A stretch of DNA of 64,000 nucleotides from Pseudomonadota bacterium (GTDB taxonomy: Bacteria; Pseudomonadota; Alphaproteobacteria; CACIAM-22H2). The translations under genes were made by a program, and so were the position numbers. Below, piece by piece: positions 1-64,000 of this stretch. Numbering within the stretch: position 1 is the stretch's first letter; the number at the start of each line of letters is the position of its first letter. The notes below the pieces were generated by a model that had not been told where the DNA came from, did no database searches, and saw only the letters and a list, made by a program, of their open reading frames with translations. The stretch covers positions 7,676 to 71,675 of the forward strand of contig JBEGVV010000024.1 of assembly GCA_041178225.1 (NCBI GenBank), read 5' to 3'.

Positions 1-1929
1 ATGCGCATCTCGAAACTCGCCCTCCCCGGCCTTCGCGCCGCGCGCGGCATCGCCCTCGCGATCGCCGCGGCAACATCGGCGCTGGCCATCCAGCTCGCGG
101 CACCGGCCGCGCACGCACAGGCGCAGGCCCCGGCCGCCGCCGCGCCGGCGTCCGCCGGCGGCAGCTTCGAGGCGGTGCGCGCCCAGCTCCAGCTCGGCGG
201 GCCGTTCTTCGTCTATGTCGACTTCGAGGACCAGTTCGCGAAGCTCGGCCGCGACCTCACCCAGGCGGTGGCCGACGTCGTCGGCGGCGATCCGGACCTG
301 GCCGCGTACCGCCAGGACTTCGGCGCGATCCTCGACGAGCTCGGGATCTCCGGCGTCCGCGCCATCGGCATGAGCTCGACGCTGCGCCGCGACGGCAGCT
401 ACCACAACCGCAGCTTCCTCCACGCCCCCGGCCCCCGCCGCGGCCTCCTCGCCGCGATGGGCGGGCCCGCGCGGCCCTTCGCCACGACGCGGCTGGCGCC
501 CGCCGACACCGACTTCTTCCTGGAGGCGGAGATCGACATGCCCGCCCTCGTCCAGGCCATCGTCTCCGTCGCGCGCCGCTTCGACCCGAAGGCCGACATC
601 GACCTCGCCACCGGCGCGATCGCGGCCGGGACGGGGATCGACGCCAGCGACGCCATCGGGGCGATCACGGAGCTGCGCGGGCGCGTGACCTTCTTCCTGA
701 GGCTCGGCGAGACCTCGATGCCCGACGCCGCGCGGCTCGAGGAATGGGCGCTCGGCCTCGCGCAGAAGGGTGGCTTCCTGCTGCGCGTGGAGGGGATAGC
801 CCCGAAGCTGCTGCCCATGCTTGGAGGCATCCCGGAGCTCGTGCCGGCGACCATCGGCGGGCGCAGGGCCTTCCGCGGGGCCGAGACGGTCCCCATCCTC
901 GGCGAGAACCAGCCCGTGCTGGTCGTCGACGGCGACGCGCTCGTCCTCGCATCCAGCGCGGCCTTCGCGGAGCAGTCGCTCGGGCGCGCCACCGGCCTCG
1001 CCGAGGCGCCCGCCTTCCGGGACGCGCTCGCGGAGCTCGGCGTCGACCGGGGCAACAGCCTCGCCTACGCGACGCCGCGGCTGTATCGCGTGCTGCGCAC
1101 GCTGCTCGGCGCGGCGATGGAGCCCGGCTCCGGCCTTGGCGGAGACGAGTTCGCCGGCCCGGTCGCCCAGGCGATCCTGGGGCGCATGCCGGACCTTCCC
1201 TCGCCCATGGTCCAGGTCGCCGCGAACCTGCCCGACGGGATCCTGGTGCGCGCGCACGGGCCATCGTCGCTGAAGTCCGGGCTGCTCGCGCTTGGCCTCT
1301 ACAATCCCGAGCTCCTCGGCCCGCTCGCGCTGGCGCTCGTGCCCGCGGCGATCAAGACCGCCGCCGACAAGGCGTCCGAGGGCCGCGCCGCGGAGATCGC
1401 GCAGGCGAACCTCCAGGCGATCGGCGAGGCCGCGCTCGAGTGGTTCGCGGCGAACCCGACCGCGCGCGAGGTCCGCTACGCGGACATCGCCAAGGCGCTG
1501 GAAGGCAGGCTGCGCCGCGTGAAGGACGTCGACTTCACCGACTTCACGCTCGAGCGCGGCTTCTCGAAGGTCGAGCTCGAGCTTCCGAGCGGCGAGACGG
1601 TCGCGTGGTTCGCGCCGATCACCGAGGCGGACCGCGAGCGCATCCGCGAGAACCTGCGCGGCTTCGATCGCGCCGCGGCCTGGTACTTCCGCAAGTACCC
1701 GCGCGAGACCGTGATGCTCGGCATCGAGGCGGCGGAGGACGGCTCGCCGATGGCCGCGCTGCCCGACCCCGTGCGCGACGAGCGCTACGAGGACCTGCAG
1801 ATCCGTCGCACCGACACCGCGATCGAGATCGAGGTGGGCGCCGAGACGATCGCGATCCGCCGCGATCCGGCCATGCAGCGCCAGCAGCAGCAACAGCAGC
1901 AGCGCAGGCAGCCGCCACGCGGGGGGTGA
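1..1929 (+). CDS. Hypothetical secreted protein, Ala/Pro-rich after a signal peptide, with a C-terminal poly-Gln tail
   Basis: 642-aa ORF whose N-terminus MRISKLALPGLRAARGIALAIAAATSALA...AHAQAQA reads as a Sec signal peptide. GC3-rich coding. Ends in ...MQRQQQQQQQRRQPPRGG, encoded by a (CAG)n run at about 1875-1915. No recognisable catalytic motif. Confidence 0.5.
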   Translation: MRISKLALPGLRAARGIALAIAAATSALAIQLAAPAAHAQAQAPAAAAPASAGGSFEAVRAQLQLGGPFFVYVDFEDQFAKLGRDLTQAVADVVGGDPDLAAYRQDFGAILDELGISGVRAIGMSSTLRRDGSYHNRSFLHAPGPRRGLLAAMGGPARPFATTRLAPADTDFFLEAEIDMPALVQAIVSVARRFDPKADIDLATGAIAAGTGIDASDAIGAITELRGRVTFFLRLGETSMPDAARLEEWALGLAQKGGFLLRVEGIAPKLLPMLGGIPELVPATIGGRRAFRGAETVPILGENQPVLVVDGDALVLASSAAFAEQSLGRATGLAEAPAFRDALAELGVDRGNSLAYATPRLYRVLRTLLGAAMEPGSGLGGDEFAGPVAQAILGRMPDLPSPMVQVAANLPDGILVRAHGPSSLKSGLLALGLYNPELLGPLALALVPAAIKTAADKASEGRAAEIAQANLQAIGEAALEWFAANPTAREVRYADIAKALEGRLRRVKDVDFTDFTLERGFSKVELELPSGETVAWFAPITEADRERIRENLRGFDRAAAWYFRKYPRETVMLGIEAAEDGSPMAALPDPVRDERYEDLQIRRTDTAIEIEVGAETIAIRRDPAMQRQQQQQQQRRQPPRGG

Positions 1930-1960
1930 GCCCTCGCGCGGCTGTGGAAAACACCGTCCC

Positions 1961-1992
1961 CGGCGCCGGCCGAGCCTTGCCCGGCCGGCGCC
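1961..1992 (+). terminator. GC-rich hairpin downstream of the first gene (putative intrinsic terminator, no clear T-tract)
   Basis: Perfect 10-bp inverted repeat GGCGCCGGCC(N11)GGCCGGCGCC about 30 nt after the stop at 1929 and before the next operon start at 2041. Confidence 0.35.
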
Positions 1993-2040
1993 ACCGGGAC
2001 TAACTGGCCGCCTCCCCGTACAGAGACCGGAGCGATTCGC

Positions 2041-3030
2041 ATGACCATCCTGAACCGTCGCGCCCTCGTCGCGGGCGCAGCCGCCCTCGGCGTCGCCGCC
2101 CCCGCCCTCGCGCAGGCCCGCAAGATCAAGGTCGCGGCGATCTACACCGTGCCCGTCGAGCAGCAATGGGTGAGCCGGATCCACAAGGCCATCAACGCCG
2201 CGGTCGCGCGCGGCGAGGCGGAGTACGCGTGGTCGGAGAACGTCTCGAACTCGGACTACGAGCGCGTGATGCGCGAATACGCCCAGAAGGGCGCCGACCT
2301 CGTCGTCGGCGAGGCGTTCGGCGTGGAGCGCGCGGCGCGCAAGGTCGCGGCCGACTTCCCGAAGACCTCGTTCCTGATCGGCTCGTCCTTCGGGCCGTCC
2401 GGCCGGAACTTCGCCGTGTTCGACAACTGGATCCAGGAGCCGGCCTACCTCACCGGCCTGGTCGCCGGCGGCATGACGAAGTCGGGGATCATCGGCCTCG
2501 TCGGCGGCTACCCCATCCCCGAGGTCAACCGGCTGATGCACGCCTTCATGGATGGCGCGCGCGAGACCAACAAGAACGTGCGCTTCATGGTGACCTTCAT
2601 CGGCAGCTGGTTCGACCCGCCGAAGGCCAAGGAGGCGGCCTTCGCGATGATCGACCGTGGCGCCGACATCCTCTACGCCGAGCGCTTCGGCGTGTCCGAC
2701 GCGGCGAAGGAGCGCGGCAAGCTCGCCATCGGCAACGTCATCGACACCCAGGCGCAGTACCCGCAGACCGTGGTCGCCTCGGCGCTCTGGCACATGGAGG
2801 CCACGATCGACCGCGCGATCGCGAAGGTGCGCGACGGCAGCTTCACCGCCGAGGACTACGGCCAGTTCTCGACGATGAAGTTCGGCGGCGCCAGCCTCGC
2901 GCCGCTCGGCACCTTCGAGGACAAGGTGCCTGCGGAGATCAAGGCCCTCGTGAAGTCGCGCGAGGCCGAGATCCGCGAGGGCATGTACCGCGTCAACGTC
3001 AACGACAGCGAGCCGCGCTCCTCCATGTGA
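2041..3030 (+). CDS. BMP-family (basic membrane protein, PnrA-like) ABC transporter substrate-binding protein for nucleosides/purines
   Basis: 329 aa with a Tat/Sec-like N-terminus MTILNRRALVAGAAALGVAAPALAQ. Typical BMP motifs (IGLVGGYPIPEVNRLMHAF, FIGSWFDPPKAKEAA). First gene of the ABC operon. Confidence 0.85.
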   Translation: MTILNRRALVAGAAALGVAAPALAQARKIKVAAIYTVPVEQQWVSRIHKAINAAVARGEAEYAWSENVSNSDYERVMREYAQKGADLVVGEAFGVERAARKVAADFPKTSFLIGSSFGPSGRNFAVFDNWIQEPAYLTGLVAGGMTKSGIIGLVGGYPIPEVNRLMHAFMDGARETNKNVRFMVTFIGSWFDPPKAKEAAFAMIDRGADILYAERFGVSDAAKERGKLAIGNVIDTQAQYPQTVVASALWHMEATIDRAIAKVRDGSFTAEDYGQFSTMKFGGASLAPLGTFEDKVPAEIKALVKSREAEIREGMYRVNVNDSEPRSSM

Positions 3031-3044
3031 GCGCGAGGCGGCGG

Positions 3045-3073
3045 CATCCCCGGCCCGGGTCGGGCCGGGGATG
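3045..3073 (+). promoter_or_regulatory. 13-bp perfect palindrome (stem-loop) in the SBP-ATPase intergenic region
   Basis: CATCCCCGGCCCG-ggt-CGGGCCGGGGATG lies between the SBP stop (3030) and the SD-supported ATPase start (3092). A strong GC hairpin inside an operon is typical of mRNA-stability or polarity elements downstream of SBP genes. Confidence 0.4.
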
Positions 3074-3091
3074 CGTGCCGCGGAGGACGGG

Positions 3092-4660
3092 ATGGACGAC
3101 GCGCCGAGCCACGACAGCGCCGAGGCGGGCACGCAAGCGCCGCCCGCGCTGCGCGTCGTCGGCGTCACCCGGCGCTTCGGGCCGCTCGTCGCCAACGACG
3201 CGATCACCTTCGAGGTCGCGCGCGGCGAGATCCTCGCACTGCTGGGCGAGAACGGCGCCGGCAAGACCACGCTGATGAACATCGTCTTCGGCCACTACGT
3301 GGCCGACGAAGGCCATGTCGAGGTCGCCGGCCGCAGGCTCGCGGGCGGCGACCCGCGCGCCGCGCTCGAGGCCGGCGTCGGCATGGTCCACCAGCACTTC
3401 ACGCTGGCCGACAACCTGAGCGTCCTCGACAACGTCATGCTCGGCACCGAGCGGCTCTGGCGCCTGCGCTCGGACCGCCGCGGTGCGCGCGCGCGCCTCG
3501 CAGAGATCGCGCGCGACGCGGGCCTCGAGGTCGACCCCGACGCGCTGGTGGGCCAGCTTGGCGTCGGCGAGCGCCAGCGCGTCGAGATCGTCAAGGCGCT
3601 CTACCGACGGCCGCGCGTGCTGATCCTCGACGAGCCCACGGCCGTCCTGACGCCGCAGGAGGCCGAGGGGCTCTTCGCCACGCTGCGCCGCCTGGTCGCC
3701 GACGGGCTCTCGATCGTCTTCATCAGCCACAAGCTCGGCGAGGTGCTCGCGGCGGCCGATCGCGTCGTCGTGCTCCGCCAGGGCAAGGTCGCGCTGTCCT
3801 GCGCCGCCGCGGGCGCGTCGCGCGAGGACCTCGCCACCGCGATGGTCGGCCACGCGGTCGCGCAGCCGCGGCTGGCGCCGGGGCGGCCCGGGCCGGTCGC
3901 GCTCTGCCTGCACCGCATCGACGCGCGCAGCGCCGACGGGCGCGTCGCGCTGCACCAGGTCGACCTCGAGTTGCGGCACCGCGAGATCCTCGGCATCGCC
4001 GGCGTGTCGGGCAACGGCCAGTCGCTCCTCGCCGACATCGCCTGCGGGATGGCGAAGCCGCGCTCGGGGCTCGTCTCGCTCGACGGCGAGGTGCGCGCGC
4101 CGGGCTCGCCGCGCCGCTTCCTCGAGGCCGGCCTCGGCCGCATCCCCGAGGACCGCCACGCCGCCGGCGTCGTCGGCGACATGACCGTGGCCGAGAACGC
4201 CGTCGTCGAGCGGCTCGGCGACCCGCGCTTCTCGCGGCTCGGCTTCCTGCGCAAGGCCGCGATCCGCATGCATGCCGAGCTGCTGGTCGCGGATTTCGAC
4301 ATACGCGGCGCGGGCCCGGCGACGCGCACGCGCCTGCTCTCGGGCGGCAACATCCAGAAGCTGATCCTCGGCCGCGTCCTGTCCGAGCACCCGACGATCA
4401 TCGTCGCGAACCAGCCGACGCGCGGGCTCGACGTCGGCGCGGTCGCCTACGTGCAGGAGCGGCTGGCGGCGGCGCGCGCGCTCGGCGCGGCCGTGCTGCT
4501 CGTCTCCGAGGACCTCGACGAACTGCTCGCGCTCTGCGACCGCATCGCCGTGATGTATCGCGGCCGCCTCTCGGCGCCGCTTCCCGCCGCCTCGCTCGAC
4601 GCGCGCACGCTTGGCCTGATGATGGCGGGCGGCACGCCGGAGGGGACCCATGCGGCTTGA
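3092..4660 (+). CDS. ABC transporter ATP-binding protein with two fused ATPase domains (BMP/sugar-type)
   Basis: Walker A motifs GENGAGKTT and GVSGNGQS, plus LSGG signatures, in one polypeptide. The ORF track starts at 3071, but the ATG at 3092 (MDDAPS...) is preceded by GGAGGA with 4-nt spacing, and the 3071 ATG lies inside the palindrome. Confidence 0.85.
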   Translation: MDDAPSHDSAEAGTQAPPALRVVGVTRRFGPLVANDAITFEVARGEILALLGENGAGKTTLMNIVFGHYVADEGHVEVAGRRLAGGDPRAALEAGVGMVHQHFTLADNLSVLDNVMLGTERLWRLRSDRRGARARLAEIARDAGLEVDPDALVGQLGVGERQRVEIVKALYRRPRVLILDEPTAVLTPQEAEGLFATLRRLVADGLSIVFISHKLGEVLAAADRVVVLRQGKVALSCAAAGASREDLATAMVGHAVAQPRLAPGRPGPVALCLHRIDARSADGRVALHQVDLELRHREILGIAGVSGNGQSLLADIACGMAKPRSGLVSLDGEVRAPGSPRRFLEAGLGRIPEDRHAAGVVGDMTVAENAVVERLGDPRFSRLGFLRKAAIRMHAELLVADFDIRGAGPATRTRLLSGGNIQKLILGRVLSEHPTIIVANQPTRGLDVGAVAYVQERLAAARALGAAVLLVSEDLDELLALCDRIAVMYRGRLSAPLPAASLDARTLGLMMAGGTPEGTHAA

Positions 4661-5699
4661 GCCGCGCGAGCGCGTCCCCGCATGGCTGTCGCTGCTCGCG
4701 CCGGCCTGCGCCCTCGCCGCGACCTTCGGCGCCGCCGCGGCGCTGATCGCGGCCGCGGGCGCGCCCGTCCGCCAGGGCTTCGAGGTGATGCTCGCGGGCG
4801 CGCTCGGCTCGGGCTTCGCCATCAACGAGATGCTGACCCGCGCGACGCCGCTGATCCTGACCGGGCTCGCGGTGTCCGTCGCGTTCCGCGCACGGCTCTG
4901 GAACATCGGCGCCGAGGGCCAGCTCTACATGGGCGCGCTCGCGGCGACCGCGCTCGGCACGGGCCTCGTCGACCTGCCCGCCTTCCTCCTGCTGCCGCTG
5001 CTCGTCGCCGCCGGCGCGCTCGCGGGCGCCGCGATGCTCGCCTGGCCCGCGCTGCTCAAGACCCGCCTCGGCGTCGACGAGGTCGTCGTCACGCTGCTGT
5101 CGAACTTCCTGGTCGCGCTTCTCGTGGCGATGCTGCTGGAGGGCCCGCTCAAGGACCCGATGGGCCTCGGCTGGCCGCAATCGGAGCCGGTCGTCGCCGC
5201 GGGCGAGCTGCCCAAGCTTGTCCCCGGCATGCGGCTGCACGCTGGATTCGTCCTCGCGCTGGTGCTCGCGCTGGCGACGTGGATCGTCATGTCGGGCACG
5301 ACGCTCGGCCTGCGCATCCGCGCGGTCGGGCTCAACGCCGTCGCGGCGCGCTTCGCCGGCATCGGCGTCGGGCGCACGATCCTGTGGACCGCGCTGCTCT
5401 CCGGCGGCCTCGCCGGCATCGCCGGCGTGAGCGAGGTCGCGGGCCTCAAGGGCAACCTCACGACCGACCTGTCGCCCGGCTTCGGCTATGCCGGCATCGT
5501 GGTCGCGACGCTCGCGCGGCTGCATCCCGGCGGCGTCGTGCTGTCGGCCATCTTCGTCGCCGGGATCTTCGTCGGCGCCGACGCGATGAGCCGCGGCGTC
5601 GGCGTGCCCAGCTACATCGCCGACGTCATCGTCGCCGCGGCGCTGCTGAGCATGCTCGTCGCGCTCCTCTTCCTGCGCTACCGCGTGAGCCGCCGATGA
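4650..5699 (+). CDS. ABC transporter permease (BMP/branched-chain-type, first of two)
   Basis: 349 aa, multi-TM and hydrophobic. Overlaps the ATPase stop by 11 nt and overlaps the next permease start by ATGA. Confidence 0.8.
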   Translation: MRLEPRERVPAWLSLLAPACALAATFGAAAALIAAAGAPVRQGFEVMLAGALGSGFAINEMLTRATPLILTGLAVSVAFRARLWNIGAEGQLYMGALAATALGTGLVDLPAFLLLPLLVAAGALAGAAMLAWPALLKTRLGVDEVVVTLLSNFLVALLVAMLLEGPLKDPMGLGWPQSEPVVAAGELPKLVPGMRLHAGFVLALVLALATWIVMSGTTLGLRIRAVGLNAVAARFAGIGVGRTILWTALLSGGLAGIAGVSEVAGLKGNLTTDLSPGFGYAGIVVATLARLHPGGVVLSAIFVAGIFVGADAMSRGVGVPSYIADVIVAAALLSMLVALLFLRYRVSRR

Positions 5700-6658
5700 T
5701 CCCGGCCATCCCCTGGGAAGCCATCGAGCTCCTCGCGCAGGCCAGCCTATGGGTGGCGGCGGTGCGCATCGCGACGCCGCTCGTGTTCGGCACGCTGGGC
5801 GAGCTCATCTGCGAGCGTGCCGGCGTGCTCAACCTCGGCATCGAGGGGATCATGGTCGTCGGCGCGCTGGTCGGCTGGTTCGCCGTCCACCAGGGCGCGG
5901 ACCTCTGGACCGGCGTGCTGCTCGCCGCGCTCGCGGGCGCGGCCTTCGGCCTGCTGCAGGCGCTGCTCACCGTGCCCCTGGCGCTCAGCCAGCACGTCGC
6001 GGGGATCGGCGTCACGCTGCTCGCGACCAGCCTCTCCTACTACGCCTACCGCCTCGCCTTCCCGAAGGTGACGACGCCGCCGCGCATCGAGACCTTCAAG
6101 CCGGTCGCGGTGCCCTGGCTGAGCGAGATCCCGGTGGTCGGGCCGGCGGTCTTCGTCCAGACGCCGCTCACCTACCTCGCGCTCGGCGCGGTCGTGGTCG
6201 TGGCGTGGTTCCTGCACCGCACGCCCGCGGGCCTCGCGCTGCGCATGGTCGGCGAGAACCCGGAGGCCGCGGAGGCCCAGGGCATCGACGTGATCCGCAC
6301 GCGCATCGCCGCGGTCTGCGCCGGCTCGGCGCTGATGGCGGTCGGCGGCGCGTTCCTGACGATGTCGGCCTTCGACGCCTTCTACTTCGGCATGGTGAAC
6401 GGCCGCGGCTGGATCTGCATCGCGCTGGTGGTGTTCGCGAGCTGGAACCCGCTCAAGGCGCTGTTCGGCGCGCTGCTCTTCGCCGCGCTCGACGCCTGGC
6501 AGCTGCGCCTCCAGCAGGTCGTCGGCGGCGACGTGCCCTACCAGGTCTTCCTGATGATGCCCTACGCGCTGAGCATCCTCGCCCTGGTCGTCATGTCGCG
6601 GCGCGCCGCCAGCCCGCGTGCGCTGATGGCCCCATACGTGAAGGGGGAGAGGCGATGA
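5696..6658 (+). CDS. ABC transporter permease (second of two)
   Basis: Starts MIPAIPWEAIELLAQASLWVAAV at an ATG overlapping the upstream stop (ATGA). 320 aa and hydrophobic. It is in the frame of track ORF 4682..6658, whose upstream part is an artefact. Confidence 0.8.
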   Translation: MIPAIPWEAIELLAQASLWVAAVRIATPLVFGTLGELICERAGVLNLGIEGIMVVGALVGWFAVHQGADLWTGVLLAALAGAAFGLLQALLTVPLALSQHVAGIGVTLLATSLSYYAYRLAFPKVTTPPRIETFKPVAVPWLSEIPVVGPAVFVQTPLTYLALGAVVVVAWFLHRTPAGLALRMVGENPEAAEAQGIDVIRTRIAAVCAGSALMAVGGAFLTMSAFDAFYFGMVNGRGWICIALVVFASWNPLKALFGALLFAALDAWQLRLQQVVGGDVPYQVFLMMPYALSILALVVMSRRAASPRALMAPYVKGERR

Positions 6659-7935
6659 TGGACCTCGTGGTCCGCGGCGCGGCGCTGCCCGATGGCCGCA
6701 AGGGCATGGACATCGGCGTGCGCGACGGGCGCATCGTCGCCGTGGAGCCGCGCCTCGCGGCCACGGGACGCGAGGAGATCGACGCGGGCGGCATGCTCGT
6801 CTCGCCGCCCTTCGTCGACGCCCATTTCCACATGGACGCGACGCTGTCGCTCGGCCTGCCGCGGCTCAACCGCTCGGGCACGCTGCTCGAGGGCATCGCG
6901 CTCTGGGGCGAGCTCAAGCCGACGCTGACGCAGGAAGCCGTCGTCGCCCGCGCCATGGCCTATTGCGACTGGGCCGCCGCGCAGGGACTGCTGGCGATAC
7001 GCAGCCATGTCGACGTCTGCGACGAGCGGCTGCTCGCGGTCGACGCGCTGCTCGAGGTCAGGCGCCGCGTCAGGCCGTACATCGACCTGCAGCTCGTCGC
7101 CTTCCCGCAGGACGGCGTGTTCCGCTACCCGCGCGCGATGGAGCTGCTGCGCGCGGCGCTCGACCGCGGCGTCGACGTCGTCGGCGGCATCCCGCATTTC
7201 GAGCGCACCATGGCCGAGGGCGCGCGTTCCGTCCGCGCGCTATGCGAGCTCGCGGCCGAGCGGGGCCTGCGCGTCGACATGCATTGCGACGAGACCGACG
7301 ACCCGATGTCGCGCCACGTCGAGACGCTGGCCTTCGAGGCGCAGCGCCTCGGCCTGCAGGGACGCGTCGTCGGCTCGCACCTCACCTCGATGCACAGCAT
7401 GGACAACTACTACGTCTCCAAGCTGGTGCCGCTGATGGCCGAGGCGGGCCTCGGCGTGGTCGCCAACCCGCTCATCAACATCTCGATCCAGGGCCGGCAC
7501 GACAGCTACCCGAAGCGGCGCGGCATGACCCGGGTGCCCGAGCTGATGGCGGCCGGGCTGACGGTCGCCTTCGGCCACGACTGCGTGATGGACCCCTGGT
7601 ACAGCCTCGGCACCGGGGACATGCTCGAGGTCGCCCAGATGGGCGTGCATGTCGCGCAGATGACCGGGCTCGACGCGATGGGTGCCTGCTTCGACGCCGT
7701 CACCTGCAACGCGGCGCGCCTGCTCGGCCTCGAGGGCTACGGGATCGAGCCGGGGTGCAACGCCGACCTCGTCCTGCTCGAGGCGCGCGACAAGGTGGAG
7801 GCGATCCGGACCCGCGCCGCGAGGCTCGCCGTCCTGCGCCGTGGCCGGGTCATCTCGCGCGCGCCGGCCCGGCGCGCGACGCTCGCCCTCGAGGGGCGGC
7901 CCGGGACGGTCGATTTCCTGCACCCGCGAGGCTGA
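6655..7935 (+). CDS. codA: Cytosine deaminase (amidohydrolase superfamily; CodA-type enzymes can also act as creatinine deaminases)
   Basis: Strong resemblance to E. coli CodA along the whole length (PPFVDAHFHMD, GTLLEGIALWGELK, HVDVCDERLLAVDALLEV, DLQLVAFPQDG, GGIPHFE, HCDETDDPMSRHVET, HSMDNYY, ANPLINISIQGRHDSYPKRRGMTRV, FGHDCVMDPWY). The ATG overlaps the permease stop. Confidence 0.85.
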   Translation: MMDLVVRGAALPDGRKGMDIGVRDGRIVAVEPRLAATGREEIDAGGMLVSPPFVDAHFHMDATLSLGLPRLNRSGTLLEGIALWGELKPTLTQEAVVARAMAYCDWAAAQGLLAIRSHVDVCDERLLAVDALLEVRRRVRPYIDLQLVAFPQDGVFRYPRAMELLRAALDRGVDVVGGIPHFERTMAEGARSVRALCELAAERGLRVDMHCDETDDPMSRHVETLAFEAQRLGLQGRVVGSHLTSMHSMDNYYVSKLVPLMAEAGLGVVANPLINISIQGRHDSYPKRRGMTRVPELMAAGLTVAFGHDCVMDPWYSLGTGDMLEVAQMGVHVAQMTGLDAMGACFDAVTCNAARLLGLEGYGIEPGCNADLVLLEARDKVEAIRTRAARLAVLRRGRVISRAPARRATLALEGRPGTVDFLHPRG

Positions 7936-7936
7936 G

Positions 7937-7955
7937 GGCTGCGCGATCCAGCGCA
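7937..7955 (+). terminator. Short hairpin immediately after the codA stop
   Basis: CTGCGC-gatcca-GCGCAG, a 6-bp stem with a 6-nt loop, starting 2 nt after the codA TGA. Weak and has no T-tract. Confidence 0.2.
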
Positions 7956-8032
7956 GGCGGGCCCGATGCCTGAGTCTTCCGGCGCGCCCGCTACCACCAG
8001 CGTGATGTCGGCAAGGCGCTGGCCGCGGCCCC

Positions 8033-8245
8033 ATGCTCGGTGGAATGACGACGCGATTCGCGATCCTGAAGGCGCGCGAGCTGGTCGACACCTACGGATT
8101 GCAGGCCGTCGACCTCGCCACGCTCGAGGGCGCGCATGCGATCACCCGCGGGGACCTGCTCCTGGCGAGGCGCTGGGCCGACACGCTGACGGCGGTGGAG
8201 AACCTGCTGGCGGCGCGCGCCCGCGCGGCCGGAAGGCTGAACTGA
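8033..8245 (+). CDS. Small hypothetical protein (70 aa), possibly a gene remnant
   Basis: GC3-rich ORF MLGGMTTRFAILKARELVDTYGLQAVDLATLEGAHAITRGDLLLARRW... with no convincing SD and no recognised domain. It ends at the AT-rich island. Confidence 0.2.
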   Translation: MLGGMTTRFAILKARELVDTYGLQAVDLATLEGAHAITRGDLLLARRWADTLTAVENLLAARARAAGRLN

Positions 8246-8320
8246 GCCCTTCCTCGTCCTTTTCCTGAACTTCAGGATATAGATCCAATCCATTGAAATG
8301 GATTGATTATCCTTCATTCC
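8246..8320. repeat. 75-bp AT-rich island (about 35% GC in a 70% GC context) carrying two different perfect palindromes, between convergent stop codons
   Basis: It contains TCCTGAAcTTCAGGA (8263-8277) and CAATCCATTgaAATGGATTG (8286-8305), plus a further half-site-like TTCCTCAGGATTCGG ending at the RACo stop (8321). Confidence 0.4.
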
Positions 8321-10348
8321 TCAGGATTCGGATGACCTGCGCCGGCCCGATCGCCGGCCCCGCCCGGCGCCGCCGCCATCGGCCGCCGGGGTCGCCGCCG
8401 GCAGGGCGATGCGCGTGGCAAGCCGCGCATAGGGATCCTCGGCATGGGGGATGGCCATGGCCGACACGAAATGGCGCTGGAAGTCCGGCTCGATGGCGGT
8501 CTCGACCTTCTCGATCCTGCGGACCAGGGCCTCGATCTCGCCCCGCGACCTGGCGTCGAGCAGCGCGATCCGCGCCCCCGTCCCCGCGGCGTTGCCGGCC
8601 GAGCCCACCCGGTCGGGATCGCAATCCGGGATCAGGCCGAGCGCCATCGCGTAGACCGGGTCGATATGGCTGCCGAAGGCGCCCGCCAGGGTGATCCGGT
8701 CGGGCGCCTCGATGCCGTAGCGGTCCATGAGCAGCCGCGCCCCGGCATGCAGCGCGGCCTTGGCCAGCTGGATCGCCCTTATGTCGGCCTGGGTGATGGC
8801 GATGCGCGGCCCCTCCTCGCGCAGCACGTAGCTGAAGGTCCGCCCCTCGGCGACGATGCGCGGGCTGCGCGCGGCGAGCGCGCCATCGATCGTGCCGTCG
8901 CGCGCGACGATGCCCGAGAGATGCATCTCCGCGATCGCCTCGATGATCCCCGACCCGCAGATCCCGGTGACGCCCGAGCGCGCGGTCGCCGCGGCGAAGC
9001 CGGGGTCGTCGGACCAGAGCGGCGAGCCGATCACCTGGAAGCGCGGCTCGAGGGTCTCGCGGTCGATGCGCAGCCGCTCGATCGCGCCGGGCGCGGCGCG
9101 CTGGCCGCAGGAGATCTGCGCCCCCTCGAAGGCCGGCCCGGTGGGAGAGGAGCAGGCGAGCAGCCGCGCGCGGTTGCCGAGCACGAGCTCGGCGTTCGTG
9201 CCAACGTCGACCAGCAGCACGACCTCGTCGCGCAGGTGCGGCCCCTCGGAGAGCACGACGCCCGACGCGTCGGCGCCGACATGGCCGGCGATGCAGGGCA
9301 GCAGGTAGACGCGCGCGCCGGGCGCGAAGGCGAGGCCGACGTCGCGCGCCTCCACGTCGTGCCCGCCATCGATCGCCAGCGCGAAGGGCGCGCCGCCGAG
9401 CTCGGTCGGGTCCAGGCCGAGGAAGAGGTGGTGCATGATCGGGTTGCCGACCACCGTGGCCTCGAGGATGTCCTCCGGCGACAGCCCGGCCTCGCGCGTC
9501 ACCTCGGCCGCGAGGCCGGCGAGCGCCTCGCGCACCAGCGCCGTGAGCTCGCGGTCGCCGCCGGGATGCATCATCACGTAGGAGACCCGGCTCATCAGGT
9601 CCTCGCCGAGCCGGATCTGCGGGTTCATCGCGCCCGCGGAGGCGAGCACGTCGCCGGTGGCGAGGTCGCAGAGATGCGCGGCGATCGTGGTCGAGCCGAT
9701 GTCGACCGCGAGCCCGTGGGCACGCTCGCGCAGGCCGGGCCAGAGCGCGACGATGTCGCGGCCGAGGCGCACGGCGGCGGTGACGCGCCAGCCGCCCGCG
9801 CGCAGCGTGCGCTGGAGCGAGGCGAGGATCGCGGGGCCGGCGGCGAGCCCCTTCAGGCCCCATTGCGCCTCCAGCGCGTCGAGCAGCCGGCGCAGGTCGC
9901 TCGACGGATCGTGCATGTCGGGCTCGGCGACCTCGACGTAGTGCAGGCGCACGACCGGGTCGACCGCGATCGCCCGCGCATCCGCCTCCTTGCGCACGAC
10001 CTGGCGATGGATCTGGCTCTCGGGCGGCACGTCGGCGAGCACGTCGCCGCATATGCGCGCCTGGCAGCCCAGGCGCCGCGCACCGTCGAGCCCGCCGCGC
10101 CGCTCCGCGTGGCGAAGCTCCGTCGCCTCGCGCGGGCCAGCATTGGCGGCGCGGGATTCGAGCCCGAGCTTGGGGAAGCTGCCCTCGGCCACGTCGACCT
10201 TGCAGCGCCCGCATATGCCGCGCCCCGCGCACACGGAATCGAGGTCGACGCCGAGGGCGCGCGCCGCATCGAGCAGGCTGGTGCCGTCGGCAAAGCGTCC
10301 CCTGCGCCCGGATGGCGTGAAGACGACGAGATGGTCCTGCGACGACAT
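8321..10348 (-). CDS. RACo-type reductive activator of corrinoid proteins (N-terminal 2Fe-2S ferredoxin plus ASKHA-fold ATPase, COG3894/DUF4445)
   Basis: Starts MSSQDHLVVFTPSGRRGRFADGTSLLDAARALGVDLDSVCAGRGICGRCKV (plant-type ferredoxin Cys motif), followed by a long ASKHA ATPase region (LAVDIGSTTIAAHL..., ICGSGIIEAIAEM...). The 100-aa Arg-rich upstream extension in the track ORF is rejected. Last gene of the corrinoid operon. Confidence 0.8.
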   Translation of the reverse strand: MSSQDHLVVFTPSGRRGRFADGTSLLDAARALGVDLDSVCAGRGICGRCKVDVAEGSFPKLGLESRAANAGPREATELRHAERRGGLDGARRLGCQARICGDVLADVPPESQIHRQVVRKEADARAIAVDPVVRLHYVEVAEPDMHDPSSDLRRLLDALEAQWGLKGLAAGPAILASLQRTLRAGGWRVTAAVRLGRDIVALWPGLRERAHGLAVDIGSTTIAAHLCDLATGDVLASAGAMNPQIRLGEDLMSRVSYVMMHPGGDRELTALVREALAGLAAEVTREAGLSPEDILEATVVGNPIMHHLFLGLDPTELGGAPFALAIDGGHDVEARDVGLAFAPGARVYLLPCIAGHVGADASGVVLSEGPHLRDEVVLLVDVGTNAELVLGNRARLLACSSPTGPAFEGAQISCGQRAAPGAIERLRIDRETLEPRFQVIGSPLWSDDPGFAAATARSGVTGICGSGIIEAIAEMHLSGIVARDGTIDGALAARSPRIVAEGRTFSYVLREEGPRIAITQADIRAIQLAKAALHAGARLLMDRYGIEAPDRITLAGAFGSHIDPVYAMALGLIPDCDPDRVGSAGNAAGTGARIALLDARSRGEIEALVRRIEKVETAIEPDFQRHFVSAMAIPHAEDPYARLATRIALPAATPAADGGGAGRGRRSGRRRSSES

Positions 10349-10362
10349 GGCCCGCGCGTGCC

Positions 10363-10671
10363 TCAGCCCTTCGCCGGCTCGCGCCCGCCAGCGGCGACGA
10401 GCGCGGCGAGCCGCGCGTCGTCGTAGTCGCGCTCGAAGGCGGCCGCGGCCTCGGCCGCCGCGGCCTCGAGGTCGTCGCCGCAGGGAACGGGCTCGGCGCG
10501 GCGCCACTCCGCCAGGTAGGCGTCGGTCTCGCGCGCGCCGCCGCGCATCGCCGCGCGGTCGATCGCGTCCTGGAAGCGCTGCGGCAGCTCGCGCTTCGCG
10601 TTCGCGCGCCCCGCCTTCGCGATCACCTGGGCAGGGATGTCGCGCCACCAGATCACCGTCAGCTGCGCCAT
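10363..10671 (-). CDS. Small conserved hypothetical protein (about 102 aa), often seen in corrinoid/methyltransferase clusters; possibly 'virulence factor' small-protein family
   Basis: MAQLTVIWWRDIPAQVIAKAGRANAKRELPQRFQDAIDRAAMRGG...EPVPCGDDLEAAAAEAAAAFERDYDD. The ATG at 10669-10671 overlaps the DUF1638 3' end, and there is a 14-bp gap to the RACo start. The family assignment is from memory and tentative. Confidence 0.5.
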   Translation of the reverse strand: MAQLTVIWWRDIPAQVIAKAGRANAKRELPQRFQDAIDRAAMRGGARETDAYLAEWRRAEPVPCGDDLEAAAAEAAAAFERDYDDARLAALVAAGGREPAKG

Positions 10672-11297
10672 GGCATGCCTCCGGGAAGCGTGGCGCCGGC
10701 GAGGAAGCGCGCGATGCCGCCGAGGCCAGTGGGCCGCACCTCCAGCGCGAGGCCGAGGCGGCCTGCCGCGGCGGCCGCGGCGTCGCGCAGCGCCGGGTCG
10801 TCGGCCTGCGCGAGGTAGACCACGCGCCGGTAGTTGCCGAAATAGTCGGGGAGCAGCTCGGGGTGGCGGTCGAGGCCGAGGCCGCGGATGACCAGCGCCT
10901 CGAAATGCCTGACCAGGTAGTCGGTCAGGTAGAAGGTGCCGGGCTCGGCGTCGTGCAGCGCCGCGAACTCCGCCTCTCCGGCATAGAACTCGTAGCAATG
11001 CGCGCCATCGATGCGCTCCACGCCCTCCTCCGCGAGCACGCGGTCGAGCATGCCGCCCGTCCCGCAATCGCCATAGAGGCAGAGCACGCGCTCGAAGCTC
11101 CCGCGCGCCTCGCGGATCCTGCCGCGCACCGCCTCGGGGATCCGCTGCGGGCGGTTATGCAGGTCGGCGGGCAGGCAGGCGAGCTCGACATGGCCCCAGC
11201 CATTGAGGCGGACCACCGCGAGCACCTCGCGCGCGAGCGCGCCGCAGGCGATGACGAGCGTACGCGGCGGGCCCGGATCCGCGCCGTCCGCGCTCAT
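10659..11297 (-). CDS. DUF1638 domain protein (accessory protein commonly encoded beside corrinoid proteins)
   Basis: MSADGADPGPPRTLVIACGALAREVLAVV...LCLYGDCGTGGMLDRVL...AHCYEFY... The start overlaps the corrinoid-protein stop by ATGA. Confidence 0.7.
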   Translation of the reverse strand: MSADGADPGPPRTLVIACGALAREVLAVVRLNGWGHVELACLPADLHNRPQRIPEAVRGRIREARGSFERVLCLYGDCGTGGMLDRVLAEEGVERIDGAHCYEFYAGEAEFAALHDAEPGTFYLTDYLVRHFEALVIRGLGLDRHPELLPDYFGNYRRVVYLAQADDPALRDAAAAAAGRLGLALEVRPTGLGGIARFLAGATLPGGMPWRS

Positions 11298-11989
11298 CCC
11301 GCCGCGCGCTGGTTGTGGCGGCGGCGGATGAGGTCCTTCGCGGTCTCCACCGTCACCGCGGCGTCGCGGCAATAGGCGTCGGCGCCGACCTGGCGCGCGA
11401 AGTCCTCGTTGAGGGGCGCGCCGCCGACGAGGACGATGTAGTCGTCGCGGATGCCCTTCTCCTTCATCGTGTCGATGACGACCTTCATGTAGGGCATCGT
11501 GGTCGTGAGCAGCGCCGACATGCCGATGATGTCCGGCTTGTGCTCCTCGAGGGCGGCCAGGTACTTCTCCACGGGATTGTTGATCCCGAGGTCGATCACC
11601 TCGAAGCCGGCGCCCTCCATCATCATGCAGACGAGGTTCTTGCCGATGTCGTGGATGTCACCCTTGACCGTGCCGATCACCATCTTGCCGATCTTCGGCG
11701 CGCCGGTCTCCGCGAGGAGCGGGCGCAGGATGGCCATCCCCGCCTTCATCGCGTTGGCGGAGAGCAGCACCTCCGGCACGAACAGGATGCCGTCGCGGAA
11801 ATCCTCGCCGACGATGCGCATGCCCTCCACGAGGGCCTTGGTCAGGACGTCGTAGGGCGTCCACCTGCGCGAGAGCAGGATCCGCACGCCCTGCTCGATC
11901 TCCTCCTTGAGGCCGTCATAGAGGTCGTCGTGCATCTGCTGCACGAGGTCGTCGTCGCCAAGCGCGTTGAGGTCGATTTCGTCCGACAT
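11294..11989 (-). CDS. Corrinoid (cobalamin-binding) protein of the methyltransferase-associated MtgC/MtbC/MttC type
   Basis: MSDEIDLNALGDDDLVQQMHDDLYDG... is the N-terminal B12-binding-2 helical cap. It is followed by a Rossmann B12-binding domain with the DxHxxG-like motif (GTVKGDIHDIGKNLV) and GMSALLTTTMPYMK. The 65-aa upstream extension in the track ORF is rejected. Confidence 0.8.
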   Translation of the reverse strand: MSDEIDLNALGDDDLVQQMHDDLYDGLKEEIEQGVRILLSRRWTPYDVLTKALVEGMRIVGEDFRDGILFVPEVLLSANAMKAGMAILRPLLAETGAPKIGKMVIGTVKGDIHDIGKNLVCMMMEGAGFEVIDLGINNPVEKYLAALEEHKPDIIGMSALLTTTMPYMKVVIDTMKEKGIRDDYIVLVGGAPLNEDFARQVGADAYCRDAAVTVETAKDLIRRRHNQRAAG

Positions 11990-12155
11990 GGTCGATAGCC
12001 ACCTGCCTGTGGACCGGGTGGATGTTTCTAGCCCAGCGATAAGCGGCTGTCGCGCGGTTTGCGTCGCCGACGCTTCCGGCTGCCGGGCGTTTCCGCCATG
12101 ATCACGCACGGTAAGGCCGGCGCGTCGCCGGCCGGCAAGCGGGGGAACACAGGGC

Positions 12156-14567
12156 ATGAAATCCCATGTGCGCGTCGTGGTCATCGGCGGTGGCGTGGTC
12201 GGCGCAAGCGTCCTCTACCACCTGACCAAGATCGGCTGGACCGACGCGATGCTGCTGGAGAAGCACGAGCTCACCTCGGGCTCGACCTGGCACGCGGCGG
12301 CCAGCGTCCACACCTACAACTCGGACGCCAACGTCTCGAAGCTGCAGAAGTACACGATCGACCTCTACCGCGAGATCGAGGCGATCTCCGGCCAGTCCTG
12401 CGGCATCCATGCCACCGGCAACATGGTCGTCGCCGCCAACCAGACGGTGCTCGACAACATCCGGATGATGCACAGCCGGGGCAAGTACCTCGGCCTCGAG
12501 ATGGAGCTCATCTCGCCAGAGGAGGCGCGGAAGCTCAACCCGCTGATCGAGCCATCGGAGTTCCTCGGCGCGCTGTGGCGCAAGGACGGCGGCCATGTCG
12601 ACCCCAACGGCGTCACGCAGGCCTACGCGATCGCCGCGCGCAAGGCGGGCGCGGAGGTGCACCGCTTCACGATGGTGAAGGAACTGCACCAGCGGCCGGA
12701 CGGCTCCTGGCGCGTCGTCACCGACAAGGGCGACGTGATCGCCGAGCACGTCGTCAACGCCGGCGGCCTCTGGGCCCGCGAGGTCGGCCGGATGGCCGGC
12801 GTCGAGCTGCCCGTGCTGGCGATGGAGCACATGTACATCGTCACCGAGGAGATGCCCGAGGTCGTGGCCCTCGAGCGCGAGCTGCTGCCGACCACCGACT
12901 ACTCCGGCGAGATCTACATGCGCCAGGAGGGCAAGGGCGTCCTCATGGGCACCTACGAGCGCGACTGCCGCGTCTGGTCCCCGGACACCACGCCGTGGGA
13001 CTTCAACATGCAGCTGCTGCCCGACGACCTCGACCGGCTCAGCCCGCATCTCGAGATCGGCTTCCGCCACTTCCCGGCGATCGGCCGCGCGGGCATCAAG
13101 AAGGTCGTGAACGGCCCCTTCACCTTCGCGCCAGACGGCAACCCGCTGGTCGGCCCGGTGCGCGGGCTGCGCAACTTCTGGAGCGCCTGCGGCGTCATGG
13201 CGGGCTTCGCCCAGGGCGGCGGCGTCGGCCTCGCCCTCTCGCGCTGGATGGAGCATGGCGAACCAGGCGCCGACCTCTTCGCGATGGACGTCTCGCGCTT
13301 CGGCAGCTACGCCACGCCGCGCTACACCCACGTGAAGGTGCAGGAGAACTACCAGCGCCGCTTCCGCATCGCCTTCCCGAACGAGGAGCTGCCGGCGGCG
13401 CGGCCGCTGCGCCGCACGCCGGTCTACGACCGGCTCAAGTCGCGCGGAGCGGTGTTCGGCGCCTCCTTCGGCCTCGAGACGGCGCTGTGGTACGCGCCTG
13501 AGGGAATGGAGGCGGCGGAGACGCCGACCTATCGCCGCTCCAACGCCTTCCCGGTCGTGCGCGAGGAATGCCTCGCCGTGCGCAACGACGTCGGCATCAT
13601 GGAGATCTCCGGCTTCGGCAAGTACGAGGTGTCGGGGCCCGGCGCCGAGGCCTGGCTCGACCACCTGCTCGCGTCGCGCATCCCGAAGCCCGGGCGCATG
13701 GTGCTCGCGCCGATGCTCAACGAGCGCGGCACGATCATGGGCGACTTCTCCCTGGCCCGCCTCGCCGCCGATCGCTTCCTGATGGTCGGCTCGGGCGCGG
13801 CGGAGGTCTTCCACATGCGCTGGTTCGAGCGCATCGGGATCCCGGCGGGCGTCCATGTCCGGCCGCTCCCCGGCGCCCTCACCGGCTTCATGGTCGCCGG
13901 CCCCCGCTCCAGGGAACTGCTCCAGCGCCTCGTGCGCGAGGACATCTCCAACGCCGCGTTCCGCTTCTTCGCCGTGCGCGAGATGGCGGTCGGGATGGTC
14001 CCCGCGATCGTCGCGCGCGCCAGCTACACCGGCGACCTCGGCTACGAGATCTGGACGACGCCGGACTTCCAGATGTCGCTGCACGAGGCGCTGGTCGAGG
14101 CGGGCAAGGATCTGGGCCTGCGCCATTTCGGCAACCGCGCGCTGATGTCGCTGCGGCTCGAGAAGGGCTATGGCGCCTTCCTGCGCGAGTTCCGCCCCGA
14201 CTACACGCCGGTGGAGAGCGGGCTCGACCGCTTCGTCGCCTACGACAAGCCCGGCTTCGTCGGGCGCGAGGCCGCGCTCAGGGACCGCGCGACGCCGCCG
14301 ACGCGCCGCCTCGTGCCGCTGGTGGTCGACACCGACGTCGAGGTCGTCGGCTACGAATCGATCCTCAAGGGTGGCGCGCCCGTCGGCCAGGTCACCTCGG
14401 GCGGCTACGCGCACTGGGCCGGCAAGAGCATGGCGATGGGCTACGTGGCCGCCGAGCACGCGGTCGACGGCGCGGAGTTCGAGATCCAGATCTTCGAGCA
14501 TGTCCGCAAGGCGCGCATCGCGATGACCCCGCTCTTCGACGCCAATGGCGGGCGACAGCGCAGCTGA
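12156..14567 (+). CDS. Dimethylglycine/sarcosine dehydrogenase-like flavoenzyme (FAD amine oxidoreductase with C-terminal GcvT-like THF-binding aminomethyltransferase domain), paralog 1
   Basis: 803 aa. Begins with the dinucleotide fold MKSHVRVVVIGGGVVGASVLYHL. SGSTWHAAA matches the covalent-FAD His motif of DMGDH/SARDH. The C-terminal GcvT fold has FTGDLGYEIW and a YAHWAGKSMAMGYV-type tail. Diverges from the corrinoid operon across a 166-bp intergenic region. Confidence 0.85.
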   Translation: MKSHVRVVVIGGGVVGASVLYHLTKIGWTDAMLLEKHELTSGSTWHAAASVHTYNSDANVSKLQKYTIDLYREIEAISGQSCGIHATGNMVVAANQTVLDNIRMMHSRGKYLGLEMELISPEEARKLNPLIEPSEFLGALWRKDGGHVDPNGVTQAYAIAARKAGAEVHRFTMVKELHQRPDGSWRVVTDKGDVIAEHVVNAGGLWAREVGRMAGVELPVLAMEHMYIVTEEMPEVVALERELLPTTDYSGEIYMRQEGKGVLMGTYERDCRVWSPDTTPWDFNMQLLPDDLDRLSPHLEIGFRHFPAIGRAGIKKVVNGPFTFAPDGNPLVGPVRGLRNFWSACGVMAGFAQGGGVGLALSRWMEHGEPGADLFAMDVSRFGSYATPRYTHVKVQENYQRRFRIAFPNEELPAARPLRRTPVYDRLKSRGAVFGASFGLETALWYAPEGMEAAETPTYRRSNAFPVVREECLAVRNDVGIMEISGFGKYEVSGPGAEAWLDHLLASRIPKPGRMVLAPMLNERGTIMGDFSLARLAADRFLMVGSGAAEVFHMRWFERIGIPAGVHVRPLPGALTGFMVAGPRSRELLQRLVREDISNAAFRFFAVREMAVGMVPAIVARASYTGDLGYEIWTTPDFQMSLHEALVEAGKDLGLRHFGNRALMSLRLEKGYGAFLREFRPDYTPVESGLDRFVAYDKPGFVGREAALRDRATPPTRRLVPLVVDTDVEVVGYESILKGGAPVGQVTSGGYAHWAGKSMAMGYVAAEHAVDGAEFEIQIFEHVRKARIAMTPLFDANGGRQRS

Positions 14568-14991
14568 CGGCGCGGCCGCCGTCGCCACCGGCGGCTGCCT
14601 GTGCGGCGCGGTGCGCTTCGCGCTGCGCCCGCCGCTGCGGCAGGTCATCGCCTGCCATTGCGGGCAGTGCCGCCGCTGGCACGGCCATGTCGCCGCATAC
14701 ACGGCATGCGCCGACGCCGACCTGTCCTTCGAGAGCGACAGCGGCCTCGCCTGGTTCCGGTCCTCCGACGTCGCGCGACGCGGCTTCTGCCGGGAATGCG
14801 GCTCGTCGCTGTTCTGGAAGCGCCATGGATCGGACCGCATCTCGGTCGCGGCAGGCGCGCTCGACGGCCCCACCGGGCTCGCGACGACGCTGCAGATCTT
14901 CGTCGCCGACAAGGGCGACTACTACCGCCTCGATCCCGCGACGCCGTCGCGCGGCGGGACCGGCGAGGCCAGCGAGGGGGACGACGCATGA
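14545..14991 (+). CDS. GFA family protein (glutathione-dependent formaldehyde-activating enzyme / CENP-V fold)
   Basis: Cys zinc-site pattern CLCGAV...CHCGQCRRWHG...CRECGSSLFW is characteristic of GFA. Overlaps the DMGDH 3' end by 23 nt, and its stop overlaps the next gene's start. Confidence 0.7.
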   Translation: MAGDSAADGAAAVATGGCLCGAVRFALRPPLRQVIACHCGQCRRWHGHVAAYTACADADLSFESDSGLAWFRSSDVARRGFCRECGSSLFWKRHGSDRISVAAGALDGPTGLATTLQIFVADKGDYYRLDPATPSRGGTGEASEGDDA

Positions 14992-16238
14992 CGGGCGTGT
15001 TCAAGGATCCGCGCAAGCGCGCCTACCTCAACCCCGAGGGCGCCGACCGGCCGCTCCGCAGCCCGGTCCCGCGCTCGACGCTGCTCGCCGCCCGCGCGTG
15101 GCGCAAGCGGCGCCTCGTCGAGCAGGTCGTCGCGCATGACTGCGCCGCCATCCTGCTCTACGACCCGGTCAACATCCGCTACGCGCTCGACGTCACCAAC
15201 ATGCAGCTCTGGATGACGCACAACCCGTCGCACTACGCGGTGGTCTGCGCGGACGGGCACGCGATCGACTTCGAGTACGGCAAGTCCGAGCACCTCGCGA
15301 GGGGGTTCGAGACGATCGACGAGGTCCGCACCGCGCGGACATGGTTCTACTTCTCCGCCGGGGCGCGGCTGCACGAGCGCGTCGAGCTCTGGGCGGACGA
15401 GATCGTCGACATCCTTCGCGAGCGGGGCGGCGGCAACATGCGCCTCGCCGCCGACAAGCTCGAGATGGAGGGCGTCGACGCGCTGCGCCGGCGCGGCGTC
15501 ACGCTCGTCGAGGGACAGGAGCTCACCGAGCACGCGCGCAAGATAAAGAGCGCCGACGAGATCGAGCTGATGAAGTGGACGGTGCGCGTATGCGAGGCCG
15601 GGATGGCGCGGATGTACGAGCATTCGCTGCCTGGCCGGACCGAGAACGAGATCTGGGCGGAGCTGCACTTCGAGAACATCCGCTCCGGCGGGGAGTGGCT
15701 TGAATCCCGCCTCCTCGCCTCGGGCCCGCGCACGAACCCCTGGTTCCAGGAGAGCTCCGACCGGGTCTGCGAGGCCGGCGACATGCTGGCCTTCGACACC
15801 GACATGATCGGCCCCTATGGCTATTGCGCCGACCTCTCCCGCTCCTGGACCATCGGCCATGTGCGCATGACGCCCGAGCAGCGGTCGCTCTACGCGGCCG
15901 CGGTCGACCAGATCGAGCACAACGTGGCGATCCTCCGCCCGGGCATGACCTGCCGCGAGTTCGACGAGAAGAGCTGGCGCATACCCGCGAAGTACCAGGC
16001 GCGCCGCTATTCGGCGGCGCTGCACGGCGTGGGCCTCGCCGACGAGTGGCCCTCGGTGCCGACGCATGTCGACTTCGCGCGCGCCTATCCCTCGGTGTTC
16101 GAGGAGAACATGGTGCTCTGCGTCGAGGCCCTGATCGGCGAGGAGGGCGGGCGCGAATGCGTCAAGCTCGAGACGCAGGTCCTGGTCACCGCCAACGGCC
16201 CGGTGCGCCTCGACAGCTTCCCCTGGGAAGCGGACTGA
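14988..16238 (+). CDS. M24-family creatinase-fold hydrolase (creatinase / ectoine hydrolase DoeA / DddP-like; exact specificity unknown)
   Basis: 416 aa. The N-terminal creatinase-N-like region is followed by an M24 pita-bread domain (DTDMIGPYGYCADLSRSW, HGVGL, VLCVEALIGEEGG, ETQVLVTANG). Its ATG overlaps the GFA stop, so the two are translationally coupled. Confidence 0.75.
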   Translation: MTGVFKDPRKRAYLNPEGADRPLRSPVPRSTLLAARAWRKRRLVEQVVAHDCAAILLYDPVNIRYALDVTNMQLWMTHNPSHYAVVCADGHAIDFEYGKSEHLARGFETIDEVRTARTWFYFSAGARLHERVELWADEIVDILRERGGGNMRLAADKLEMEGVDALRRRGVTLVEGQELTEHARKIKSADEIELMKWTVRVCEAGMARMYEHSLPGRTENEIWAELHFENIRSGGEWLESRLLASGPRTNPWFQESSDRVCEAGDMLAFDTDMIGPYGYCADLSRSWTIGHVRMTPEQRSLYAAAVDQIEHNVAILRPGMTCREFDEKSWRIPAKYQARRYSAALHGVGLADEWPSVPTHVDFARAYPSVFEENMVLCVEALIGEEGGRECVKLETQVLVTANGPVRLDSFPWEAD

Positions 16239-16258
16239 CGGGGACGCTCGGCGCGGCC

Positions 16259-18263
<2,005 letters not shown>

Positions 18264-18271
<8 letters not shown>

Positions 18272-19100
18272 CTTCGGACGCCTCGCGCAGCCCGGTGGCG
18301 AGGAAGTTGAAGCCGACCACCAGCGAGGACACGGCGAGCGCGGGGATCAGCGTCATGTGCGGCCAGACGAAGATCGTGCCGTAGCTCTCCTTGATCATGC
18401 TGCCCCAGTCGGGGTCGGGCGGCGGCAGGCCGATGCCGAGGAAGCCGAGGACGCCGATGGCGATCACCGTGTATCCGAGGCGCAGGAAGAAATCGACGAT
18501 CAGCGGCCCGCGCGCGTTCGGCAGGATCTCGGCAAGCAGCACGAACCATGTCGGCTCGCCGCGCATGCGCGCCGCGGCCACGTAGTCGCGGTTCTTCACG
18601 TCGAGCGTCACCGCGCGCACGATGCGGGCGATGATCGGGGCCTGCGTCACCGTCACGACGGCGATGATGTTGAAGGCCGAGGCGCCGAAGCGCGCGATGA
18701 CGATCAGGTAGAGGATGATCTTGGGGAAGGCGAGCAGCGTGTCGCCGACGCGCATGAGGATGGAATCGACCGCGCCGCCCTTGTAGCCGGCGACCAGCCC
18801 GAGGATCGTGCCCAGCATCGCCGCGCCGAGCACCGCGGCCGGCGCCACGGTCAGCACCGTGCGCGCGCCCCACATCAGGCGCGAGAGGATGTCGCGCCCG
18901 AGCTGGTCGACGCCCAGCCAGTTCGCCGAGGTCGGGTAGGGATAGGCGATGAGCGCCGGGTCGATGCGGTTCGGCGGGTATGGCGCGATCCAGGGCGCCA
19001 GCAGCCCCATCGCCGCCCAGAACAGGACGATCGCGGCGCCCACGCAGCCGACCGGGGAGCGCCCGAGCAGCGCGATCCATGCCGCGGGCCGCGCCCTCAT
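18264..19100 (-). CDS. ABC transporter permease (DppC-like)
   Basis: Starts MRARPAAWIALLGRSPVGCVGAAIVLFWAAMGLLAPWIAPYPPNRIDP. 278 aa and hydrophobic. Overlaps the upstream permease stop and the downstream ATPase start. Confidence 0.8.
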
Positions 19101-20053
19101 ATGCGGATCCTCGGGTCGAGCTTCATGTAGCCGAGGTCGCCGAGGAGCTGGGTCAGCATCGTCACCGTGACGGCGACGAGCGCGCCGGCCTCGACGACGG
19201 CGATGTCCTTGGCGAGCGCGGCCTCGAGCATCATCCGGCCGAAGCCGGGATAGGCGAAGAGCGTCTCGACGACGACCAGCCCGGAGACGAGGTAGTTGAG
19301 CTGCAGCAGGATCACGGTGAACGGCGTGATCAGCGCGTTGCGCATCGCGTGCCGCGTCACCACGCGACCGAAGGGCATGCCCTTCAGCACGGCCGTGCGC
19401 ACGAAGGGCTGGCGCATCACCTCGACCATCGACGCCCGGATCATCGAGATAAGGTATCCGGCGTCGTAGAGCGTCACGACCGCGACGGGCAGCACGAACT
19501 GGATCCATACCGGCCACTCGGGCGAGGCGCGCAGCGGGGACGTGCCGGGCAGCACGCCCAGCCAGACGACGAAGACCGCGAGCATGAACACGCCCATCGC
19601 GAATTCCGGGATGGACGCGCAGACCGAGGCGAAGACGGAGATGCCGCGGTCGAGCGGCGAGCGCTCGCGCATGCCCGCGAGCACGCCGAGCGCCACCGAG
19701 AGCGGCACGATGACCGCGAAGCAGATCGCCGCCAGCAGCAGCGTGTTGCCCAGCCTGTCGAGCAGGACGTCGGCGACGGGCTGGCGGTAGATCACCGACG
19801 TGCCGAGGTCGCCGCGCAGGACGTTGCCGATGTACTCGGCGTAGCGGACGAGCAGCGGCCGGTCGAGGCCCATCTCGCGGAACAGGTGGTCGACCTGCTC
19901 CTGCGAGGCGTAGGGCCCGAGCAGCTTGCGCGCGACGTCGCCGGGCGTGAGTTCGTTGAGGGCGAAGACGAGGAACGTCACCGCCAGCAGCGTGAGGACG
20001 ATGTTCAGCGACTGCCGGAGGAGATAACGCGACACGCGACGCCCCGAGACCAC
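19097..20053 (-). CDS. ABC transporter permease (DppB-like)
   Basis: MVSGRRVSRYLLRQSLNIVLTLLAVTFLVFALNELTPGDVA... with the binding-protein-dependent transport EAA-like region. Confidence 0.8.
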   Translation of the reverse strand: MVSGRRVSRYLLRQSLNIVLTLLAVTFLVFALNELTPGDVARKLLGPYASQEQVDHLFREMGLDRPLLVRYAEYIGNVLRGDLGTSVIYRQPVADVLLDRLGNTLLLAAICFAVIVPLSVALGVLAGMRERSPLDRGISVFASVCASIPEFAMGVFMLAVFVVWLGVLPGTSPLRASPEWPVWIQFVLPVAVVTLYDAGYLISMIRASMVEVMRQPFVRTAVLKGMPFGRVVTRHAMRNALITPFTVILLQLNYLVSGLVVVETLFAYPGFGRMMLEAALAKDIAVVEAGALVAVTVTMLTQLLGDLGYMKLDPRIRI

Positions 20054-20117
20054 GCCGCGCGCAGGCCGCCACCGCCGCGGGCCCGAAGCCCGCGGCGGTG
20101 GCTGCGCGCGACCTGGA

Positions 20118-21788
20118 TCAGCCCTCGATCCAGACTTCCCGGAACTCGATGTAGGCGGTGGGGTGGATCTTGTACCCCTTCACCTTCTTGTCCGTGTAGT
20201 TGAACAGGGCGCGCCAGAGCGGCACGACCGCGGGGCCGTCCTCGAGCATGATGCGCTCGAGCTTGGCCACCACAGCGCGGCGCTTCTCGACGTCGAGGTA
20301 GCCCTCGGCCTCGGCGAGCAGCGCGTCGAACTCCTTGTTCGACCAGTTGGACTCGTTCCACGCCGCGCCCGAGCGGTAGGCGAGGCCGAGCACCATGACG
20401 CCCAGCGGGCGATGGGCCCAGGTGGTGAAGCCGAAGGGCACCTTGGTCCAGATGTCCCAGTACTGGGCCGAGGGCATCACGTTGATCTTCACGCGGATGC
20501 CCGCTTCCTTCCACTGCTCGACCATCGTCTGGACGGCGAGGAGCTCCCAGTCCGGCTGGGGACGGCAGGCGATCTCCGTGTCGATGCCGTTCGGGTAGCC
20601 GGCCTCGGCCAGCAGCGCCTTGGCCTTGGCGACGTCGCGGCGCATGAAGCCGACATCGGCGTACTCGGGATGCACCTGCGCGACGTGGTGGTGCTCGCCG
20701 GGCTTGCCGAGGCCGCGATGCGCGACCTTGAGCACCGCCTCGGTGTCCGTGGCGTAGCGCAGCGCCTGGCGGACGCGCTTGTCGTCGAAGGGCTTGACCG
20801 GCTGCACGCGGGCGACGGCGGTATAGGCCGTGTCGACCGAGTTGATCTGGACATGCGGCAGGCGCTCGGCCGCGGGCAGCGCGGCGATCGCGCCCTGGTA
20901 GATCATGTCCACCTGGCGCGAGGCCAGCGCGGCGACCTGCGCCGCGCTGTCGTCGCCGAGGTCGATGACCTCGATGCGGTCGAGCCACGGGCCGCTGCCC
21001 CAGTACTTGTCCTTGCGCGCCGCCAGGACCGCGCGCTTCCCGACCTCGAGCTCGACGAGCTCGTAGGCGCCCGTGCCGTTCGAGCCGACGCCGAACTTGC
21101 CGCCCTCGGCCGGGTCGAGCATGTGCGCGGGATAGTGGAACATCGCCTCGGGGATGCCGAGGAAGGACGTCTTGCCGTTGATCTCGAAGGTGAAGTCGTC
21201 GACCTTGCGGAAGGCGTTGGCGTCCCAGAGGCGGAACGACACGCGCTTCTTCTGGGTCTTCGGGTCGATCTCGTCGAGCTCGAAGTTCTCGAGCAGGAAG
21301 GCGCGCAGCAGGCCGACGGTCGAGGAACCGGTCGCCGGCTCGAGCATGCGCTTCATGTTCCAGATCGCGTCGTCGGCGTTGAACGGCCTGCCGCCCTTGC
21401 GCCAGTTGGCGTCGCGCCGCAGCGAGATCTTCCACGACTTGAGGTCGGGGCTCGCCTCCCACTTCTCGACGAGGCCGGGGCGCGTGATGTTGTCGACGCC
21501 GGTATAGGTCAGGTACTCGACGGTCTGGCGCGCGACATTGGTCGCCTCGATCCAGGAATAGGTATGCGGGCTGGAGAGGTCCTGCACGCGCATGCCGAGG
21601 CGCAGCGTGCCGCCCTTGCGCGGCGCGCCCTGCGCCATCGCGGGCTCGGGCAGGCCGGCCATCGAGTAGGCTGCGCCGGCACCCACGCCCAGCAGCGTGG
21701 CGATGCGAAGGAACTCGCGGCGCTCGAGCTTGCCGTCGGCCATCTCGCGGCCGGCGGAGGTGACGAGCGGATGGATCTTGTCTGTCAT
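20118..21788 (-). CDS. ABC transporter substrate-binding protein, family 5 (DppA/OppA/opine/nickel type), Tat signal
   Basis: Twin-arginine motif RREFLRIATLLGVGAGAAY. About 556 aa with family-5 SBP-like features. The start may instead be the second Met (MADGK, about 21743). Confidence 0.8.
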   Translation of the reverse strand: MTDKIHPLVTSAGREMADGKLERREFLRIATLLGVGAGAAYSMAGLPEPAMAQGAPRKGGTLRLGMRVQDLSSPHTYSWIEATNVARQTVEYLTYTGVDNITRPGLVEKWEASPDLKSWKISLRRDANWRKGGRPFNADDAIWNMKRMLEPATGSSTVGLLRAFLLENFELDEIDPKTQKKRVSFRLWDANAFRKVDDFTFEINGKTSFLGIPEAMFHYPAHMLDPAEGGKFGVGSNGTGAYELVELEVGKRAVLAARKDKYWGSGPWLDRIEVIDLGDDSAAQVAALASRQVDMIYQGAIAALPAAERLPHVQINSVDTAYTAVARVQPVKPFDDKRVRQALRYATDTEAVLKVAHRGLGKPGEHHHVAQVHPEYADVGFMRRDVAKAKALLAEAGYPNGIDTEIACRPQPDWELLAVQTMVEQWKEAGIRVKINVMPSAQYWDIWTKVPFGFTTWAHRPLGVMVLGLAYRSGAAWNESNWSNKEFDALLAEAEGYLDVEKRRAVVAKLERIMLEDGPAVVPLWRALFNYTDKKVKGYKIHPTAYIEFREVWIEG

Positions 21789-21921
21789 TTCGAACCCTCC
21801 CTTTGTTGTCCGGACCCTAGCCGCGGGCCGGGCGGCGCGACAAGGCGGGTCTTTCGCGGCGCTGGAGATTCCCGCGCCGCCGATCCAGCATCGCCAAGGT
21901 CACGATTGCAGGAGCGAGGCG

Positions 21922-23463
21922 ATGGAGACGACACGGACGGGCGGCACTGGCCGCGGCAGGGCGCGCGCGCGGGCCGGGCGCTCGGCCCCGGCGGCGCACC
22001 AGCCGCTGCCGCGCCTGTCGAATCGCTGGAAGCCGCTCGAGGTGCTGTCCGCGGAGCAGCTCGAGCGGATCGTCGACGCCGCCTTCCGCATCCTCCAGGA
22101 CGGCGGCCTCGAGATGCGCAGCGCGCGCGCCCGGCAGGCCTGCCGCCGCCATGGCTGCCTCGTCGACGAGGAGACGCAGGTCGTGCGGATGGGGCGCGAC
22201 GTCGTGGAGGCCATGCTGCGCCACGCGCCGGAGCGCTTCGTCCTGCATGCGCGCAACCCCGCGCGGCACCTGCATGTCGGCGGCGACGTCGTCAATTTCG
22301 GCCCGGTCGGCGGCGCGCCCCATGTCACCGACGCCGAGCGCGGCCGGCGCTACGGCGACCTCGAGGCCTTCCGCGACATCATCAAGGTGGCCAGCGCGCT
22401 CGGCGTTCTGCACTGGCAGGGCGGCATGGTCGTGGAGCCGGTCGACGTGCCGGTGCCGGTGCGCCACCTCGAGGCCTATCGCGCGCATGTCGAGCTCTCG
22501 GACCTCGTCTGGAGCTCGCGAGGCACGGGCGCGGTGCAGTCGATCGACGGGATCGCGATGTCGGCGATCGAGCACGGCACGACTCCCGAGGGCCTCGCGG
22601 CGCGGCCGACGCTTCTGTGCATCACCAACGTCAACTCGCCGCGGCGCGTCGACGAGGAGATCCTCGAGAGCGTGATGATCCTCGCCGAGCACGGCCAGTG
22701 CGTGGCCATCACGCCCTTCACGCTGATGGGCGCGATGGCGCCGATCACGCTGGCCGGCGCGCTCGCGCAGGGCGCGGCGGAGGCGCTGGGCATCATCGCG
22801 CTGTGCCAGATGGTGAGGCCGGGCACGCCCTGCGTCTTCGGCGCCTTCACCTCGAACGTCGACATGCGCACCGGCGCGCCCGCCTTCGGCACGCCCGAGT
22901 ACGTCAACGCGACGATCGCGAGCGCCCAGCTCGCGCGCCGCTTCCGCCTGCCCGTGCGGTCGAGCGCGCCCAACGCCAGCCCCTGCGTCGACGCCCAGGC
23001 CACCTGGGAGACCGCCTTCTCCCTCTGGGCCTCGGTGATGAGCCACAGCAACCTCGTCTACCACGCGGCGGGATGGCTCGAGGGCGGGCTGTCGGCGTCG
23101 ATGGAGAAGATCGTCGTCGACGCGGAGATGCTGCGCGGCTGGGCGGAGATCCTGAAGCCGGTCGACTTCACCGACGACGACATCGGCGTCGACGCGATCC
23201 TCGGGGTGCCGCCGGGCGGGCATTTCTTCGGCACGGCGCACACGCTCGCGCGCTACGAGACCGCCTTCTGGCGCCCGATCCTCTCCGACTGGTCGAACTT
23301 CGAGAACTGGCGCGACGCCGGCGCGCGGACGGCGACCGACCGCGCGGCCGCGATGTGGCGAGGACTGCGCGACGCCTATGTCCCGCCGCCGCTCGACCCG
23401 GCGATCCGCGAGGAGCTCGACGCCTATGTCGCCCGGCGGCGCGAGGAGCTCGGCGCGCGATGA
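21922..23463 (+). CDS. MttB-superfamily quaternary-amine:corrinoid methyltransferase, non-pyrrolysine type (glycine betaine MtgB-like), paralog 1
   Basis: 513 aa, uninterrupted with no in-frame TAG. Starts METTRTGG...NRWKPLEVLSAEQLERIVDAAFRILQDGGLE. Conserved MttB-family blocks ITPFTLMGAMAPITLAGALAQ and GAFTSNVDMRTGAPAFGTPEY. AGGAG SD upstream. Confidence 0.85.
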   Translation: METTRTGGTGRGRARARAGRSAPAAHQPLPRLSNRWKPLEVLSAEQLERIVDAAFRILQDGGLEMRSARARQACRRHGCLVDEETQVVRMGRDVVEAMLRHAPERFVLHARNPARHLHVGGDVVNFGPVGGAPHVTDAERGRRYGDLEAFRDIIKVASALGVLHWQGGMVVEPVDVPVPVRHLEAYRAHVELSDLVWSSRGTGAVQSIDGIAMSAIEHGTTPEGLAARPTLLCITNVNSPRRVDEEILESVMILAEHGQCVAITPFTLMGAMAPITLAGALAQGAAEALGIIALCQMVRPGTPCVFGAFTSNVDMRTGAPAFGTPEYVNATIASAQLARRFRLPVRSSAPNASPCVDAQATWETAFSLWASVMSHSNLVYHAAGWLEGGLSASMEKIVVDAEMLRGWAEILKPVDFTDDDIGVDAILGVPPGGHFFGTAHTLARYETAFWRPILSDWSNFENWRDAGARTATDRAAAMWRGLRDAYVPPPLDPAIREELDAYVARRREELGAR

Positions 23464-24275
23464 GCGGCTTCGTCGCGAATGCGCGGATGTACGCGGTCGC
23501 GCCCGCCGCCGAGGAGGCATGGCGCGCACTGCTCGCCCATGCCTGCGCCGAGGCCGGGCTCGCGCTCGCCTACATGCCCTATCCCGCGCCGCAGCCGCTC
23601 GAGGAGCTCTGGGCGCGGCCGGACCTCGGCGCGGTGTTCATGTGCGGCTATCCGATCGCGCTCGGCCTCGCGGAGGTGGTGCCGCTCGTCGCGCCGATCC
23701 CCGACGCGCCCTGGGCGGGCGGGCGGGCGGTCTATCGCAGCGACCTGATCGTGCATCGCGATTGCCCATGGCGATCGCTCGAGGACGGCTTCGGCGGCCA
23801 TGCGGGCTGGACGGTCGGGCATTCGCATTCCGGCTTCAACGCCTTCCGCCACCACCTGCTGCCCCATCGCAGCGCCGCGCGGCCGCGGCTCTTCGCGCGC
23901 ACGACCGGCGGCCTCGTCACCGCGCGGCGCATACTCGACGCGGTGGCCGCGGGCGAGATCGACATCGGCCCGCTCGACGCCTACTGGCACCTGCTGCTGC
24001 GGCGGCACCGCCCGGAGCTCGTCGCGCCCATACGCGTGCTCGAGAGCACGGCGACCGCCCCGGCACCCGCCATCGTCTGCGCGCCGGCAATGCCCGGCGA
24101 CGACGCGAGGCGCCTGCGCGCGGCCCTGGTCGCCGCGCCATCGCGCCCGTGGTTCCCGGCGCTCGCGCGCGAGCTCTGCCTCGCCGGCTTCGCGCCCGTC
24201 GCGCGCGAGGACTACGCGGCGACGCTGGCCTGGGACGCGGAGGCCCGCGCCGCCGGATACCCCGAGCCTGCGTGA
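23460..24275 (+). CDS. PhnD/SsuA-like periplasmic-binding-protein-fold protein without a signal peptide (cytoplasmic ligand-binding protein)
   Basis: MSGFVANARMYAVAPAAEEAWRALL... has the ARMY/AV N-terminus typical of PhnD-like proteins but no hydrophobic leader. The ATG overlaps the MttB1 stop (ATGA). Confidence 0.6.
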   Translation: MSGFVANARMYAVAPAAEEAWRALLAHACAEAGLALAYMPYPAPQPLEELWARPDLGAVFMCGYPIALGLAEVVPLVAPIPDAPWAGGRAVYRSDLIVHRDCPWRSLEDGFGGHAGWTVGHSHSGFNAFRHHLLPHRSAARPRLFARTTGGLVTARRILDAVAAGEIDIGPLDAYWHLLLRRHRPELVAPIRVLESTATAPAPAIVCAPAMPGDDARRLRAALVAAPSRPWFPALARELCLAGFAPVAREDYAATLAWDAEARAAGYPEPA

Positions 24276-25168
24276 TGGACAGGCGGCCCGCGATCGAATG
24301 GCCGACGATCGCGCTCGCCGCGGCGCTGCACGCGGCATGGATCGCGCTGTGCCTCTTCCACGCGTCGCTCCCGTGGTGGGCCTTCGCGGCCTGCGCGGCG
24401 GTCGTCTCGGCCTGGTTCTCGTCGCTCCAGCACGAGGCGATCCACGGCCACCCGACGCGCAGCGCGACGTTCAACCACGCCATCGCCTGCGCGCCGCTCT
24501 GGATCTGGCTTCCCTATTCGCGCTACCGCGACACGCACCTGCTCCACCATCGCGACCACAGGCTGACCGACCCGCTCGACGACCCGGAGAGCCGCTACGT
24601 CACCCCGGAGGACTGGGCCGCGCGCGGGCCGATCGGCCGGGCCGCGCTCCGCGCGCAGTCGACGCTGCTCGGCCGCCTCGCGATCGGCCCGGCATGGAGC
24701 GCGGCATCCTTCCTGCGCGCCGAATGGGCGAACCGGCGCGACCCGCGCATCGCCCGCGCCTGGGCCGCGCACCTGGCGCTGCTCCTTCCCTTCCTCGCGT
24801 GGACGCTATGGGCCTGCGGCGTCCCGGCCTGGCTCTACGTCCTCGGCTTCGTTCAGGGCGGCGGCGCGCTCGCCATGCTGCGCTCCTTCGCGGAGCACCG
24901 CGCGCATGGCGACCCGGCCCGGCGCACCGCGGTCGTCGAGAACGCGACGCTGCTGGGCCCCGTCTTCCTGTTCAACAACCTGCACGCCACGCACCACCGC
25001 TGGCCCGGCGTCGCCTGGTACAGGCTGCCCGCGCTCCATCGCGCGCGCCGCGACGAGCTGCTCGCCGCCAATGGCGGCCTCGCCTATGACGGCTACGGCG
25101 AGGTCGCCCGCCGCTTCCTGCTGCGCGCGCACGACCAGCCGGAGCACCCGCTCGGCCGCGCCCCCTGA
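24275..25168 (+). CDS. Membrane fatty-acid-desaturase-family di-iron protein (desaturase/hydroxylase/CrtW-like)
   Basis: Three His boxes (QHEAIHGH, HHRDHRLTD, NNLHATHHRWPGVAWYRLP) with TM segments between them. The ATG overlaps the upstream stop. Confidence 0.7.
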   Translation: MDRRPAIEWPTIALAAALHAAWIALCLFHASLPWWAFAACAAVVSAWFSSLQHEAIHGHPTRSATFNHAIACAPLWIWLPYSRYRDTHLLHHRDHRLTDPLDDPESRYVTPEDWAARGPIGRAALRAQSTLLGRLAIGPAWSAASFLRAEWANRRDPRIARAWAAHLALLLPFLAWTLWACGVPAWLYVLGFVQGGGALAMLRSFAEHRAHGDPARRTAVVENATLLGPVFLFNNLHATHHRWPGVAWYRLPALHRARRDELLAANGGLAYDGYGEVARRFLLRAHDQPEHPLGRAP

Positions 25169-25171
25169 GCC

Positions 25172-26494
25172 TCAGCCCAGCGGGGACAGCAGCGTCTCCA
25201 CGACGCGGCGCGCGGCCGGCGCGCCCTCGATCCCCGCGATGTCGTCGCGCAGCGCGTCGTGGCGCGCACGGCCGATGCGCGGCACCAGCGACTCCTCGGC
25301 CTTGGCGAAGAGCTCGGCGTCCGACAGCGGGTCCTCGGGATCGCCGCGCGCCTCCGTGCGCGGGCTGGCGAGCACGGTGCCGTCGGCGAGCGTGACCTCG
25401 ACGATCGCGATGCGTCGCGCGGGGAAGAGCGCGTCGAGCTCGGGATCGGTCTCGGTCGTGATGCGATGCGCCATCGCCAGCGTCGCCGGGTCGCGCAGCC
25501 CCGTCGTCACGGTCTCGCCATCCACCTTGCCGTGGGCGAGCATGGCCGCGACCGGGAAGGGCAGCGCGTATTGCGCGGCGTCGGTGCCGTCGGGCTCGCG
25601 CACGTCGAGCCGCGCGGCCGCGTGGAAGGTGCGGATGCGCACCTTCTCGATCGCGCGTCCCGCCGCCTGCGCGCGCAGCGCCTGGGCCGCGGCGACGGAA
25701 GGCTGCGCCCAGCGGCAGATGGGCCAGGGCTTGAAGTACTGCTCGAGGATCCGCCAGCGCGTCCCGAGGTCGCCCCAGAACGCAGCCGCGTCGCCGCCCT
25801 CGACGCTGATCGCCGGCGCGCCCGTGAAGCCCGCCTGCGCCATCAGCGCCGCCGACAGCCCGACCTGCCCGCCATAGGTCGAGCCGTCCTTGACCATCGT
25901 GGGGAAGTCGATGCAGCGCATCATCTGGCTGCGCGGGCCATAGAACTCCGCGGTGCCCAGCGCATGGCGCGTCGTCTCGCGGTCGAAGCGCAGCGCGCGC
26001 GCGGCGACCGCGGCCGCGGCGAGCGCGTTCCACGCGCCGGAGGTGTGGTAGTCGGGGACCGTGGCGTGCAGCGCGATGCCCGCGCGCGTCGCGATCTCGT
26101 ACCCCATCACGAGCCGCACGAGGAACTCGGCGCCGTCGCGCGAGGGCGCCGCCTCGTCCTCGAGCGCGAGCAGCGCCGGGAGGACGACGACGCCGGCATG
26201 GCCCTTGGTCAGGCGATGCCCGTCATGCGCATCGTAGCCGTCGATCGTCGCGGCGCCGGCCATCGCCGCGCCCGGCAGCGACACGCGACGCCCGTCGAAG
26301 ATCATGCGCGCGCCGAGCCGCCCGCCCAGCTGGTGGGCCGCGGCGAAGTCGTGGACGATGCGCGACACCGGCGTCCCGCGTCCGCTGGCGGCGACGCCCG
26401 CGAGGTCGAGCAGGCACATCCGCGCGCGGTGCCGCACCTCCGCCGGAATGTCCGCCAGCGAGAGCCCATGGACGAAATCCAACCAGTCGCGCAT
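25172..26494 (-). CDS. MmgE/PrpD family protein (2-methylcitrate dehydratase-like)
   Basis: Starts MRDWLDFVHGLSLADIPAEVRHRARMCLLDLAGVAASG. About 440 aa with the typical MmgE/PrpD N-terminus. The 58-aa upstream extension is rejected. Confidence 0.75.
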   Translation of the reverse strand: MRDWLDFVHGLSLADIPAEVRHRARMCLLDLAGVAASGRGTPVSRIVHDFAAAHQLGGRLGARMIFDGRRVSLPGAAMAGAATIDGYDAHDGHRLTKGHAGVVVLPALLALEDEAAPSRDGAEFLVRLVMGYEIATRAGIALHATVPDYHTSGAWNALAAAAVAARALRFDRETTRHALGTAEFYGPRSQMMRCIDFPTMVKDGSTYGGQVGLSAALMAQAGFTGAPAISVEGGDAAAFWGDLGTRWRILEQYFKPWPICRWAQPSVAAAQALRAQAAGRAIEKVRIRTFHAAARLDVREPDGTDAAQYALPFPVAAMLAHGKVDGETVTTGLRDPATLAMAHRITTETDPELDALFPARRIAIVEVTLADGTVLASPRTEARGDPEDPLSDAELFAKAEESLVPRIGRARHDALRDDIAGIEGAPAARRVVETLLSPLG

Positions 26495-26513
26495 CGCCGT
26501 TCCCTCCGATCCC

Positions 26514-27647
26514 TCAGTTGTTCGACCTGATCGTGCCACCATCCACCCGCGTGCGGGCAAGCATCTCCTCGTCGAGCTCGAAGCCAAGCCCCGGCGCGTC
26601 GCCGAGGACGAGGTCGCCGCGCGCGTCGATGTCGAGCGGCGCCCTGAACATGAAGTCGCGCCGCTCACCGGTCCATTCCGGCGGGTCCCACGGGAACTCG
26701 AAGAAGCCCCCGTCGGTGGCGCCCGCCATCAGGTGGGCGTTGGCGGCCACGCCGATCCCGTTGCCCCAGCTATGCGGCGTGAAGGCGATCCCGTGCTCGC
26801 CGGCCATCGCCGCGACCTTGGCGAGGCCGGTGATGCCGCCGACCGAGACGACGTCGGGCTGGATGACGTCGAGGCAACCGCCGGCGACGAGGTCCCGCAG
26901 CTCGGCCATCTCGCGGTCGAGCTCGCCGCCCGCGATGCGCAGGTCGAGCTTCTCGCGCAGCAAGCGCATGCCCTCGCGGTCGGCGCGGTGGAGCGGCTCC
27001 TCCATCCAGTAGGCGCCGAGCCGCTCGAGCTCGCGCCCCACGACCAGCGCGTCCTTCACCGTCCAGGACGACATCGTGTCCCACGGGAAGCGCCAGCCCT
27101 GGTTGCAGTCGACCATCAGCTCGAGCCGGTCTCCGACGCGCGCGCGCACGGCCTCGAGCGCGGCGATGTCCGCGCGCCAGTCGCCGCGGCGGAAGCGGAT
27201 CTTCATGGCGCGGAAGCCGCGCGCGAGCGCGCGCTGCGCGAGGTCCGCCAGCGCGGGTCCGTCGCGCAGCGTGCCGCTCGAGGCATAGCAGGCGAGGCGG
27301 TCGCGCATCCCGCCGAGCAGCTTCCAGCAGGGCTGGCCGGCGACCTTGCCCGCGAGGTCCCACAGCGCGAGGTCGAGCGGCCAGCAGCGCCCGTAGTGGA
27401 AGGAGATGTGGGAGATCGCGCGGTAGTGGCGCTCCAGCCGCAGCGGGTCCTCGCCGAGGAACACGTGCTCGTGCCCCGCGAAGCCGAGCATGTAGTCGCC
27501 CGAGCCGATGCCCTCGTGCCCCTCGTCGGTGCGCACGCGCACGATCGTGGCGTCGAAGCGCGCGCGCGGCCGCGACGACCAGCTCGGGTGGAAGGGTGGA
27601 TCGAGCGGCAGCTGGTGCTGGGTGATCTCGATCGACGCGATCTTCAT
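26514..27647 (-). CDS. Enolase-superfamily protein (mandelate racemase / muconate lactonizing enzyme family)
   Basis: MKIASIEITQHQLPLDPPF... capping domain followed by a TIM-barrel with metal-ligand-like motifs (MVDCNQGW, EEPLHRAD, IAGGE). 377 aa. Confidence 0.75.
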   Translation of the reverse strand: MKIASIEITQHQLPLDPPFHPSWSSRPRARFDATIVRVRTDEGHEGIGSGDYMLGFAGHEHVFLGEDPLRLERHYRAISHISFHYGRCWPLDLALWDLAGKVAGQPCWKLLGGMRDRLACYASSGTLRDGPALADLAQRALARGFRAMKIRFRRGDWRADIAALEAVRARVGDRLELMVDCNQGWRFPWDTMSSWTVKDALVVGRELERLGAYWMEEPLHRADREGMRLLREKLDLRIAGGELDREMAELRDLVAGGCLDVIQPDVVSVGGITGLAKVAAMAGEHGIAFTPHSWGNGIGVAANAHLMAGATDGGFFEFPWDPPEWTGERRDFMFRAPLDIDARGDLVLGDAPGLGFELDEEMLARTRVDGGTIRSNN

Positions 27648-27660
27648 GCGGGCGGCCTCC

Positions 27661-28794
27661 TCAGCGCTGCTCGAGCACGCGGCGCGCGATCGCCAGCAGG
27701 TCGTCGTCGGTGGTCGCGCGCCAGTTCGACGCGCGCATCGGGGCGTTGTCGGGCGCGCGCATCGCCGCCGCGAGGTCGGCCGGCGAGATGCCCGCGCACT
27801 CCTCCTCGAGCGGGACAGGCAGCCCGACCGCACGCAAGAGCCGCTCGAAACCGCGCGCGAAGCCCTCGCGGCCGGCGCCGAGCGCGACCGCGCAGGCGGC
27901 CCAGCGCCCATCGTCCCCGCGCTCGTTCCAAGCCGCGGTGGCGAGCATCGCGAGCCCGACCGCGCGGCCATGGTGGACCGGGCGCAGCGAGGCCAGGGCG
28001 TGGCCGACATTGTGCGCGATCGCCGTGCCGGCGTTGTCGATCGCGATCCCGGCCAGGGCGGCCGCGCGCTGCATGCCCTCGCGCGCCGCGAGGTCCGCGC
28101 CATCGGCGACGACGCGCTCGAGGTTCGCCGCGACGAGGCGGATCGCCTCGAGCGCGGCGACGCTGTTGGCCGCGCTCGCGTTGCGGTTGGTGGCCGCCTC
28201 GACGGCATGGACCAGGGCATCGATCCCGGTGGCCGCCGTGAGGAGGGGCGGCAGCCCGAGGGCGAGTTCCGGATCGAGGACGACGTCGTCGGCCTTGAGC
28301 GAATCGCCCCAGAGCCAGGTCTTCGCCTTGTCGGCGCGCGACAGCACGGCCGTGCGCGTCAGCTCGGCGCCGGTCCCCGCGGTGGTCGGGACGCAGATCG
28401 CGCCGAGGCGGCGCGCGGGAAGGTCGCGCGCGCAGAGCGCATAGGCCTCCGCCGGCTCCGCCGCCCCCGCGATTGCGGCTACCGCCTTGCCGAGGTCGAG
28501 GGCCGACCCGCCGCCGATCGCGACGACCGCCACCGCGCCCGTCGAGCGTGCGACCGCCGCGGCCGCGTCGGCGGCGGCCAGCGAGGGATCGGAGGAGAAG
28601 GCATCGAAGGACGCGCAGGGCACGCCGGCGGCGGCGATCGATGCGCGGGCCTCGCCGGCGATGCCCGTCGCCGCGAGGCCGGGATCGACCACCAGCAGCG
28701 CCGGCCCGCCGAAGCGCGCGGCAAGCTCGCCGATGCGCGCGCGCGATCCGGCGCCGCCGGCGATACGGGGCACGCGCGCGAGTTCGTAGGCCAT
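27661..28794 (-). CDS. Iron-containing (group III) alcohol dehydrogenase
   Basis: MAYELARVPRIAGGAGSRARIGEL..., then GGGSALDLGKAVA (NAD-binding) and HAVEAATN...AHNVGHAL (metal His motif). 377 aa. Confidence 0.75.
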   Translation of the reverse strand: MAYELARVPRIAGGAGSRARIGELAARFGGPALLVVDPGLAATGIAGEARASIAAAGVPCASFDAFSSDPSLAAADAAAAVARSTGAVAVVAIGGGSALDLGKAVAAIAGAAEPAEAYALCARDLPARRLGAICVPTTAGTGAELTRTAVLSRADKAKTWLWGDSLKADDVVLDPELALGLPPLLTAATGIDALVHAVEAATNRNASAANSVAALEAIRLVAANLERVVADGADLAAREGMQRAAALAGIAIDNAGTAIAHNVGHALASLRPVHHGRAVGLAMLATAAWNERGDDGRWAACAVALGAGREGFARGFERLLRAVGLPVPLEEECAGISPADLAAAMRAPDNAPMRASNWRATTDDDLLAIARRVLEQR

Positions 28795-28826
28795 GGGCCA
28801 TCCCTCCCGCGTCCGGCTATAGAGCG

Positions 28827-28863
28827 CGCCGCCGCATCCGGTCGAGCGCTTTTCGCGGCGGCG
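28827..28863. promoter_or_regulatory. Inverted repeat in the divergent ADH / DUF1289-DMGDH2 promoter region
   Basis: CGCCGCCGC-(N19, containing TTTTC)-GCGGCGGCG lies between the divergent starts at 28794 (minus) and 28885 (plus). Flanking ATCCGG direct repeats. Confidence 0.25.
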
Positions 28864-28884
28864 GAATCCGGCTAAGGCGGCGCG

Positions 28885-29100
28885 ATGGAACGCCCGCAAA
28901 GCCCCTGCATCCGCGTCTGCGTGCTCGACCCCGTGACCGACCAATGCATCGGCTGCGGGCGGCGGCGCATGGAGATCGCGGCATGGTCGCGCATGGACGA
29001 CGCGCAACGCGGCGACGTGCTCGCGGAATTGCCGGACCGGTTGCGCGCCATGACGCGGCGCGACGTGCGCGGGCGGCGCGCGGTGCCCCGCGCCCCCTAG
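28885..29100 (+). CDS. DUF1289 family small Fe-S (Cys-rich) protein
   Basis: 71 aa, SPCIRVCVLDPVTDQCIGCGRRRMEIAAW, matching the DUF1289 Cys spacing. First gene upstream of DMGDH2. Confidence 0.55.
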   Translation: MERPQSPCIRVCVLDPVTDQCIGCGRRRMEIAAWSRMDDAQRGDVLAELPDRLRAMTRRDVRGRRAVPRAP

Positions 29101-29195
29101 CCCCGCCACGGCCCCCGCGCGGCGTCGACCACGCCTTCCGCCGGCGCGCGTTTTCCCTCTAACCTCCCCCCGTCGGCATCCCCGGGGGAGCATCC

Positions 29196-31604
29196 ATGAA
29201 GTCCCATGCAAAGGCCGTCGTCATCGGTGGCGGCGTCGTCGGCGCGAGCGTCCTCTACCACCTGACCAAGGTGGGCTGGCGCGACGTCGTCCTGGTCGAG
29301 CGCTCGGAACTGACCTCTGGCTCGACCTGGCATGCCGCGGGAGGCATGCACACGATCAACGGCGACCCGAACGTCGCCAAGCTGCAGCAGTACACGATCA
29401 ACCTCTACAAGGAGATCGAGGAGATCTCCGGCGTGTCCTGCGGCGTGCACATCACCGGCGGGCTCATGCTCGCCGGCACCAGGACGCGCTACGACTGGCT
29501 GAAGATGGTCCATGCGCGCGGCCGCTACCTCGGCATGGACCTCGAGTTCGTCGACCTCGCCGAGGCCAAGCGCCTCTTCCCGCTCATGGAGACCAAGTAC
29601 TTCGTGGGCGCGCTCTACGACCCGATCGAGGGCCATGTCGACCCGTGGGGCGTCACCAACGCCTACGCCAAGGCCGCGACGATCCAGGGCGCGACGGTCG
29701 AGAAGCACAACCGCGTCGTCGAGCTGCTGCACCGGCCGGACGGCTCGTGGGACGTCGTGACCGAGAAGGGCACGATCCACGCCGAGCACGTCGTCAACGC
29801 GGGCGGCCTGTGGGCGCGCGAGGTCGGGCGCATGGTCGGCCTCGAGCTGCCCATCCTCGCGATGGAGCACCAGTACATCATCTCCGAGGAGATCCCCGAG
29901 GTCGCCGCCTCGGAGAAGGAGATGCTCCACATCGTCGATTCCGACGGCGAGATCTACATGCGCCAGGAAGGCAAGGGCATGCTCATGGGCACCTATGAGC
30001 GCGCCGGCGTGCCATGGTCCGAGCGCGACACGCCCTGGAGCTTCGGCCACGAGCTGCTCAACAACGACATCGACCGCATCGCCCCGTCGCTCGAGGTCGG
30101 CTTCCGCCACTATCCCGCGATCGAGAAGGCGGGCATCAAGAAGATCATCAACGGCCCCTTCACCTTCGCGCCGGACGGCAACCCGGTCATCGGCCCGGTC
30201 CGCGGCCTGAGGAACTACTGGGTCGCCTGCGGCGTGATGGCGGGGTTCAGCCAGGGCGGCGGCGTCGGGCTGTCGCTCGCGAACTGGATGGCGCACGGCG
30301 ATCCCGGCGCCGACATCTGGGGCATGGACGTCGCGCGCTTCGGCGACTGGGCGACGATGGCCTACACCAACGCGAAGGTGCGCGAGAACTACTCGCGGCG
30401 CTTCCGCATCCGCTTCCCCAACGAGGAACTGGCCGCGGCGCGCCCGCTCAAGACCACGCCCGTCTACGACCGCCTCAAGGCGGCCAACGCCGTCTTCGGC
30501 GACTACTGGGGCATGGAGCACGCGCTGTGGTTCGCGCCGCCGGGGACCGAGCCCGTCGAGGAGATCACCTTCCGGCGCTCGAACGCGCACCCGCATGTCG
30601 CGGCCGAGGTTAAGGCCGTGCGCGAGGGCGTCGGCCTCGTCGAGATCTCCAGCTACGGGAAGTTCGAGGTCGAGGGCCCCGGGGCGGAGGCGTGGCTGTC
30701 GCGCATGATGGCCAACCGCATGCCGGAGGCCGGGCGCATCGTGCTCACGCCGATGCTCAACGACCGCGGCAGGCTGATCGGCGACTTCACCATCGCGCGG
30801 ATCGCCGCCGACCGCTTCTTCCTCGTCGGCACGATGGCGGCGGAGCGCTTCTACCAGCGCTGGTTCGAGCGCCACATGCCGGCGACCGGCGTGGTCGCGC
30901 GTGCCTGCGCCAACGAATGGGTCGGGCTGTCGATCGCCGGCCCGCGCTCGCGCGCGCTGCTGCAGAAGCTCGTGCGCGACGACCTCTCGGCCTTCCCGTT
31001 CCTGTCCTTCCGCCGGATGGACATCGGCATGGCCCCGGCGATGGTCGGCCGCGTCTCCTTCACCGGCGACCTCGGCTACGAGATCTGGGTGAAGCCGGAG
31101 TACCAGCGCTACCTGCACGAACTGCTCCTCGATGCCGGGCGCGACGACGGCATCCGCCATTTCGGCGCGCGTGCCCTGCACTCCATGCGCCTCGAGAAGA
31201 GCTTCGGGACATGGGCGCGCGAGTACCGCCCGCTCTACGGGCCGGTCGAGGCCGGGCTCGGCCGCTTCGTGGCCTGGGACAAGCCGGACTTCGTCGGGCG
31301 CGCCGCGGCGCTGGAGGATCGGGCCAGCGGCGGCAAGCTGCGGCTCTGCGCCTTCCGGGTCGAGGCCGGCGACGCCGACGCCATCGGCGACGAGCCGATC
31401 TGGCATCGCGGCAAGCCGCTGGGCTGGGTGACGTCGGGCGGCTATGGCCACTCCGTGGGCGCGTCGCTCGCGCTCGGCTACGTGCCGCGGGACATCGCCT
31501 CGGAGGTCGACGGCTTCGAGGTCGAGATCATCGGCGAGCGCCGGCGCGCCACGCGCCTGCCCGAGCCCGCCTTCGACCCGAAGGGCACGAGGATGCGCGC
31601 ATGA
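29196..31604 (+). CDS. Dimethylglycine/sarcosine dehydrogenase-like flavoenzyme with C-terminal GcvT/THF domain, paralog 2
   Basis: 802 aa. Starts MKSHAKAVVIGGGVVGASVLYHL and contains SGSTWHAAGG (covalent-FAD His). About 65% identical to paralog 1 by eye. GGGGGAG SD upstream. The stop overlaps the MttB2 start (ATGA). Confidence 0.85.
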   Translation: MKSHAKAVVIGGGVVGASVLYHLTKVGWRDVVLVERSELTSGSTWHAAGGMHTINGDPNVAKLQQYTINLYKEIEEISGVSCGVHITGGLMLAGTRTRYDWLKMVHARGRYLGMDLEFVDLAEAKRLFPLMETKYFVGALYDPIEGHVDPWGVTNAYAKAATIQGATVEKHNRVVELLHRPDGSWDVVTEKGTIHAEHVVNAGGLWAREVGRMVGLELPILAMEHQYIISEEIPEVAASEKEMLHIVDSDGEIYMRQEGKGMLMGTYERAGVPWSERDTPWSFGHELLNNDIDRIAPSLEVGFRHYPAIEKAGIKKIINGPFTFAPDGNPVIGPVRGLRNYWVACGVMAGFSQGGGVGLSLANWMAHGDPGADIWGMDVARFGDWATMAYTNAKVRENYSRRFRIRFPNEELAAARPLKTTPVYDRLKAANAVFGDYWGMEHALWFAPPGTEPVEEITFRRSNAHPHVAAEVKAVREGVGLVEISSYGKFEVEGPGAEAWLSRMMANRMPEAGRIVLTPMLNDRGRLIGDFTIARIAADRFFLVGTMAAERFYQRWFERHMPATGVVARACANEWVGLSIAGPRSRALLQKLVRDDLSAFPFLSFRRMDIGMAPAMVGRVSFTGDLGYEIWVKPEYQRYLHELLLDAGRDDGIRHFGARALHSMRLEKSFGTWAREYRPLYGPVEAGLGRFVAWDKPDFVGRAAALEDRASGGKLRLCAFRVEAGDADAIGDEPIWHRGKPLGWVTSGGYGHSVGASLALGYVPRDIASEVDGFEVEIIGERRRATRLPEPAFDPKGTRMRA

Positions 31605-33136
31605 CCGAAAGGCGCGGGCGGCGCGAGAGGCAGGCGGCAGCCGGGCGCGACGCCGCGGCCGCGCAGCCCGCCGCGCAGCCGCGCCTGCCCTTCGCGCCGG
31701 TTCCGGCGGTCTCGGCGGACGAGCTGGAGGCCATCCACCTCGCCTCGCTCGGCATCCTCGAGGAGATCGGGATGGACATCCTCGACGAGGAGGCGCGCGG
31801 GATACTGCGCGCCGCCGGGGCGAGGACCGAGGCAGGGTCGCCGCGCGTGCGCATCGACCGCGGCGTGGTCGAGGCGGCGCTCGGCAAGGCGCCCCGCTCC
31901 TTCCGCCTGCACGCGCGCAACCCGGCCCGCGGGGTCGAGATCGGCGGCGACGCCGTGGCCTTCGGCTCGGTGGCGAGCGCGCCCAACGTCGCCGACCGCG
32001 CGCGCGGCCGCCGGCCGGGGAACCGCGCCGACTTCGACGACCTGCTGCGGCTGGTACAGGTCCTGCCCGCCGTCCATGTCGTCGCGGGATACCCGGTGGA
32101 ACCGGCCGACATCCACGCCTCGATCCGCCACCTCGACGCGCTGCTCGACATGCTGACGCTGACGGACAAGCCCATCCACGCCTACAGCCTGGGCAGGCAG
32201 CGCATCCTCGACGGCATCGAGATGGCGCGCATCGCGCGGGGCATCGACCGCGCCACGCTCGAGCGCGAGCCCTCCCTGTTCACGATCATCAACACCTCCT
32301 CGCCGCTGCGCCTCGACGAGCCGATGTGCATCGGCGTCATCGAGATGGCGCGCGCCAACCAGGCCGTCTGCGTCACTCCCTTCACCCTGGCAGGCGCGAT
32401 GGCGCCGGTGACGATCGCGGGCGCCGTGACGCAGCAGAACGCGGAGGCGCTGGCCGGGCTCGTCCTCGCGCAGGCCGCGCGCGAAGGCTCGCCCTTCGTC
32501 TATGGCGGCTTCACCTCGAACGTCGACATGAAGTCCGGCGCGCCGGCCTTCGGCACGCCGGAATACATGAAGGCGGCGCTGCTCGGCGGACAGCTCGCGC
32601 GCCGCTACGGCCTGCCCTACCGGTCCTCCAACGCCTGCGCCGCGAACACGCTCGACGCGCAGGCCGCCTACGAGAGCGTGTTCTCGCTCTGGGGCGCGAT
32701 CATGGGCGGCGCCAACCTGCTGATGCATGGCGCGGGATGGATGGAGGGCGGGCTGCAGGCCTCGTTCGAGAAGATGGTCCTCGACGCGGACCTGCTCGGC
32801 ATGGTGGCTGAGTTCCTCCGCCCGCTCGGCACCTCTCCAAGCGACCTCGCGGTCGACGCGATGCGCGAGGTCGGGCCCGGTGGCCATTTCTTCGGCTGCG
32901 CCCATACGCAGGCGCGCTATCGCACGGCGTTCTTCGCCCCGATGGTCTCCGACTGGCGCAACCACGAGGCCTGGCGCGAGGCCGGCTCCCCCGACGCCCA
33001 CGACGCGACCGGTCGCCTCTGGCGCGAGAAGCTCGCCGCCTATGCCGAGCCGCCGATGGATCCCGCGACCCGCGAGGAGCTCGAGGCCTTCGTCGCCCGC
33101 CGCAAGGCCGAGGGCGGCGTGAAGACGGATTTCTGA
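31601..33136 (+). CDS. MttB-superfamily quaternary-amine:corrinoid methyltransferase (non-Pyl), paralog 2
   Basis: 511 aa, uninterrupted. MTERRG...LPFAPVPAVSADELEAIHLASLGILEEIGMD. Conserved blocks VTPFTLAGAMAPVTIAGAVTQQNAEAL and GGFTSNVDMKSGAPAFGTPEY. Translationally coupled to DMGDH2. Confidence 0.85.
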   Translation: MTERRGRRERQAAAGRDAAAAQPAAQPRLPFAPVPAVSADELEAIHLASLGILEEIGMDILDEEARGILRAAGARTEAGSPRVRIDRGVVEAALGKAPRSFRLHARNPARGVEIGGDAVAFGSVASAPNVADRARGRRPGNRADFDDLLRLVQVLPAVHVVAGYPVEPADIHASIRHLDALLDMLTLTDKPIHAYSLGRQRILDGIEMARIARGIDRATLEREPSLFTIINTSSPLRLDEPMCIGVIEMARANQAVCVTPFTLAGAMAPVTIAGAVTQQNAEALAGLVLAQAAREGSPFVYGGFTSNVDMKSGAPAFGTPEYMKAALLGGQLARRYGLPYRSSNACAANTLDAQAAYESVFSLWGAIMGGANLLMHGAGWMEGGLQASFEKMVLDADLLGMVAEFLRPLGTSPSDLAVDAMREVGPGGHFFGCAHTQARYRTAFFAPMVSDWRNHEAWREAGSPDAHDATGRLWREKLAAYAEPPMDPATREELEAFVARRKAEGGVKTDF

Positions 33137-33139
33137 GCG

Positions 33140-34150
33140 ATGGTGCCGCGCATCGACGTCGCGCCGCTCCTCGGCCCGGCCAGCGCCGCGCGCGATGCCG
33201 TCGACGGCGCGGTGCTCGCCGCGGCCGCGGGCACGGGCTTCATGGTGGTGCGAGGCCTGCCGGCCGGTCCTCCCCTGGACGCCGCGACGCGCGCGCGGCT
33301 GCTCTCCATCCTCTCCCTGCCTGGCGAGGCCACCCGGCCGCTCTGGCGGCGCAAGTTCGAGCCGGCGAACCCGAACGTGTACCGGGGCTGGTTCCCGCTG
33401 CAGCATGGCGAGCGCACGCACAAGGAGGGGATCGACATCGGCCCCGACATCGCGCGACCCGGCGCCGTCGCCTCCGGCGACCCGCTGCGCGAGGCGACGC
33501 CGCTGCCGCGCGAGGACGCCCTGCCCGGCTGGCGCGCGGCCGCCTGCGCCTACTACCTCGCGATGGAGGAAGCCGGGCGCGCGCTGATGCGCTCGATCGC
33601 GCGCGGCCTCGGCCTCCAGGAGGGCCATTTCGATCCGTCCTTCGCCGACGGCATCTCGACGCTGCGCCTCATCCACTATCCCGCGCGCGCGCCAGCGAGC
33701 CTCGCGGGGATCGCCGGCATCGAGGCCGAGGGCGACGCACGCGCCCGCCACCTCGTCGGCGCGCCGCATGTCGATTCCGGCTTCGTGACGCTGCTCGCGC
33801 AGGACGGCGTGGACGGGCTCCAGGCACGCGCGCGCGACGGGGCCTGGATCGACGTTCCGCCCGAGGAAGGCGGCTTCGCCGTCAATTTCGGTGGCGTGCT
33901 CGAGCGCTGGACCGGCGGCCGCATCCGCGCGACGGAGCATCGCGTGGTCGGCGACGGCCGCGCCCGCATGTCCATCCCCTTCTTCCTCGAGCCCGCGGCG
34001 GAGGCGACGATCGCGCCCCTTCCCCTCGCGGGCTTCCCGTCCTTCGAGCCCTTCGCCTATGGCGACCACCTGTGGTCGGCGATGACGCGGTTCGTCGAGT
34101 TCCGCGGCCTCGAGGCCGCCCGCCTTCCCAGAGGAGTGAAAGCCGCATGA
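33140..34150 (+). CDS. 2-oxoglutarate/Fe(II)-dependent oxygenase, isopenicillin-N-synthase-like family
   Basis: 336 aa. DIOX_N-like N-terminus, then the HxD...H facial triad region (HVDSGFVTLLAQD ... TEHRV) and an Arg for 2OG binding. Starts 3 nt after the MttB2 stop, and its stop overlaps the MttB3 start. Confidence 0.75.
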   Translation: MVPRIDVAPLLGPASAARDAVDGAVLAAAAGTGFMVVRGLPAGPPLDAATRARLLSILSLPGEATRPLWRRKFEPANPNVYRGWFPLQHGERTHKEGIDIGPDIARPGAVASGDPLREATPLPREDALPGWRAAACAYYLAMEEAGRALMRSIARGLGLQEGHFDPSFADGISTLRLIHYPARAPASLAGIAGIEAEGDARARHLVGAPHVDSGFVTLLAQDGVDGLQARARDGAWIDVPPEEGGFAVNFGGVLERWTGGRIRATEHRVVGDGRARMSIPFFLEPAAEATIAPLPLAGFPSFEPFAYGDHLWSAMTRFVEFRGLEAARLPRGVKAA

Positions 34151-35706
34151 GCGACCAGACCGGGACCCAGGCACGCCGCGGCCGCGGCGGCGAGCGGCGG
34201 TCGCGAGACCGACGTGGTGGCGTGCTGTCGCGCCAGATGCCCTGGCGCGAGCTGACCAACCCGTACCGGCCGATGGAGATCCTCTCGGCCGACGAGCTGG
34301 AATCGATCCACCTCGCCTCGCTCGAGATCCTCGAGCGCATCGGCATCGTCGTGCAGTCGGAGCGCGCGCGGGTCCTGTGCCGCGCCGCCGGATGCGAGGT
34401 GATGCCGGACGGCGTGCGCGTGAGGTTCCCGCGCGAGGTGGTGATGGCGGCGATCGCGCACGCGCCCTCCCGCTTCCGCATGACGGCCCGCGCGGGGCAC
34501 CGCGACGTGACGATCGGCGGCAACTCGGTGGTGTTCACGCCCGTCTCGAGCGCGCCGAACTGCTCCGACATCGTCGGCGGCCGCCGCCCCGGCACCACCG
34601 CCGACTTCCGCGACCTCGTCAAGCTGGCGCAGGGCTTCAACGTCTTCCACATGCTGGCCGGATACCCGGTCGAGCCGATCGACATCCCCGTCCCGGTCCG
34701 CCACATGCAGGCCGTCCGGATGATGATCGAGCTGTCCGACAAGATACCCCGCATCTACGCGCACAGCGTCGAGCGCGTGCGCGACGTGCTCGAGCTCGTC
34801 CGCATCTCGCATGGCGTTTCGCGGGAGGAATTCGCCTCCGCGCATCGCTGCATCACCGTCATCAACACCAACTCGCCGCTGCAGCTCGACACGCCCATGG
34901 TCGAGGGCATCGTCGAGATGGCGGAATGCAACCAGCCCGTCGTGGTTACCCCGTTCACGCTCGCCGGGGCGATGGCGCCGGTCACGCTCGCCGGCGCGAT
35001 CGCGCAGCAGAACGCGGAGGCGCTCTCCGCGCTGGCCATCGCCCAGTTCGCGCGGCGCGGCGCCCCGGTCGTCTACGGCGCGTTCACCACGGCGGTGAAC
35101 ATGCGCACGGGCGCGCCGACCTTCGGCACCCCGGAATACGCCAAGGCGGCCCTGATCTCCGGCCAGCTCGCGCGGCGCTACCGCCTGCCCTACCGGTCCT
35201 CGGGCATCGCCACGGGCAACGCGCCCGACGCGCAGTCCGCGTGCGAGAGCATGATGTCCACCTGGTCCGCGGTGACGGGCGGGGTGAACATCCTGCACCA
35301 TGCGGCGGGATGGCTGGAGGGAGGCCTGACGGCCTCCTTCGAGAAGCTCGTCATCGACGTGGACGCGCTGCAGATGTTCTCCAGCTTCCTGCAGCCCGAG
35401 CGCGTGGACGCCGAGACGCTGGCGCTCGACACGATCGAGGAGGTGGGCCCGGGCGGGCATTTCTTCGCCGCCGCGCACACGATCGCGCGCTACGAGACGG
35501 CCTTCTTCGAGCCCCTGCTCTGGGACTGGCGCAACTACGAGACCTGGCGCCAGGACGGCGCGCTCGACGCGGCGCAGCGCGCGCACCGCGTGGCCCGCGA
35601 GGCCATCGACGCGCACGAGAGCCCGCCGCTCGACCAGGCGCGCGCCGAGGAGATGGACGCGTTCATCGCGCGGCGCACCGCCGAGGGCGGCGCGCCCGTC
35701 AACTGA
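34147..35706 (+). CDS. MttB-superfamily quaternary-amine:corrinoid methyltransferase (non-Pyl), paralog 3
   Basis: 519 aa, uninterrupted. MSDQTGTQ...PYRPMEILSADELESIHLASLEILERIGIV. Blocks VTPFTLAGAMAPVTLAGAIAQQNAEAL and GAFTTAVNMRTGAPTFGTPEY. Closest by eye to paralog 2. Confidence 0.85.
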   Translation: MSDQTGTQARRGRGGERRSRDRRGGVLSRQMPWRELTNPYRPMEILSADELESIHLASLEILERIGIVVQSERARVLCRAAGCEVMPDGVRVRFPREVVMAAIAHAPSRFRMTARAGHRDVTIGGNSVVFTPVSSAPNCSDIVGGRRPGTTADFRDLVKLAQGFNVFHMLAGYPVEPIDIPVPVRHMQAVRMMIELSDKIPRIYAHSVERVRDVLELVRISHGVSREEFASAHRCITVINTNSPLQLDTPMVEGIVEMAECNQPVVVTPFTLAGAMAPVTLAGAIAQQNAEALSALAIAQFARRGAPVVYGAFTTAVNMRTGAPTFGTPEYAKAALISGQLARRYRLPYRSSGIATGNAPDAQSACESMMSTWSAVTGGVNILHHAAGWLEGGLTASFEKLVIDVDALQMFSSFLQPERVDAETLALDTIEEVGPGGHFFAAAHTIARYETAFFEPLLWDWRNYETWRQDGALDAAQRAHRVAREAIDAHESPPLDQARAEEMDAFIARRTAEGGAPVN

Positions 35707-35719
35707 CCGGGGCAAGGCG

Positions 35720-36874
35720 ATGATCCGCGACCGCGAGGCGATCGACGCCTTCCTGGCGCAGGTCCGGCGCCTGGTGCGCGAGGTGATGGTGCCGCGCGAG
35801 GCCGAGGTCGTGGAGGCCGACGCCGTCCCCGCCGACATCGTCGCGCTGATGCGCGGGCTTGGCCTCTTCGGCATGTCGATCCCCGAGGCGCATGGCGGGC
35901 TCGGGATGACGATGGAGGAGGAGGCGCTGGTCGCGATGGAACTCGGCGGCGCGTCTCCCGCCTTCCGCTCGATGATCGGCACGAACAACGGGATCGGCAG
36001 CCAGGGCATCGTCATGGACGGCACCGAGGCGCAGAAGGCGCGCTGGCTGCCGCGCCTGGCGAGCGGCGAGGTGGTCGGCTCCTTCGCGCTGACCGAGCCC
36101 GATGCGGGCTCCGACGCCGGCAGCCTGCGCACGACCGCGCGCCGCGACGGCGATGGCTGGGTGCTCGACGGCACCAAGCGCTACATCACCAACGCCCCGC
36201 AGGCCGGCCTGTTCACGGTCTTCGCGCGCAGCGATCCCGGCCGCAAGGGCGCCTCGGGCGTCTCCGCCTTCCTGGTCGAGGCCGGGACGCCGGGCCTGAG
36301 GCTCGGCAGGCCCGACCGCAAGATGGGCCAGCGCGGCGCGCAGACCTGCGACGTCGTCCTCGACGGATGCCGCGTGCCGGGGGATGCGCTGCTCGGCGGA
36401 CGCGAGTGCGAGGGCTTCCGCACCGCGATGAAGGTGCTCGACCGCGGGCGCCTGCACATCTCCGCGGTCTGCGTCGGCGTCGCGACCCGGCTGCTGGACG
36501 ACGCGCTGCGCTTCGCGATGGAGCGCCGCCAGTTCGGGCAGCCGATCGCCGAGTTCCAGCTCGTGCAGGCGATGCTCGCGGACAGCCGCGCCGAGGTGCT
36601 CGCCGGCCGCGCGATGGTGCTGGAGACCGCGCGGCGCAAGGACGAGGGCGCCGATGTCGGCATCGACGCCTCGTGCTGCAAGCTCTTCTGCTCCGAGATG
36701 GTCGGGCGCGTCGCGGACCGCGCCGTCCAGGTCCATGGCGGCGCGGGCTACATGCAGGACTACGCGGTCGAGCGCCTCTACCGCGACGTCCGCCTGTTCC
36801 GGATCTACGAGGGCACGAGCGAGATCCAGCGCCTGGTCATCGCGCGCGGCATGATCCGCGACGCGAAGGGCTGA
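35720..36874 (+). CDS. Acyl-CoA dehydrogenase family protein
   Basis: 384 aa with canonical ACAD segments (FALTEPDAGSDAGSL, GTKRYITNA, C-terminal IYEGTSEIQRLVIAR). Last gene of the DMGDH2-MttB2-oxygenase-MttB3 operon. Confidence 0.85.
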   Translation: MIRDREAIDAFLAQVRRLVREVMVPREAEVVEADAVPADIVALMRGLGLFGMSIPEAHGGLGMTMEEEALVAMELGGASPAFRSMIGTNNGIGSQGIVMDGTEAQKARWLPRLASGEVVGSFALTEPDAGSDAGSLRTTARRDGDGWVLDGTKRYITNAPQAGLFTVFARSDPGRKGASGVSAFLVEAGTPGLRLGRPDRKMGQRGAQTCDVVLDGCRVPGDALLGGRECEGFRTAMKVLDRGRLHISAVCVGVATRLLDDALRFAMERRQFGQPIAEFQLVQAMLADSRAEVLAGRAMVLETARRKDEGADVGIDASCCKLFCSEMVGRVADRAVQVHGGAGYMQDYAVERLYRDVRLFRIYEGTSEIQRLVIARGMIRDAKG

Positions 36875-36877
36875 GCC

Positions 36878-38095
36878 TCAGGCCGGGCGGCCCGCGCGCA
36901 TCGCCGCGAGCAGCATCGGCACCGCGAGCAGCGCGATGGCCGCCAGCGCGACGAAGCAGGTGCCGTAGCGCCCGACGGCCGGCACCGCGAAGGCGAAGAC
37001 GATCGGCGACACGAGGTAGCCGCCGAAGGTCAGGATCGTCGAGCCGGCGGTCGCGTCGCCGACGCGCCCCTCTGGCGCGAGCCGCGCGACCTCCGCGAGG
37101 TAGACGCCGTTCCAGCTCGTCGACGTCGTGCCGACGACGAGCCCGAGCAGCGTGACCGCCCAGACGGGCCAGCCAGGCGCGATCGCGGAGACCCCGAGGA
37201 CCATCAGGCTCGACGCGAAGGCCAGCGCGACGAGCGCGCGCGCGCCGCCTATCCTGTCCGCGACCCAGCCCATGATGACGCGCGCGAAGGTGCCGGAGAA
37301 CTGCATCGCGGAGAAGGCGGCGCCGGCGGCGGCGAGCGTGTAGCCGATCTCCGTCGTCAGCTGCGTCACGAAGAAGGTCAGCAGGCAGCCCTGCACCGAG
37401 GCGAAGCAGAACCCGGCCGCGGCGACGTACAGCATCGCGCGATTGCCGCGGATGACGCTGAAGGGCGCGGCCAGGTTGGCGGGGGAGACGAGGTTCGCGA
37501 GGGTCGGCCGCCGCGAGGCGTCGCGCTGCGCGTCGAGCCGCTCGCGCCAGGGCTGCACCGCGAGCACGGCGAGGAGCGGCAGCAGCGCGGCGACGAGGAG
37601 CCCCATCCTCCATCCGCCCCAGGCGGCCACCGCGTGCACGATCAGACCCGCCAGCGCGCCGCCCAGCGGCACGCCCGACTGCTTGACCGACATGATCAGC
37701 GAGCGCCGGCCCTTCGGCGCGTTGCGCGTCAGGATCTCGCTTCCGGCGGGCGGCGACGGCCCGTAGCCCGCGCCGACGACGAAGGCCGCGAGGAGCAGGA
37801 GCGGCCACCAGGCCGTGATGCTGGCCAGCACGCCAATGCTGCCCACGATCGCGCCGATCTGCAGCAGCCGCACCGGCCCGAAATGGCTCAGCAGCAGCGA
37901 GCCCCCGGCGAGAAACCACATCGTGCCCCCGGCGACCAGGCCGGAGAGCAGGCCGATCTTCTCCGGCGACACGCCGGCGGCCGCGGTCAGCTCCGGCCCG
38001 ATGACCGGGAAGACGCGGCCGAGGAAGGCGGCCATGGTCTGCATGACCATGGTGATGGCCAGCGCGGGTACCCAGGCCGGGGTCGTCGCGCCCAT
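36878..38095 (-). CDS. MFS transporter
   Basis: 405 aa with about 12 predicted TM segments, starting MGATTPAWVPALAITMVMQTMAAFLGRVFPVIGPEL. Convergent with the ACAD gene. Confidence 0.75.
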   Translation of the reverse strand: MGATTPAWVPALAITMVMQTMAAFLGRVFPVIGPELTAAAGVSPEKIGLLSGLVAGGTMWFLAGGSLLLSHFGPVRLLQIGAIVGSIGVLASITAWWPLLLLAAFVVGAGYGPSPPAGSEILTRNAPKGRRSLIMSVKQSGVPLGGALAGLIVHAVAAWGGWRMGLLVAALLPLLAVLAVQPWRERLDAQRDASRRPTLANLVSPANLAAPFSVIRGNRAMLYVAAAGFCFASVQGCLLTFFVTQLTTEIGYTLAAAGAAFSAMQFSGTFARVIMGWVADRIGGARALVALAFASSLMVLGVSAIAPGWPVWAVTLLGLVVGTTSTSWNGVYLAEVARLAPEGRVGDATAGSTILTFGGYLVSPIVFAFAVPAVGRYGTCFVALAAIALLAVPMLLAAMRAGRPA

Positions 38096-38096
38096 G

Positions 38097-38840
38097 TCAG
38101 GTGACCCACTGGTACCCGTCGATCTTGAAGTCCTGGCCCGACATGAAGTTCGGCTCGACCGTCGCGAGGAAGGCGACGAGCTGCGCGACGTCGGCCGGCG
38201 TGCCGAGGCGCCCGAGCGCGATGCCCTTGACCATCTCGGCGCCGCGCGAGCGCGTCAGGCTGTTGCCCAGCTCGGTCTGGATGACGCCCGGGCAGATGCA
38301 GTTGATCGCGATCTCCGGGCCCAGTTCCTTGGCGAGCGCGCGCGTCATGCCGATGATGCCGGCCTTCGCCGCCGCGTAGGCGAACTTCGACACCGCGCTC
38401 GTCACGCCGCCATTATGGGCGTTGAGCGACGACATGCTGACGATGCGGCCGGCGCCGCGGCGCTTCATTCCCGGCGCCGCGGCATGGATGAAGTTGAAGC
38501 AGCTCTTGAGGTTGATCGCGATCGTGCGATCGAACTCCTCCTCGGTGATCTCGAGCATGGGCTTGGGCATCGACTTGCCGGCGTTGTTGAGCAGGAAGTC
38601 GATGCCGCCCCACTCGCCCTCCACCTGCGCGACGATCGCCGCGGCGCGGGCGAAGTCGGCGACGTCGGCCACGTGGATCGACGCCCGGCGCCCCATCGCG
38701 CGGATCTCGCCGGCCGTGCGCTCCATCTCGGGCTCGAGCAGGTCGACGAGCGCGATGTCGAAGCCCTTCTCCGCCAGCGCGTGGGCGCATCCGCGCCCGA
38801 TGCCACGCGCGCCCCCCGTCACGATCGCGATCCTCGCCAT
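38097..38840 (-). CDS. SDR family oxidoreductase (3-oxoacyl-ACP reductase-like)
   Basis: MARIAIVTGGARGIGRG (TGxxxGxG), NNAG, and the catalytic S...YxxxK (SSLNAHNGG...YAAAKAG). The upstream extension of the track ORF is rejected. Confidence 0.8.
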   Translation of the reverse strand: MARIAIVTGGARGIGRGCAHALAEKGFDIALVDLLEPEMERTAGEIRAMGRRASIHVADVADFARAAAIVAQVEGEWGGIDFLLNNAGKSMPKPMLEITEEEFDRTIAINLKSCFNFIHAAAPGMKRRGAGRIVSMSSLNAHNGGVTSAVSKFAYAAAKAGIIGMTRALAKELGPEIAINCICPGVIQTELGNSLTRSRGAEMVKGIALGRLGTPADVAQLVAFLATVEPNFMSGQDFKIDGYQWVT

Positions 38841-38898
38841 GTCCCGCCCCTTCCCGGCCTGTTCCCCTGCCGACAACCTAGCGTCGCCGGCGCGCCTC

Positions 38899-38968
38899 GC
38901 GCGAGTCGAGATTGACTCGCGCCGCGCCGCATACCTAACGTGTTTCCATGCGCGAACGTGGTTCACGT
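38899..38968. promoter_or_regulatory. Divergent SDR/IclR promoter region with two palindromic operator candidates
   Basis: GCGCGAGTC-gagatt-GACTCGCGC (38899-38922) is a perfect 9-bp inverted repeat. ACGTG-gtt-CACGT (38956-38968) ends 3 nt before the IclR ATG. Confidence 0.4.
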
Positions 38969-38970
38969 AC

Positions 38971-39750
38971 ATGAACGAAGGCGAGGTCAAGTCGGCGGCC
39001 CGGGTGCTCGAGATCCTCGAGTTCCTGACGCGCGGCGACGCGCCGGCGACCCTTGCCGACGTCGTCGCCGAGCTCGGCCTGCCGAAGTCCAGCGCGCACG
39101 CGCTGATGCGCACGCTGATGCTGCGCGGCTATGTCGAGCGCGACGAGGCGGAGCGCTACGCGCTGGCGCCAGCCTTCCGCGCCGGCGGCTGGATCGGCGG
39201 GCGCGACGGCCACCTCGCGGCGGTCGCGCGTCCCGTGATGGAGCAGCTGCGCCGCGACCTGCGCGAGACGGTCATCCTCGGCGCGCGCGGCGCCGGCGGC
39301 GACGTGCGCATCGTCTCGAAGCTCGTGAGCCCGGAGCAGGTCCGCTACGACACCGACACGCATGGCCTGCGCCCCGCCTATTGCACCGCGATGGGCCGCG
39401 TGCTCCTCGCCTGGTGGGACCAGCGCGCGCTCGACGGCTACCTCTCTCGGCTCCGGCCACGCGCCATCACGCCGCGCACCGTGACGGACGTCGCGCGCAT
39501 CCGCGCCCTGGTGGAGCGCGTGCGCGCCGAGGGCATCGCGGTGGTGGAGGAGGAATTCGCCATCGGGGGCTCCGGCGCGGCGGCGCCGGTCTTCGACGGC
39601 TCGGGGCGCCTGGTCGCGGCCCTCAACGTGGCGGCGGCGACGCGCCGCTTCCCGGGCGCGCGTCGGCGTATCGTCGACGCGCTCGCGCGTGGCGCGCGGC
39701 GCATCAGCCAGCGCCTCGGGCACCGCGACGGCATCGGCGACGCGGCATAG
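38971..39750 (+). CDS. IclR family transcriptional regulator
   Basis: N-terminal wHTH (VLEILEFLTRGDAPATLADVVAELGLPKSSAHALMRTLMLRGYVERD) plus a C-terminal IclR effector domain. Upstream of hyuA/hyuB. Confidence 0.8.
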   Translation: MNEGEVKSAARVLEILEFLTRGDAPATLADVVAELGLPKSSAHALMRTLMLRGYVERDEAERYALAPAFRAGGWIGGRDGHLAAVARPVMEQLRRDLRETVILGARGAGGDVRIVSKLVSPEQVRYDTDTHGLRPAYCTAMGRVLLAWWDQRALDGYLSRLRPRAITPRTVTDVARIRALVERVRAEGIAVVEEEFAIGGSGAAAPVFDGSGRLVAALNVAAATRRFPGARRRIVDALARGARRISQRLGHRDGIGDAA

Positions 39751-39775
39751 GCGGCAGGCAGGGGGACGACGGGGA

Positions 39776-41818
39776 ATGGCCTACAGGGTTGGCGTCGACA
39801 TAGGTGGGACCTTCGCGGATTTCTGCGCGCTCGACGAGGCGACGGGCGCGGTGCGCACGCTCAAGGTGCTGTCCACCCCGGCCGAGCCCGGCCGCGAGGT
39901 GATGCAGGGCATCTCCGAGCTGCAGCGGCGCTTCGGCATCGCGCCCTCCGACATCGCCTACTTCACCCACGGCACGACGGTCGGCATCAACTCGGTGATC
40001 CAGCGCAAGGGCGTTCGCCTGTGCCTGTTCACGACCGAGAACTTCATCGACGTGCTCGAGCTCGCCCGGCTGAAGATGCCGGACCCGTACCACCTGCTGT
40101 CGCGGCGTCCGGAGCCTCTCGTCACGCGCGACCGGGCGTTCGGCATCCGCGAGAGGATGCTCGCCGACGGCAGCGTCGACCTGCCACTCGACCACGCCTC
40201 GCTGCGCGACGCGCTGGATCGCGCGCTGGAGCGCGGCGCCGAGGGCATCGTGCTCTCCTTCCTGCATGCCTACGCCAATCCCGCCCACGAGCAGGAGGCC
40301 GCGCGCCTGATCGGCGCATGGGCTCCGGGCCTGCCGGTATTCCCCTCCTCGGCGGTGTGGCCGATCATCCGCGAATACGAGCGCACCTCGACCGCGGTCG
40401 TGCACGGCTACGTGCAGCCGCGCGTCGCCGCCTACATCGCCTCGCTCCAGGCCTCGCTGCGCAAGGCCGGCGTCGGCGCCGAGCCGATGATCACGAAGTC
40501 GAACGGCGGCGTGATGACGGCCGAGCTCGGCAAGAGCCAGTGCATCCAGATGCTGCTCTCGGGCACGGCCGCCGGCACGATGGGCGCGGCCTTCGTCGCG
40601 CGGCACGCCGACGCCCCGCGCGTGCTGGCGCTCGACGTCGGCGGCACGTCGGCTGACGTCTCGGTGATCGTCGACGGCCAGCCGAGCTACCGCTCGGGCG
40701 AGATGGTCGGCGAGTTCCCGATCTACATCCCGACGGTCTCGGTCACCTCGATCGGCGCGGGCGGCGGCTCGATCGCCGCGGTCGACGCCTTCGGCACGCT
40801 GACCGTCGGCCCGGAGAGCGCCGGCTCGACGCCGGGCCCCGCCTGCTACGGCCGCGGCGGCACGCGCCCGACGCTGACCGACGCCTTCGTGGTCTGCGGC
40901 TTCATGGGCCACAGCGAGCTCGGCTACAGCGCCGTCACCGTCGACCGCGCGAAGGCGGAGGCCGCGATGGAGCCGATCGCGAAGGCGCTTGGCCGCGACC
41001 TGCGCTCGGCCGCGGAGGCCGTGATCCAGGTCGCCGTGTCGGGGATGTATCGCGAGGTGAGCAAGCTCGCCGCGCACCAGGGCGTCGACCTGCGCGAGTT
41101 CAGCCTGCTCGCCTTCGGCGGCGGCGGCCCGATGACCGCCTGCCTGCTCGCGCGCGAGCTCGGCATGCCCTCGGTCCTCGTGCCCACCACGCCCGGCGTG
41201 CTCTCCGCGCTCGGCGGGCTGGTCGCGGACGTGAAGAACGACTTCATCCTCACGGTCTACGCGCCGCTCTCGGCCGAGACGCTGCCGCGCCTGCGCGAGG
41301 GATTCGCCGCGCTGGCGCGCGAGGCCGAGGCGTGGCTGCGCGACCGGCAGGGCCATCGCGGCGCGCCGCGCCTCGTGGCCTCCGCCGACCTGCGCTACCA
41401 CGGCCAGAGCTTCGAGATCGAGACGCCCATCGACCTCGCATGGATCGAGGCCGGGGACGTGGCGCGCATCAGGGACGCGTTCCATCGCGAGCACGAGCGC
41501 ATCTACGGCCACGCGGACCGCGAGGCGCGCGTCGATGCCGTCGCGCTGCGCATGATCGTCGTCGGCGAGAGCGCCAAGCCGTCCCTGCCGGTGCAGGAGC
41601 GGCGCGAGGGCCGCGCGGCGCCGCAGGCGGAGATCGAGGTCCTGCTGGACGGCGCGCCGCGGCGCGTGGCGCTCCACCGCCGCGCCGAACTCGTCCATGG
41701 CACGACCTTCGACGGCCCCTGCGTGATCGCGCAGGACGACACCACGACGATCGTGCCGGACGGCTATGCCGGCGCGGTCGACCGTTTCGGCAACCTCATC
41801 CTGGCGCGCGGGAGCTGA
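39776..41818 (+). CDS. hyuA: Hydantoinase/oxoprolinase family A subunit (ATP-dependent N-methylhydantoinase A / acetone-carboxylase beta-like)
   Basis: MAYRVGVDIGGTFADFCALDEATGAVRTLKVLSTP is the HyuA N-terminus, with ASKHA-fold segments throughout. About 680 aa. Confidence 0.85.
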   Translation: MAYRVGVDIGGTFADFCALDEATGAVRTLKVLSTPAEPGREVMQGISELQRRFGIAPSDIAYFTHGTTVGINSVIQRKGVRLCLFTTENFIDVLELARLKMPDPYHLLSRRPEPLVTRDRAFGIRERMLADGSVDLPLDHASLRDALDRALERGAEGIVLSFLHAYANPAHEQEAARLIGAWAPGLPVFPSSAVWPIIREYERTSTAVVHGYVQPRVAAYIASLQASLRKAGVGAEPMITKSNGGVMTAELGKSQCIQMLLSGTAAGTMGAAFVARHADAPRVLALDVGGTSADVSVIVDGQPSYRSGEMVGEFPIYIPTVSVTSIGAGGGSIAAVDAFGTLTVGPESAGSTPGPACYGRGGTRPTLTDAFVVCGFMGHSELGYSAVTVDRAKAEAAMEPIAKALGRDLRSAAEAVIQVAVSGMYREVSKLAAHQGVDLREFSLLAFGGGGPMTACLLARELGMPSVLVPTTPGVLSALGGLVADVKNDFILTVYAPLSAETLPRLREGFAALAREAEAWLRDRQGHRGAPRLVASADLRYHGQSFEIETPIDLAWIEAGDVARIRDAFHREHERIYGHADREARVDAVALRMIVVGESAKPSLPVQERREGRAAPQAEIEVLLDGAPRRVALHRRAELVHGTTFDGPCVIAQDDTTTIVPDGYAGAVDRFGNLILARGS

Positions 41819-41822
41819 GCCC

Positions 41823-43835
41823 ATGGCGATCGACCCGGTCACCCTCCAGGTGCTCGCCAACCACGCGCAGGCCGCGGCGGAGGCGATGGCCTTCACGCTG
41901 TTCCGCACCGCGCACTCGACCTTCGTCAAGGAGACGGAGGACTTCACCTCCGGCCTGACGACGCCCGACGGCATGACCTTCGCCTCGCCGCGCGACCTCG
42001 GCGCGACCTGGTTCATCGGGCTCGACTACGGCAACGCGATCCGGATGGTGGAGGACTACAGGCCCGGCGACGTCTGCATCACCAACGACCCCTACTCGGG
42101 ATATGTCTGCACGCACACGCCGGACCTCCACATCTGGAAGCCCATCTTCTGGGAGGACGAGGTCGTCGCCTTCGCGGTCGGGCACATCCACAACACGGAT
42201 GTCGGCGGCGCGGTGCCTGCGTCGCTGTCGCGCCAGCTCACCGAGGTCCACCAGGAGGGGATCCGCATCCCGCCCAGCAAGATCTACGAGGCGGGCAAGC
42301 TCAACAAGACGCTGCTCGACGTCATGCTGACCAACGTGCGCATGCCCGAGCAGAACTGGGGCGACTTCAAGGCCCAGCTCGCCTCGGTCGCCACCGGCGA
42401 GCGCAAGGTCCACGACATGATCCGGCGCTTCGGCGTCGACACGTTCAGGCAGGGCATCAAGGACCTGCTCGACCTCGGCGAGCGCCGCGCGCGCGCCGTG
42501 CTCGGGAAGATCCCCGACGGCGACTACCACTTCGTCGACTACCTCGACGAGGACGGCCCGGGCGGCGTGCCCGTGCGCCTCGAGCTCACGCTCCGGATCC
42601 GCGGCGAGGAATGCGTCCTCGACTTCACCGGCTCCGACCCGCAGCTGCACTCCTCGCTCAACGTGCCGACCGGCGGCGCGGAGCGCCACATCCTGCTGAT
42701 GGTCGGATACACCTACTCGCTCTACACGATCGACGAGACGCTGCCGCTCAACGGCGGAATCACGCGCCCCGCGCGCTGCATCATCCCCGAGGGCTCGGTG
42801 CTCAACCCGAAGTTCCCGGCGGCGGTCGGCATGCGCAGCCTCACCTGCGGGCGGCTGCAGAGCCTGATCATCGGCGCGTTCCAGGCCGCGATGCCGCAGG
42901 CCATGCCCGCCGGCCCGGGCTCGAGCGCCGGCATCATGAACGTCAAGACGATCGACGCGAAGACCGGCCGGCGCATCATGGCCTCGATCAACCCCATGAC
43001 CGGCGGCGCGGGCGGCTCGTCCCTCGGCGACGGCGCCGACGGCTCGGGCGCCAATTCCTCGTTCCTCAAGAACACGCCGGTGGAGATCAACGAGGCCGAG
43101 GTGCCGATCAGGTTCCGGCGCTACGGCCTCGTGCGCGACAGCGGCGGCGCGGGCAAGGCGCGCGGCGGGCTCGCGACCGAGCTCGAGTTCCAGCTCTTCT
43201 CGCCCAACTCCGTCGTCACCGCGCGCAACCGCGACCGCACGCGCTTCAGCACCTGGGGCGCGATGCGCGGCGGGCCGGGCGCCACCTCGAGCTTCTGGCG
43301 CAATCCCGGCTCGAACCATGCCGAGGACCTCGGCAACACGGACGTGGTCAACCTCGATCCCGGCGACGTGATCCGCATCAAGGCGGCCGGCGGCGCCGGG
43401 TGGGGCGCGCCCTGGGAGCGCGACCCGGCGCTGGTCCTGCGCGACGTCGCGGAGGACAAGGTCTCGGTGGAGGGCGCGGCGCGCGACTACGGCGTCGTGC
43501 TGCGCGACGGCGCGGTCGACGAGGAGGCGACGAAGGCCGCGCGCGCGCGGCTCGCAGCCGAGGACGCCGCCCGGCCGCCCGCGCATTTCCGCTTCAACGC
43601 GGCGCGCGACGCCTACGAGCGGGAATGGGACGCGGCGAGCTACGCCGCGCTCGGCGCCGCGCTCGGCCTGCTGCCGGTCCACTGGCGGCATTTCGTGAAG
43701 CGACGGATCTTCGACCGCGTCGCGGCCATGCCCGCCTCGGCGCGCCGCGCCGATGGCGGCCACGTCGCCGCGATCTTCTCCGAGGTCGTCGCCAGCTTCC
43801 CCGAGCTGCGCCACATCCGGCCAGCGGCAGAGTAG
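41823..43835 (+). CDS. hyuB: Hydantoinase B/oxoprolinase family subunit
   Basis: MAIDPVTLQVLANHAQAAAEAMAFTLFRTAHSTFVKETEDFTSGLTTPDG is the canonical HyuB N-terminus. About 670 aa. Starts 5 nt after the hyuA stop. Confidence 0.85.
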   Translation: MAIDPVTLQVLANHAQAAAEAMAFTLFRTAHSTFVKETEDFTSGLTTPDGMTFASPRDLGATWFIGLDYGNAIRMVEDYRPGDVCITNDPYSGYVCTHTPDLHIWKPIFWEDEVVAFAVGHIHNTDVGGAVPASLSRQLTEVHQEGIRIPPSKIYEAGKLNKTLLDVMLTNVRMPEQNWGDFKAQLASVATGERKVHDMIRRFGVDTFRQGIKDLLDLGERRARAVLGKIPDGDYHFVDYLDEDGPGGVPVRLELTLRIRGEECVLDFTGSDPQLHSSLNVPTGGAERHILLMVGYTYSLYTIDETLPLNGGITRPARCIIPEGSVLNPKFPAAVGMRSLTCGRLQSLIIGAFQAAMPQAMPAGPGSSAGIMNVKTIDAKTGRRIMASINPMTGGAGGSSLGDGADGSGANSSFLKNTPVEINEAEVPIRFRRYGLVRDSGGAGKARGGLATELEFQLFSPNSVVTARNRDRTRFSTWGAMRGGPGATSSFWRNPGSNHAEDLGNTDVVNLDPGDVIRIKAAGGAGWGAPWERDPALVLRDVAEDKVSVEGAARDYGVVLRDGAVDEEATKAARARLAAEDAARPPAHFRFNAARDAYEREWDAASYAALGAALGLLPVHWRHFVKRRIFDRVAAMPASARRADGGHVAAIFSEVVASFPELRHIRPAAE

Positions 43836-43845
43836 GACGGACGAC

Positions 43846-44598
43846 ATGCAGATCGAGTTCACCGGCAGGACGGTCGTCGTCACGGGCGCCGCGCGCGGCA
43901 TCGGCGCCGCGATCGCGCGGGGCTTCGCCGAGCGCGGGGCGAGGGTCTTCGCCTGCGACATGGCCGCCGACGCGCTGGCCGCGCTTGGCGGCGGCATCGA
44001 GGGCCGCGTCGTCGACGTCGCGGACGAGGCAGCGATGTCGGCCTTCGTGCGCGAGGCCGAGGCCGCGACGGGGCATGTCGACGTGCTCGTCCATGTCGCC
44101 GGCGGCGTGCGCGGCAAGCGCCAGATGCCGATCGAGCAGGTCTCATCGCGCGACTGGCTCGACATCTACGACGCCAACGTCATGGGCGCCTTCAACGCCG
44201 CGCGCGCCGTCGTGCCGGGCATGAAGCGCGCGGGCGGCGGCCGCATCGTCGTCATCGCCAGCCGCGCGGGCATGGGCGTGAGCCTCACGGGGATCCAGAG
44301 CTACGCCTCGGCCAAGGCCGCGCAGCTCGGCCTCGTGCGCCAGCTCGCCCACGAGCTCGGCCCGTCGAACATCACGGTCAACGCGGTCGCGCCGGGCTTC
44401 ATGCCGACCTCGCCGGACTACGAGCGCCAGTGGCAGGGCTATGGAGAGGCCGGCCAGAAGGCGCTCGTCGAGCGCACGCCGATGCGCCGCCTTGGCAGGC
44501 CGGAGGAAATCGCCTACGCGGTGATGTTCCTCGCCTCGCCCTACGCGGGCTTCGTCAACGGGCAGGTCCTGCCGGTCACCGGCGGGCCCCAGGGCTGA
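43846..44598 (+). CDS. SDR family oxidoreductase
   Basis: MQIEFTGRTVVVTGAARGIGAAIA (TGxxxGxG), HVAGG, S...YASAKAA catalytic motif, and PG..T. 250 aa. Confidence 0.8.
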   Translation: MQIEFTGRTVVVTGAARGIGAAIARGFAERGARVFACDMAADALAALGGGIEGRVVDVADEAAMSAFVREAEAATGHVDVLVHVAGGVRGKRQMPIEQVSSRDWLDIYDANVMGAFNAARAVVPGMKRAGGGRIVVIASRAGMGVSLTGIQSYASAKAAQLGLVRQLAHELGPSNITVNAVAPGFMPTSPDYERQWQGYGEAGQKALVERTPMRRLGRPEEIAYAVMFLASPYAGFVNGQVLPVTGGPQG

Positions 44599-44632
44599 AC
44601 AGGTTCACCACGGAAACAGGAGGAGGCTTGCG

Positions 44633-46186
44633 ATGAGAAAGACAACGCTTCGCGCGATCGCCATGGCGGCGGCGGTCGCCCTCGCACCGGCGCTCGCGTC
44701 GGGCCAGGGACGCTACGTCCACGCCAACAACTCGCCCTTCGACAACCTCGACCCGCACGCGGTGTTCGACGTCGGCCGTGCCGCGTCGCGCATCAACATG
44801 TACGACGGGCTCTACCGCTGGGTGGACAACCCGCCGAAGATGATCCCGTGGCTGGCGGAGAGCCACACGGTCTCGCCGGATGGGCTCACCTATACCTTCA
44901 AGCTGCGCAAGGGCGTGAAGTTCCACGACGGCTCCGAGATGACCTCGGCCGACGTGGTCTACACGATGGAGCGCATGCTCGCGATGAAGAAGGGGCCCGC
45001 CGGCCTCTTCCTCGGCTCGATCCTGCCGGGCACGACCCAGGCGCCGGACCCGCACACCGTCGTCTTCAAGCTCAAGGAGCCGTCGGCGATCTTCCTGTCG
45101 ACGGTTCCGGAGATCCAGGTCGTCAACGCGAAGCTCGTCCAGCGCAACGTCAAGGACGGCGACCACGGCGAGGGCTGGCTCAGCCGCAATGGCGCGGGCA
45201 CGGGCTCGTTCATGCTGCGCCGCCATGATCCCGCGGTCGGCTTCATCGCGACGCGCTTCAAGGACCATTTCCACGGCTGGGAAGCGGGCAAGAAGTGGTT
45301 CGACGAGATCGAGTTCCGCTCGGTGCTCGACGTCAACACGCGCGTCCTCGGCCTGATCAAGGGCGACTTCCACGGTACCGACGGCTACCTGCCCTACGAC
45401 CAGATCGAGCGCCTGCGCAAGGAGTCGAACATCCAGATCCTCGAAGACGAGTCGATGCGCGTCTTCTACTTCGCCTTCAACATGTCCCGGCCGCCGTTCG
45501 ACAACGTCCATTTCCGGCGCGCGCTCAACTACGCCTTCGACTACAACGGCTTCATCAACGACATCCTGAAGGGCTCGGTCGCCCGCAACCCCAGCCCCAA
45601 CCCGAACAACCTCTGGGGCACGCCGAAGGACATCAAGGGCTACGAGTTCGACCTCGACAAGGCCAGGGCCGAGCTCGCCAAGGCCAACGTGCAGTTGCGC
45701 CCGATCACGATCAACCCGCTGGCGGGCTTCCCCGAGACGGAGCAGGCCGCGGTGCTCTTCGGCAACGCGCTGCGCAGGATCGGCATCGAGGCGCGCATCG
45801 AGGCCGCGCCGTGGAACATCGTGTCGGACCGCTTCCGCAACAAGGACACGATGCACGACATGGTCCCGCTCTGGAAGAGCACCTACTACGCGGATCCGAA
45901 CAACTGGGTCGGCGAGCTCTTCACCACGCGCCACCATGGCGGCCGCAACACGACCTGGTACAGCAACGCCGAGCTCGACCGCATCACGGACGAGGCGCTG
46001 AAGATCACCGACCAGGACGAGCGCGCGAAGCTCTACGACAAGGCGATCCGCCACATCGTCGACGAGGCCGTCGGCATCTTCGTCTACAACACGAAGTGGT
46101 TCGGCCCCTACTCGAACAGGATCGGCGGCATCCGCTTCTCCCCCATCGGCAATGGGCAGGAGATGCGCTGGGCCTACTTCAAGTAA
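44633..46186 (+). CDS. ABC transporter substrate-binding protein, family 5 (DppA-like)
   Basis: Signal peptide MRKTTLRAIAMAAAVALAPALASG. About 517 aa. Canonical AGGAGG SD 8 nt upstream. Confidence 0.85.
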   Translation: MRKTTLRAIAMAAAVALAPALASGQGRYVHANNSPFDNLDPHAVFDVGRAASRINMYDGLYRWVDNPPKMIPWLAESHTVSPDGLTYTFKLRKGVKFHDGSEMTSADVVYTMERMLAMKKGPAGLFLGSILPGTTQAPDPHTVVFKLKEPSAIFLSTVPEIQVVNAKLVQRNVKDGDHGEGWLSRNGAGTGSFMLRRHDPAVGFIATRFKDHFHGWEAGKKWFDEIEFRSVLDVNTRVLGLIKGDFHGTDGYLPYDQIERLRKESNIQILEDESMRVFYFAFNMSRPPFDNVHFRRALNYAFDYNGFINDILKGSVARNPSPNPNNLWGTPKDIKGYEFDLDKARAELAKANVQLRPITINPLAGFPETEQAAVLFGNALRRIGIEARIEAAPWNIVSDRFRNKDTMHDMVPLWKSTYYADPNNWVGELFTTRHHGGRNTTWYSNAELDRITDEALKITDQDERAKLYDKAIRHIVDEAVGIFVYNTKWFGPYSNRIGGIRFSPIGNGQEMRWAYFK

Positions 46187-46243
46187 CGAAAGGCGATCCC
46201 CTCCCTTGCCGCGACGCGGCGAGGGAGGGGATGATCCCCTGGC

Positions 46244-47251
46244 ATGAAGCGCATCGCGATCGTCCTCTCGAGGCTGCTCTGGTTCGTCCCGACGTTGCTC
46301 GGGCTGATCGCGCTCGTCTTCTCGATCTCGCACATCATCCCGGCGGACCCGGTCCGCGTCATCGCGGGCGACCAGGCGACGGCCGAGCAGATCGACGCCC
46401 TGCGCACGAAGCTCGGCCTCGACCGGCCGCTCTGGGAGCAGTTCCTGTCCTATCTCGCCCGCGTCGCCCAGGGCGACCTCGGCATGAGCCTCTTCAGCCA
46501 GCGCCCGATCGTCGAGGACCTCATGGCGCGCCTGCCCGCGACGCTCGAGCTGGGCATCAGCGCGGTGCTGCTGGCGGTCAGCGTCGGCGTGCCACTCGGC
46601 GTCGTGAGCGCCGTGTACCGGAACTCCCCGCTCGACCACGTCGTGCGCGTCGTCTCCGTCTCGGGCCTCGCCATCGCCAGCTTCTGGCTCGCCATGGAAC
46701 TCCAGCTCCTCTTCTCGATGAAGCTGGCCTGGACGCCCCTCTCCGGCAGGATCGCCGGCTTCCCCCCGGAGCCACGCTCGGGCTTCATGATCATCGACGC
46801 GCTCATGGACGGTGACCGCGAGGCGCTCGACAGCGCGCTGCGGCACCTGGCGCTGCCAACGCTGACGCTGGCCCTGCCCGCCGCCGCGCAGCTCGTGCGC
46901 CTGACGCGCGCGGGCGTGCTCGAGGTCATCAACTCCAACCACGTGCTCTACCAGCGCGCGATGGGCTTCCCGGCGCGCGTGATCGTCTGGAAGTACGTGC
47001 TGCGCGCCGCCATGACGGCGACGGTGACGCAGATCGGCCTGATCTTCGGCGTCTACGTGCTCGCGGGCGCGATCGTGGTCGAGACGGTCTTCGACTGGCC
47101 CGGCATCGGGCTCTTCGCGGTCAACTCGATCCTGCGCTCGGACTACAACGGCATCGTCGGCTTCACGATCTGGGCCGGCCTCATCTTCATCGTGGTGAAC
47201 CTGGTCGTCGACCTGGTCCACAGCTTCATCGACCCTCGGATCGTGCGATGA
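46244..47251 (+). CDS. ABC transporter permease (DppB-like)
   Basis: MKRIAIVLSRLLWFVPTLLGLIALVFSISHIIPADPVRV... (typical DppB N-terminus). 335 aa. Confidence 0.8.
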   Translation: MKRIAIVLSRLLWFVPTLLGLIALVFSISHIIPADPVRVIAGDQATAEQIDALRTKLGLDRPLWEQFLSYLARVAQGDLGMSLFSQRPIVEDLMARLPATLELGISAVLLAVSVGVPLGVVSAVYRNSPLDHVVRVVSVSGLAIASFWLAMELQLLFSMKLAWTPLSGRIAGFPPEPRSGFMIIDALMDGDREALDSALRHLALPTLTLALPAAAQLVRLTRAGVLEVINSNHVLYQRAMGFPARVIVWKYVLRAAMTATVTQIGLIFGVYVLAGAIVVETVFDWPGIGLFAVNSILRSDYNGIVGFTIWAGLIFIVVNLVVDLVHSFIDPRIVR

Positions 47252-48114
47252 GCGCGCCCCGCTTCGCCGTCCTGCGCCGCTTCCTGCGCGACCGCGCTTC
47301 CTTCCTCGGGGCGCTGATCGTCCTCGGCCTCGTGCTCTGCGCCATCCTGGCGCCCGTGATCGCCCCGCATCCCAACGACATCCACGACTTCCACACCGCC
47401 AACCGCCTCAAGCCGCCAAGCTGGACCAACCCGTTCGGCACGGACCGCATGGGCAGCGACCTGCTCTCGCGCATGCTCTTCGGCGCGCGCACGACGCTCA
47501 CGATCTGCGTCATCGCCGTCGGCATCGCCTGCATCGTCGGCATCCCGATCGGGCTGGTCGCGGGCTACTACCGCGGCTGGGTGTCGGAGATGCTGATGCG
47601 CATCGCCGAGATCTTCCTGTCCGTTCCGCAGATCGTGCTCGCGATCGCCATCTCCCAGACGCTCGGGCCCTCGATCGAGAACGTCGTGCTGTCGCTCGCG
47701 GCGTCGTTCTGGCCCTTCTGGGCGCGCCTTGCGTATGCCGAGACGCGCTCGGTCAAGAACGAGGTCTTCGTCGAATCCGCGGTCGCGCTGGGCTGCTCGG
47801 CGCCGCGCGTGATGCTGCTGCACATCCTGCCGAACATCGCCTCGCCGCTGATCGTACGCACCTCGATCGGCATGGGCGTCACCATCCTCAACGCCGCCGT
47901 GCTCGGCTTCCTCGGCCTCGGCGCGCCGCCCACGACGCCGGAATGGGGCAGGATGATCAACGAGGCGCGCGAGTTCCTGCCCGAGGCCTGGTGGTACGTG
48001 ACCTTCCCGGGCCTCGCGATCTTCTTCGTCGTGATGGGCTTCAACCTGCTTGGCGACGGCCTGCGCGACATACTCGACCCGCGCATCCGCCGCGGGGCGG
48101 CCCGCCGTGGCTGA
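47248..48114 (+). CDS. ABC transporter permease (DppC-like)
   Basis: 288 aa and hydrophobic. Overlaps the upstream stop. Confidence 0.8.
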   Translation: MSAPRFAVLRRFLRDRASFLGALIVLGLVLCAILAPVIAPHPNDIHDFHTANRLKPPSWTNPFGTDRMGSDLLSRMLFGARTTLTICVIAVGIACIVGIPIGLVAGYYRGWVSEMLMRIAEIFLSVPQIVLAIAISQTLGPSIENVVLSLAASFWPFWARLAYAETRSVKNEVFVESAVALGCSAPRVMLLHILPNIASPLIVRTSIGMGVTILNAAVLGFLGLGAPPTTPEWGRMINEAREFLPEAWWYVTFPGLAIFFVVMGFNLLGDGLRDILDPRIRRGAARRG

Positions 48115-49087
48115 GCCCCTCCTCTCCGTCCGCGAGCTCTCGCTCAGCTACCGCGTCGAGGCGGGCCTCGCCCGCGTGCTCGACGGCGTCAGCCTCTCGG
48201 TCGGCGCGGGCGAGATCGTCGGCCTCGTCGGCGAGTCCGGCTGCGGCAAGTCCACGCTCGGCCGCGCCGTCCTCGGCGCGCTGCCCCGCGGCAGCGTGGA
48301 GATCCATGGCGGCGCGGTGACGTTCCGCGGCCGCGACCTGCTCGCCATGCCCGAGGCCGAGGCCGCGCGCGAGATCCGCGGTCGCGCCATCACCCTCGTG
48401 CCGCAGGATCCCTTCACCTCCTTCAACCCGCTCTTCACGATCGGCACGCAGGTCCGCGACCTCGCGCGCTTCAAGCGCCCGGACCTCGCGAAGGCGAGGC
48501 GCGAGGCGCGCATCCTGGAGCTGCTCGACGCGGTCCAGCTGCCGCAGCCGCGCCAGATCCTCGACAAGTACCCGCACGAGGTCTCGGGCGGGCAGCGCCA
48601 GCGCCTGATGATCGCGATGGCGCTGCTGCCCGACCCGGCGATGATCGTCGCCGACGAGCCGACCACCGCGCTCGACGTGACGATCCAGGCGCAGATCCTC
48701 GGCCTGCTGCGCCGCCTCGCCAACGAGCATGGCTGCGCGGTGCTCTTCACGACCCACGACCTCGGCGCGGCCTACGAGATCTGCGACTCCATCGCGGTCA
48801 TGTATGCCGGCCAGAACGCCGAGGCCGCGCCGGTCGCGGACTTCTTCGACCGGCCGCGCCATCCCTACACGCGCGCGCTGCTCGGCAGCCTGCTCGACGG
48901 CAGCGGCCGGCTCCAGGGCATCCCCGGCGAGGTGCCCAGCCTCGTCACGCCCCCCGCGGGATGCCGCTTCGCGTCGCGCTGCGGGCGCGCGATCGACGCC
49001 TGCCGCGAGCGGCGTCCCGCCTTCGCGGATGCCGGCGGCGGCCACCTCCTCGCCTGCCACAATCCCGGGGAGCCCGCCGATGGCTGA
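48107..49087 (+). CDS. Oligopeptide-type ABC transporter ATP-binding protein (DppD-like), probable GTG start
   Basis: GESGCGKST Walker A, LSGGQRQR, and C-terminal Cys motif. The N-terminus in the ORF track is an extension. A GTG at about 48107 gives (M)[14 protein letters not shown], a typical start overlapping the permease stop. Confidence 0.7.
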
Positions 49088-50051
49088 GGCACAGGCGCCG
49101 ATCCTCGAGGTCCGGGGCCTCGGCAAGAGCTTCGACGTCCACGGCAGCTTCGGGCGCGTCAAGGCGCGGCTCCGGGCGGTCGACGACGTCAGCTTCTCGC
49201 TGGCCCGTGGCGAGGTGCTCGGCCTCGTCGGCGAATCAGGCTGCGGCAAGTCCACGCTCGGCAAGACGATCATGGGCATCCACGAGCCGACCGCGGGCGA
49301 GGTGCTCTTCGAGGGCAAGCGCATCGCGGGCGGCGGGTTCCGGCGCGACAATGCCATGCGCGCGCGCGTCCAGTACGCCTACCAGGATCCCGGCGCCTCG
49401 CTCGACCCGCGCTGGAAGCTGCGCGACTCCCTGCACGAGCCGCTGGTGGTCCACACGGACTGGCCGCGCGCGCGCCGCGACGAGCACGTGCGCGAGATCG
49501 TGCGCCTCGTGGGCCTGCCGGAGACGCATCTCGACCTCTACCCGCACGAGATCTCCGGCGGCCAGCAGCGGCGCGTCGGCCTCGCCCGCATCCTGACGCT
49601 GCGCCCCGAGGTCGTGGTGCTGGACGAGCCGACCTCGGGCCTCGACGTCTCCGTGCAGGCGACCGTGCTGACGCTGTTCCGCGACCTGCAGCGCGAGTTC
49701 GGCCTGACCTACATCCTCGTCAGCCACGACCTCGCCGTGGTGCGCACGATGTGCGACCGCGTGGCGGTGATGTATCTCGGGCGGATCGTCGAGATCGGGC
49801 CGACGGAGGAGATCTTCGCGCGACCGCAGCACCCCTACACGCGATCGCTGCTGGCGGCCACCCCGCGCATCGGCGGGCCGCGCATCGCGCGCGACTTCGC
49901 GCTCGGCGGCGAACCGCCGGATCCCGCGAACCTGCCCTCGGGCTGCCGCTTCCGCACGCGCTGCACCAAGGCGCAGCCCGGCTGCGCGGCGAGCGAGCCC
50001 GCGCTGCTCGAGGCCGGCGGCACGCGCGCGGCCTGCTTCCACCCGGGCTGA
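49080..50051 (+). CDS. Oligopeptide-type ABC transporter ATP-binding protein (DppF-like)
   Basis: [18 protein letters not shown]..., [17 protein letters not shown]. The ATG overlaps the upstream gene end. Confidence 0.8.
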   Translation: MAEAQAPILEVRGLGKSFDVHGSFGRVKARLRAVDDVSFSLARGEVLGLVGESGCGKSTLGKTIMGIHEPTAGEVLFEGKRIAGGGFRRDNAMRARVQYAYQDPGASLDPRWKLRDSLHEPLVVHTDWPRARRDEHVREIVRLVGLPETHLDLYPHEISGGQQRRVGLARILTLRPEVVVLDEPTSGLDVSVQATVLTLFRDLQREFGLTYILVSHDLAVVRTMCDRVAVMYLGRIVEIGPTEEIFARPQHPYTRSLLAATPRIGGPRIARDFALGGEPPDPANLPSGCRFRTRCTKAQPGCAASEPALLEAGGTRAACFHPG

Positions 50052-50064
50052 GGCGCGCGGGTCC

Positions 50065-50916
50065 TCAGCCGAAGCCGTAGAGCGTCGCCGGGTTGTCGAC
50101 GAGCACGCGCCGCGCGGTGGCGTCGTCGCCCGCCCACTCGACGAAGCGGTCGAGCAGCACGGAGATGTCGGGCTTCACGGCCTCGGTCGGGTGCGGCCAG
50201 TCGGTCGCCCAGAGCATCCGCTCCGGCGCGAGGCGCAGGAACGCGCGGGTGAGCGCGCCGACATCCGCGTAGCCGGGCGGCCCGGAGCGCGAGAAATGGT
50301 AGCCGGCGCTCAGCTTCACCCATGTCCGGCCGCGCTCGACGAGCCCCGCCGCGACGGCGAAGGCCGGATGCGCCGCGCCATCGGGATGCGGGATGCGCCC
50401 GAAATGGTCTAGGACCATGGTCACGGGCAGCGCTTGAAGCCGCGGCGCCGCGTCGACGAGCAGGTCGGGATCGAGGTGGAGCTGCAGGTGCCAGCCCATC
50501 TCGTCCACGCGCGCCGCCAGGCGCTCGAGGCGCGCGACGTTGCCGCGCGACGGGCCCACGGCCTGCAGCCGGACGCCCACGACGCCGCCGCGGCCAAGCG
50601 CGGCGAGGTCGGACTTGTCCTCGTCGCCGGAGACCACGGCGATCGCCCGCGCGCGCCCCGCGCCGAGGCGCGCGACCGCGTCGAGCGTGCAGGCATTGTC
50701 GGTCCCGTAGACCGAGGGCTGGATGACGACGCTGCGCGCGAAGCCGATCCGCGCCCGGAAGGCGGCGTAGTCGTCCGCCGTCGCGTCGCCCGGGCGGTAC
50801 TGCGCGCCGGGCACGAGCGGGAACCGCCCGTCATAGACGTGGTGGTGGCAATCCGTGGCCCCCGGCGGCGCGCGATGCGCCGGCGCCGAGGGACGAGGCA
50901 GCCAGCCCTCGCTCAT
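50065..50916 (-). CDS. Amidohydrolase-2 family metal-dependent hydrolase (PF04909-like)
   Basis: 283 aa with DCHHHVY (HxH metal motif), a later DHFG, and WATDWPH, all typical of amidohydrolase_2. Its ATG overlaps the stop of the large upstream gene. Confidence 0.75.
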   Translation of the reverse strand: MSEGWLPRPSAPAHRAPPGATDCHHHVYDGRFPLVPGAQYRPGDATADDYAAFRARIGFARSVVIQPSVYGTDNACTLDAVARLGAGRARAIAVVSGDEDKSDLAALGRGGVVGVRLQAVGPSRGNVARLERLAARVDEMGWHLQLHLDPDLLVDAAPRLQALPVTMVLDHFGRIPHPDGAAHPAFAVAAGLVERGRTWVKLSAGYHFSRSGPPGYADVGALTRAFLRLAPERMLWATDWPHPTEAVKPDISVLLDRFVEWAGDDATARRVLVDNPATLYGFG

Positions 50917-53150
50917 GGCGCGAAGGGCGCGGGGTCGATGAAGCGCCGCACCACGTTGGTCATCATGCGCGTGAGCAGGTTGTCGTAGCCGTCGATCGGC
51001 AGCGCGCCGACGAAGTTCATCGACCCGACCGAGAAGACCGCGCCACCCGCGGGCGTCTCGAAGAACACCATGTCGGAGCGGATGAGGTCCTCGAGCGGCG
51101 CGGGCCAGAGGAAGCCGAGGCGATCCTCGTTCACCGGCTTGAACTGCGGGTGGTCGACGACGGCGCTCGCCACGATCAGCGCGTGGCGCGGCGAACCGAG
51201 CCGCGGGTCCCAGCGGTCGAGTTCGTGCCCGGCCGCGCCGCCGCCCATGAAGCCGCGCTCGCCGATCTGCGTGCCTGGCCGCAGTTCGCCCTCCAGCCCC
51301 TCCCGCAGGAAGGCCACGCGCGGGTCCGCGACCGCATCGTTCACGGTGTAGGGGAAGCCGAGATAGATGCCCTGCGCCGAGAACCCGTTGCCGACGAGCT
51401 TCTGCGCTGGGCGGCCGATCTTGCGCCACAGCCCGCCATAGGAGCCGTCGAAGGCGTGGTAGCTCTCGCCGACCTCGGTCGCCCAGGTGCGGATGCCGTT
51501 CTCCGCGCGCCTTATCTCGAGCGCCCAGGGCGCCTGCTTGTTGAAGACGGTCTTCCAGTAGAAGCCGTTGCCGCCGAGATACATGAGCCTCCCGCCGCGC
51601 GCGAGGTGCCCCTCGAGCCCGTCGAGCATCTCGGTCGTGTAGTACTCGGGATGCTGGCAGCAGATCACGAGGCTGTAGGGCTCGAGCAGCGCCGCGCCCT
51701 CCGCGTGCAGGTCGTGGTCGGTGACCACGTCGTGCGGGATGCCCTTGCGGGTCAGCCAGTCGACCACGTAGCTGTCGACATTGACCCAGTAGGCGCCGGA
51801 TCCGTACTCCGCGGGATCCATCATCTCGAAATGGTTCACGCGCTTGTCGATCATCGGCCGCGCCATGCTGGCCATGGAGACGCCGCTGCCGTCGCTATGG
51901 AAGTTGTAGGGCGACAGGCCGAGTTCCGGGTTCTCGTCGGGCGTGTGCGTGATCGCGCCCCATTCGAGCGCGCGCGCGCGGTTGTTGCGCCCCCAGCCCG
52001 GCCGCACGTAGTTGCCGTAGACATGGTAGGTGACGGTCGGCAGCAGGATCGCGACCTTCGCCTTCGGGGCGTCCGCGGCCGGGCGCACGACGAAGGGCAC
52101 GTTGTCGAAGCCGTTCGCGCTCTTCAGGTGGACGGCGTAGATGCCCGAGGGCCAGTCCGCGGGGATCTTGAACTCGAGCGCCGGCGTCCAGCCGACATCG
52201 CCGATGTCGTCGTCGTGGAAATGGATCGCGCCCCACTCCGCCGGCGCATGGGTCCAGCGATGCTCCGCGCCGGACCAGTTCGAGCCGGTCATGGCGCGCG
52301 TGGGCATGTTCTCCACCGTGCCGGAGAAGCCGTGCGGCCCGATATCCGCGACGTCCAGCGTCGGGATGCCGATGGAGAAGTCCCAGCAGGCGACGAGGCC
52401 GGGTGCCGTGCCGCGCGGCGTCGCGCCGCGCTGGGACGCGAGCGCGTCCTCCGCGCGGGGACCCGCCCAGATGCAGGGCCGCTCGACCTTGCCGTTGTAG
52501 TGGTGCGACGGCTTGCCCGTCGCATCGGCGGCGGCGAGCGCGGCGATCGTCGCGCGGCCGACGCCCGGCGCCGGCGCGGCGTGCAGCGCGACCGAGGCGG
52601 ACCCGGCATCGGCGAAGCCGGGATGCGCCTCGCGCGGCCGCTGGCCGACCGAGAGCGTGCCGGCCGCCGGGTCGATCACGAGGAAGACGTCATACCAGGC
52701 GCGCTCGACGAGGACCTTGCCCGTGGCGACGCGGGTCGCGCCTGACCCGTCCTCCATGCGGGCGACGACGCCATCGGCGTCGATCTCCAGCGAGAGCAGC
52801 GCGCCCCCGGCGCCGCGCCAGCTCGCGACCACCTGCCGACCCCGCGCCGGGGTGGTCGGCCAGATCGTGGCGCAGAGCACGAGGCCGCGCGCGCAGCCGG
52901 AAAGGTCGAGGAGCGGGATGCGCGCCCAGGACCCGAGATGCGTCTTCTGGTCGAGGCCGGGATGCGTGCCCGCCAGCGGATGCGGCATCGCGACCTCGCG
53001 ATAGCCGGGCCCGCGGGGATTGGGGTCGCCGCAGATGATCCGCGCGAAGCGTGCCTCGAACGGCGCGTCCCCGGCCGAGCTCACCATCAGGCGGATCGAC
53101 TCGCCCGGCTTCGCGCTCCAGCGGTCCACGTAACCCAGCAACGGATGCAT
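50913..53150 (-). CDS. Large (745 aa) protein resembling the N,N-dimethylformamidase large (beta) subunit family; assignment tentative
   Basis: Starts MHPLLGYVDRWSAKPGESIRLMVSS. The C-terminal part has a glutamine-amidotransferase-like/ThuA-like fold signature (LVICCQHPEYYT, YLGGNGFYWK). The DMFase-family call is from memory; the upper half of track ORF 50913..55028 is an artefact. Confidence 0.55.
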   Translation of the reverse strand: MHPLLGYVDRWSAKPGESIRLMVSSAGDAPFEARFARIICGDPNPRGPGYREVAMPHPLAGTHPGLDQKTHLGSWARIPLLDLSGCARGLVLCATIWPTTPARGRQVVASWRGAGGALLSLEIDADGVVARMEDGSGATRVATGKVLVERAWYDVFLVIDPAAGTLSVGQRPREAHPGFADAGSASVALHAAPAPGVGRATIAALAAADATGKPSHHYNGKVERPCIWAGPRAEDALASQRGATPRGTAPGLVACWDFSIGIPTLDVADIGPHGFSGTVENMPTRAMTGSNWSGAEHRWTHAPAEWGAIHFHDDDIGDVGWTPALEFKIPADWPSGIYAVHLKSANGFDNVPFVVRPAADAPKAKVAILLPTVTYHVYGNYVRPGWGRNNRARALEWGAITHTPDENPELGLSPYNFHSDGSGVSMASMARPMIDKRVNHFEMMDPAEYGSGAYWVNVDSYVVDWLTRKGIPHDVVTDHDLHAEGAALLEPYSLVICCQHPEYYTTEMLDGLEGHLARGGRLMYLGGNGFYWKTVFNKQAPWALEIRRAENGIRTWATEVGESYHAFDGSYGGLWRKIGRPAQKLVGNGFSAQGIYLGFPYTVNDAVADPRVAFLREGLEGELRPGTQIGERGFMGGGAAGHELDRWDPRLGSPRHALIVASAVVDHPQFKPVNEDRLGFLWPAPLEDLIRSDMVFFETPAGGAVFSVGSMNFVGALPIDGYDNLLTRMMTNVVRRFIDPAPFAP

Positions 53151-53297
53151 CTCTTCCCTCCGGCTCCCTCGCGCGGCGCGGCGCCGCTCCCTTTCCCGCA
53201 TCTTGCCACGGCGCGCGTCCCCGCCCAGAGTGGAACTTCGGATGGACGGGGCGCAGTGCCCCGGTCCGGCGGGGACAAGCAGAGGGGAGACAACGAG

Positions 53298-54878
53298 ATG
53301 ATTCGATCCACCACGGGCCTGCGCATGCTCGCGCTCGCCGGAACCGCGCTGTTCGGCATGGCGGGGACCGCCGCCGCGCAGGGCTTCGAGTGCCCGCGCA
53401 AGGGCGGCGACCTCGTGTTCGGCCTCGAGGCGCGCGTCGCGACGCTCGACCAGCACGCGACCAACGCCGCGGCGCCGCGCAACGTCACCATGAACATCTT
53501 CGAGTCTCTGCTGACGCGCGACGAGGGGATGAACCCGATGCTCGAGCTTGCGGAGTCCGTCTCCGAGAGCACCGACAAGCTCACCTACACCTTCAAGCTC
53601 AGGCAGGGCGCCCGCTTCCACAACGGCAAGCTCCTGACCGCGGACGACGTGGTCGCGTCGTTCAACCGCTACAAGCGCCTCGGCATCGACCGCTCGATCC
53701 TCGACCAGATCGCGAAGTGGGAGGCCGCCGACGCCTCGACCTTCGTCGTCACGCTCAAGGAGCCGCGCCCGATCTTCATGGAGACGTTCTCGGCCTTCAC
53801 CACGCCGATCGTCATCATCCCGAAGGAGCACGAGGACGCCGGCCCGCAGCAGCTGCCGATCATCGGCACCGGGCCCTTCCAGCTCGTCGAGTTCGTGGCC
53901 GACAGCCACGTCAAGCTCAAGCGCTTCGACGGCTACAAGGCCGACACCCGCCACAAGGACGTCGTGGGCTTCGGCGGCTCCAAGACCGCCTGCCTCGACA
54001 CGGTCACCTTCCGCATGATGACCGAGCCCGCGGCGCGCATCGCGGCGCTCGAGGCCGGCGAGATCCATGGCTCCGAGGACGTGCCGACGCTCATGCAGAA
54101 GCGGCTGGCGTCCAACGCGAACATCAAGCAGGCCAACCTGAACAGCTTCTGGCTGCACGTCACCTACCCGAACTTCTCCTTCCCGCCGACGGACAACGTG
54201 AAGTTCCGCCAGGCCGTCCAGGCCGCGATGGACATGGAGGAGATCATGGAGGCCGCGAGCGACGGCAACTTCAAGCTCCACCACGCCCTGCAGTTCAACG
54301 GCAGCGCCTACTACTCCGACGTCGGCAAGGAGCTCTACAACCAGAAGAACAAGGACAAGGCCAGGAAGCTGCTCCAGGAGGCCGGGTACAAGGGCGAGAA
54401 GGTGACGCTGCTCACCAACCGAGAGTACCAGAGCATGTACAACACCTCGGTCGTGATGGCCGAGCAGATGAAGGCCGTCGGCATCAACGCCGAGCTGCTG
54501 ATCCTCGACTGGCCCGCCGCGCTCGACATGAGCATGAAGAGGAACGACGGCTGGAACTTCTTCTTCACCGGCTGGATCACGGTGACGGCCTCGGGCGGCC
54601 AGCAGTCGCTGCGCTTCCTCGTCGAGCCGACCAACGTGCACCGGCCCAAGGACAACAAGACGAACCCGGAGTTCAAGCGGCTCTTCGACTCGATCGGCGC
54701 GACCGCGTCGCTCGACGATCGCAAGGCCGCCTTCGCCGCGGCACAGCGCATCGCCTACGACGACGTCATGGTGATCCCGATGGGCACGCTGCCCAAGGGC
54801 CAGGCCGTGCGCGCGAACGTCGAGAACTTCAAGCCTTACTACATCCCGCGCATGTCCAACGTCTGGCTCAGGAACTGA
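53298..54878 (+). CDS. ABC transporter substrate-binding protein, family 5, orphan (no adjacent permease or ATPase genes)
   Basis: Signal peptide MIRSTTGLRMLALAGTALFGMAGTAAAQG. About 526 aa, Lys-rich. The ATG at 53298 is preceded by GGGGAGA. Confidence 0.8.
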   Translation: MIRSTTGLRMLALAGTALFGMAGTAAAQGFECPRKGGDLVFGLEARVATLDQHATNAAAPRNVTMNIFESLLTRDEGMNPMLELAESVSESTDKLTYTFKLRQGARFHNGKLLTADDVVASFNRYKRLGIDRSILDQIAKWEAADASTFVVTLKEPRPIFMETFSAFTTPIVIIPKEHEDAGPQQLPIIGTGPFQLVEFVADSHVKLKRFDGYKADTRHKDVVGFGGSKTACLDTVTFRMMTEPAARIAALEAGEIHGSEDVPTLMQKRLASNANIKQANLNSFWLHVTYPNFSFPPTDNVKFRQAVQAAMDMEEIMEAASDGNFKLHHALQFNGSAYYSDVGKELYNQKNKDKARKLLQEAGYKGEKVTLLTNREYQSMYNTSVVMAEQMKAVGINAELLILDWPAALDMSMKRNDGWNFFFTGWITVTASGGQQSLRFLVEPTNVHRPKDNKTNPEFKRLFDSIGATASLDDRKAAFAAAQRIAYDDVMVIPMGTLPKGQAVRANVENFKPYYIPRMSNVWLRN

Positions 54879-54948
54879 CGAACGACAAGGACGGTCCCTC
54901 CCCGCCGGCACCACCGGCGGGGAGGGTTCCGGCCGCGAGGCGCGCGCG

Positions 54949-56217
54949 ATGAACGAACGACCCAACCGCCCGCGCTTCCCCGGGGAAGGCGTTCCCCGCG
55001 AGCGGATACTGGCCGACCTCGCCGCCATGCAGGCTGGCGACGTCCCGGCCCATGGGTCGAGGAACCTGCGCCCGAACTACTACGTCGACGACGAGATCCT
55101 CGCGCTGATCGACGAGGTCTCCGCAAGGGTCGCGGAACAGAACGTCCTCTACGCCGGCAGCTCCTATCCCAGCATCGCGCGCATCGAGGCCGAGCTCGTC
55201 GAGATGGGCCTCGACCTGTTCGGCGCGCCGGTCGACGCCGCCGGCACCGTCACCACGGGCGGCAGCGAGAGCAACTTCCTCGCGGTGAAGGCCGCGCGCG
55301 ACCTCTTCGCCGCGCGCCGCGGCGGCGCAGGCGGCAGGCCAGAGCTCGTCCTCGCCCATACCGCGCATCCCTCCTTCGAGAAGGCCGCGCATTTCCTCGG
55401 CGTGCGCACCCGCCGCGCGAGCCGCAGCGTCGGCTTCGCCGCGGACGTCGAGGCGATGGCCGCGATGGCCGGGCCCGACACGATCATGATGGTGGGCTCC
55501 GCCCCGCCGGCCGCCTACGGGCAGGCCGACCCGATCCGCGAGCTCGCCACGATCGCGGCGCGCCACGGCATCTGGTTCCACGTCGATTCCTGCATGGGCG
55601 GGTTCTTCCTGCCCTTCGCGCGCGAACTCGGCGAGCCGGTGCCGGACTTCGACTTCCGCGTGCCAGGCGTGTGGTCGCTTTCCGCCGACCTGCACAAGTT
55701 CGGCTACGCGCCCAAGGGCGCCTCGCTGCTCCTGCTCGCCGACCGCGCGCATCTCGCCTTCCAGGAATACCGCTTCGAGGACTGGCCCTGGGGCCTCTAC
55801 GCCACCGCCGGCTTCTCCGGCTCGCGCCCCGCGGCGCCGGTGGTCGCGGCATGGAGCGTGATGCGCCGCCTCGGCAGGCGCGGCTACCTCGACGTCACGC
55901 GCCGTACCCTCGCCGTGAAGCACCGGCTCATGGACGGCGTGCGCGCCATCCCCGGCCTCGGCGTCGTCGGCCGGCCCGACGCCGCGCATTTCTTCGTCTT
56001 CGGCGATGGCCTCGACGCCTACGCCGTGGAGGAAGGCCTCTCGGCGCGTGGATGGGCGCTCGCGCGCGCGCGGCTGCCGGATTCCTTCCAGGTCTGGCCG
56101 GGCATCCCGCACGAGCAGAGCGCGGGCGAGTTCCTCGCTGACCTCGCCGAGGTCGCGGCGCAGGTGCGCGAGGCGGGCACGCGCTCGGCCGATCGCGCGG
56201 CGGTCTACGCGCGCTGA
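54949..56217 (+). CDS. PLP-dependent decarboxylase, group II (glutamate decarboxylase / sphingosine-phosphate-lyase-like fold type I)
   Basis: SADLHKFGYAPKG (PLP-Lys in the HK motif), TGGSESN, and HVDSCMGG. 422 aa. Confidence 0.75.
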   Translation: MNERPNRPRFPGEGVPRERILADLAAMQAGDVPAHGSRNLRPNYYVDDEILALIDEVSARVAEQNVLYAGSSYPSIARIEAELVEMGLDLFGAPVDAAGTVTTGGSESNFLAVKAARDLFAARRGGAGGRPELVLAHTAHPSFEKAAHFLGVRTRRASRSVGFAADVEAMAAMAGPDTIMMVGSAPPAAYGQADPIRELATIAARHGIWFHVDSCMGGFFLPFARELGEPVPDFDFRVPGVWSLSADLHKFGYAPKGASLLLLADRAHLAFQEYRFEDWPWGLYATAGFSGSRPAAPVVAAWSVMRRLGRRGYLDVTRRTLAVKHRLMDGVRAIPGLGVVGRPDAAHFFVFGDGLDAYAVEEGLSARGWALARARLPDSFQVWPGIPHEQSAGEFLADLAEVAAQVREAGTRSADRAAVYAR

Positions 56218-56224
56218 GCGCCGC

Positions 56225-56962
56225 CTAGGCGCCGATCTCCGCGAAGAGCCGGCCCCAGCCGCGGACGCGTCGCGCATCGACGCCGGCTCGGCGCAGGCTG
56301 CCCCAGAGCGCGGTCGCGACGCTGTCCAGCACGAGGACGCCGAGTTCGCGCTCCAGCGCCTCGACGACCGGCGCGCCCCGCATGTTCGTGCACAGCACGA
56401 CGACGGCCTGCGGGCGCGCCTTCGCGACCTCGCGCACGAGGCCCGCGATCGTCTCCCCGGAATACTCGGAGAAGGAGAAGTTGCCGCGGTCGCGCAGGTG
56501 CCGCTCCGCGACGCACTCGAAGCCCTCGCGCGCGAGGTTCGGCAGGATCCGCTCCTGGATCTCGTCGAGATAGGGCGTCACCAGCCCGTAGCGCGTCACG
56601 CCCGCGAGGCGGAAGATCTCCGCCAGCGCGAGGACCGAGGTCGTCGCGCCTATCCCCGTGCGCGCCTCGATCGCGGCGCAGAGCGCGCGGTCGCGGTCGA
56701 GCCCGAGCCAGCTCGCCGAGGTGCCGTTCCACGCGATCGAGGCAACGCGCGCGTCGGCGAGCAGGTCGCAGGCGGCGAGGATGGGCTCGAGGTCGAACTG
56801 GCCGAGAGCCTGGTCGCGCATCGAGATCTCGGTCACGCGGAAGCGCGCGAAATGCGCGGTGACGTCGGGCAGGCCAGAGAGCATCGCCGCGGTGACCGGC
56901 TCGAGCACCGTGTTCGATGACGGCGTCAGCATGCCAAGGAGCGTGCGCGGGCCCGGCGCCAT
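56225..56962 (-). CDS. Asp/Glu/hydantoin racemase superfamily protein (maleate isomerase / arylmalonate decarboxylase-like)
   Basis: GMLTPSSNTVLEP, and later LCTNM (catalytic Cys context). 245 aa. Confidence 0.7.
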   Translation of the reverse strand: MAPGPRTLLGMLTPSSNTVLEPVTAAMLSGLPDVTAHFARFRVTEISMRDQALGQFDLEPILAACDLLADARVASIAWNGTSASWLGLDRDRALCAAIEARTGIGATTSVLALAEIFRLAGVTRYGLVTPYLDEIQERILPNLAREGFECVAERHLRDRGNFSFSEYSGETIAGLVREVAKARPQAVVVLCTNMRGAPVVEALERELGVLVLDSVATALWGSLRRAGVDARRVRGWGRLFAEIGA

Positions 56963-56965
56963 GCC

Positions 56966-57724
56966 TCAGCCCTTGCCGCCGCCATCGCCGCGCAGCGCCG
57001 CGGCGAGCGCGTCGCCGATGCCGGTGCTCTCGCGCCCCGCGGGCGCGGCGAATGCCCCAGTCCGCGCCTTCGCGGCGCCGAGCCGGACCAGCGCCTCGGC
57101 CTGGCGGAAGGCGGCGGCCACGCCCTCGACGACCGGCACGACGCAGCGGGGCTGCAGGCGCGGCCCCGCCCCGGCCATGACCGCGCCGCTGATCACCGCC
57201 ACCTCGATGCCGTCGCGCTCGGCCATGTCGTTGATCGCGTCGGCGACCTGTGCGTCGACCGCGAGCGCGCCCTCGGGCGTGTAGACCGCGCGCGAGTCGA
57301 CGACGCGCCACGCCGCGAGCCGCGCGCCAAAGCCGTGCCCCTCGATCAGCGTGCGGTAGAGGGCCATCGAGCGCGCGTCGAAGGTGACGAAGCCGAAGCG
57401 GCCGCCGAGCTGGCGCGCGGTCAGCAGCGCCGCCTCGGTCATCGCGACGACCGGGATGGGCAGCAGCTCGCGCCCGGCGCGCAGGCCCGTGTCCCAGGAG
57501 ACGGCGACCAGCACCGCGTCGCAGCCCGGCGCGTGCCGCGCCATGAGCTCCACGGCAGCGTGCTCGCCAATGGCCATCTCGGTCCACGTCCCGATCACCC
57601 GGCCGCCGAAGCTGCCCGTGGCCTCGACGATCTCGGTGCCCGGCGAGGCCATGGCGCGCACGGCATCCGCCACGCGCCGGGTGACGAACTCCGACGTGTT
57701 GGCGTTGAGGACCAGCAGCCGCAC
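56966..57724 (-). CDS. Asp/Glu/hydantoin racemase family protein (HyuE-like), probable GTG start
   Basis: Conserved core begins (V/M)RLLVLNANTSEFVTRRVADAV. The upstream ATG at 57826 would overlap the amidase gene by 86 nt, so the GTG at about 57724, leaving a 16-nt gap, is preferred. Confidence 0.6.
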   Translation of the reverse strand: MRLLVLNANTSEFVTRRVADAVRAMASPGTEIVEATGSFGGRVIGTWTEMAIGEHAAVELMARHAPGCDAVLVAVSWDTGLRAGRELLPIPVVAMTEAALLTARQLGGRFGFVTFDARSMALYRTLIEGHGFGARLAAWRVVDSRAVYTPEGALAVDAQVADAINDMAERDGIEVAVISGAVMAGAGPRLQPRCVVPVVEGVAAAFRQAEALVRLGAAKARTGAFAAPAGRESTGIGDALAAALRGDGGGKG

Positions 57725-57740
57725 GCGGGCGCCCTGCCGC

Positions 57741-59132
57741 TCAGCCCTTGGGCATCGCGAAGGGCGCCAGCGCCTCGTAGGCCCGCGCCGCGCGCAGCAC
57801 CAGCGCGTCGGCGTAGCGCGCGCCAACGACCTGAAGCCCGATCGGCAGGCCCGCGGAGGTGAAGCCGCAGGGCACGCTCGCGGCCGGGTGGCCGGTGAAG
57901 TTGAACGGGAAGTGGAACGGGGCCCAGTCGAGCCACTCCTTCATCCCGCTGCCCGGTGGCACCTCGTGGCCGACCTCGAAGGCCGGCACGGAGAGGCTGG
58001 GCGTCAGCAGGAGGTCATGGCTCTCCATGAACGCGTTCATCCTGCGCCCCAGCGCGTCGCGCGCGCCCCAGGCGCGCAGCAGCTCCATGCCCGTCGTGGT
58101 CCGGCCACGCGCGGAGAAGCGCACGTAGCCGGGATCCATCAGCGAGCGCTTCTCCGGCGCGACGGACTCCACGGTCAGCGCCATGTTGGTGACGTAGAAG
58201 AGCTCCATCGGCTCGCGGCAATCCTCGATGCCGGGATCCACCTCCTCGACGATCGCGCCGAGCTCGGCGAAGCGATGCGCCGCGGCGCGGACCGCGGCCG
58301 CGATCTCCGGGTCGACGTTGCGCACGTAGCCGAGCGTCGGGCTGTAGGCGACGCGCAGGCCGCGCACCCCGGCCTCGAGGCCGACGCGGTAGTCGCGGAC
58401 ATCGGGCGGCGGCGCGAGCCAGTCGCGCGCGTCGGGCCGCGCCATGACGGAGAGCATCAGCGCCGCGTCCTCGACCGTGCGCGTCAGCGGCCCGGTATGC
58501 GACTGCATCGGCAGGGCGCCATAGGGCCAGGCCGGGACGCGGGCATAGGTGGGCTTGAGGCCGAACACGCCGCAGAAGGTCGCGGGCATGCGCACCGAGC
58601 CGGCGCCGTCGGACCCGTGGTGCAGGAAGCCCATGTTGAGGGCGGCGCAGACGCCCGCGCCGCTGCTCGAGCCGCCGGCGGTCTTGCTGCGGTCCCAGGG
58701 ATTGCGCGTGAGGCCGGTCAGCGGCGAATCGCTCGTCCCCTTCCATCCGAATTCCGGCATCGTCGTCTTGCCGAGCAGGATCGCGCCCTCCTCGCGCAGC
58801 CGCGCGACCGCGGGCGCGTCGTCGGGGGCGACCTCGTCGGGCGAGGTGGTGCGCGAGCCGCGCCGCCAGCCCCAGCCCTTCACCGGCCACTGGTCCTTGA
58901 TGGTCGTCGGGATGCCGTCGACGAGGCCAGCCGGCCTCCCCTTCGCCCATCGCGCCTCGGACGCCCGCGCGGCCTCGAGCGCTTCCTCGGGCTTCAGCAC
59001 GCAGAAGGCGTTGTGCGCGGGATCGAGGGCGCCGATGCGGTCGTAGACCGACTTCGTCACCTCGACGGGCGAGAGCTTCCTCGCCCGGTACAGCCGCAGC
59101 AGCTCGGCGGCGGTCAGCGTCGCGATGTCCAT
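57741..59132 (-). CDS. Amidase (amidase-signature family)
   Basis: GGSSSGAG and the surrounding AS-family Ser-cisSer-Lys context (KDQW...TTMPEFGW..GGSSSGAGV). 463 aa. Confidence 0.8.
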   Translation of the reverse strand: MDIATLTAAELLRLYRARKLSPVEVTKSVYDRIGALDPAHNAFCVLKPEEALEAARASEARWAKGRPAGLVDGIPTTIKDQWPVKGWGWRRGSRTTSPDEVAPDDAPAVARLREEGAILLGKTTMPEFGWKGTSDSPLTGLTRNPWDRSKTAGGSSSGAGVCAALNMGFLHHGSDGAGSVRMPATFCGVFGLKPTYARVPAWPYGALPMQSHTGPLTRTVEDAALMLSVMARPDARDWLAPPPDVRDYRVGLEAGVRGLRVAYSPTLGYVRNVDPEIAAAVRAAAHRFAELGAIVEEVDPGIEDCREPMELFYVTNMALTVESVAPEKRSLMDPGYVRFSARGRTTTGMELLRAWGARDALGRRMNAFMESHDLLLTPSLSVPAFEVGHEVPPGSGMKEWLDWAPFHFPFNFTGHPAASVPCGFTSAGLPIGLQVVGARYADALVLRAARAYEALAPFAMPKG

Positions 59133-59195
59133 GGCATCCCCCTTCCCCTCAAGCGAAAGGGGCCGGCGCTTGCGCGCCGGCCCCCGTCTGCCGTC

Positions 59196-60773
59196 TCACC
59201 TCTTCTCGACGTTCCAGGCCACGAACAGAAGGGCCTCTGGCACGCCGACGAGGCTCTTGCGCCACGCCACCGGGGCCGTGAACTGCCCGGTGTTCACGTA
59301 GTGGAAGTGCTCGTAGAAGCGCTTCTGAAGGCCGTCGGTGGCCTTCATCTGCTCCTCCTTGCTGCCAGCGGCGACGAAGTCCGCGCGCAGCTTCTCGGTC
59401 TGCTCGTCGCACGGCCAGCCGAACCAGTTCTTCTTGTCGCAGGACGAGACGAGCGGCGCGTTGGTGATCGGGCTCGCCATCGGGATGCCCGTCCACCAGG
59501 TCGGGAAGATGTGCCAGCCGCGTGAGCCGGGCCCGGGCGCGTCCTGCACCGTGCGACGGCTGGTGAGCGTGCTCCAGTCGAGCGCCTCGAGCTTCGCCTT
59601 CACGCCGGCTTCCTTCAGCTTCTCGACGATCACCAGCGAGTTCTGGCCGATCAGCTGCTGGTCGGTCGGGTGGAGGACGATGATCTCCTCGCCCTTGTAG
59701 CCGGCCTCGGCGAAGAGCTGCTTCGCCTTCGCCACGTTCGCCTTCCTGTGGCCCTCCGAGTACTTCTGGTTCTCGAACGGCGCGTTGCACATGAAGATCG
59801 AGTAGCAGTTCTGCTGGAAGTCCTTGTTGCCGACCATCGCGGCGAGGAACTCCTCCTGGTCGACCAGCAGCGTCAGCGCCTCGCGCGCCTTCACGTTGTT
59901 GAAGGGCGGGTGCAGGTGGTTCGGGCGCAGGTGGCCCATCTTGCCCAGCTTGTCGAGGACCTTCACGACGATGTTCTGGTCCTTCTGCAGCAGCGGCAGC
60001 AGGTCGTAGGTCGGCTGCTCGAAGGCATCGACCTCGCCCTTCAGCAGGGCCTGCGTCGCGGTGTTCGGGTCGGGCAGGTAGACCCACTCGACCTTGTCGA
60101 CCTTGGCGACCTTGGCGCCGGCGAAGCCGTCGGAGGGCTCGCTGCGGGGCTTGTAGTCCTTGAACGGGCGGTAGACGACCTTGCTGCCCGCGACCCACTC
60201 GTTGGCCGCGAAGACGAACGGGCCGGAGCCGACCTGCTCCTTGACCTGCTCGAACGGGTCGGTCATCGCGTCCTTCTCGCGCATGATGAAGGGCGGCAGC
60301 GCCGGGTCGGCGAGCATGTCGATGACGGCGCCGAACTTCTCCTTGAGCACGAGCTCGAAGGACAGCTCGTCGGTCGCCACGATCGACGCGACGCGCGACA
60401 TCATCGGGCCGCCGCGGGTCGGCAGCTTGCCCCAGCGCACCAGCGAGGCGACCGCGTCCTTCGCGGTGACGGGCGTGCCGTCGTGCCACTTCATGCCGGC
60501 GCGCAGCTTGAAGTTCCACTTCATGCCGTCGGGGCTGCGCGACCAGGTGTCGACCATCTGCGGCCGGGCCACGAGCTTGCTGTCCAGCGCGAACAGCGTG
60601 TCGTAGATCATGTAGCCGTGGTTGACGGTGATCGCGGCCGTCGTCCAGATCGGATCGAGGTTCTTGAGGTCGGCCTGCGGCACGAGGCGCAGCACCTTCT
60701 CCTGCGCCTGCGCGGCGCCGGAAATGGCGAGCACCGCGGCACCTGCGGCGAGCCATGACTTCCACTGCTTCAT
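59196..60773 (-). CDS. ABC transporter substrate-binding protein, family 5
   Basis: MKQWKSWLAAGAAVLAISGAAQAQ signal peptide. About 525 aa. The 42-aa upstream extension is rejected. Divergent from the permease/ATPase genes. Confidence 0.8.
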   Translation of the reverse strand: MKQWKSWLAAGAAVLAISGAAQAQEKVLRLVPQADLKNLDPIWTTAAITVNHGYMIYDTLFALDSKLVARPQMVDTWSRSPDGMKWNFKLRAGMKWHDGTPVTAKDAVASLVRWGKLPTRGGPMMSRVASIVATDELSFELVLKEKFGAVIDMLADPALPPFIMREKDAMTDPFEQVKEQVGSGPFVFAANEWVAGSKVVYRPFKDYKPRSEPSDGFAGAKVAKVDKVEWVYLPDPNTATQALLKGEVDAFEQPTYDLLPLLQKDQNIVVKVLDKLGKMGHLRPNHLHPPFNNVKAREALTLLVDQEEFLAAMVGNKDFQQNCYSIFMCNAPFENQKYSEGHRKANVAKAKQLFAEAGYKGEEIIVLHPTDQQLIGQNSLVIVEKLKEAGVKAKLEALDWSTLTSRRTVQDAPGPGSRGWHIFPTWWTGIPMASPITNAPLVSSCDKKNWFGWPCDEQTEKLRADFVAAGSKEEQMKATDGLQKRFYEHFHYVNTGQFTAPVAWRKSLVGVPEALLFVAWNVEKR

Positions 60774-60838
60774 GTTTCCCTCCTTGTGAAACTCCCTGAG
60801 GGACGAATATTGCCCCGCTTGAAGCCCCGCGGCAAACC

Positions 60839-61864
60839 ATGCCTTACTTGGAACGCAGGGAGCCGGGGCCGGTCGCGCAAGCGCCGAGCGCGCCGGCATG
60901 CAGGGAGCGGGAGCAGTCCGGGGTGTTCGCCTACGTCATCAGACGAACGATAGCGACCGTGCCGGTCGTGGCGATCGTGGCGGTCTTCGTGTTCTCGCTG
61001 CTCTACGTCACGCCGGGCGACCCGGCCGCCGTCATCGCGGGCGACCTCGCCACGGCGGAGGACATCGCGCGGATCCGCGCGCGCCTCGGCCTCGACGAGC
61101 CCTTCCTCGTCCGCTTCGGGCAATGGGCCTGGGCGGCCATCGGCGGGGACCTCGGCGTCTCGATCTTCACCAACCAGCCCGTGACGCGGATGATCCAGCA
61201 GCGCATCGAGCCGACGCTGATGCTGAGCCTGTGCACCCTCGTCATCACCGTCGTGCTCGCCGTGCCGATGGGCGTCGTCGCCGCGTGGAAGGCCGGCACG
61301 TGGATCGACCGCGCGATCATGGCCTTCGCTGTGCTCGGCTTCTCCGTCCCGGTCTTCGTGCTCGCCTACCTGCTGATCCTCGGCTTCTCGATCGAGCTCG
61401 AGTGGCTTCCGGTGCAGGGCTACACCCCGCTCTCCGCCGGGATCGGCCCGTTCCTGCGCAGCATGACCCTGCCCGCGCTGGCGCTGGGCATCGTCTACAT
61501 GGCGCTGATCGCCCGCATCACGCGCGCCAGCATGCTCGAGGTGATGGCGCAGGACTACATCCGCACGGCCGAGGCCAAGGGCCTGTTCCAGAACGAGGTG
61601 CTGCTCGGCCACGCGCTCAAGAACGCCGCCGTCCCCATCGTCACGGTGATCGGCATCGGCATAGCGCTGCTGATCTCGGGCGTGGTCGTGACCGAGACGG
61701 TCTTCGCGATCCCCGGCCTGGGACGGCTCACGGTCGACGCGATCCTGCGCCGCGACTACCCCATCATCCAGGGCGTGGTGCTGCTCTTCTCGTTCACCTA
61801 CGTGGTCGTGAACCTGCTGATCGACCTCAGCTACACGCTTCTCGACCCCCGGATCCGGTACTGA
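60839..61864 (+). CDS. ABC transporter permease (DppB-like); start uncertain
   Basis: Conserved core (V)FAYVIRRTIATVPVVAIVAVFVFSLLYVTPGDPAAV. The ATG at 60839 gives a 28-aa non-hydrophobic leader. An alternative GTG at about 60923 gives a canonical DppB N-terminus. Confidence 0.7.
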   Translation: MPYLERREPGPVAQAPSAPACREREQSGVFAYVIRRTIATVPVVAIVAVFVFSLLYVTPGDPAAVIAGDLATAEDIARIRARLGLDEPFLVRFGQWAWAAIGGDLGVSIFTNQPVTRMIQQRIEPTLMLSLCTLVITVVLAVPMGVVAAWKAGTWIDRAIMAFAVLGFSVPVFVLAYLLILGFSIELEWLPVQGYTPLSAGIGPFLRSMTLPALALGIVYMALIARITRASMLEVMAQDYIRTAEAKGLFQNEVLLGHALKNAAVPIVTVIGIGIALLISGVVVTETVFAIPGLGRLTVDAILRRDYPIIQGVVLLFSFTYVVVNLLIDLSYTLLDPRIRY

Positions 61865-61865
61865 C

Positions 61866-62750
61866 ATGGCCTCGATCACGCGCACCGGGCCGATGAAGCT
61901 GCCCTCCGAGAGGAGCAAGCGGGGCCCGCTCGCCGTCCTGCGCCGGCACCCGACCGCCATCCTCGGCGGCGCGATCCTGCTCGCCATGGTCTGCGTCGCG
62001 GTCTTCGCGCCCTTCCTCGGCACGGTCGATCCCCAGAAGGTCTCGCCGATCTTCCGCCTGCGCCCGCCATCGGAGCGCTTCTGGTTCGGCACCGACCTGC
62101 TCGGCCGCGACATCTACAGCCGCGTGCTCTACGGCACGCGCGTCTCGCTGACGGTCGGCATCGGCGTCGCGATCCTCGCCACCGCGGTCGGCCTGCTGAT
62201 CGGCCTCGTCACGGGCTTCATCCGGCTCGCCGACAACATCCTGATGCGCTTCATGGACGGGCTGATGTCGGTGCCGCCGGTCCTGCTCGCCATCGCGCTG
62301 ATGGCGCTGACCCGCGCCAGCCTCGAGAACGTGATCCTCGCCATCGCGGTCGCCGAGATCCCGCGCGTCACGCGCCTCGTGCGCGGCCTCGTCCTGTCGC
62401 TGCGCGAGCAGCCGATGGTGGAGGCCGCGATCGCCGCGGGCTCGGGCCTGCCGAGCATCCTCTTCCGCCACATCCTGCCGAACACGATCGCGCCGCTGCT
62501 CGTGCAGGGCACCTACATCTGCGCCTCGGCGATGATCACCGAGGCGATCCTCAGCTTCATCGGCGCCGGCACGCCGCCCAACATCCCGTCCTGGGGCAAC
62601 ATCGTCGCGGACGGCCGCAGCGTCTTCCAGGTGAAGCCCTACATCATCGTCTTCCCGGGCATCTTCCTGTCGCTCACGGTGCTGGCCGTGAACCTCGTCG
62701 GCGACGGGCTGCGCGACGCCCTCGACCCGCGCCTCGCGCGCAGGATCTGA
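61866..62750 (+). CDS. ABC transporter permease (DppC-like)
   Basis: 294 aa and hydrophobic, with a typical DppC N-terminal region ([18 protein letters not shown]). Confidence 0.8.
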
Positions 62751-62754
62751 CGCG

Positions 62755-63752
<998 letters not shown>

Positions 63753-63756
<4 letters not shown>

Positions 63757-64000
63757 CCGCGCCCGCCCTGCTCGAGGTCGAGGGCCTCAAGAAGCACTTC
63801 CCGATCCGCACCGGCCTGCTCCAGCGCGTGACCGGCCAGGTCCACGCGGTCGACGGCGTCTCGTTCTCGCTCGCGGCCGGCGAGACGCTCGGCCTTGTCG
63901 GCGAGTCCGGCTGCGGGAAGTCGACGACCGGCAAGGCGATCATCAAGCTGATCGACCCGACCGACGGCGAGGTGCGGCTCGGCGGGCGCCGCATCGACGG
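63753..64000 (+). CDS. Oligopeptide-type ABC transporter ATP-binding protein (DppF-like), 3'-truncated by the window end
   Basis: [18 protein letters not shown]...[14 protein letters not shown]. The ATG overlaps the upstream stop. The ORF runs off the window. Confidence 0.8.

Follow-up and report, generated by a model that had tools for sequence, protein, structure and literature searches.

We found 52 genes by codon bias in the 64-kb window (the whole stretch of DNA analysed here), 50 of which were covered by a Pfam scan. The window likely belongs to the chromosome of an uncultured freshwater alphaproteobacterium with a very high GC content. In it, several operons that each couple uptake to catabolism of organic nitrogen compounds lie side by side, independent of one another. 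Family assignments, residue conservation, operon structure and synteny across species are direct observations, and the features are as follows (Pfam throughout, further sources in brackets):

2041..7935, + strand: g2-g6 operon of a BMP/PnrA-type binding protein, ABC ATPase, two permeases and a CodA-type cytosine deaminase
6655-7935, + strand: g6, CodA-like amidohydrolase (NCBIfam NF005748)
8321..11989, - strand: g8-g11, corrinoid machinery (NCBIfam)
8321-10348, - strand: g8, RamA/RACo-type reductive activase (NCBIfam AcsV/RamA-like, below the equivalog cut-off)
10363-10671, - strand: g9, Virulence_fact-domain protein
10659-11297, - strand: g10, DUF1638
11294-11989, - strand: g11, MtgC-like, B12-binding corrinoid protein (NCBIfam MtgC-like)
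12156..16238, + strand: g12-g14 operon
12156-14567, + strand: g12, DMGDH-type FAD/folate enzyme (DAO+FAO_M+GCV_T+GCV_T_C)
14545-14991, + strand: g13, GFA-family protein
14988-16238, + strand: g14, DddP-like M24 di-metal enzyme (NCBIfam DddP; PDB)
16259..21788, - strand: g15-g18, Dpp-type ABC importer with a fused double ATPase, two permeases and a family-5 binding protein
21922..25168, + strand: g19-g21 operon
21922-23463 (alternative start 22042), + strand: g19, non-Pyl MttB paralog 1 (PF06253), 513 aa by the MAG gene call
23460-24275, + strand: g20, PhnD-like binding-protein-fold protein
24272-25168, + strand: g21, FA_desaturase-family membrane protein
25172..28794, - strand: g22, MmgE/PrpD family; g23, mandelate-racemase subgroup of the enolase superfamily; g24, iron-containing alcohol dehydrogenase
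29196..36874, + strand: g25-g29 operon
29196-31604, + strand: g25, DMGDH-type enzyme (DAO+FAO_M+GCV_T+GCV_T_C)
31601-33136, + strand: g26, MttB paralog 2 (PF06253)
33140-34150, + strand: g27, 2OG-Fe(II) oxygenase
34222-35706, + strand: g28, MttB paralog 3 (PF06253)
35720-36874, + strand: g29, acyl-CoA dehydrogenase
36878..50051, mixed strands: g30-g40, MFS and SDR (minus), then IclR, HyuA, HyuB, SDR and a Dpp-type importer
39776-41818: g33, HyuA
41823-43835: g34, HyuB
44663-50051: Dpp-type ABC importer of the HyuAB module
50065..56217: g41, Amidohydro_2; g42, DMFase-like; g43, orphan binding protein; g44, PLP-dependent decarboxylase
50913-53129: g42, DMFase-large-subunit-family amidase (DMFA2_C)
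53256-54878: g43, orphan family-5 binding protein
56225..63998: g45-g52 block, whose third Dpp-type importer runs off the window
56225-56962: g45, arylmalonate-decarboxylase-like, Asp/Glu/hydantoin-racemase superfamily
56966-57724: g46, Asp/Glu/hydantoin-racemase-family protein
57741-59132: g47, amidase-signature amidase (NCBIfam NF004815)
To 63998: g48-g52, third Dpp-type ABC importer, family-5 binding protein starting at 59196

Every gene named in the original prediction is present where it was placed and in the family assigned to it (Pfam). Of the four Dpp-type ABC systems it counted, all four family-5 binding proteins exist (starts 20118, 44663, 53256 and 59196), but only three transporters are complete, 53256-54878 being an orphan; 2041-6658 encodes a further ABC system, the fifth, which is of BMP/PnrA type. 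The paralogs from which it read an expansion are likewise there (two DMGDH-type, three MttB and four binding proteins), but the expansion is old, as indicated by pairwise identities of 60% for the DMGDH-type proteins, 46-53% for the MttB paralogs and 23-29% for the binding proteins. Its window-wide theme of methylated-nitrogen catabolism holds for about 28 kb (8.3-36.9 kb) and gives way to unrelated units in the remaining modules. The corrinoid protein, DUF1638, the Virulence_fact-domain protein and the RamA/RACo-type activase, which it overlooked, are what renders the MttB genes interpretable.

The assignment of the 8.3-36.9 kb region to demethylation of methylated onium compounds is supported, because its gene set matches the aerobic MtgB/MtgC system of Ruegeria pomeroyi (PMC12478193). 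Its core is probably a cobalamin-dependent demethylation system of this aerobic MtgB/MtgC type, and the window thereby likely joins a recently described B12-dependent betaine-type system to several unrelated nitrogen-scavenging operons. In R. pomeroyi, knockouts showed that glycine betaine use requires both MtgC and the pterin-binding MtgD, and proteomics found two PF06253 proteins, RamA and DUF1638 to rise on N-osmolytes; up to seven MttB paralogs occur per genome, often with co-located genes for DMG/sarcosine demethylation (PMC12478193). The window shares with the MtgBCD(E) systems of R. pomeroyi and Phaeobacter inhibens several PF06253 MttB proteins without pyrrolysine, a separate B12-binding corrinoid protein, a RamA-type activase, DUF1638 and DMG/sarcosine demethylation genes nearby. 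Unlike these systems, the window itself has no genes for the pterin-binding MtgD or the homocysteine-binding MtgE; therefore, we assume that the methyl acceptor is encoded elsewhere, as in R. pomeroyi. The R. pomeroyi system, which has been demonstrated genetically, has dispersed genes and a GBT-induced transporter of the BCCT type, whereas in the window the genes form a tight cluster that also includes a Dpp-type importer and a DddP-like gene. Since 8.3-36.9 kb contains no regulator gene, the sub-operons can be taken as co-regulated only tentatively.

The window paralogs belong to the same superfamily as the anaerobic MtgB of D. hafniense and the MtpB, MtcB, MtyB and MthB of Eubacterium limosum, in which, as here, one corrinoid protein is presumably common to several substrate-specific methyltransferases. 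They are 34-36% identical to D. hafniense MtgB (g26 scores 296 bits against it and 347 bits against 4yyc), and all three retain its carboxylate-binding R312 and H348 but lack its cation-pi pair Y97/F356, the glycine-betaine-binding aromatic pair, which is replaced by G/A/S and G, respectively. The same pattern is seen in family members that use other quaternary amines (PMC13080624, the source of the MtgB residues). At the level of sequence, this loss argues against canonical glycine betaine binding of the D. hafniense type, the comparison being with that protein and not with aerobic MtgB proteins. The window host also differs from the anaerobes in being presumably aerobic, judging from its FAD-dependent dehydrogenases and oxygenases, and g11 falls below both NCBIfam MtgC cut-offs; all AcsV/RamA-like and MtgC-like matches of g8-g11 are under their equivalog cut-offs. 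Among the other members of the core, g25 scores 610 bits against rat DMGDH, and the binding protein of g15-g18 (start 20118) has only weak, DppA-like PDB matches. The N-terminus of g20, inspected by eye, has no obvious signal peptide, and g19-g21 co-occur in other loci too. The g23 protein resembles acid-sugar dehydratases (PDB, NCBIfam), with the betaine epimerase HpbD absent among its PDB/NCBIfam matches listed; g23 and g24 are also found in compact clusters of other species.

We infer the substrates, the direction of methyl flow and the pairing of paralogs with compounds along the following lines. The three non-pyrrolysine MttB-family methyltransferases would each demethylate a quaternary onium substrate that bears a carboxylate, handing the methyl to the Co(I) form of the corrinoid protein g11, which the RamA-type activase g8, with g10 (DUF1638) and g9, is predicted to maintain in the reduced state. 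Transfer of the methyl to tetrahydrofolate would fall to a pterin-binding methyltransferase whose gene lies outside the window. Tertiary and secondary amines produced in this way could then be oxidatively demethylated by the DMGDH-type FAD/folate enzymes g12 and g25, with the formaldehyde perhaps handled by the GFA-family g13. The Dpp-type importer g15-g18 and the DddP-like g14 are likely members of the same conserved neighborhood.

Gene-neighborhood analysis of 77 loci/species centered on g14 homologs, with 10-kb flanks that limit the test for genes further apart, recovered an MttB gene in 30 and a DMGDH-type gene in 27. Together with the three MttB genes of the window, which lie within 14 kb, this indicates clustering that exceeds chance. 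At least five further species (L028, L031, L035-L037) have the same gene set in more compact form, and there the Virulence_fact gene and the g14 homolog are separated by a gene for an MtgE-type homocysteine S-methyltransferase; subunits of heterotetrameric sarcosine oxidase adjoin the cluster in L028 and L045, and the g15-g18 importer adjoins g14 homologs in many species (65-81% identity). As a new observation, a DddP-like clade adjoins quaternary-amine demethylation genes, either MttB/corrinoid or Rieske, in many species.

Two further readings bear on the core. The corrinoid proteins could act mainly, or additionally, as the split methionine synthase, and it is a tentative possibility that g8-g11 are primarily the organism's split cobalamin-dependent methionine synthase, with the proximity to MttB and DMGDH-type genes being secondary. 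The MtgE-type gene inside the cluster of related species favors this, but the module has MttB genes at its flanks, both here and in many species, and the window has no MtgE or MtgD gene of its own; moreover, the two functions are not exclusive, because aerobic MtgBCD(E) acts both as a glycine-betaine methyltransferase and as a split methionine synthase (Mausz et al. 2025, PMC12478193). The other reading takes g14 for a true DMSP lyase, such that the core would also convert the sulfonium osmolyte DMSP to DMS and acrylate, with downstream steps carried out by g24 (Fe-ADH), g29 (acyl-CoA dehydrogenase) and g22 (PrpD-like). Like the DddPs of Roseobacter denitrificans (RdDddP, 4b28) and Ruegeria lacuscaerulea (4rzy), g14 has the M24 pita-bread fold, and it retains all eight metal and catalytic residues of RdDddP (six metal ligands, Tyr366 and Asp377) at 45% identity over 381 aligned residues (E=2e-104); active DMSP lyases include fungal DddPs whose identity to RdDddP is as low as 32-50% (PMC4108388). 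For g29, NCBIfam ranks acryloyl-CoA reductase first (329 bits, below cut-off), and a BCCT transporter and an aldehyde dehydrogenase lie beside Pseudomonas homologs. However, the best NCBIfam match of g14, DddP, reaches 419 bits against an equivalog cut-off of 600, and its 80 relatives, all 39-46% identical to RdDddP and 56-96% to g14, form a separate clade, which takes in members from Roseovarius and Rhodobacteraceae MAGs and whose hosts are for the most part freshwater or soil bacteria. Neighbors of this clade are MttB/corrinoid, DMGDH-type or Rieske demethylase genes rather than known ddd/acu genes, and in the full gene tally g22 is rare near g14 homologs (3/77 loci) and g29 never found, which makes a DMSP lyase unlikely.

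Outside the core, g2-g6, a nucleoside-type transporter operon, would take up pyrimidines or nucleobases and then carry out a cytosine-type deamination, and g30-g40 would provide an IclR-controlled HyuAB hydrolase of the lactam/hydantoin type that depends on ATP, along with two SDRs and a dedicated importer. Successive genes of g2-g6 overlap by 4-11 bp, except for a 40-bp gap between g2 and g3. Skermanella rosea has the identical five-gene unit, which in one MAG lies beside PreT/PreA-like (dihydropyrimidine-dehydrogenase) genes. The g6 protein scores 805 bits against the NCBIfam cytosine deaminase NF005748 (cut-off 438) and 370 bits against the E. coli CodA structure (1k6w, 1.5e-109), with which it shares seven catalytic residues (H61, H63, Q156, H214, E217, H246 and D313). 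It differs from that enzyme in having Cys in place of D314, and in residing in an ABC-importer operon rather than being paired with the CodB permease. Substitutions of D314 alter selectivity for 5-substituted cytosines. HyuA and HyuB match best the NCBIfam caprolactamases CapA/CapB (448/264 bits against a cut-off of 1000), far under every equivalog cut-off, and their PDB matches are weak. Cereibacter sphaeroides and Chelativorans each carry the IclR-HyuAB-SDR-ABC-SDR-MFS gene content intact, and neither has genes of the creatinine pathway next to it. Since each recurs intact in unrelated surroundings, and neither lies within 10 kb of g14 homologs (CodA, HyuA or HyuB homologs in 0/77 loci), g2-g6 and g30-g40 are independent modules.

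These contexts bear on the route from creatinine and creatine to sarcosine that the original prediction had assembled from scattered genes, in which g6 would be the creatinine deaminase, g33/g34 the N-methylhydantoinase and g14 the creatinase, while g12/g25 would oxidize the sarcosine. Some CodA-family enzymes do deaminate creatinine (e.g., C. glutamicum CodA; PMC8864220), ATP-dependent N-methylhydantoinase belongs to the HyuA/HyuB family, the best PDB chain for g34 (255 bits) is so named by its depositors, automatic IMG names of homologs include 'N-methylhydantoinase B' and 'cytosine/creatinine deaminase', and g12 and g25 have the DMGDH/SARDH architecture. Nevertheless, the route fails on every step and is highly improbable. 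The g6 deaminase passes the cytosine-deaminase subfamily cut-off and lies within a conserved Bmp-ABC operon of pyrimidine-type context, HyuAB sits in a conserved stand-alone module, and the HyuA/HyuB family also includes 5-oxoprolinase, caprolactamase and carboxylases (PMC8453981). A PDB search with g14 returned no creatinase chain at E<=1e-3, and g14 has no Creatinase_N domain. The isochorismatase-type N-carbamoylsarcosine amidase (CSHase), for which a check had been proposed, is absent among the 50 Pfam-scanned products of the window. The three would-be steps are spread over three distinct operons, 7-24 kb from one another, and are never together near g14 homologs; in C. glutamicum ATCC 14067, cshA and hyuB are single-gene operons with consecutive locus numbers (CEY17_RS15995 and RS16000). 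A horizontal origin of the 64-kb stretch as a catabolic island is very unlikely too. In its favor, accessory catabolic and transport genes are densely packed, a relative at about 82-90% identity displays module-level gains and losses, and a transposase lies beside the HyuAB module in Chelativorans. Against it, composition is uniform, and thus gives no hint of such an origin: GC is 0.68-0.75 and GC3 0.956 +/- 0.019 across all genes, with four short genes just over 2 s.d. below the mean (0.906-0.915) and none far off. The window has no tRNA genes, no integrase or transposase domain is found among the Pfam-scanned products, and the closest GTDB species representative keeps gene order over the covered ~21 kb, with 81-100% protein identity.

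At the right-hand end, g41-g52 would combine acylase, amidase, racemase and decarboxylase activities with peptide-type importers. Here, g47 scores 635 bits against the NCBIfam amidase NF004815 (cut-off 506), an entry that names no substrate. The suggestion of dimethylformamide as a substrate is weak: g42 is closer to an acylase of N-acyl-beta-amino acids, with 525 bits for N-acetyl-(R)-beta-phenylalanine acylase and 390 bits for DMFase. It has no adjacent small-subunit gene, and the DMFase large subunit alone was inactive (PMC7686228). With Paracoccus N,N-dimethylformamidase (6lvb) and the Burkholderia acylase (8huy), g42 shares the three-domain large-subunit family and the conserved residues Y399, Y440, H519, E521, N547 and E657.

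The central 28 kb of the window encodes a system for the catabolism of methylated compounds that is already known in kind, but this function, which the original prediction gave to the window as a whole, does not extend to all of it. Every protein family named in that prediction is present in its place (Pfam scan of 50 products), and at the protein-family level the prediction was largely correct. Four minus-strand genes at 8321-11989 escaped it; they are assigned here by Pfam:

Within 8321-11989, minus strand: corrinoid activase with Fer2 and RACo domains (RamA-type)
10363-10671, within the same span, minus strand: Virulence_fact-domain protein
Within 8321-11989, minus strand: DUF1638 protein
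Within 8321-11989, minus strand: corrinoid protein with B12-binding_2 and B12-binding domains

According to Mausz et al. 2025 (PMC12478193), knockouts in the aerobic Ruegeria pomeroyi show the corrinoid protein MtgC and the pterin-binding protein MtgD to be essential for glycine betaine use, both doubling as parts of a split methionine synthase, and two PF06253 proteins (MtgB; SPO2108 and SPO2134), RamA and a DUF1638 protein go up in the proteome on N-osmolytes. The same work gives up to seven PF06253 paralogs per genome and describes genes for DMG and sarcosine demethylation as often co-located in other bacteria. In the window, we found a separate corrinoid protein (g11), a RamA-type activase (g8) and a DUF1638 protein (g10): the top NCBIfam matches of g11 are MtgC models, with scores under their cut-offs, and g8 is a RamA/AcsV-like activase. 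The three MttB paralogs (g19, g26 and g28) are uninterrupted ORFs that match PF06253 over nearly their full length (Pfam) and fall on the non-Pyl side of this family, all three scoring under the NCBIfam cut-off for the Pyl-type trimethylamine methyltransferase. Two further proteins, g12 and g25, both combine DAO, FAO_M, GCV_T and GCV_T_C domains (Pfam), which is the DMGDH/SARDH-type architecture; they are 60% identical to each other, and g25 aligns to rat DMGDH with 610 bits. The pterin-binding domain of MtgD was not found among the window products scanned with Pfam, nor is there a homocysteine-binding gene in the window; MtgD could still be encoded elsewhere in the genome, since mtgD is likewise unlinked in R. 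pomeroyi (PMC12478193). Aerobic cobalamin-dependent demethylation of methylated osmolytes, first shown in marine Roseobacters in 2025, is thereby extended to uncultured freshwater Alphaproteobacteria.

The 28-kb methyltransferase region (8321-36874) holds no transcription-regulator genes; in a relative a LysR gene adjoins mtgC, and in another species a histidine kinase gene lies 3' of a PhnD-like gene. The Virulence_fact (PF13769) protein, of 102 residues, is encoded next to the RamA-type activase in the window and in the related clusters examined, its gene lying between those for the activase and the DUF1638 protein both in the window and in a relative at 82-90% protein identity; we found no mention of it in the available portions of PMC12478193. 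The PhnD-like g20, encoded with the FA_desaturase-family membrane protein g21 at 23460-25168, has a binding-protein fold and, by eye, an N-terminus without an obvious signal peptide. A 4-bp overlap links its gene to the end of the MttB gene g19, and another links it to the start of g21; g20 and g21 are also found near homologs of g14 and MttB elsewhere, in 6 and 11 of 77 loci. For the ligand of g18, the binding protein of the Dpp-type importer g15-g18, the PDB gives weak DppA/OppA-like matches of about 100 bits or less. We also considered whether the enolase-superfamily protein g23 might be the hydroxyproline/proline-betaine epimerase HpbD, which would have hinted at proline betaine, and dropped the idea because no HpbD-named match is listed for it: the PDB and NCBIfam matches listed are all mandelate-racemase-subgroup acid-sugar dehydratases, each under its cut-off.

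In MtgB of D. hafniense, Y97 and F356 make cation-pi contacts to the quaternary nitrogen of glycine betaine, and R312 and H348 hold its carboxylate; in family members acting on other quaternary amines R312 is retained and H348 often is, but the aromatic residues are missing (Picking et al. 2026, PMC13080624). With this enzyme as reference, R312 and H348 are retained in all three window paralogs, position 97 is G, A or S, and position 356 is G throughout. Identity is 46-53% among the paralogs and 34-36% between them and D. hafniense MtgB. We infer from the sequences that they probably take carboxylate-bearing onium compounds, glycine betaine possibly among them; three such divergent paralogs, their substrate sites unlike that of the glycine-betaine enzyme, would imply that in lakes and soils both the range of substrates and the demand for cobalamin are wider.

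The creatinase-fold hydrolase of the original prediction (g14, 14988-16238) is no creatinase, as it matches only Peptidase_M24, without Creatinase_N, and no creatinase chain in the PDB at E<=1e-3. The NCBIfam model that it matches best is that of the DMSP lyase DddP, though its 419 bits fall short of the equivalog cut-off (600); prolidase-type NCBIfam matches score at most 61 bits, and no creatinase is among the matches listed. In the PDB it finds the DddPs of Roseobacter denitrificans (RdDddP, 4b28; 2e-104) and Ruegeria lacuscaerulea (RlDddP, 4rzy; 8e-100). It is 45% identical to RdDddP and keeps 8/8 of the DddP metal-ligand and catalytic residues listed in PMC4108388, namely the binuclear metal ligands D295, D297, D307, H371, E406 and E421, together with Y366 and D377. 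Surveying one genome per species, we collected relatives of g14 at 56-96% identity from 80 loci; since their identity to RdDddP is 39-46% in every case, they make up a clade of their own, and g14 itself neither reaches the NCBIfam cut-off for DddP nor falls among the tested DddPs. Most hosts are Alphaproteobacteria from freshwater or soil, with some Pseudomonas and Mycobacterium. Neighbours were tallied over 77 loci, near-identical relatives being excluded.

Genes at most 10 kb from the g14 homolog
MttB: 30/77 loci
DMGDH-type: 27/77 loci
Family-5 binding protein: 27/77 loci
MtgC-like: 12/77 loci
CodA homolog: 0/77 loci
HyuA homolog: 0/77 loci
HyuB homolog: 0/77 loci

A compact version of the window g8-g28 gene set occurs in five species (loci L028, L031 and L035-L037). 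There, at ~8800-14200, the g14 homolog stands on one strand between a PF02574 homocysteine S-methyltransferase gene (MtgE-type) and mtgC-DUF1638-mttB, and hence inside a split methionine synthase/Mtg cluster. Sarcosine-oxidase subunit genes adjoin the clusters in L028 and L045, the latter a further g14-homolog locus. In hosts other than Alphaproteobacteria, Rieske-type oxygenases take the place of MttB as neighbours of the DddP-like gene. In Ectopseudomonas chengduensis (L082, 4100-14900) it is flanked by genes for a Rieske oxygenase alpha subunit, an aldehyde dehydrogenase, rubredoxin/reductase, a DAO-family enzyme and MFS and BCCT transporters, and in Mycobacterium sp. 141 (L067, 8700-14800) by a gene of the proline-racemase family and by genes for a Rieske oxygenase and the matching reductase. 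Our literature search found no work joining DddP with MttB; one genome report names both, unlinked.

DMSP-lyase activity of g14 is conceivable, since fungal DddPs that share 32-50% of their residues with RdDddP do cleave DMSP (PMC4108388). We posit tentatively, and with more doubt than confidence, that the g14 clade is instead not a DMSP lyase but an uncharacterised di-metal enzyme and a regular partner of quaternary-amine demethylation. As such a partner, g14 would cleave or hydrolyse some betaine-type compound imported by the adjoining importer, one option, by analogy with DMSP cleavage, being beta-elimination of the amine from a 3-onium-propionate; its product would pass to the cobalamin-dependent and FAD-dependent demethylases. 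The conserved association of the DddP-like clade with demethylation clusters is a lead, not a result, and is what we consider the most interesting residue of this analysis. Sequences of the g14 clade could be caught by DddP-based DMSP-lyase marker surveys of metagenomes, and the clade may act otherwise.

The headline of the original prediction, a route from creatinine or creatine to sarcosine, is not supported: its genes belong to three separate operons, each unit recurs alone elsewhere, and CodA, HyuA and HyuB homologs are absent within 10 kb of the g14 homologs in all 77 loci. The N-carbamoylsarcosine amidase expected of such a pathway has no counterpart in the window, as none of the 50 window products scanned with Pfam carries an isochorismatase domain. 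The deaminase assigned to the first step, g6, scores 805 bits with NF005748, the NCBIfam model for the cytosine-deaminase subfamily (cut-off 438), matches the E. coli CodA structure at 1.5e-109 and, aligned to 1r9y, keeps H61, H63, Q156, H214, E217, H246 and D313. At the position of E. coli CodA Asp314 it has a Cys (window 7594-7596). Substitutions of D314 in CodA move selectivity toward 5-substituted cytosines, so that the preferred substrate of g6 may not be plain cytosine. The g6 gene ends a Bmp-ATPase-permease-permease operon, overlapping the preceding permease gene by 4 bp. The five-gene Bmp-ABC-CodA unit recurs in Skermanella rosea, with homologs at 79% identity in unrelated surroundings, and in another genome its immediate neighbours are PreT/PreA-like dihydropyrimidine-dehydrogenase genes on one side and an M20 peptidase gene on the other. 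This Bmp-ABC operon, once found beside PreT/PreA-like genes, favours pyrimidine or nucleobase scavenging. A creatinine side activity of g6 is conceivable, since CodA of C. glutamicum has one (PMC8864220); we found nothing usable in the literature on CodA specificity determinants for creatinine. The case illustrates that a list of protein families may point to a pathway, in this instance that of creatinine, without support from operon structure and cross-species synteny. Located 3' of the codA-like gene is a 66-codon ORF (g7, 8045-8245) with no Pfam match; its conservation in the closest species representative is 100%, and a relative with an 82% identical CodA-like protein has an ORF of 66 residues in that position.

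The HyuA and HyuB families (g33 and g34) were likewise confirmed by Pfam, in a family that, according to PMC8453981, covers 5-oxoprolinases, hydantoinases, lactamases and carboxylases. The top NCBIfam matches are to caprolactamase, CapA at 448 and CapB at 264 bits, far below the cut-offs of 1000. In the PDB, HyuB matches best a chain of 1288 residues that bears the name N-methylhydantoinase (255 bits), followed by caprolactamase (213 bits). Neither the 'N-methylhydantoinase' 7hk5 nor caprolactamase is close enough to settle the HyuAB substrate, and we found no literature describing 7hk5/9h03. Homologs 64-65% identical in Cereibacter sphaeroides and Chelativorans share a repeated arrangement of IclR, HyuA, HyuB, SDR, PF01522 deacetylase, binding protein, two permeases, two ATPases, SDR and MFS genes, which is the content of window g30-g40 plus the PF01522 deacetylase. 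The arrangement differs in Roseomonas sp. HF4 (68% identity), which has an ApbA-family gene and an SDR gene 5' of HyuAB and an SDR gene 3' of it; an isochorismatase gene lies ~6 kb from HyuAB in Roseomonas, on the opposite strand and adjoining an NMT1-type binding protein. Creatinine-pathway genes do not accompany the HyuAB module.

The suggestion that dimethylformamide is a substrate, based on the DMFase-like g42 (50913-53129), also fails to find support: g42 scores 525 bits against the single-subunit N-acetyl-(R)-beta-phenylalanine acylase and 390 against DMFase, and a gene for the small subunit, which DMFase requires for activity (PMC7686228), is absent. Aligned to 6lvb, g42 keeps the Fe ligands Y399, Y440 and E521 as well as H519, N547 and E657. 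These residues look family-wide, since, judging by the motifs in its alignment, they appear to be kept in the beta-phenylalanine acylase too. We consider g42 best called simply an amide hydrolase. On one side, after a gap of only 126 bp, lies the divergent g43 and on the other the Amidohydro_2 gene g41. Together with its closeness to the acylase, the company of g43, which encodes the orphan family-5 binding protein, and of a PLP-dependent decarboxylase gene suggests the use of N-acyl-amino acids or amides. The g47 amidase, the racemase-superfamily g45 and g46, the g44 decarboxylase and the g41 Amidohydro_2 protein carry no N-methyl-specific signal.

The reading of the window as a single-purpose island is not supported, and composition speaks against a horizontal or foreign origin. 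The GC3 is 0.956 +/- 0.019 over the 52 genes and gene GC is 0.68-0.75; GC, GC3 and codon-usage divergence are all uniform gene by gene, only four short genes falling, slightly, more than 2 s.d. under the GC3 mean (0.906-0.915). The window contains no tRNA genes that could serve as island markers, and a search for cobalamin or other riboswitches gave no Rfam match at gathering score.

A protein identical to g14 is encoded, in the same gene order, both on MAG contigs (GCA_049422165.1, GCA_049422885.1) and on contigs from lake metagenomes. In the nearest GTDB species representative, the Alphaproteobacteria MAG K_DeepCast_35m, the g14 homolog is 96% identical and the g4-g22 order is the same. The relative at ~82-90% protein identity carries g6 and g34 homologs together on a 78.6-kb contig with the large-scale gene order of the window. 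It has additional chemotaxis and PAS genes 3' of the codA-like gene, LysR and PrpD-like genes in place of window g12-g14, and two MttB genes without a 2OG oxygenase between them, and it lacks the IclR gene. From this conserved order and these module-level differences we conclude that the region is a mosaic of modules inside a vertically inherited neighbourhood.

Because the window has 72% G+C and a GC3 near 0.96, genes were called by codon bias instead of ORF length, which gave 52 genes with hardly any intergenic space. Plain ORF lists are nearly useless here (152 ORFs of >=150 aa against the 52 genes), as third-position G+C is extreme and very uniform. Of the four Dpp systems originally predicted, the four family-5 binding proteins are present but only three systems are complete (g15-g18, g36-g40 and g48-g52), g43 being an orphan; an additional ABC system, of the BMP type, is encoded by g2-g5. 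The first gene, g1 (1-1929), has no Pfam match and encodes a protein of 642 residues with an apparent N-terminal signal sequence and a C-terminal glutamine run (QRQQQQQQQRRQ).

Follow-up and report, generated by a model that had tools for sequence, protein, structure and literature searches.

The closest described systems are the aerobic MtgBCD(E) methyltransferase systems, whose single shared core, as established by genetics, consists of MtgC, DUF1638 and a RamA-like activase (Price 2018; Mausz 2025). The aerobic MtgC belongs to a clade separate from the anaerobic type (Mausz 2025). In Phaeobacter inhibens (system genes PGA1_c13350/c13340/c15200), which has four copies of mtgB and one of mtgC, the core acts as a methionine synthase; the genes encoding DUF1638 as well as the RamA-like protein are required to make methionine and occur together across Alphaproteobacteria. 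The genes of Ruegeria pomeroyi are scattered (SPO2160, SPO2162, SPO2041, SPO1863, SPO2108 and SPO2134), with SPO2160 encoding MtgC, SPO2162 DUF1638, SPO2041 RamA and SPO1863 MtgD, and the single MtgC serves both methionine synthesis and betaine use. Published knockouts of mtgC and mtgD lost methionine prototrophy together with growth on glycine betaine. The cluster of Sinorhizobium meliloti, named MtgBCDE plus reactivation modules (Mausz 2025), contains the genes for bmt (MtgE), MttB, MtgC, DUF1638, PF13769, a MetV-like protein, MetF, MtgD and ASKHA. A genome may contain as many as seven MttB paralogs, for which sharing of the single MtgC has been proposed, and in Eubacterium limosum five MttB-type enzymes work on one corrinoid protein.

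The 64-kb stretch of DNA analyzed here, referred to as the window, harbors a minus-strand operon of four tightly packed genes at positions 8321-11989. These genes encode an MtgC-type corrinoid (cobalamin-binding) protein of 231 aa (11294..11989; Pfam B12-binding_2 and B12-binding), a DUF1638 protein of 212 aa (10659..11297; PF07796, E 7e-28), a PF13769 ('Virulence_fact') protein of 102 aa (10363..10671; Pfam) and a RACo/RamA-like reductive activase of 675 aa (8321..10348; Pfam Fer2, RACo_linker, Raco_middle and RACo_C_ter). The original prediction had described the same four products, and the two sets of gene calls, our own from a codon model and the public ones on identical contigs, agree with it, as does Pfam. 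The genes of mtgC and DUF1638 overlap by 4 nt and those of DUF1638 and PF13769 by 13 nt, and a gap of 14 nt separates PF13769 from the activase gene. Just 3' of the activase stop codon, a pattern scan revealed a terminator-like palindromic hairpin (8286..8305), which possibly marks the end of the operon.

The MtgC protein is a stand-alone corrinoid protein composed of a B12 cap (PF02607) and a Rossmann-type B12 domain (PF02310), as defined by Pfam. Alignment against PDB 1Y80 (E 1e-55) revealed that the motifs GDIHDIGKN (DxHxxG), SALLTTT (SxL) and VGGAPL (GG) are all kept; the DxHxxG signature, whose absence the original prediction had named as grounds for its own rejection, is intact. The protein is 84% identical to the cobalamin-binding protein of the S. 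meliloti MtgBCDE cluster, and shares 81-98% identity with those of 80 species loci among the matches listed, with conserved synteny. Within the lineage, mtgC has a dN/dS of 0.03-0.12. With the two NCBIfam MtgC models, the protein stays below the cut-offs: its score is 206.5 for NF047996 (cut-off 370) and 179.5 for NF047995 (cut-off 310). On the S. meliloti cluster and the conserved synteny, we assign the window protein as an ortholog of the alphaproteobacterial MtgC clade, and propose that it acts as a shared methyl carrier.

The activase consists of an N-terminal 2Fe-2S ferredoxin domain and an ASKHA ATPase, and matches the RACo of C. hydrogenoformans (PDB 3ZYY) over the full length with an E-value of 1e-88. 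Despite scores below the equivalog cut-offs for AcsV (365.8 versus 800) and RamA (TIGR04270; 115 versus 500), its Pfam domain architecture is complete. The activase is proposed to use ATP to return the cobalt of its partner MtgC from Co(II) to Co(I). The DUF1638 protein, which is genetically tied to B12-dependent methyl transfer, is probably an accessory factor. An invariant cysteine is found in this protein. The PF13769 protein is a conserved member of the cluster, present in about four-fifths of the related loci and often translationally coupled to DUF1638, and may also play an accessory role. No mention of PF13769 was found in the literature searched, which included both key papers on this system, and no relative of its predicted fold is among the solved structures.

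The folate side of the system is missing from this region. Pfam scans of the 50 predicted genes in the window yielded no PF00809 (pterin-binding), MtrH, MTHFR or second B12-binding gene, and no methylcorrinoid:THF methyltransferase of the MtgA/MtqA type. Six-frame tblastn searches at a permissive threshold of E<1, covering the window plus 10 kb on each side (84 kb in total), gave no MtgD (PF00809), MetF, MetV, MtgE or additional MtgC. The previous observation that no pterin-binding methyltransferase is encoded in the 64 kb thus holds by both methods, and extends to the 10-kb flanks. Five candidate MtgD proteins that were looked up all belonged to other organisms; we infer that MtgD is encoded elsewhere in the genome.

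To place the operon among its relatives, we compared 64 species loci for which 8 kb or more of sequence downstream of mtgC was available. DUF1638 is present in 58 of these loci, PF13769 in 52, and RACo and MtgD in 51 each. The mtgD gene lies directly before the activase gene in 47 of the 64; its place in most relatives is between PF13769 and the activase gene, from where it has been removed in the window lineage. Dispersal of these genes is common, as 13 of the 64 loci have neither MtgD nor RACo within 10 kb of MtgC. The closest relatives bearing MtgD, two uncultured alphaproteobacteria (L115, GCA_054014415.1, and L118), possess a contiguous eight-gene operon in the order C-DUF1638-PF13769-MetF-MetV-MetF-MtgD-RACo, MetV being a DUF5981 protein. 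The two arrangements are alike in gene order and orientation at both ends and share the overlap of the DUF1638 and PF13769 genes; the window proteins are 73% (PF13769), 70% (RACo) and 66% (DUF1638) identical to those of L115. However, in the window lineage (L001-L006, L009-L012, L113 and L114) the four middle genes are absent, a gap of only 14-26 nt separates PF13769 from RACo, and the genomic context is different. The eight-gene operon has housekeeping genes (AhpC, TPR_21, BamB-like and Der) as neighbors, whereas the window operon is surrounded by DMGDH, MttB, transporter and amidohydrolase genes. The order C-DUF1638-PF13769-RACo would be most simply derived from the eight-gene operon by loss of the four middle genes. 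All four remaining genes in the lineage without MtgD in the operon have dN/dS values of 0.03-0.30, indicating purifying selection. The loss of the gene for the folate-linked methyltransferase from the operon is the sole unusual point of this freshwater lineage.

A gene encoding a DMGDH-like FAD oxidoreductase that carries a folate-binding GcvT domain (12168..14567, plus strand, public start 12156; Pfam DAO, FAO_M, GCV_T and GCV_T_C) is divergent from mtgC, at a distance of 166 or 178 bp for the start at 12156 or 12168, respectively. The intergenic region (11990..12167) contains conserved blocks, of which GATCATG, CGCGACA and GCTA are invariant across five members of the lineage, and is presumably a regulatory region shared by mtgC and the DMGDH-like gene. 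An Rfam scan of this region was negative, and hence revealed neither a B12 nor a SAM riboswitch. Throughout the window lineage, the DMGDH-like gene takes the position beside mtgC of the divergent MttB found in 45 of 75 related loci. The paralog is an ordinary full-length homolog, matching mammalian DMGDH with an E-value of 1e-172. The folate domain of the DMGDH family takes up an oxidized one-carbon unit, not a cobalt-borne methyl group. It is published that mtgBCD commonly has genes for downstream demethylation of this kind as neighbors, and the DMGDH-like protein likely performs a downstream N-demethylation step rather than serving as the corrinoid methyl acceptor.

Three MttB-superfamily paralogs are encoded on the plus strand in separate operons 10-22 kb from the four-gene operon: paralog 1, a non-Pyl member and candidate substrate:corrinoid methyltransferase (21922..23463; PF06253, E 3e-182), paralog 2 (31601..33136; E 5e-196) and paralog 3 (34222..35706; E 9e-189). 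All three PF06253 reading frames, of 494-513 aa, are uninterrupted and contain no pyrrolysine. Identity between paralog 1 and each of the other two is 46-47%; with the conserved MttB type neighboring MtgC, paralog 1 shares 38% identity and the three paralogs as a set only 38-45%. A second DMGDH-like gene (29196-31604) immediately precedes paralog 2, which among PDB entries matches 4YYC best (E 2e-102) and D. hafniense MtgB (9YCE) second best (E 4e-87). Paralog 3 is located between the genes for a 2OG-Fe(II) oxygenase and an acyl-CoA dehydrogenase. Glycine betaine is bound in D. hafniense-type MtgB by residues Y97, R312, H348 and F356 (Picking 2026). All three window paralogs retain the equivalents of R312 and H348, F356 is a glycine, and Y97 is replaced by glycine, alanine and serine in paralogs 1, 2 and 3, respectively; none of them thus has the glycine-betaine-specific residue set, as Y97 and F356 are both absent. 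Retention of the carboxylate-binding residues together with loss of the glycine-betaine aromatic residue suggests other betaine-type substrates. Neither Pfam nor tblastn found another corrinoid gene beside any of the three MttBs in the window and its 10-kb flanks, and the three enzymes probably use the window MtgC.

The original prediction had started from the premise that described systems encode the substrate methyltransferase beside its cognate corrinoid protein. That premise is wrong: since the R. pomeroyi genes are scattered and one E. limosum corrinoid protein serves five MttB-type enzymes, the separation of operon and MttBs is not anomalous. Its idea of a hub, in which one corrinoid protein and one activase serve several unlinked MttBs, is supported, having been shown or proposed for the orthologous system in R. 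pomeroyi and P. inhibens and also in E. limosum; the shared carrier is already published, and the pairing in the window is a likely extension of it.

We consider it likely that the operon provides the cobalamin core of the modular methyltransferase system found in aerobic Alphaproteobacteria (split methionine synthase/MtgBCD(E)), with MtgD acting in trans and the three MttBs sharing MtgC. In the proposed mechanism, MtgC would carry the cobalamin, and an MttB-family enzyme would transfer a methyl group from a quaternary amine, a betaine-type substrate, to Co(I)-MtgC. The pterin-binding MtgD, presumably encoded elsewhere in the genome, would then move the methyl group from MtgC to tetrahydrofolate, and its reversal would feed methionine synthesis via MtgE. 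Upon accidental oxidation to Co(II), the cobalt would be re-reduced by the ferredoxin-ASKHA activase with ATP, while the DUF1638 and PF13769 proteins might act as accessory factors in maintenance or assembly of the cofactor. One MtgC would serve the three window MttB paralogs as a hub. Against this reading speak the absence of MtgD, MetF and MtgE from the 84 kb, the missing Y97 of the three MttBs and their low identity to the usual mtgC-neighboring type.

The same operon could be a second core copy dedicated to catabolism, with a full housekeeping eight-gene operon elsewhere from which MtgD and MetF are borrowed in trans. The housekeeping context of the eight-gene operon in the relatives and the methylamine/betaine catabolic island around the window copy fit such an arrangement, and extra MtgC copies are known from catabolic clusters, such as those of Mesorhizobium (L061 and L062) and of the Aminobacter plasmid pAA02 (MttB-SBP-C-MR/MLE-FAD oxidoreductase). 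However, those extra copies come without DUF1638, PF13769 and RACo genes of their own, all three of which are present in the window operon, and each MAG of the lineage has one MtgC locus among the matches listed, a weak point in the same direction; we regard a second copy as unlikely. It is more doubtful still that the operon serves methionine synthesis only, as a split MetH, with the three MttBs using a corrinoid protein from outside the window. The P. inhibens core does act as a methionine synthase, and the MttBs are 10-22 kb away in separate operons; but the single MtgC of R. pomeroyi does both jobs, no MttB here is accompanied by a corrinoid gene, and the operon lies within a catabolic island, where a DMGDH gene is its divergent neighbor.

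True loss of MtgD, with the methyl group of MtgC passed to a non-folate or unexpected acceptor such as homocysteine (via an MtgE-type enzyme) or the GcvT domain of DMGDH, would agree with the lack of a PF00809 gene within 84 kb, with the purifying selection that persists on the four genes after the loss and with the substitution of DMGDH for the usual divergent MttB throughout the lineage. MtgD is nevertheless essential for both roles in the characterized ortholog and often unlinked to mtgC, and the DMGDH paralog is an unremarkable one, making this highly improbable. The earlier suggestion of an unexpected partner, or of DMGDH GcvT as methyl acceptor, is unsupported, the normal acceptor enzyme being MtgD (PF00809). 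We would be just as surprised by a lineage devoid of any MtgD, in which a non-pterin partner unloads the MtgC methyl groups delivered by three non-glycine-betaine MttBs with direct involvement of DUF1638 and PF13769 in this transfer or in handling of the cofactor.

The window operon is an ordinary member of a known system. It adds a lineage of freshwater-lake Alphaproteobacteria to a system so far described mainly from marine bacteria and rhizobia, and indicates that the cobalamin core can be maintained by selection in a compact operon of four genes that lacks the folate side. PF13769, as a widespread cluster member often coupled to DUF1638, and the three MttB paralogs, with their possible other betaine-type substrates, are two leads, neither of which alters the understanding of the system.

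Compared with the anaerobic systems, MtgB-MtgC-MtgA of D. hafniense and MtpB/MtcB/MtyB with MtqA of E. limosum, the logic is the same, in that an MttB enzyme methylates the corrinoid protein and a second enzyme unloads it to THF; however, the window MtgC falls below both NCBIfam MtgC cut-offs, and the aerobic unloader is the PF00809 protein MtgD. RACo of C. hydrogenoformans (PDB 3ZYY/4C1N) and RamA of Methanosarcina reductively activate corrinoid proteins at the expense of ATP; the window activase shares the four-domain architecture of RACo, but it lies below the AcsV and RamA cut-offs and its partner is of the MtgC type instead of CoFeSP. Against the aerobic MtgBCD(E) systems, the window differs in lacking MtgD and MetF in the operon and in the 84 kb, in the replacement of the divergent MttB by DMGDH and in MttBs without Y97, whereas the stand-alone corrinoid protein, DUF1638, the ferredoxin-ASKHA activase, several unlinked PF06253 paralogs and nearby DMGDH-type genes are common to both.

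Because the window has a G+C content of 72%, the codon model used for gene calling was trained on its own sequence, and the 50 predicted proteins were scanned against Pfam, some of them also against NCBIfam. Gene calls and Pfam confirmed the operon content of the original prediction, namely a B12-binding protein, a DUF1638 protein, a protein of about 102 residues and a ferredoxin-ASKHA activase. On the minus strand are encoded, in order, a corrinoid protein of 231 aa (MtgC; 11294-11989, B12-binding_2 and B12-binding domains), a DUF1638 protein of 212 aa (10659-11297), a PF13769 'Virulence_fact' protein of 102 aa (10363-10671) and an activase of 675 aa (8321-10348; Fer2, RACo_linker, Raco_middle and RACo_C_ter domains). 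The same four products appear in public gene calls for contigs with identical proteins. Neighbouring genes share 4 nt at the first junction and 13 nt at the second, the last pair lies 14 nt apart, and a hairpin is found 3' of the final stop codon. Along its whole length the activase aligns with RACo of Carboxydothermus (3ZYY). Alignment of the corrinoid protein to PDB 1Y80 revealed an intact DxHxxG, SxL and GG signature, and the B12-binding assignment on which the original prediction depended withstood this test.

Riboswitch control of the operon was dropped, as an Rfam scan of the whole window at the gathering threshold gave no match. A sigma-70 promoter scan of 7900-12300 returned zero sites, a result that is uninformative at 72% GC. 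The intergenic stretch that separates mtgC from the divergent DMGDH-like gene (11990-12167) holds short blocks, GATCATG, CGCGACA and GCTA, that are invariant in five members of the lineage, that is, the relatives of the window without MtgD in the operon. The blocks may serve as operators or as parts of promoters; the vicinity is free of regulator genes. A small ORF of 66-70 aa between the amidohydrolase and activase genes (8045-8245) has no family match, and public gene calls include it on every lineage contig.

The corrinoid protein is very conserved and shares 84% identity with a cobalamin-binding protein of Sinorhizobium meliloti, whose gene neighbours are bmt, MttB-family, DUF1638, 'virulence factor' (PF13769), MetV-like and MetF genes, together with genes for a methyltetrahydrofolate cobalamin methyltransferase and an ASKHA protein. 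The methionine synthase of Phaeobacter inhibens is a three-part system centred on a stand-alone B12-binding protein; it needs DUF1638 and a ferredoxin+DUF4445 RamA-like protein, presumably for B12 reactivation, and these two co-occur across Alphaproteobacteria (Price et al. 2018). Across 71 loci, at 46-84% identity, DUF1638 retains invariant cysteines C18, C41, C78 and C101, histidines H47 and H100, and aspartate D126. In the predicted model C18, C41 and C78 are placed at or just past the C-terminal ends of beta-strands, which suggests that the cysteines could form a metal or Fe-S site.

A scan of species-representative genomes gave at least 80 loci whose MtgC shares 81-98% identity with that of the window; they were annotated by tblastn, the queries being the proteins encoded in the window and in the S. 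meliloti cluster. In 64 of the matches listed, the sequence extends 8 kb or more beyond mtgC on the downstream side, and these loci carry DUF1638 (58/64), PF13769 (52/64), activase (51/64) and MtgD, the pterin-binding methyltransferase (51/64), with mtgD immediately upstream of the activase gene in 47. Both MtgD and activase are missing within 10 kb in 13 of these 64, indicating that gene dispersal is common. A divergent MttB gene precedes mtgC in 45 of the 75 listed loci whose sequence extends 3 kb or more on that side. An activase without MtgD is confined, among the 64 listed loci, to the window lineage (L009, L012) and one Hyphomicrobiaceae MAG (L046). The lineage loci L001-L006, L113 and L114 share this arrangement, and so do L010 and L011 over the length that these short contigs cover; lineage members are uncultured Alphaproteobacteria, mostly from freshwater lakes, with 68-73% GC. 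MAGs of the lineage are GCA_049422885.1, GCA_049422165.1, GCA_964344905.1, VGDA01 (K_DeepCast_35m_m2_271), CAIOSQ01, JBIKXN01 and JBIKLI01. In L046 (6506-12906) PF13769 adjoins RACo without MtgD as an independent case, the pair being transcribed divergently from MtgE-C-DUF1638-MttB.

PF13769 is near-constant in the MtgC/MtgD/RACo neighbourhood among the species loci listed. Its gene (10001-10303 in L115 and 18939-19241 in L007, another related locus) either overlaps the DUF1638 gene or stands first before MetV-MetF-MtgD-RACo. The family is unmentioned in Price 2018 and Mausz 2025. The AF2 model of the protein is a confident one without fold relatives in the PDB.

In L115 and L118, the closest relatives with MtgD, the genes form an unbroken operon, C-DUF1638-PF13769-MetF-MetV(DUF5981)-MetF-MtgD-RACo; the L115 proteins are 73% (PF13769) and 70% (activase) identical to those of the window. 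Removal of the four middle genes from this eight-gene operon yields the window arrangement, in which 14 nt separate the PF13769 and activase genes and no remnants of the four are left. Within the lineage the four retained genes show dN/dS of 0.03-0.30, indicating purifying selection and therefore a module in use. A decayed remnant is ruled out by these values together with the intactness of every ORF.

The absence of an MtgA/MtrH-type pterin-binding gene from the 64 kb, as first predicted, was borne out. Pfam found no PF00809, MtrH, MTHFR or second corrinoid gene among the 50 predicted proteins, and when MtgD, MetF, MetV, MtgE and MtgC served as queries in a permissive six-frame search, nothing further emerged in the window and 10 kb beyond each end. 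MtgD is strongly conserved, so that a homology search with the Inquilinus protein gave more than 8000 matches, of which the 120 listed are all at least 84% identical. Five candidates (P0011, P0017, P0069, P0083 and P0096), selected for their source, the size of their cluster, their amino-acid composition and their resemblance to the nearest relative, were all rejected as coming from other organisms, judged by differing samples or assemblies and by activase identity of just 64-70%; their sources have, where computed, 67-69% GC versus 72% for the window. The GcvT domain of the DMGDH-like protein encoded divergently from mtgC had been thought possibly relevant to the acceptor step. A role of this protein as methyl acceptor is unsupported, since it is an ordinary full-length dimethylglycine dehydrogenase homolog; downstream demethylation genes of this kind are common near mtgBCD (Mausz et al. 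2025).

We infer that MtgD is encoded elsewhere in the genome of the window organism, because mtgD is essential in the characterised ortholog, the genes are often dispersed and the remaining genes are under maintained selection. The window operon might also be a second copy that lies in a catabolic island, while the genome keeps a complete housekeeping operon at another site; the housekeeping context of the eight-gene operon in the nearest relatives and the extra MtgC copies known from catabolic clusters of Aminobacter and Mesorhizobium speak for this reading, which we nevertheless regard as unlikely. One extra MtgC copy, 85% identical, is found on the Aminobacter aminovorans plasmid pAA02 (L008, 11507-19697), in a cluster of MttB, SBP, MtgC, MR/MLE, FAD oxidoreductase and P5C-reductase-like genes that lacks both DUF1638 and RACo genes. 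This plasmid cluster resembles a catabolic module that draws on the reactivation genes of the chromosome, with proline betaine as a possible substrate.

The three MttB-family genes of the window (21922-23463, 31601-33136 and 34222-35706; MttB1-3) are uninterrupted. Their products are 46-54% identical among themselves and just 38-45% identical to the MttB type usually adjoining mtgC. The residues that experiments have assigned to the glycine-betaine site in MtgB of D. hafniense (Y97, R312, H348 and F356) were mapped onto them. The carboxylate-binding R312 and H348 are retained, and Y97, kept as Y in the mtgC-neighbour type, is replaced by G, A or S. At the level of sequence this combination suggests that the substrates are quaternary amines that bear a carboxylate but differ from glycine betaine. 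The gene neighbours, a second DMGDH, a 2OG-Fe(II) oxygenase, an acyl-CoA dehydrogenase, and PhnD-like and desaturase-like proteins, fit betaine catabolism without singling out particular substrates. MttB1 appears to be co-transcribed with the genes of two further proteins, one PhnD-like (PF12974, 271 aa) and one resembling fatty-acid desaturases (PF00487, 298 aa), and consecutive genes share 4 nt (21922-25168); the two proteins are unusual partners for an MttB enzyme. An apparent operon at 29196-36874 comprises DMGDH-like, MttB2, 2OG-Fe(II) oxygenase, MttB3 and acyl-CoA dehydrogenase genes, and the joint presence of MttB2 and MttB3 suggests stepwise demethylation of a single substrate or of related substrates.

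Elsewhere in the window, a 642-aa protein with a signal-peptide-like N-terminus (1-1929) has no Pfam or NCBIfam match, and its gene lies upstream of genes for a BMP-family ABC transporter and a cytosine-deaminase-like amidohydrolase. A gap in the codon-model gene list at about 38965-39750 holds a candidate IclR-type regulator recognised by eye (...VLEILEFLTRGD...LADVVAELGLPKSSAHALMRTL...), upstream of hydantoinase A/B genes. The region 39776-63756 is rich in genes of amide and N-heterocycle catabolism (hydantoinase A/B, DMFase-like DMFA2_C, amidase), with Asp/Glu/hydantoin racemases and three Opp/Dpp-type ABC transporters, and looks like a nitrogen-compound catabolic island.

The proposal that one corrinoid protein serves as a hub for remote MttB paralogs agrees with the orthologous system but is not new, being already the published model (Price 2018, Mausz 2025). 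Its premise, that known systems pair the methyltransferase gene with the corrinoid gene, is out of date. The MtgB role is played by PF06253 proteins whose genes are dispersed round the chromosome, a single MtgC is proposed to take methyls from up to seven MttB paralogs per genome, and in Eubacterium limosum one corrinoid protein serves five MttB-type enzymes (Mausz et al. 2025). P. inhibens has one mtgC and four mtgB genes. The operon is a known system in a new lineage, and a gene-order variant in which metF-metV-metF-mtgD are gone from the operon.

Follow-up and report, generated by a model that had tools for sequence, protein, structure and literature searches.

A predicted DddP-like M24 metalloenzyme is encoded within a cobalamin-dependent methylated-amine catabolic island of an alphaproteobacterium

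The functional residues of the marine DMSP lyase DddP are W95, D295, D297, D307, Y366, H371, D377, E406 and E421 (PMC4108388, PMC5395565). Marine DddP activity is weak (Km 14-17 mM) and a published study argues that it is promiscuous; RlDddP is inactive on Val-Pro, and experimentally active fungal DddPs are 32-50% identical to RdDddP. For methylated-amine catabolism, roles of MtgBCD, RamA and DUF1638 have been published (PMC12478193). A further published study found dddQ beside DMGDH-like and mandelate-racemase-like genes and suggested a role in proline/hydroxyproline betaine catabolism, and no DddP-like enzyme is needed or mentioned in the pathways published for proline betaine and hydroxyproline betaine.

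Here we analysed a 64,000-nucleotide window (the whole stretch of contig JBEGVV010000024.1 under study) from an alphaproteobacterium, centring on a trio of genes for a DMGDH-like flavoenzyme, a GFA-domain protein and an M24-fold protein. The trio is part of a ~28-kb methylated-amine catabolic island built on an aerobic cobalamin-dependent methyltransferase system (Table 1), which comprises MttB-family methyltransferases, an MtgC-like corrinoid protein (conserved in its 231-aa form) and the reactivation proteins RACo and DUF1638. Our best reading, held with moderate confidence, joins this island to a DddP-type M24 enzyme acting on a betaine-type substrate, with the GFA-domain protein as a facultative accessory.

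Table 1. Features of the trio and the surrounding island (window coordinates)
Feature	Position	Strand	Evidence or remark
RACo/RamA-type reductive activator of corrinoid proteins	8321..10348	-	Fer2 + ASKHA domains
PF13769 'Virulence_fact' small protein	10363..10671	-	co-conserved with RACo
DUF1638 protein, predicted corrinoid reactivation	10659..11297	-	role as in PMC12478193
MtgC-like corrinoid protein, divergent from DMGDH-like gene	11294..11989	-	B12-binding + B12-binding_2; MtgC model 205 bits
DMGDH-like paralog 1, predicted FAD/THF-dependent N-methyl dehydrogenase, 803 aa	12156..14567	+	DAO, FAO_M, GCV_T, GCV_T_C (Pfam); ATG start (ORF list)
DMGDH-like/GFA overlap, 23 nt	14545..14567	+	GFA ATG at 14545; DMGDH-like stop TGA 14565-14567
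CENP-V/GFA-domain zinc protein, 148 aa	14545..14991	+	Pfam GFA 70 bits (cut-off 24.3); ATG start (ORF list)
ATGA overlap, GFA/M24	14988..14991	+	GFA stop TGA 14989-14991; M24 ATG 14988 (sequence)
DddP-like M24 metalloenzyme, 416 aa	14988..16238	+	predicted functional residues W75, D270, D272, D282, Y341, H346, D352, E380, E395
Dpp/Opp-type ABC importer, convergent on M24 gene, 20-nt gap	16259..21788	-	domain searches
ABC importer fused ATPase	16259-18271	-	
ABC importer permeases	18264-19100, 19097-20053	-	
ABC importer family-5 binding protein	20118-21788	-	
MttB-family (non-pyrrolysine) methyltransferase 1, predicted first demethylase of quaternary amine	22042..23463	+	MTTB 587 bits
PhnD-like protein without signal peptide	23460-24275	+	translationally coupled to MttB1
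FA_desaturase-like di-iron membrane protein	24272-25168	+	translationally coupled to MttB1
PrpD/MmgE-like protein	25172-26494	-	
Enolase-superfamily protein	26514-27647	-	
Fe-alcohol dehydrogenase	27661-29109	-	
DMGDH-like paralog 2	29196-31604	+	second demethylation block (29196..35706)
MttB2	31772-33136	+	second demethylation block
2OG-Fe(II) oxygenase	33140-34150	+	second demethylation block
MttB3	34147-35706	+	second demethylation block

In the proposed pathway, an MttB enzyme would first transfer one methyl group from a quaternary amine (betaine) to the corrinoid. The two DMGDH-like flavoenzymes (60% identical to each other) would then strip the N-methyl groups that are left and hand the C1 unit to tetrahydrofolate via their GcvT domains. 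Paralog 1 scored 579 bits to rat/human DMGDH and 286 bits to Arthrobacter DMGO; it is a genuine DMGDH-type, THF-linked demethylase, in agreement with the DMGDH-like assignment in the first-pass annotation. That annotation had also described the trio as a tightly packed same-strand unit within a catabolic region for N-methylated compounds, which holds. The dominant context of three MttB-family methyltransferases, the corrinoid protein and its reactivation proteins was absent from it.

Because chance ORFs abound at 72% GC (11 kb contained 48 ORFs of 80 aa or more), third-position GC was used as a coding test in 150-nt windows. Values reached 0.92-1.00 in the DMGDH-like frame up to ~14480 (0.96 for the gene), 0.90-0.94 in the GFA frame over 14540-14900, where the M24 frame gave 0.56-0.68, and 0.90-1.00 in the M24 frame from 14960 on. 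Each of the three ORFs is thus coding, and 14988 is the start of the M24 gene. Its frame is open from 14601 in the ORF list, and the GTG at that position was ruled out as a start by the low values of the M24 frame over 14540-14900. The assigned start is further supported by the N-terminus (MTGVFKDP...), which aligned from residues 1-4 in most relatives, and the ATG is preceded by a good Shine-Dalgarno-like GAGGGGGA; none was obvious before the GFA ATG. The 23-nt overlap is robust since, from the upstream stop (14527) to the conserved CLCG motif, the GFA frame offers no alternative start. Thus the ORF positions and overlaps reported at first pass match exactly, and the overlaps suggest that the three genes are co-translated. 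Locus L001 has the same two overlaps, and the arrangement is kept solely in near-identical relatives (L001/L082, 95-96%; L081, 99-100%). By third-position GC the GFA ORF is not a frame artefact; the trio as a conserved unit is not supported.

By sequence comparison, the M24 protein is a member of a large, well-conserved, uncharacterised sister clade of DddP. Pfam returned Peptidase_M24 (106 bits) with a weak Creatinase_N match, and the top NCBIfam match was DddP at 419 bits (next family 61), under the equivalog cut-off of 600 bits. Solved DddP structures, including RdDddP, were 41-43% identical to the protein and scored 334-353 bits (4b28, 353), while prolidase reached only 61 and creatinase 18.5. 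An AlphaFold model (pLDDT 81) superposed on DddP 4b28/4rzy with a TM score of 0.87 and an rmsd of 2.1 Å, and in this fold search 22 orders of E-value separated DddP from prolidases, creatinases and DoeA. In a neighbour-joining tree, crude and without support values, the clade was separate from validated DddP, and 14 clade-specific substitutions, four of them new aromatic residues, set it apart.

All nine DddP functional residues were invariant in 21/21 clade members, whereas other DddP-like subfamilies kept W95 in 15/44 and D377 in 20/44. The clade and DddP have in common a six-ligand binuclear metal site that includes an extra Asp (Asp272), together with a Trp/Tyr pair holding the onium group and an Asp base; the five canonical peptidase metal ligands are also present. 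Creatinase is not known to carry a metal site, unlike the M24 protein, which retains all six DddP metal ligands. A creatinase making sarcosine had been put forward as the neatest fit, and the comparison with creatinase (18.5 bits, E = 0.006, and 16-19% identity in fold space, versus 353 for DddP) speaks against it. DoeA (41 and 22 bits; cut-offs 575 and 613) and peptidase families (38-61 bits; cut-offs 393-630) likewise fell far below threshold. Among the enzymes first suggested for the active site, the match is therefore to DddP, not to creatinase, DoeA or generic Xaa-Pro peptidases.

Such conservation could mean that the protein is a functional DMSP lyase in a non-marine alphaproteobacterium, forming DMS and acrylate while the neighbouring demethylases serve co-occurring N-osmolytes. 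DddP tops every library, the identity to solved DddPs falls inside the range of the active fungal enzymes versus RdDddP, and DddQ-like cupins co-occur. Nevertheless we regard this as unlikely, given the sub-threshold NCBIfam score, the separate clade with its substitutions, and the weak and arguably promiscuous activity of even marine DddP. The clade occurs in MAGs from fresh water and soil, in rhizobia, and in Pseudomonas and Mycobacterium, and DMSP is scarce in such habitats. Moreover, no recognised acrylate-utilisation enzyme was found among recurrent M24 neighbour families, the only candidate being an ECH in four loci.

The context of the clade was surveyed in 80 genomes and ~90 Rhizobium megaplasmids. 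In many bacteria of soil, fresh water and root nodules, the M24 gene lies within operons for betaine demethylation. Clade members adjoin a first betaine demethylase (MttB plus corrinoid protein, or Rieske oxygenase plus reductase) and flavin N-demethylases, often with hydroxyproline or proline catabolic genes. Among 49 well-flanked genome loci (4 kb or more on both sides of the M24 gene, neighbours counted within 8 kb), 31 had an MttB or Rieske oxygenase, 30 a flavin N-demethylase-like gene and 36 one or the other; in the remaining 13, about a quarter, no demethylase was found within 8 kb. Nine loci carry M24-MtgC-DUF1638-MttB in this order on one strand, and Rhodobacterales have same-strand M24-MttB. 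Terrarubrum has soxBDAG-DMGDH-like-DUF1289-bmt-MttB-enolase-M24 on one strand, and Pseudomonas groups Rieske, ALDH, DAO, BCCT and M24 genes. On Rhizobium megaplasmids a Rieske-reductase-M24 operon lies beside genes for a 4-hydroxyproline epimerase, a betaine ABC importer, an FAD oxidoreductase, an ALDH and a DHDPS-like protein, with putA/putR ~6 kb upstream in R. etli. Enolase, and an Fe-ADH/enolase pair, also recur (the window enolase is 76% identical to family f13).

The general idea of the first-pass annotation, that the M24 protein is a hydrolase whose product, an N-methyl or imino acid, feeds the flavoenzyme, could take the form of a dipeptidase acting on Dpp-imported Xaa-Sar or Xaa-(N-methyl)Pro peptides or of an N-acyl-imino-acid amidohydrolase; creatinase would be one particular instance. 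The protein's M24 ancestry and canonical peptidase ligands favour this, as do the convergent importer, a DppA homologue within 8 kb in 20/49 well-flanked loci, and a DMGDH-like gene directly upstream of M24 in ~10 loci; creatinine-type metabolism would also fit the cytosine/creatinine-deaminase-like and hydantoinase A/B genes that the window carries elsewhere. Dpp-type transporters are, however, numerous in the window, so that this adjacency may be partly chance, and the transporter near the clade differs by lineage (MFS, BCCT, ProU-type, Dpp). Because the scores to creatinase and peptidase families are low, the DddP-specific Asp272, Trp75 and Asp352 never change within the clade but do so across other DddP-like subfamilies, and RlDddP does not act on Val-Pro, we judge a hydrolase improbable.

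Returning to a DddP-type reaction, the metal centre may bind the carboxylate of a betaine-type zwitterion, and the C-alpha proton is probably abstracted by Asp352 or, alternatively, Tyr341, by analogy with DddP. The enzyme would then act either as a lyase, by beta-elimination, or as a 2-epimerase. Proline-type betaines offer no leaving group for DddP-style beta-elimination because the onium nitrogen sits on C-alpha, from which we infer, purely by reasoning, the epimerase alternative. Judged solely from gene neighbourhood, the enzyme most likely shares its substrate, an N-methylated amino-acid betaine, with the demethylases encoded nearby. In this context N-methylated proline, hydroxyproline or pipecolate-type betaines are the foremost candidates and rank above DMSP or creatine.

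What separates the DMGDH-like gene from the M24 gene is variable. Six loci (L003, L018, L021, L045, L057, L060) have nothing in this slot, whereas L008 has PhnD-like, DddQ-like and GFA genes there, L043 and L044 have an enolase, and L058 has a regulator and a flavoprotein; in L090 the M24 gene is absent and the rest is kept. This variability would suit a trio of mere neighbours in a mosaic, recombination-prone island, with the overlaps reflecting compact packing. We consider such a lack of functional integration very unlikely, since the M24-demethylase association spans Alpha- and Gammaproteobacteria and different demethylase types, with same-strand tandems, and would be difficult to account for if no pathway were shared.

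The GFA gene is wedged into this slot, with translational coupling to both neighbours proposed. It had been suggested that its product is a glutathione-dependent enzyme scavenging formaldehyde leaked by the DMGDH-like enzyme. Such a trap would fit the Pfam domain, in which both Cys sets of the zinc site are conserved (seven invariant residues: C18, C20, C37, C39, C42, C82, C85), the overlap with the DMGDH-like gene, the published induction of Paracoccus formaldehyde detoxification by betaine demethylation, and a true gfa-fghA pair that Rhizobium plasmids carry ~11 kb away from the M24 gene. Orthology to Gfa was nonetheless rejected: the protein had no NCBIfam match, its PDB search (best match 8ajq, 56 bits) did not find the Paracoccus Gfa structures, and it is only 28% identical (33 bits) to true Rhizobium Gfa. 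The DMGDH-like enzyme also has its own THF-binding domain for the C1 unit, and no fghA or flhA was found in the scanned subset of the window ORFs. In related loci, a GFA ORF adjoins the M24 gene in only 3/80, and in two of these three the gene upstream encodes a DddQ-like cupin, not DMGDH; DMGDH lies upstream of GFA solely in the window lineage and, non-adjacent, in L090. A formaldehyde trap is thus quite unlikely, and the scavenging claim is not borne out.

Recurrent GFA partners are instead FA_desaturase-like, PhnD-like, DddQ-like and MttB proteins, the first two being commonest across 80 metagenome loci. The GFA-domain protein therefore appears, from these comparisons, to be a facultative accessory zinc protein of the island whose main companions are the FA_desaturase-like and PhnD-like pair, with no specific tie to the DMGDH-like enzyme. 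In L008, L013, L116 and L118 a DddQ-like cupin directly adjoins GFA and the DddP-like gene, and both the FA_desaturase-like and PhnD-like families are present in the window.

The first-pass annotation had favoured reading the M24 gene as a creatinase that releases sarcosine for the adjoining DMGDH-like flavoenzyme. When the protein was compared with creatinase, DoeA and DddP, metal ligands included, it was DddP that it matched, and not the peptidases. The NCBIfam model for DddP (NF043017) scored 418.9 bits, below its equivalog cut-off of 600, and was followed by PepQ (61 bits) and DoeA (41 bits); no creatinase-type family of NCBIfam was matched. Among PDB sequences, four DddP entries scored 334-353 bits, prolidases 61 bits at most and creatinase 7yto 18.5 bits (E = 0.0062). 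An AlphaFold monomer (pLDDT 81, pTM 0.85) superposes in Foldseek on the DddP structures 4b28, 4rzy, 4s00 and 4s01 with a TM of 0.87 and an rmsd of 2.1 Å, and in the fold search 22 orders of magnitude in E-value separated the DddPs from prolidases, creatinases and DoeA. Pfam, AlphaFold and Foldseek all return the architecture of DddP, a creatinase-N-like domain joined to a superposable M24 pita-bread domain, and identity to the solved DddPs is 41-43% over ~384 residues.

The other members of the fold family were weighed individually. Creatinase (1CHM, 1KP0, 7YTO) has the same creatinase-N and pita-bread domains (TM 0.71-0.73), at 16-19% identity by structural alignment. Creatinases are not known to bind a metal, their M24 ligands having been replaced, whereas the window protein keeps the full binuclear site; moreover, no conserved urea-handling genes lie near M24. 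The creatine-to-sarcosine module is a reading to be dropped and should not be propagated. DoeA/EutD (6TWK, 6YO9) again share the fold (TM 0.69), at 14-15% identity and with scores of 41.2 against 575 (NF038259) and 22.1 against 613 (TIGR02993), and no other ectoine-utilisation genes were found. Public annotation assigns the clade to the Xaa-Pro aminopeptidase type. Xaa-Pro dipeptidases and aminopeptidase P (prolidase, PepQ, PepP) do share the M24B pita-bread domain and five canonical metal ligands, but at ~20% identity, and the window protein adds a DddP-specific extra ligand together with Trp and Asp residues. NCBIfam scores for PepQ, PepP and YpdF were far below the cut-offs (60.7 against 630, 56.9 against 393 and 37.9 against 465). 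Elsewhere in the window, genes for a BMP-family ABC transporter and a cytosine-deaminase-type amidohydrolase (805 bits to PRK07572), taken with hydantoinase A/B genes further on, resemble a creatinine, N-methylhydantoin, sarcosine route; nothing else in the context would speak for a creatine-type theme.

In RdDddP, the solved DddP of Roseobacter denitrificans, the metal ligands are D295, D297, D307, H371, E406 and E421, with Y366 and D377 as candidate bases (PMC4108388), and a review describes the sulfonium of the substrate as bound in DddP by a Trp and a Tyr (PMC5395565). The window protein has D270, D272, D282, H346, E380 and E395 at its predicted metal site, and D352, W75 and Y341 as the likely counterparts of Asp377, Trp95 and Tyr366; each of these residues was invariant in the clade members sampled (21/21). 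Trp95, which aligns to an NMQLW motif, is the Trp reported by Wang et al. (2015). In other DddP-like subfamilies (44 representatives sampled), it was kept in 15 and Asp377 in 20. The active-site tunnel of DddP is completed by the partner subunit. In the monomer model pLDDT drops below 50 only at residues 70-80, 353-366 and 100-105, the first two of which are active-site loops, one holding Trp75 and the other directly following Asp352.

The DddP-like superfamily comprised 312 clusters (50% identity) with E < 1e-30. In a crude neighbour-joining tree without support values, the window protein grouped with all 20 sampled locus homologues and the representative P0121, in a clade that includes Pseudomonas, Mycobacterium and Rhodobacterales proteins; RdDddP and RlDddP (from Ruegeria lacuscaerulensis) lay elsewhere, with P0124. 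The DddP model gave 403 bits for P0121, the sister representative, and 530 for P0124, the representative closest to true DddP. Fourteen positions are fixed differently between the two clades, among them four aromatics new to the window clade: Y83 (Ala in DddP), W135 (Phe), W197 (Cys) and W330 (His). The window protein thus stands outside DddP proper in two respects: its score falls below the cut-off, and it is not placed in the validated DddP clade. As far as its sequence can tell, it would nevertheless work like DddP, and its clade appears to be the closest relative of DddP, with the whole catalytic apparatus predicted to be retained.

The protein may be an active DMSP lyase, since fungal DddPs with experimentally shown activity are 32-50% identical to RdDddP (PMC4108388), a span that takes in its own identity to the solved enzymes. 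It has the two-domain fold of DddP (4B28; 4RZY/4S00/4S01) and all six ligands, including the DddP-specific extra Asp. It differs in being ~30 residues shorter at the N-terminus, and the clade differs from marine DddP in its non-marine hosts and betaine-demethylase neighbours, the neighbours reported for marine dddP being murein transglycosylase, glutamine synthetase and nitrogen-regulator genes.

At a window G+C content of 72%, long chance ORFs arise in every frame (48 of 80 aa or more in the 9-20 kb interval), and third-codon-position G+C (GC3), computed frame by frame in 150-nt windows, was therefore used besides ORF coordinates. GC3 was 0.92-1.00 in the DMGDH frame until ~14480 and 0.90-0.94 in the GFA frame over 14540-14900, where the M24 frame reached only 0.56-0.68 before rising to 0.90-1.00 beginning at 14960. 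All three ORFs are real genes, with the positions and overlaps that the first-pass annotation had assigned to them: the GFA ATG lies 23 nt within the DMGDH-like gene, and an ATGA is common to the GFA stop (TGA) and the M24 start. The GFA ORF has no other in-frame start ahead of its conserved CLCG motif, and alignments of most M24 homologues begin at residues 1-4 of the window protein. A GTG-initiated ORF from 14601 was rejected, as the GC3 frame switch marks its part before 14988 as an artefact.

It is from these overlaps that we infer co-translation of the trio. Among 80 genome loci with M24 relatives, both overlaps are retained only in L001, whose M24 protein is 96% identical, and an HMM search found the GFA ORF in three of the 80, so the trio does not hold up as a conserved unit; it amounts to unremarkable packing of operon genes within a catabolic island. 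A promoter and terminator scan of 11800-16500 returned nothing exceeding shuffle expectation, and an Rfam scan of the entire window gave zero matches and no cobalamin riboswitch.

DMGDH-like paralog 1 has the domains DAO, FAO_M, GcvT and GcvT_C (Pfam) and aligns over residues 2-794 with rat and human dimethylglycine dehydrogenase (577-579 bits), an architecture and similarity that place it in the dimethylglycine dehydrogenase family. A folate domain for the C1 unit is built into the enzyme. It is 60% identical to paralog 2, and neither DMGDH-like paralog reached an equivalog cut-off in the NCBIfam search.

Coordinates of the features discussed (positions within the window or within the named locus)
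Feature	Locus	Position	Strand	Remarks
ORF running off window start	window	1-1929	+	642 aa; GC3 0.95; no Pfam/NCBIfam match
BMP-family ABC transporter, cytosine-deaminase-type amidohydrolase	window	2041-7935	+	
DMGDH-like paralog 1	window	12156-14567	+	803 aa
GFA ORF	window	14545-14991	+	148 aa
M24 gene	window	14988-16238	+	416 aa; ATG 14988 is the first well-supported start
MttB1, PhnD-like (no signal peptide), FA_desaturase-like di-iron membrane protein	window	22042-25168	+	ATGA/GTGA overlaps
PrpD/MmgE-like, enolase-superfamily, Fe-alcohol dehydrogenase operon	window	25172-29109	-	
DMGDH-like 2, MttB2, 2OG-Fe(II) oxygenase, MttB3 block	window	29196-35706	+	DMGDH-like 2 at 29196-31604
Hydantoinase A/B genes	window	39776-43835	+	
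Transporter and amidohydrolase region	window	44633-63756		
N,N-dimethylformamidase-beta-like protein	window	50913-53201	-	
Rieske-reductase-M24 operon	L161 (R. etli CIAT652 pC)	9587-13242		
Rieske-reductase-M24 operon	L162 (R. leguminosarum WSM1325 pR132501)	9578-13239		
DddQ-like cupin	L008	~9151-9570		directly upstream of GFA
DddQ-like cupin	L013	~8914-9528		directly upstream of GFA
DddQ-like cupin	L116/L118	5453-5956		directly upstream of GFA
DddQ-like cupin	L090	5378-6025		directly upstream of GFA

The trio lies inside a dense methylated-amine catabolic island. Divergent from the DMGDH-like gene are genes for an MtgC-like corrinoid protein, DUF1638 and PF13769 proteins and a RACo/RamA reductive activase, and a Dpp-type ABC importer converges on the M24 gene; because this is a transporter-rich catabolic region, the adjacency of the importer is partly expected by chance. 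The pairing of DMGDH-like paralog 2 with a 2OG oxygenase recurs in 11 related loci, and the Fe-alcohol dehydrogenase and enolase pair is found next to corrinoid and M24 genes in L022, L025 and L029-L031. Of the families DddQ-like cupin, FMN-type demethylase, MFS, Rieske, OCD and enolase, only the last has a homologue in the window. Its best structure match (141 bits) is an uncharacterised Paracoccus protein, and orthology with HpbD was not supported.

An aerobic MtgBCD, or split-methionine-synthase, system was described in R. pomeroyi in 2025, with DUF1638 and RamA as predicted cobalamin reactivators and with genes for later demethylation often co-located; no M24 partner is mentioned (PMC12478193). 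The window has the same set of an MttB-family methyltransferase, an MtgC-type corrinoid protein, RamA/RACo and DUF1638, co-located with DMGDH-type demethylases, and differs in having three MttB paralogs and in its GFA, PhnD-like and desaturase-like partners, which are not mentioned for the MtgBCD system (PMC12478193). Among the scanned window ORFs none encoded a pterin-binding MtgD (or MtgE); the gene for this component may lie outside the locus, as it does in R. pomeroyi. In the R. pomeroyi proteomics supplement, the listed M24 proteins and creatinase were not induced on glycine betaine, choline or carnitine (PMC12478193), and none of these M24 proteins could be linked to the window clade.

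We mapped the neighbours of M24 relatives (56-96% identity) in the 80 genome loci and counted those within 8 kb of M24 in the 49 loci that extend at least 4 kb on each side. An MttB gene was present in 21 of the 49 and a Rieske oxygenase gene in 11, with one or the other in 31; a flavin N-demethylase-like gene (DMGDH-like, DAO or FMN-type) was present in 30, and any of these in 36, leaving 13 well-flanked loci (about a quarter) with no demethylase within 8 kb. Same-strand arrangements recur, namely M24-MtgC-DUF1638-MttB in nine loci, M24-MttB in Rhodobacterales, and DMGDH-like-M24 with a short gap in about ten loci. Other recurrent neighbours encode enolase-superfamily, OCD/mu-crystallin, 2OG oxygenase and LysR proteins and MFS, BCCT or Dpp transporters; in Pseudomonas the neighbours are Rieske, ALDH, rubredoxin-reductase, DAO and EutQ-cupin genes.

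On the megaplasmids of R. etli CIAT652 and R. leguminosarum WSM1325, M24 (62-64% identity; RHECIAT_PC0000570 in R. etli and RLEG_RS24050/WP_012755283 in R. leguminosarum) is the third gene of a LysR-controlled Rieske oxygenase-reductase-M24 operon. It adjoins genes for a 4-hydroxyproline epimerase, a ProU-type betaine importer, an FAD oxidoreductase, an aldehyde dehydrogenase and DHDPS-like and GntR proteins; putA and putR lie ~6 kb upstream in R. etli, and the Rhizobium plasmids also carry a true gfa-fghA pair ~11 kb away. Terrarubrum flagellatum (75% identity; WP_342364307) has, on a single strand, soxBDAG, DMGDH-like, DUF1289, bmt, MttB, enolase and M24. A more distant subfamily on S. meliloti pSymA (40% identity) lies in the order MttB, GlxA, M24, isochorismatase, betaine ABC, enolase and Ldh_2. 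Taken together, the constant partner of the M24 clade is a betaine demethylation pathway, whichever the first demethylase.

Upstream of GFA, L008 and L013 have a gene for a cupin that matches Pfam DMSP_lyase (90 bits) and the solved DddQ structures 5cu1 and 4la2 in the PDB. In four loci (L008, L013, L116 and L118) only GFA separates this DddQ-like cupin from the DddP-like gene, which puts two unrelated folds, each a putative 'DMSP lyase', in one betaine-catabolic operon of non-marine bacteria.

Gene order and overlaps, family assignments, conserved catalytic residues and recurrent neighbourhoods are observations; the pathway set out here is a model built upon them. The MttB/corrinoid system would strip the first methyl from a quaternary amine, and the DMGDH-like paralogs would remove later methyl groups. 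The DddP-like enzyme would hold the substrate carboxylate on its binuclear centre while Asp352 (or Tyr341) takes the C-alpha proton. With DMSP the same C-alpha chemistry expels the beta-sulfonium; an N-betaine with its onium beta to the carboxylate would undergo a Hofmann-type elimination, and one with the onium on C-alpha (proline-type) a 2-epimerisation.

Betaines of the N-methylated proline, hydroxyproline or pipecolate type are the leading predicted substrate class, a lead and not a result, suggested by the neighbouring Hyp catabolic genes, R. etli putA, Pyr2C-reductase-type OCD, Ldh_2, pipecolate-oxidase-like DAO and enolase-superfamily genes. This lead agrees with two preprints from the Tawfik laboratory, in which dddQ was found beside DMGDH-like and mandelate-racemase-like genes and proline/hydroxyproline betaine catabolism was suggested (bioRxiv 10.1101/161257). 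The M24-clade neighbours match both that dddQ neighbourhood and the proline/hydroxyproline betaine clusters (HpbD, HpbB1C1, HpbA; PMC3950512) in the Rieske demethylase with its reductase, enolase-superfamily protein, DMGDH-like or other flavin demethylase, Hyp epimerase, D-Hyp-dehydrogenase-like and DHDPS-like proteins and ALDH; R. etli adds putA, and some loci a DddQ-like cupin. The published proline-betaine pathway differs in that it has no M24 enzyme and needs none (PMC3950512). HpbM of the Paracoccus proline-betaine cluster, considered as a candidate M24 enzyme, is a GroES-domain alcohol dehydrogenase.

The DMSP literature ranks dddP with the commonest DMSP-lyase genes of ocean metagenomes and has questioned the native function of its product; the enzyme is kinetically poor, with a Km of 14-17 mM (PMC5395565). 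We tentatively put forward, as a possibility that we still rate as rather doubtful, that the DddP fold was not originally a DMSP lyase and that the sister clade has the native role, that of a metal-dependent lyase or epimerase abstracting the C-alpha proton in the catabolism of N-betaines, probably of proline, hydroxyproline or pipecolate type, alongside a corrinoid/MttB or Rieske first demethylase. If so, a single ancestral pathway for betaines would be the origin of both 'weak' marine DMSP-lyase families, DddP and DddQ, and the number of dddP-like genes in a non-marine metagenome would be no measure of DMS production.

The native-function question thereby gains a testable form, because the clade keeps the predicted catalytic residues and lives in rhizobia, soil and lake bacteria, in betaine-demethylation operons, with the tractable hosts R. 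leguminosarum and R. etli and a short list of candidate substrates. An abundant clade of nearest relatives of DddP in such operons of non-marine bacteria is worth keeping in view, and Rhizobium genetics offers a handle on what DddP-type enzymes evolved to do. The clade also bears on the reading of 'DddP-like' matches in non-marine metagenomes, on the annotation of thousands of its proteins now labelled Xaa-Pro aminopeptidase (7,933 of 8,000 scored candidates for the M24 protein had E <= 1e-10), and on aerobic cobalamin-dependent betaine catabolism, whose first description dates from 2025 and of which the picture is still incomplete. A literature search of incomplete coverage returned no paper on the M24 clade or its association with betaine demethylation, and we claim no priority.

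The product of the GFA ORF has a PF04828 GFA domain (70 bits, Pfam), and seven Cys are invariant in its family, as is fitting for the zinc-binding cysteines of Gfa. It matched no NCBIfam family. Its best solved relative is 8ajq (56 bits), an uncharacterised CENP-V/GFA-domain protein for which our literature search found no citing paper; the Paracoccus Gfa structures gave no match at E < 0.01 among PDB sequences, and identity to a PGAP-annotated Rhizobium Gfa was 28% over 93 residues (33 bits). Orthology with Gfa is ruled out by these comparisons. Gfa, the S-(hydroxymethyl)glutathione synthase of Paracoccus and Rhizobium, shares the GFA/CENP-V zinc-ribbon-like domain and the conserved Cys ligands but has 190 aa against 148, and the window gene has other conserved neighbours and no adjacent fghA/flhA. 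Neither flhA nor fghA was found among the scanned window ORFs, which are part of the window's total, or among recurrent neighbours in 80 GFA-family metagenome loci.

These metagenome loci were collected by searching with the GFA alignment, and ~45 of them were long enough to show neighbours; most of the 80 had no recurrent context. The commonest recurrent arrangement was FA_desaturase-like (minus strand), GFA (1-2 copies) and PhnD-like, each of the two partners occurring in 15-16 of the ~45, and several such loci had MttB or MtgC close by. Apart from the window's own lineage, only L090 has a DMGDH-like gene ahead of GFA, and there it is not adjacent; an M24 gene follows GFA only in L082, L116 and L118. 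An HMM built from four GFA orthologues placed it in three of the M24 genome loci (L001, L008 and L013), directly upstream of M24 each time. What stands between the DMGDH-like and M24 genes varies across lineages: nothing, GFA, PhnD-like with DddQ-like and GFA, enolase, or a regulator with a flavoprotein. Given this variable slot, the rarity of a DMGDH neighbour, the recurrent partners of its own, the lack of Gfa orthology and the folate domain of the flavoenzyme itself, there is little to commend the earlier idea that GFA is a dedicated formaldehyde trap for the DMGDH-like enzyme.

The PhnD-like and desaturase-like pair is also present in the window, 8.5 kb off and translationally coupled to MttB1. 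Considered with the GFA contexts, this coupling suggests an undescribed accessory module of MttB systems. As a further element of our tentative reading, the GFA-domain protein would form this new module with the cytoplasmic PhnD-like and membrane desaturase-like proteins. In metagenomes, GFA orthologues flanked by a desaturase-like and a PhnD-like gene, with MttB or MtgC frequently close by, were seen in L087, L089, L099, L106, L107, L113, L115, L124, L130, L137, L142, L149, L156, L157 and L159.

Towards the end of the window lie three more family-5 binding-protein ABC systems, along with genes for an Amidohydro_2 protein, an amidase, a PLP decarboxylase, an arylmalonate-decarboxylase-like protein and an N,N-dimethylformamidase-beta-like protein. 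The products of L081 (Ga0255214_1001963, a JGI metagenome contig) are 99-100% identical to those of the window from VirF to GFA. A Lake Tanganyika alphaproteobacterial MAG (L001/L082; VGDA01000003.1 = Ga0194129_10002115) is 95-96% identical and fully syntenic with the window from CodA through the desaturase-like gene. From L081 and the Lake Tanganyika relatives it follows that the window comes from an uncultured freshwater alphaproteobacterium.
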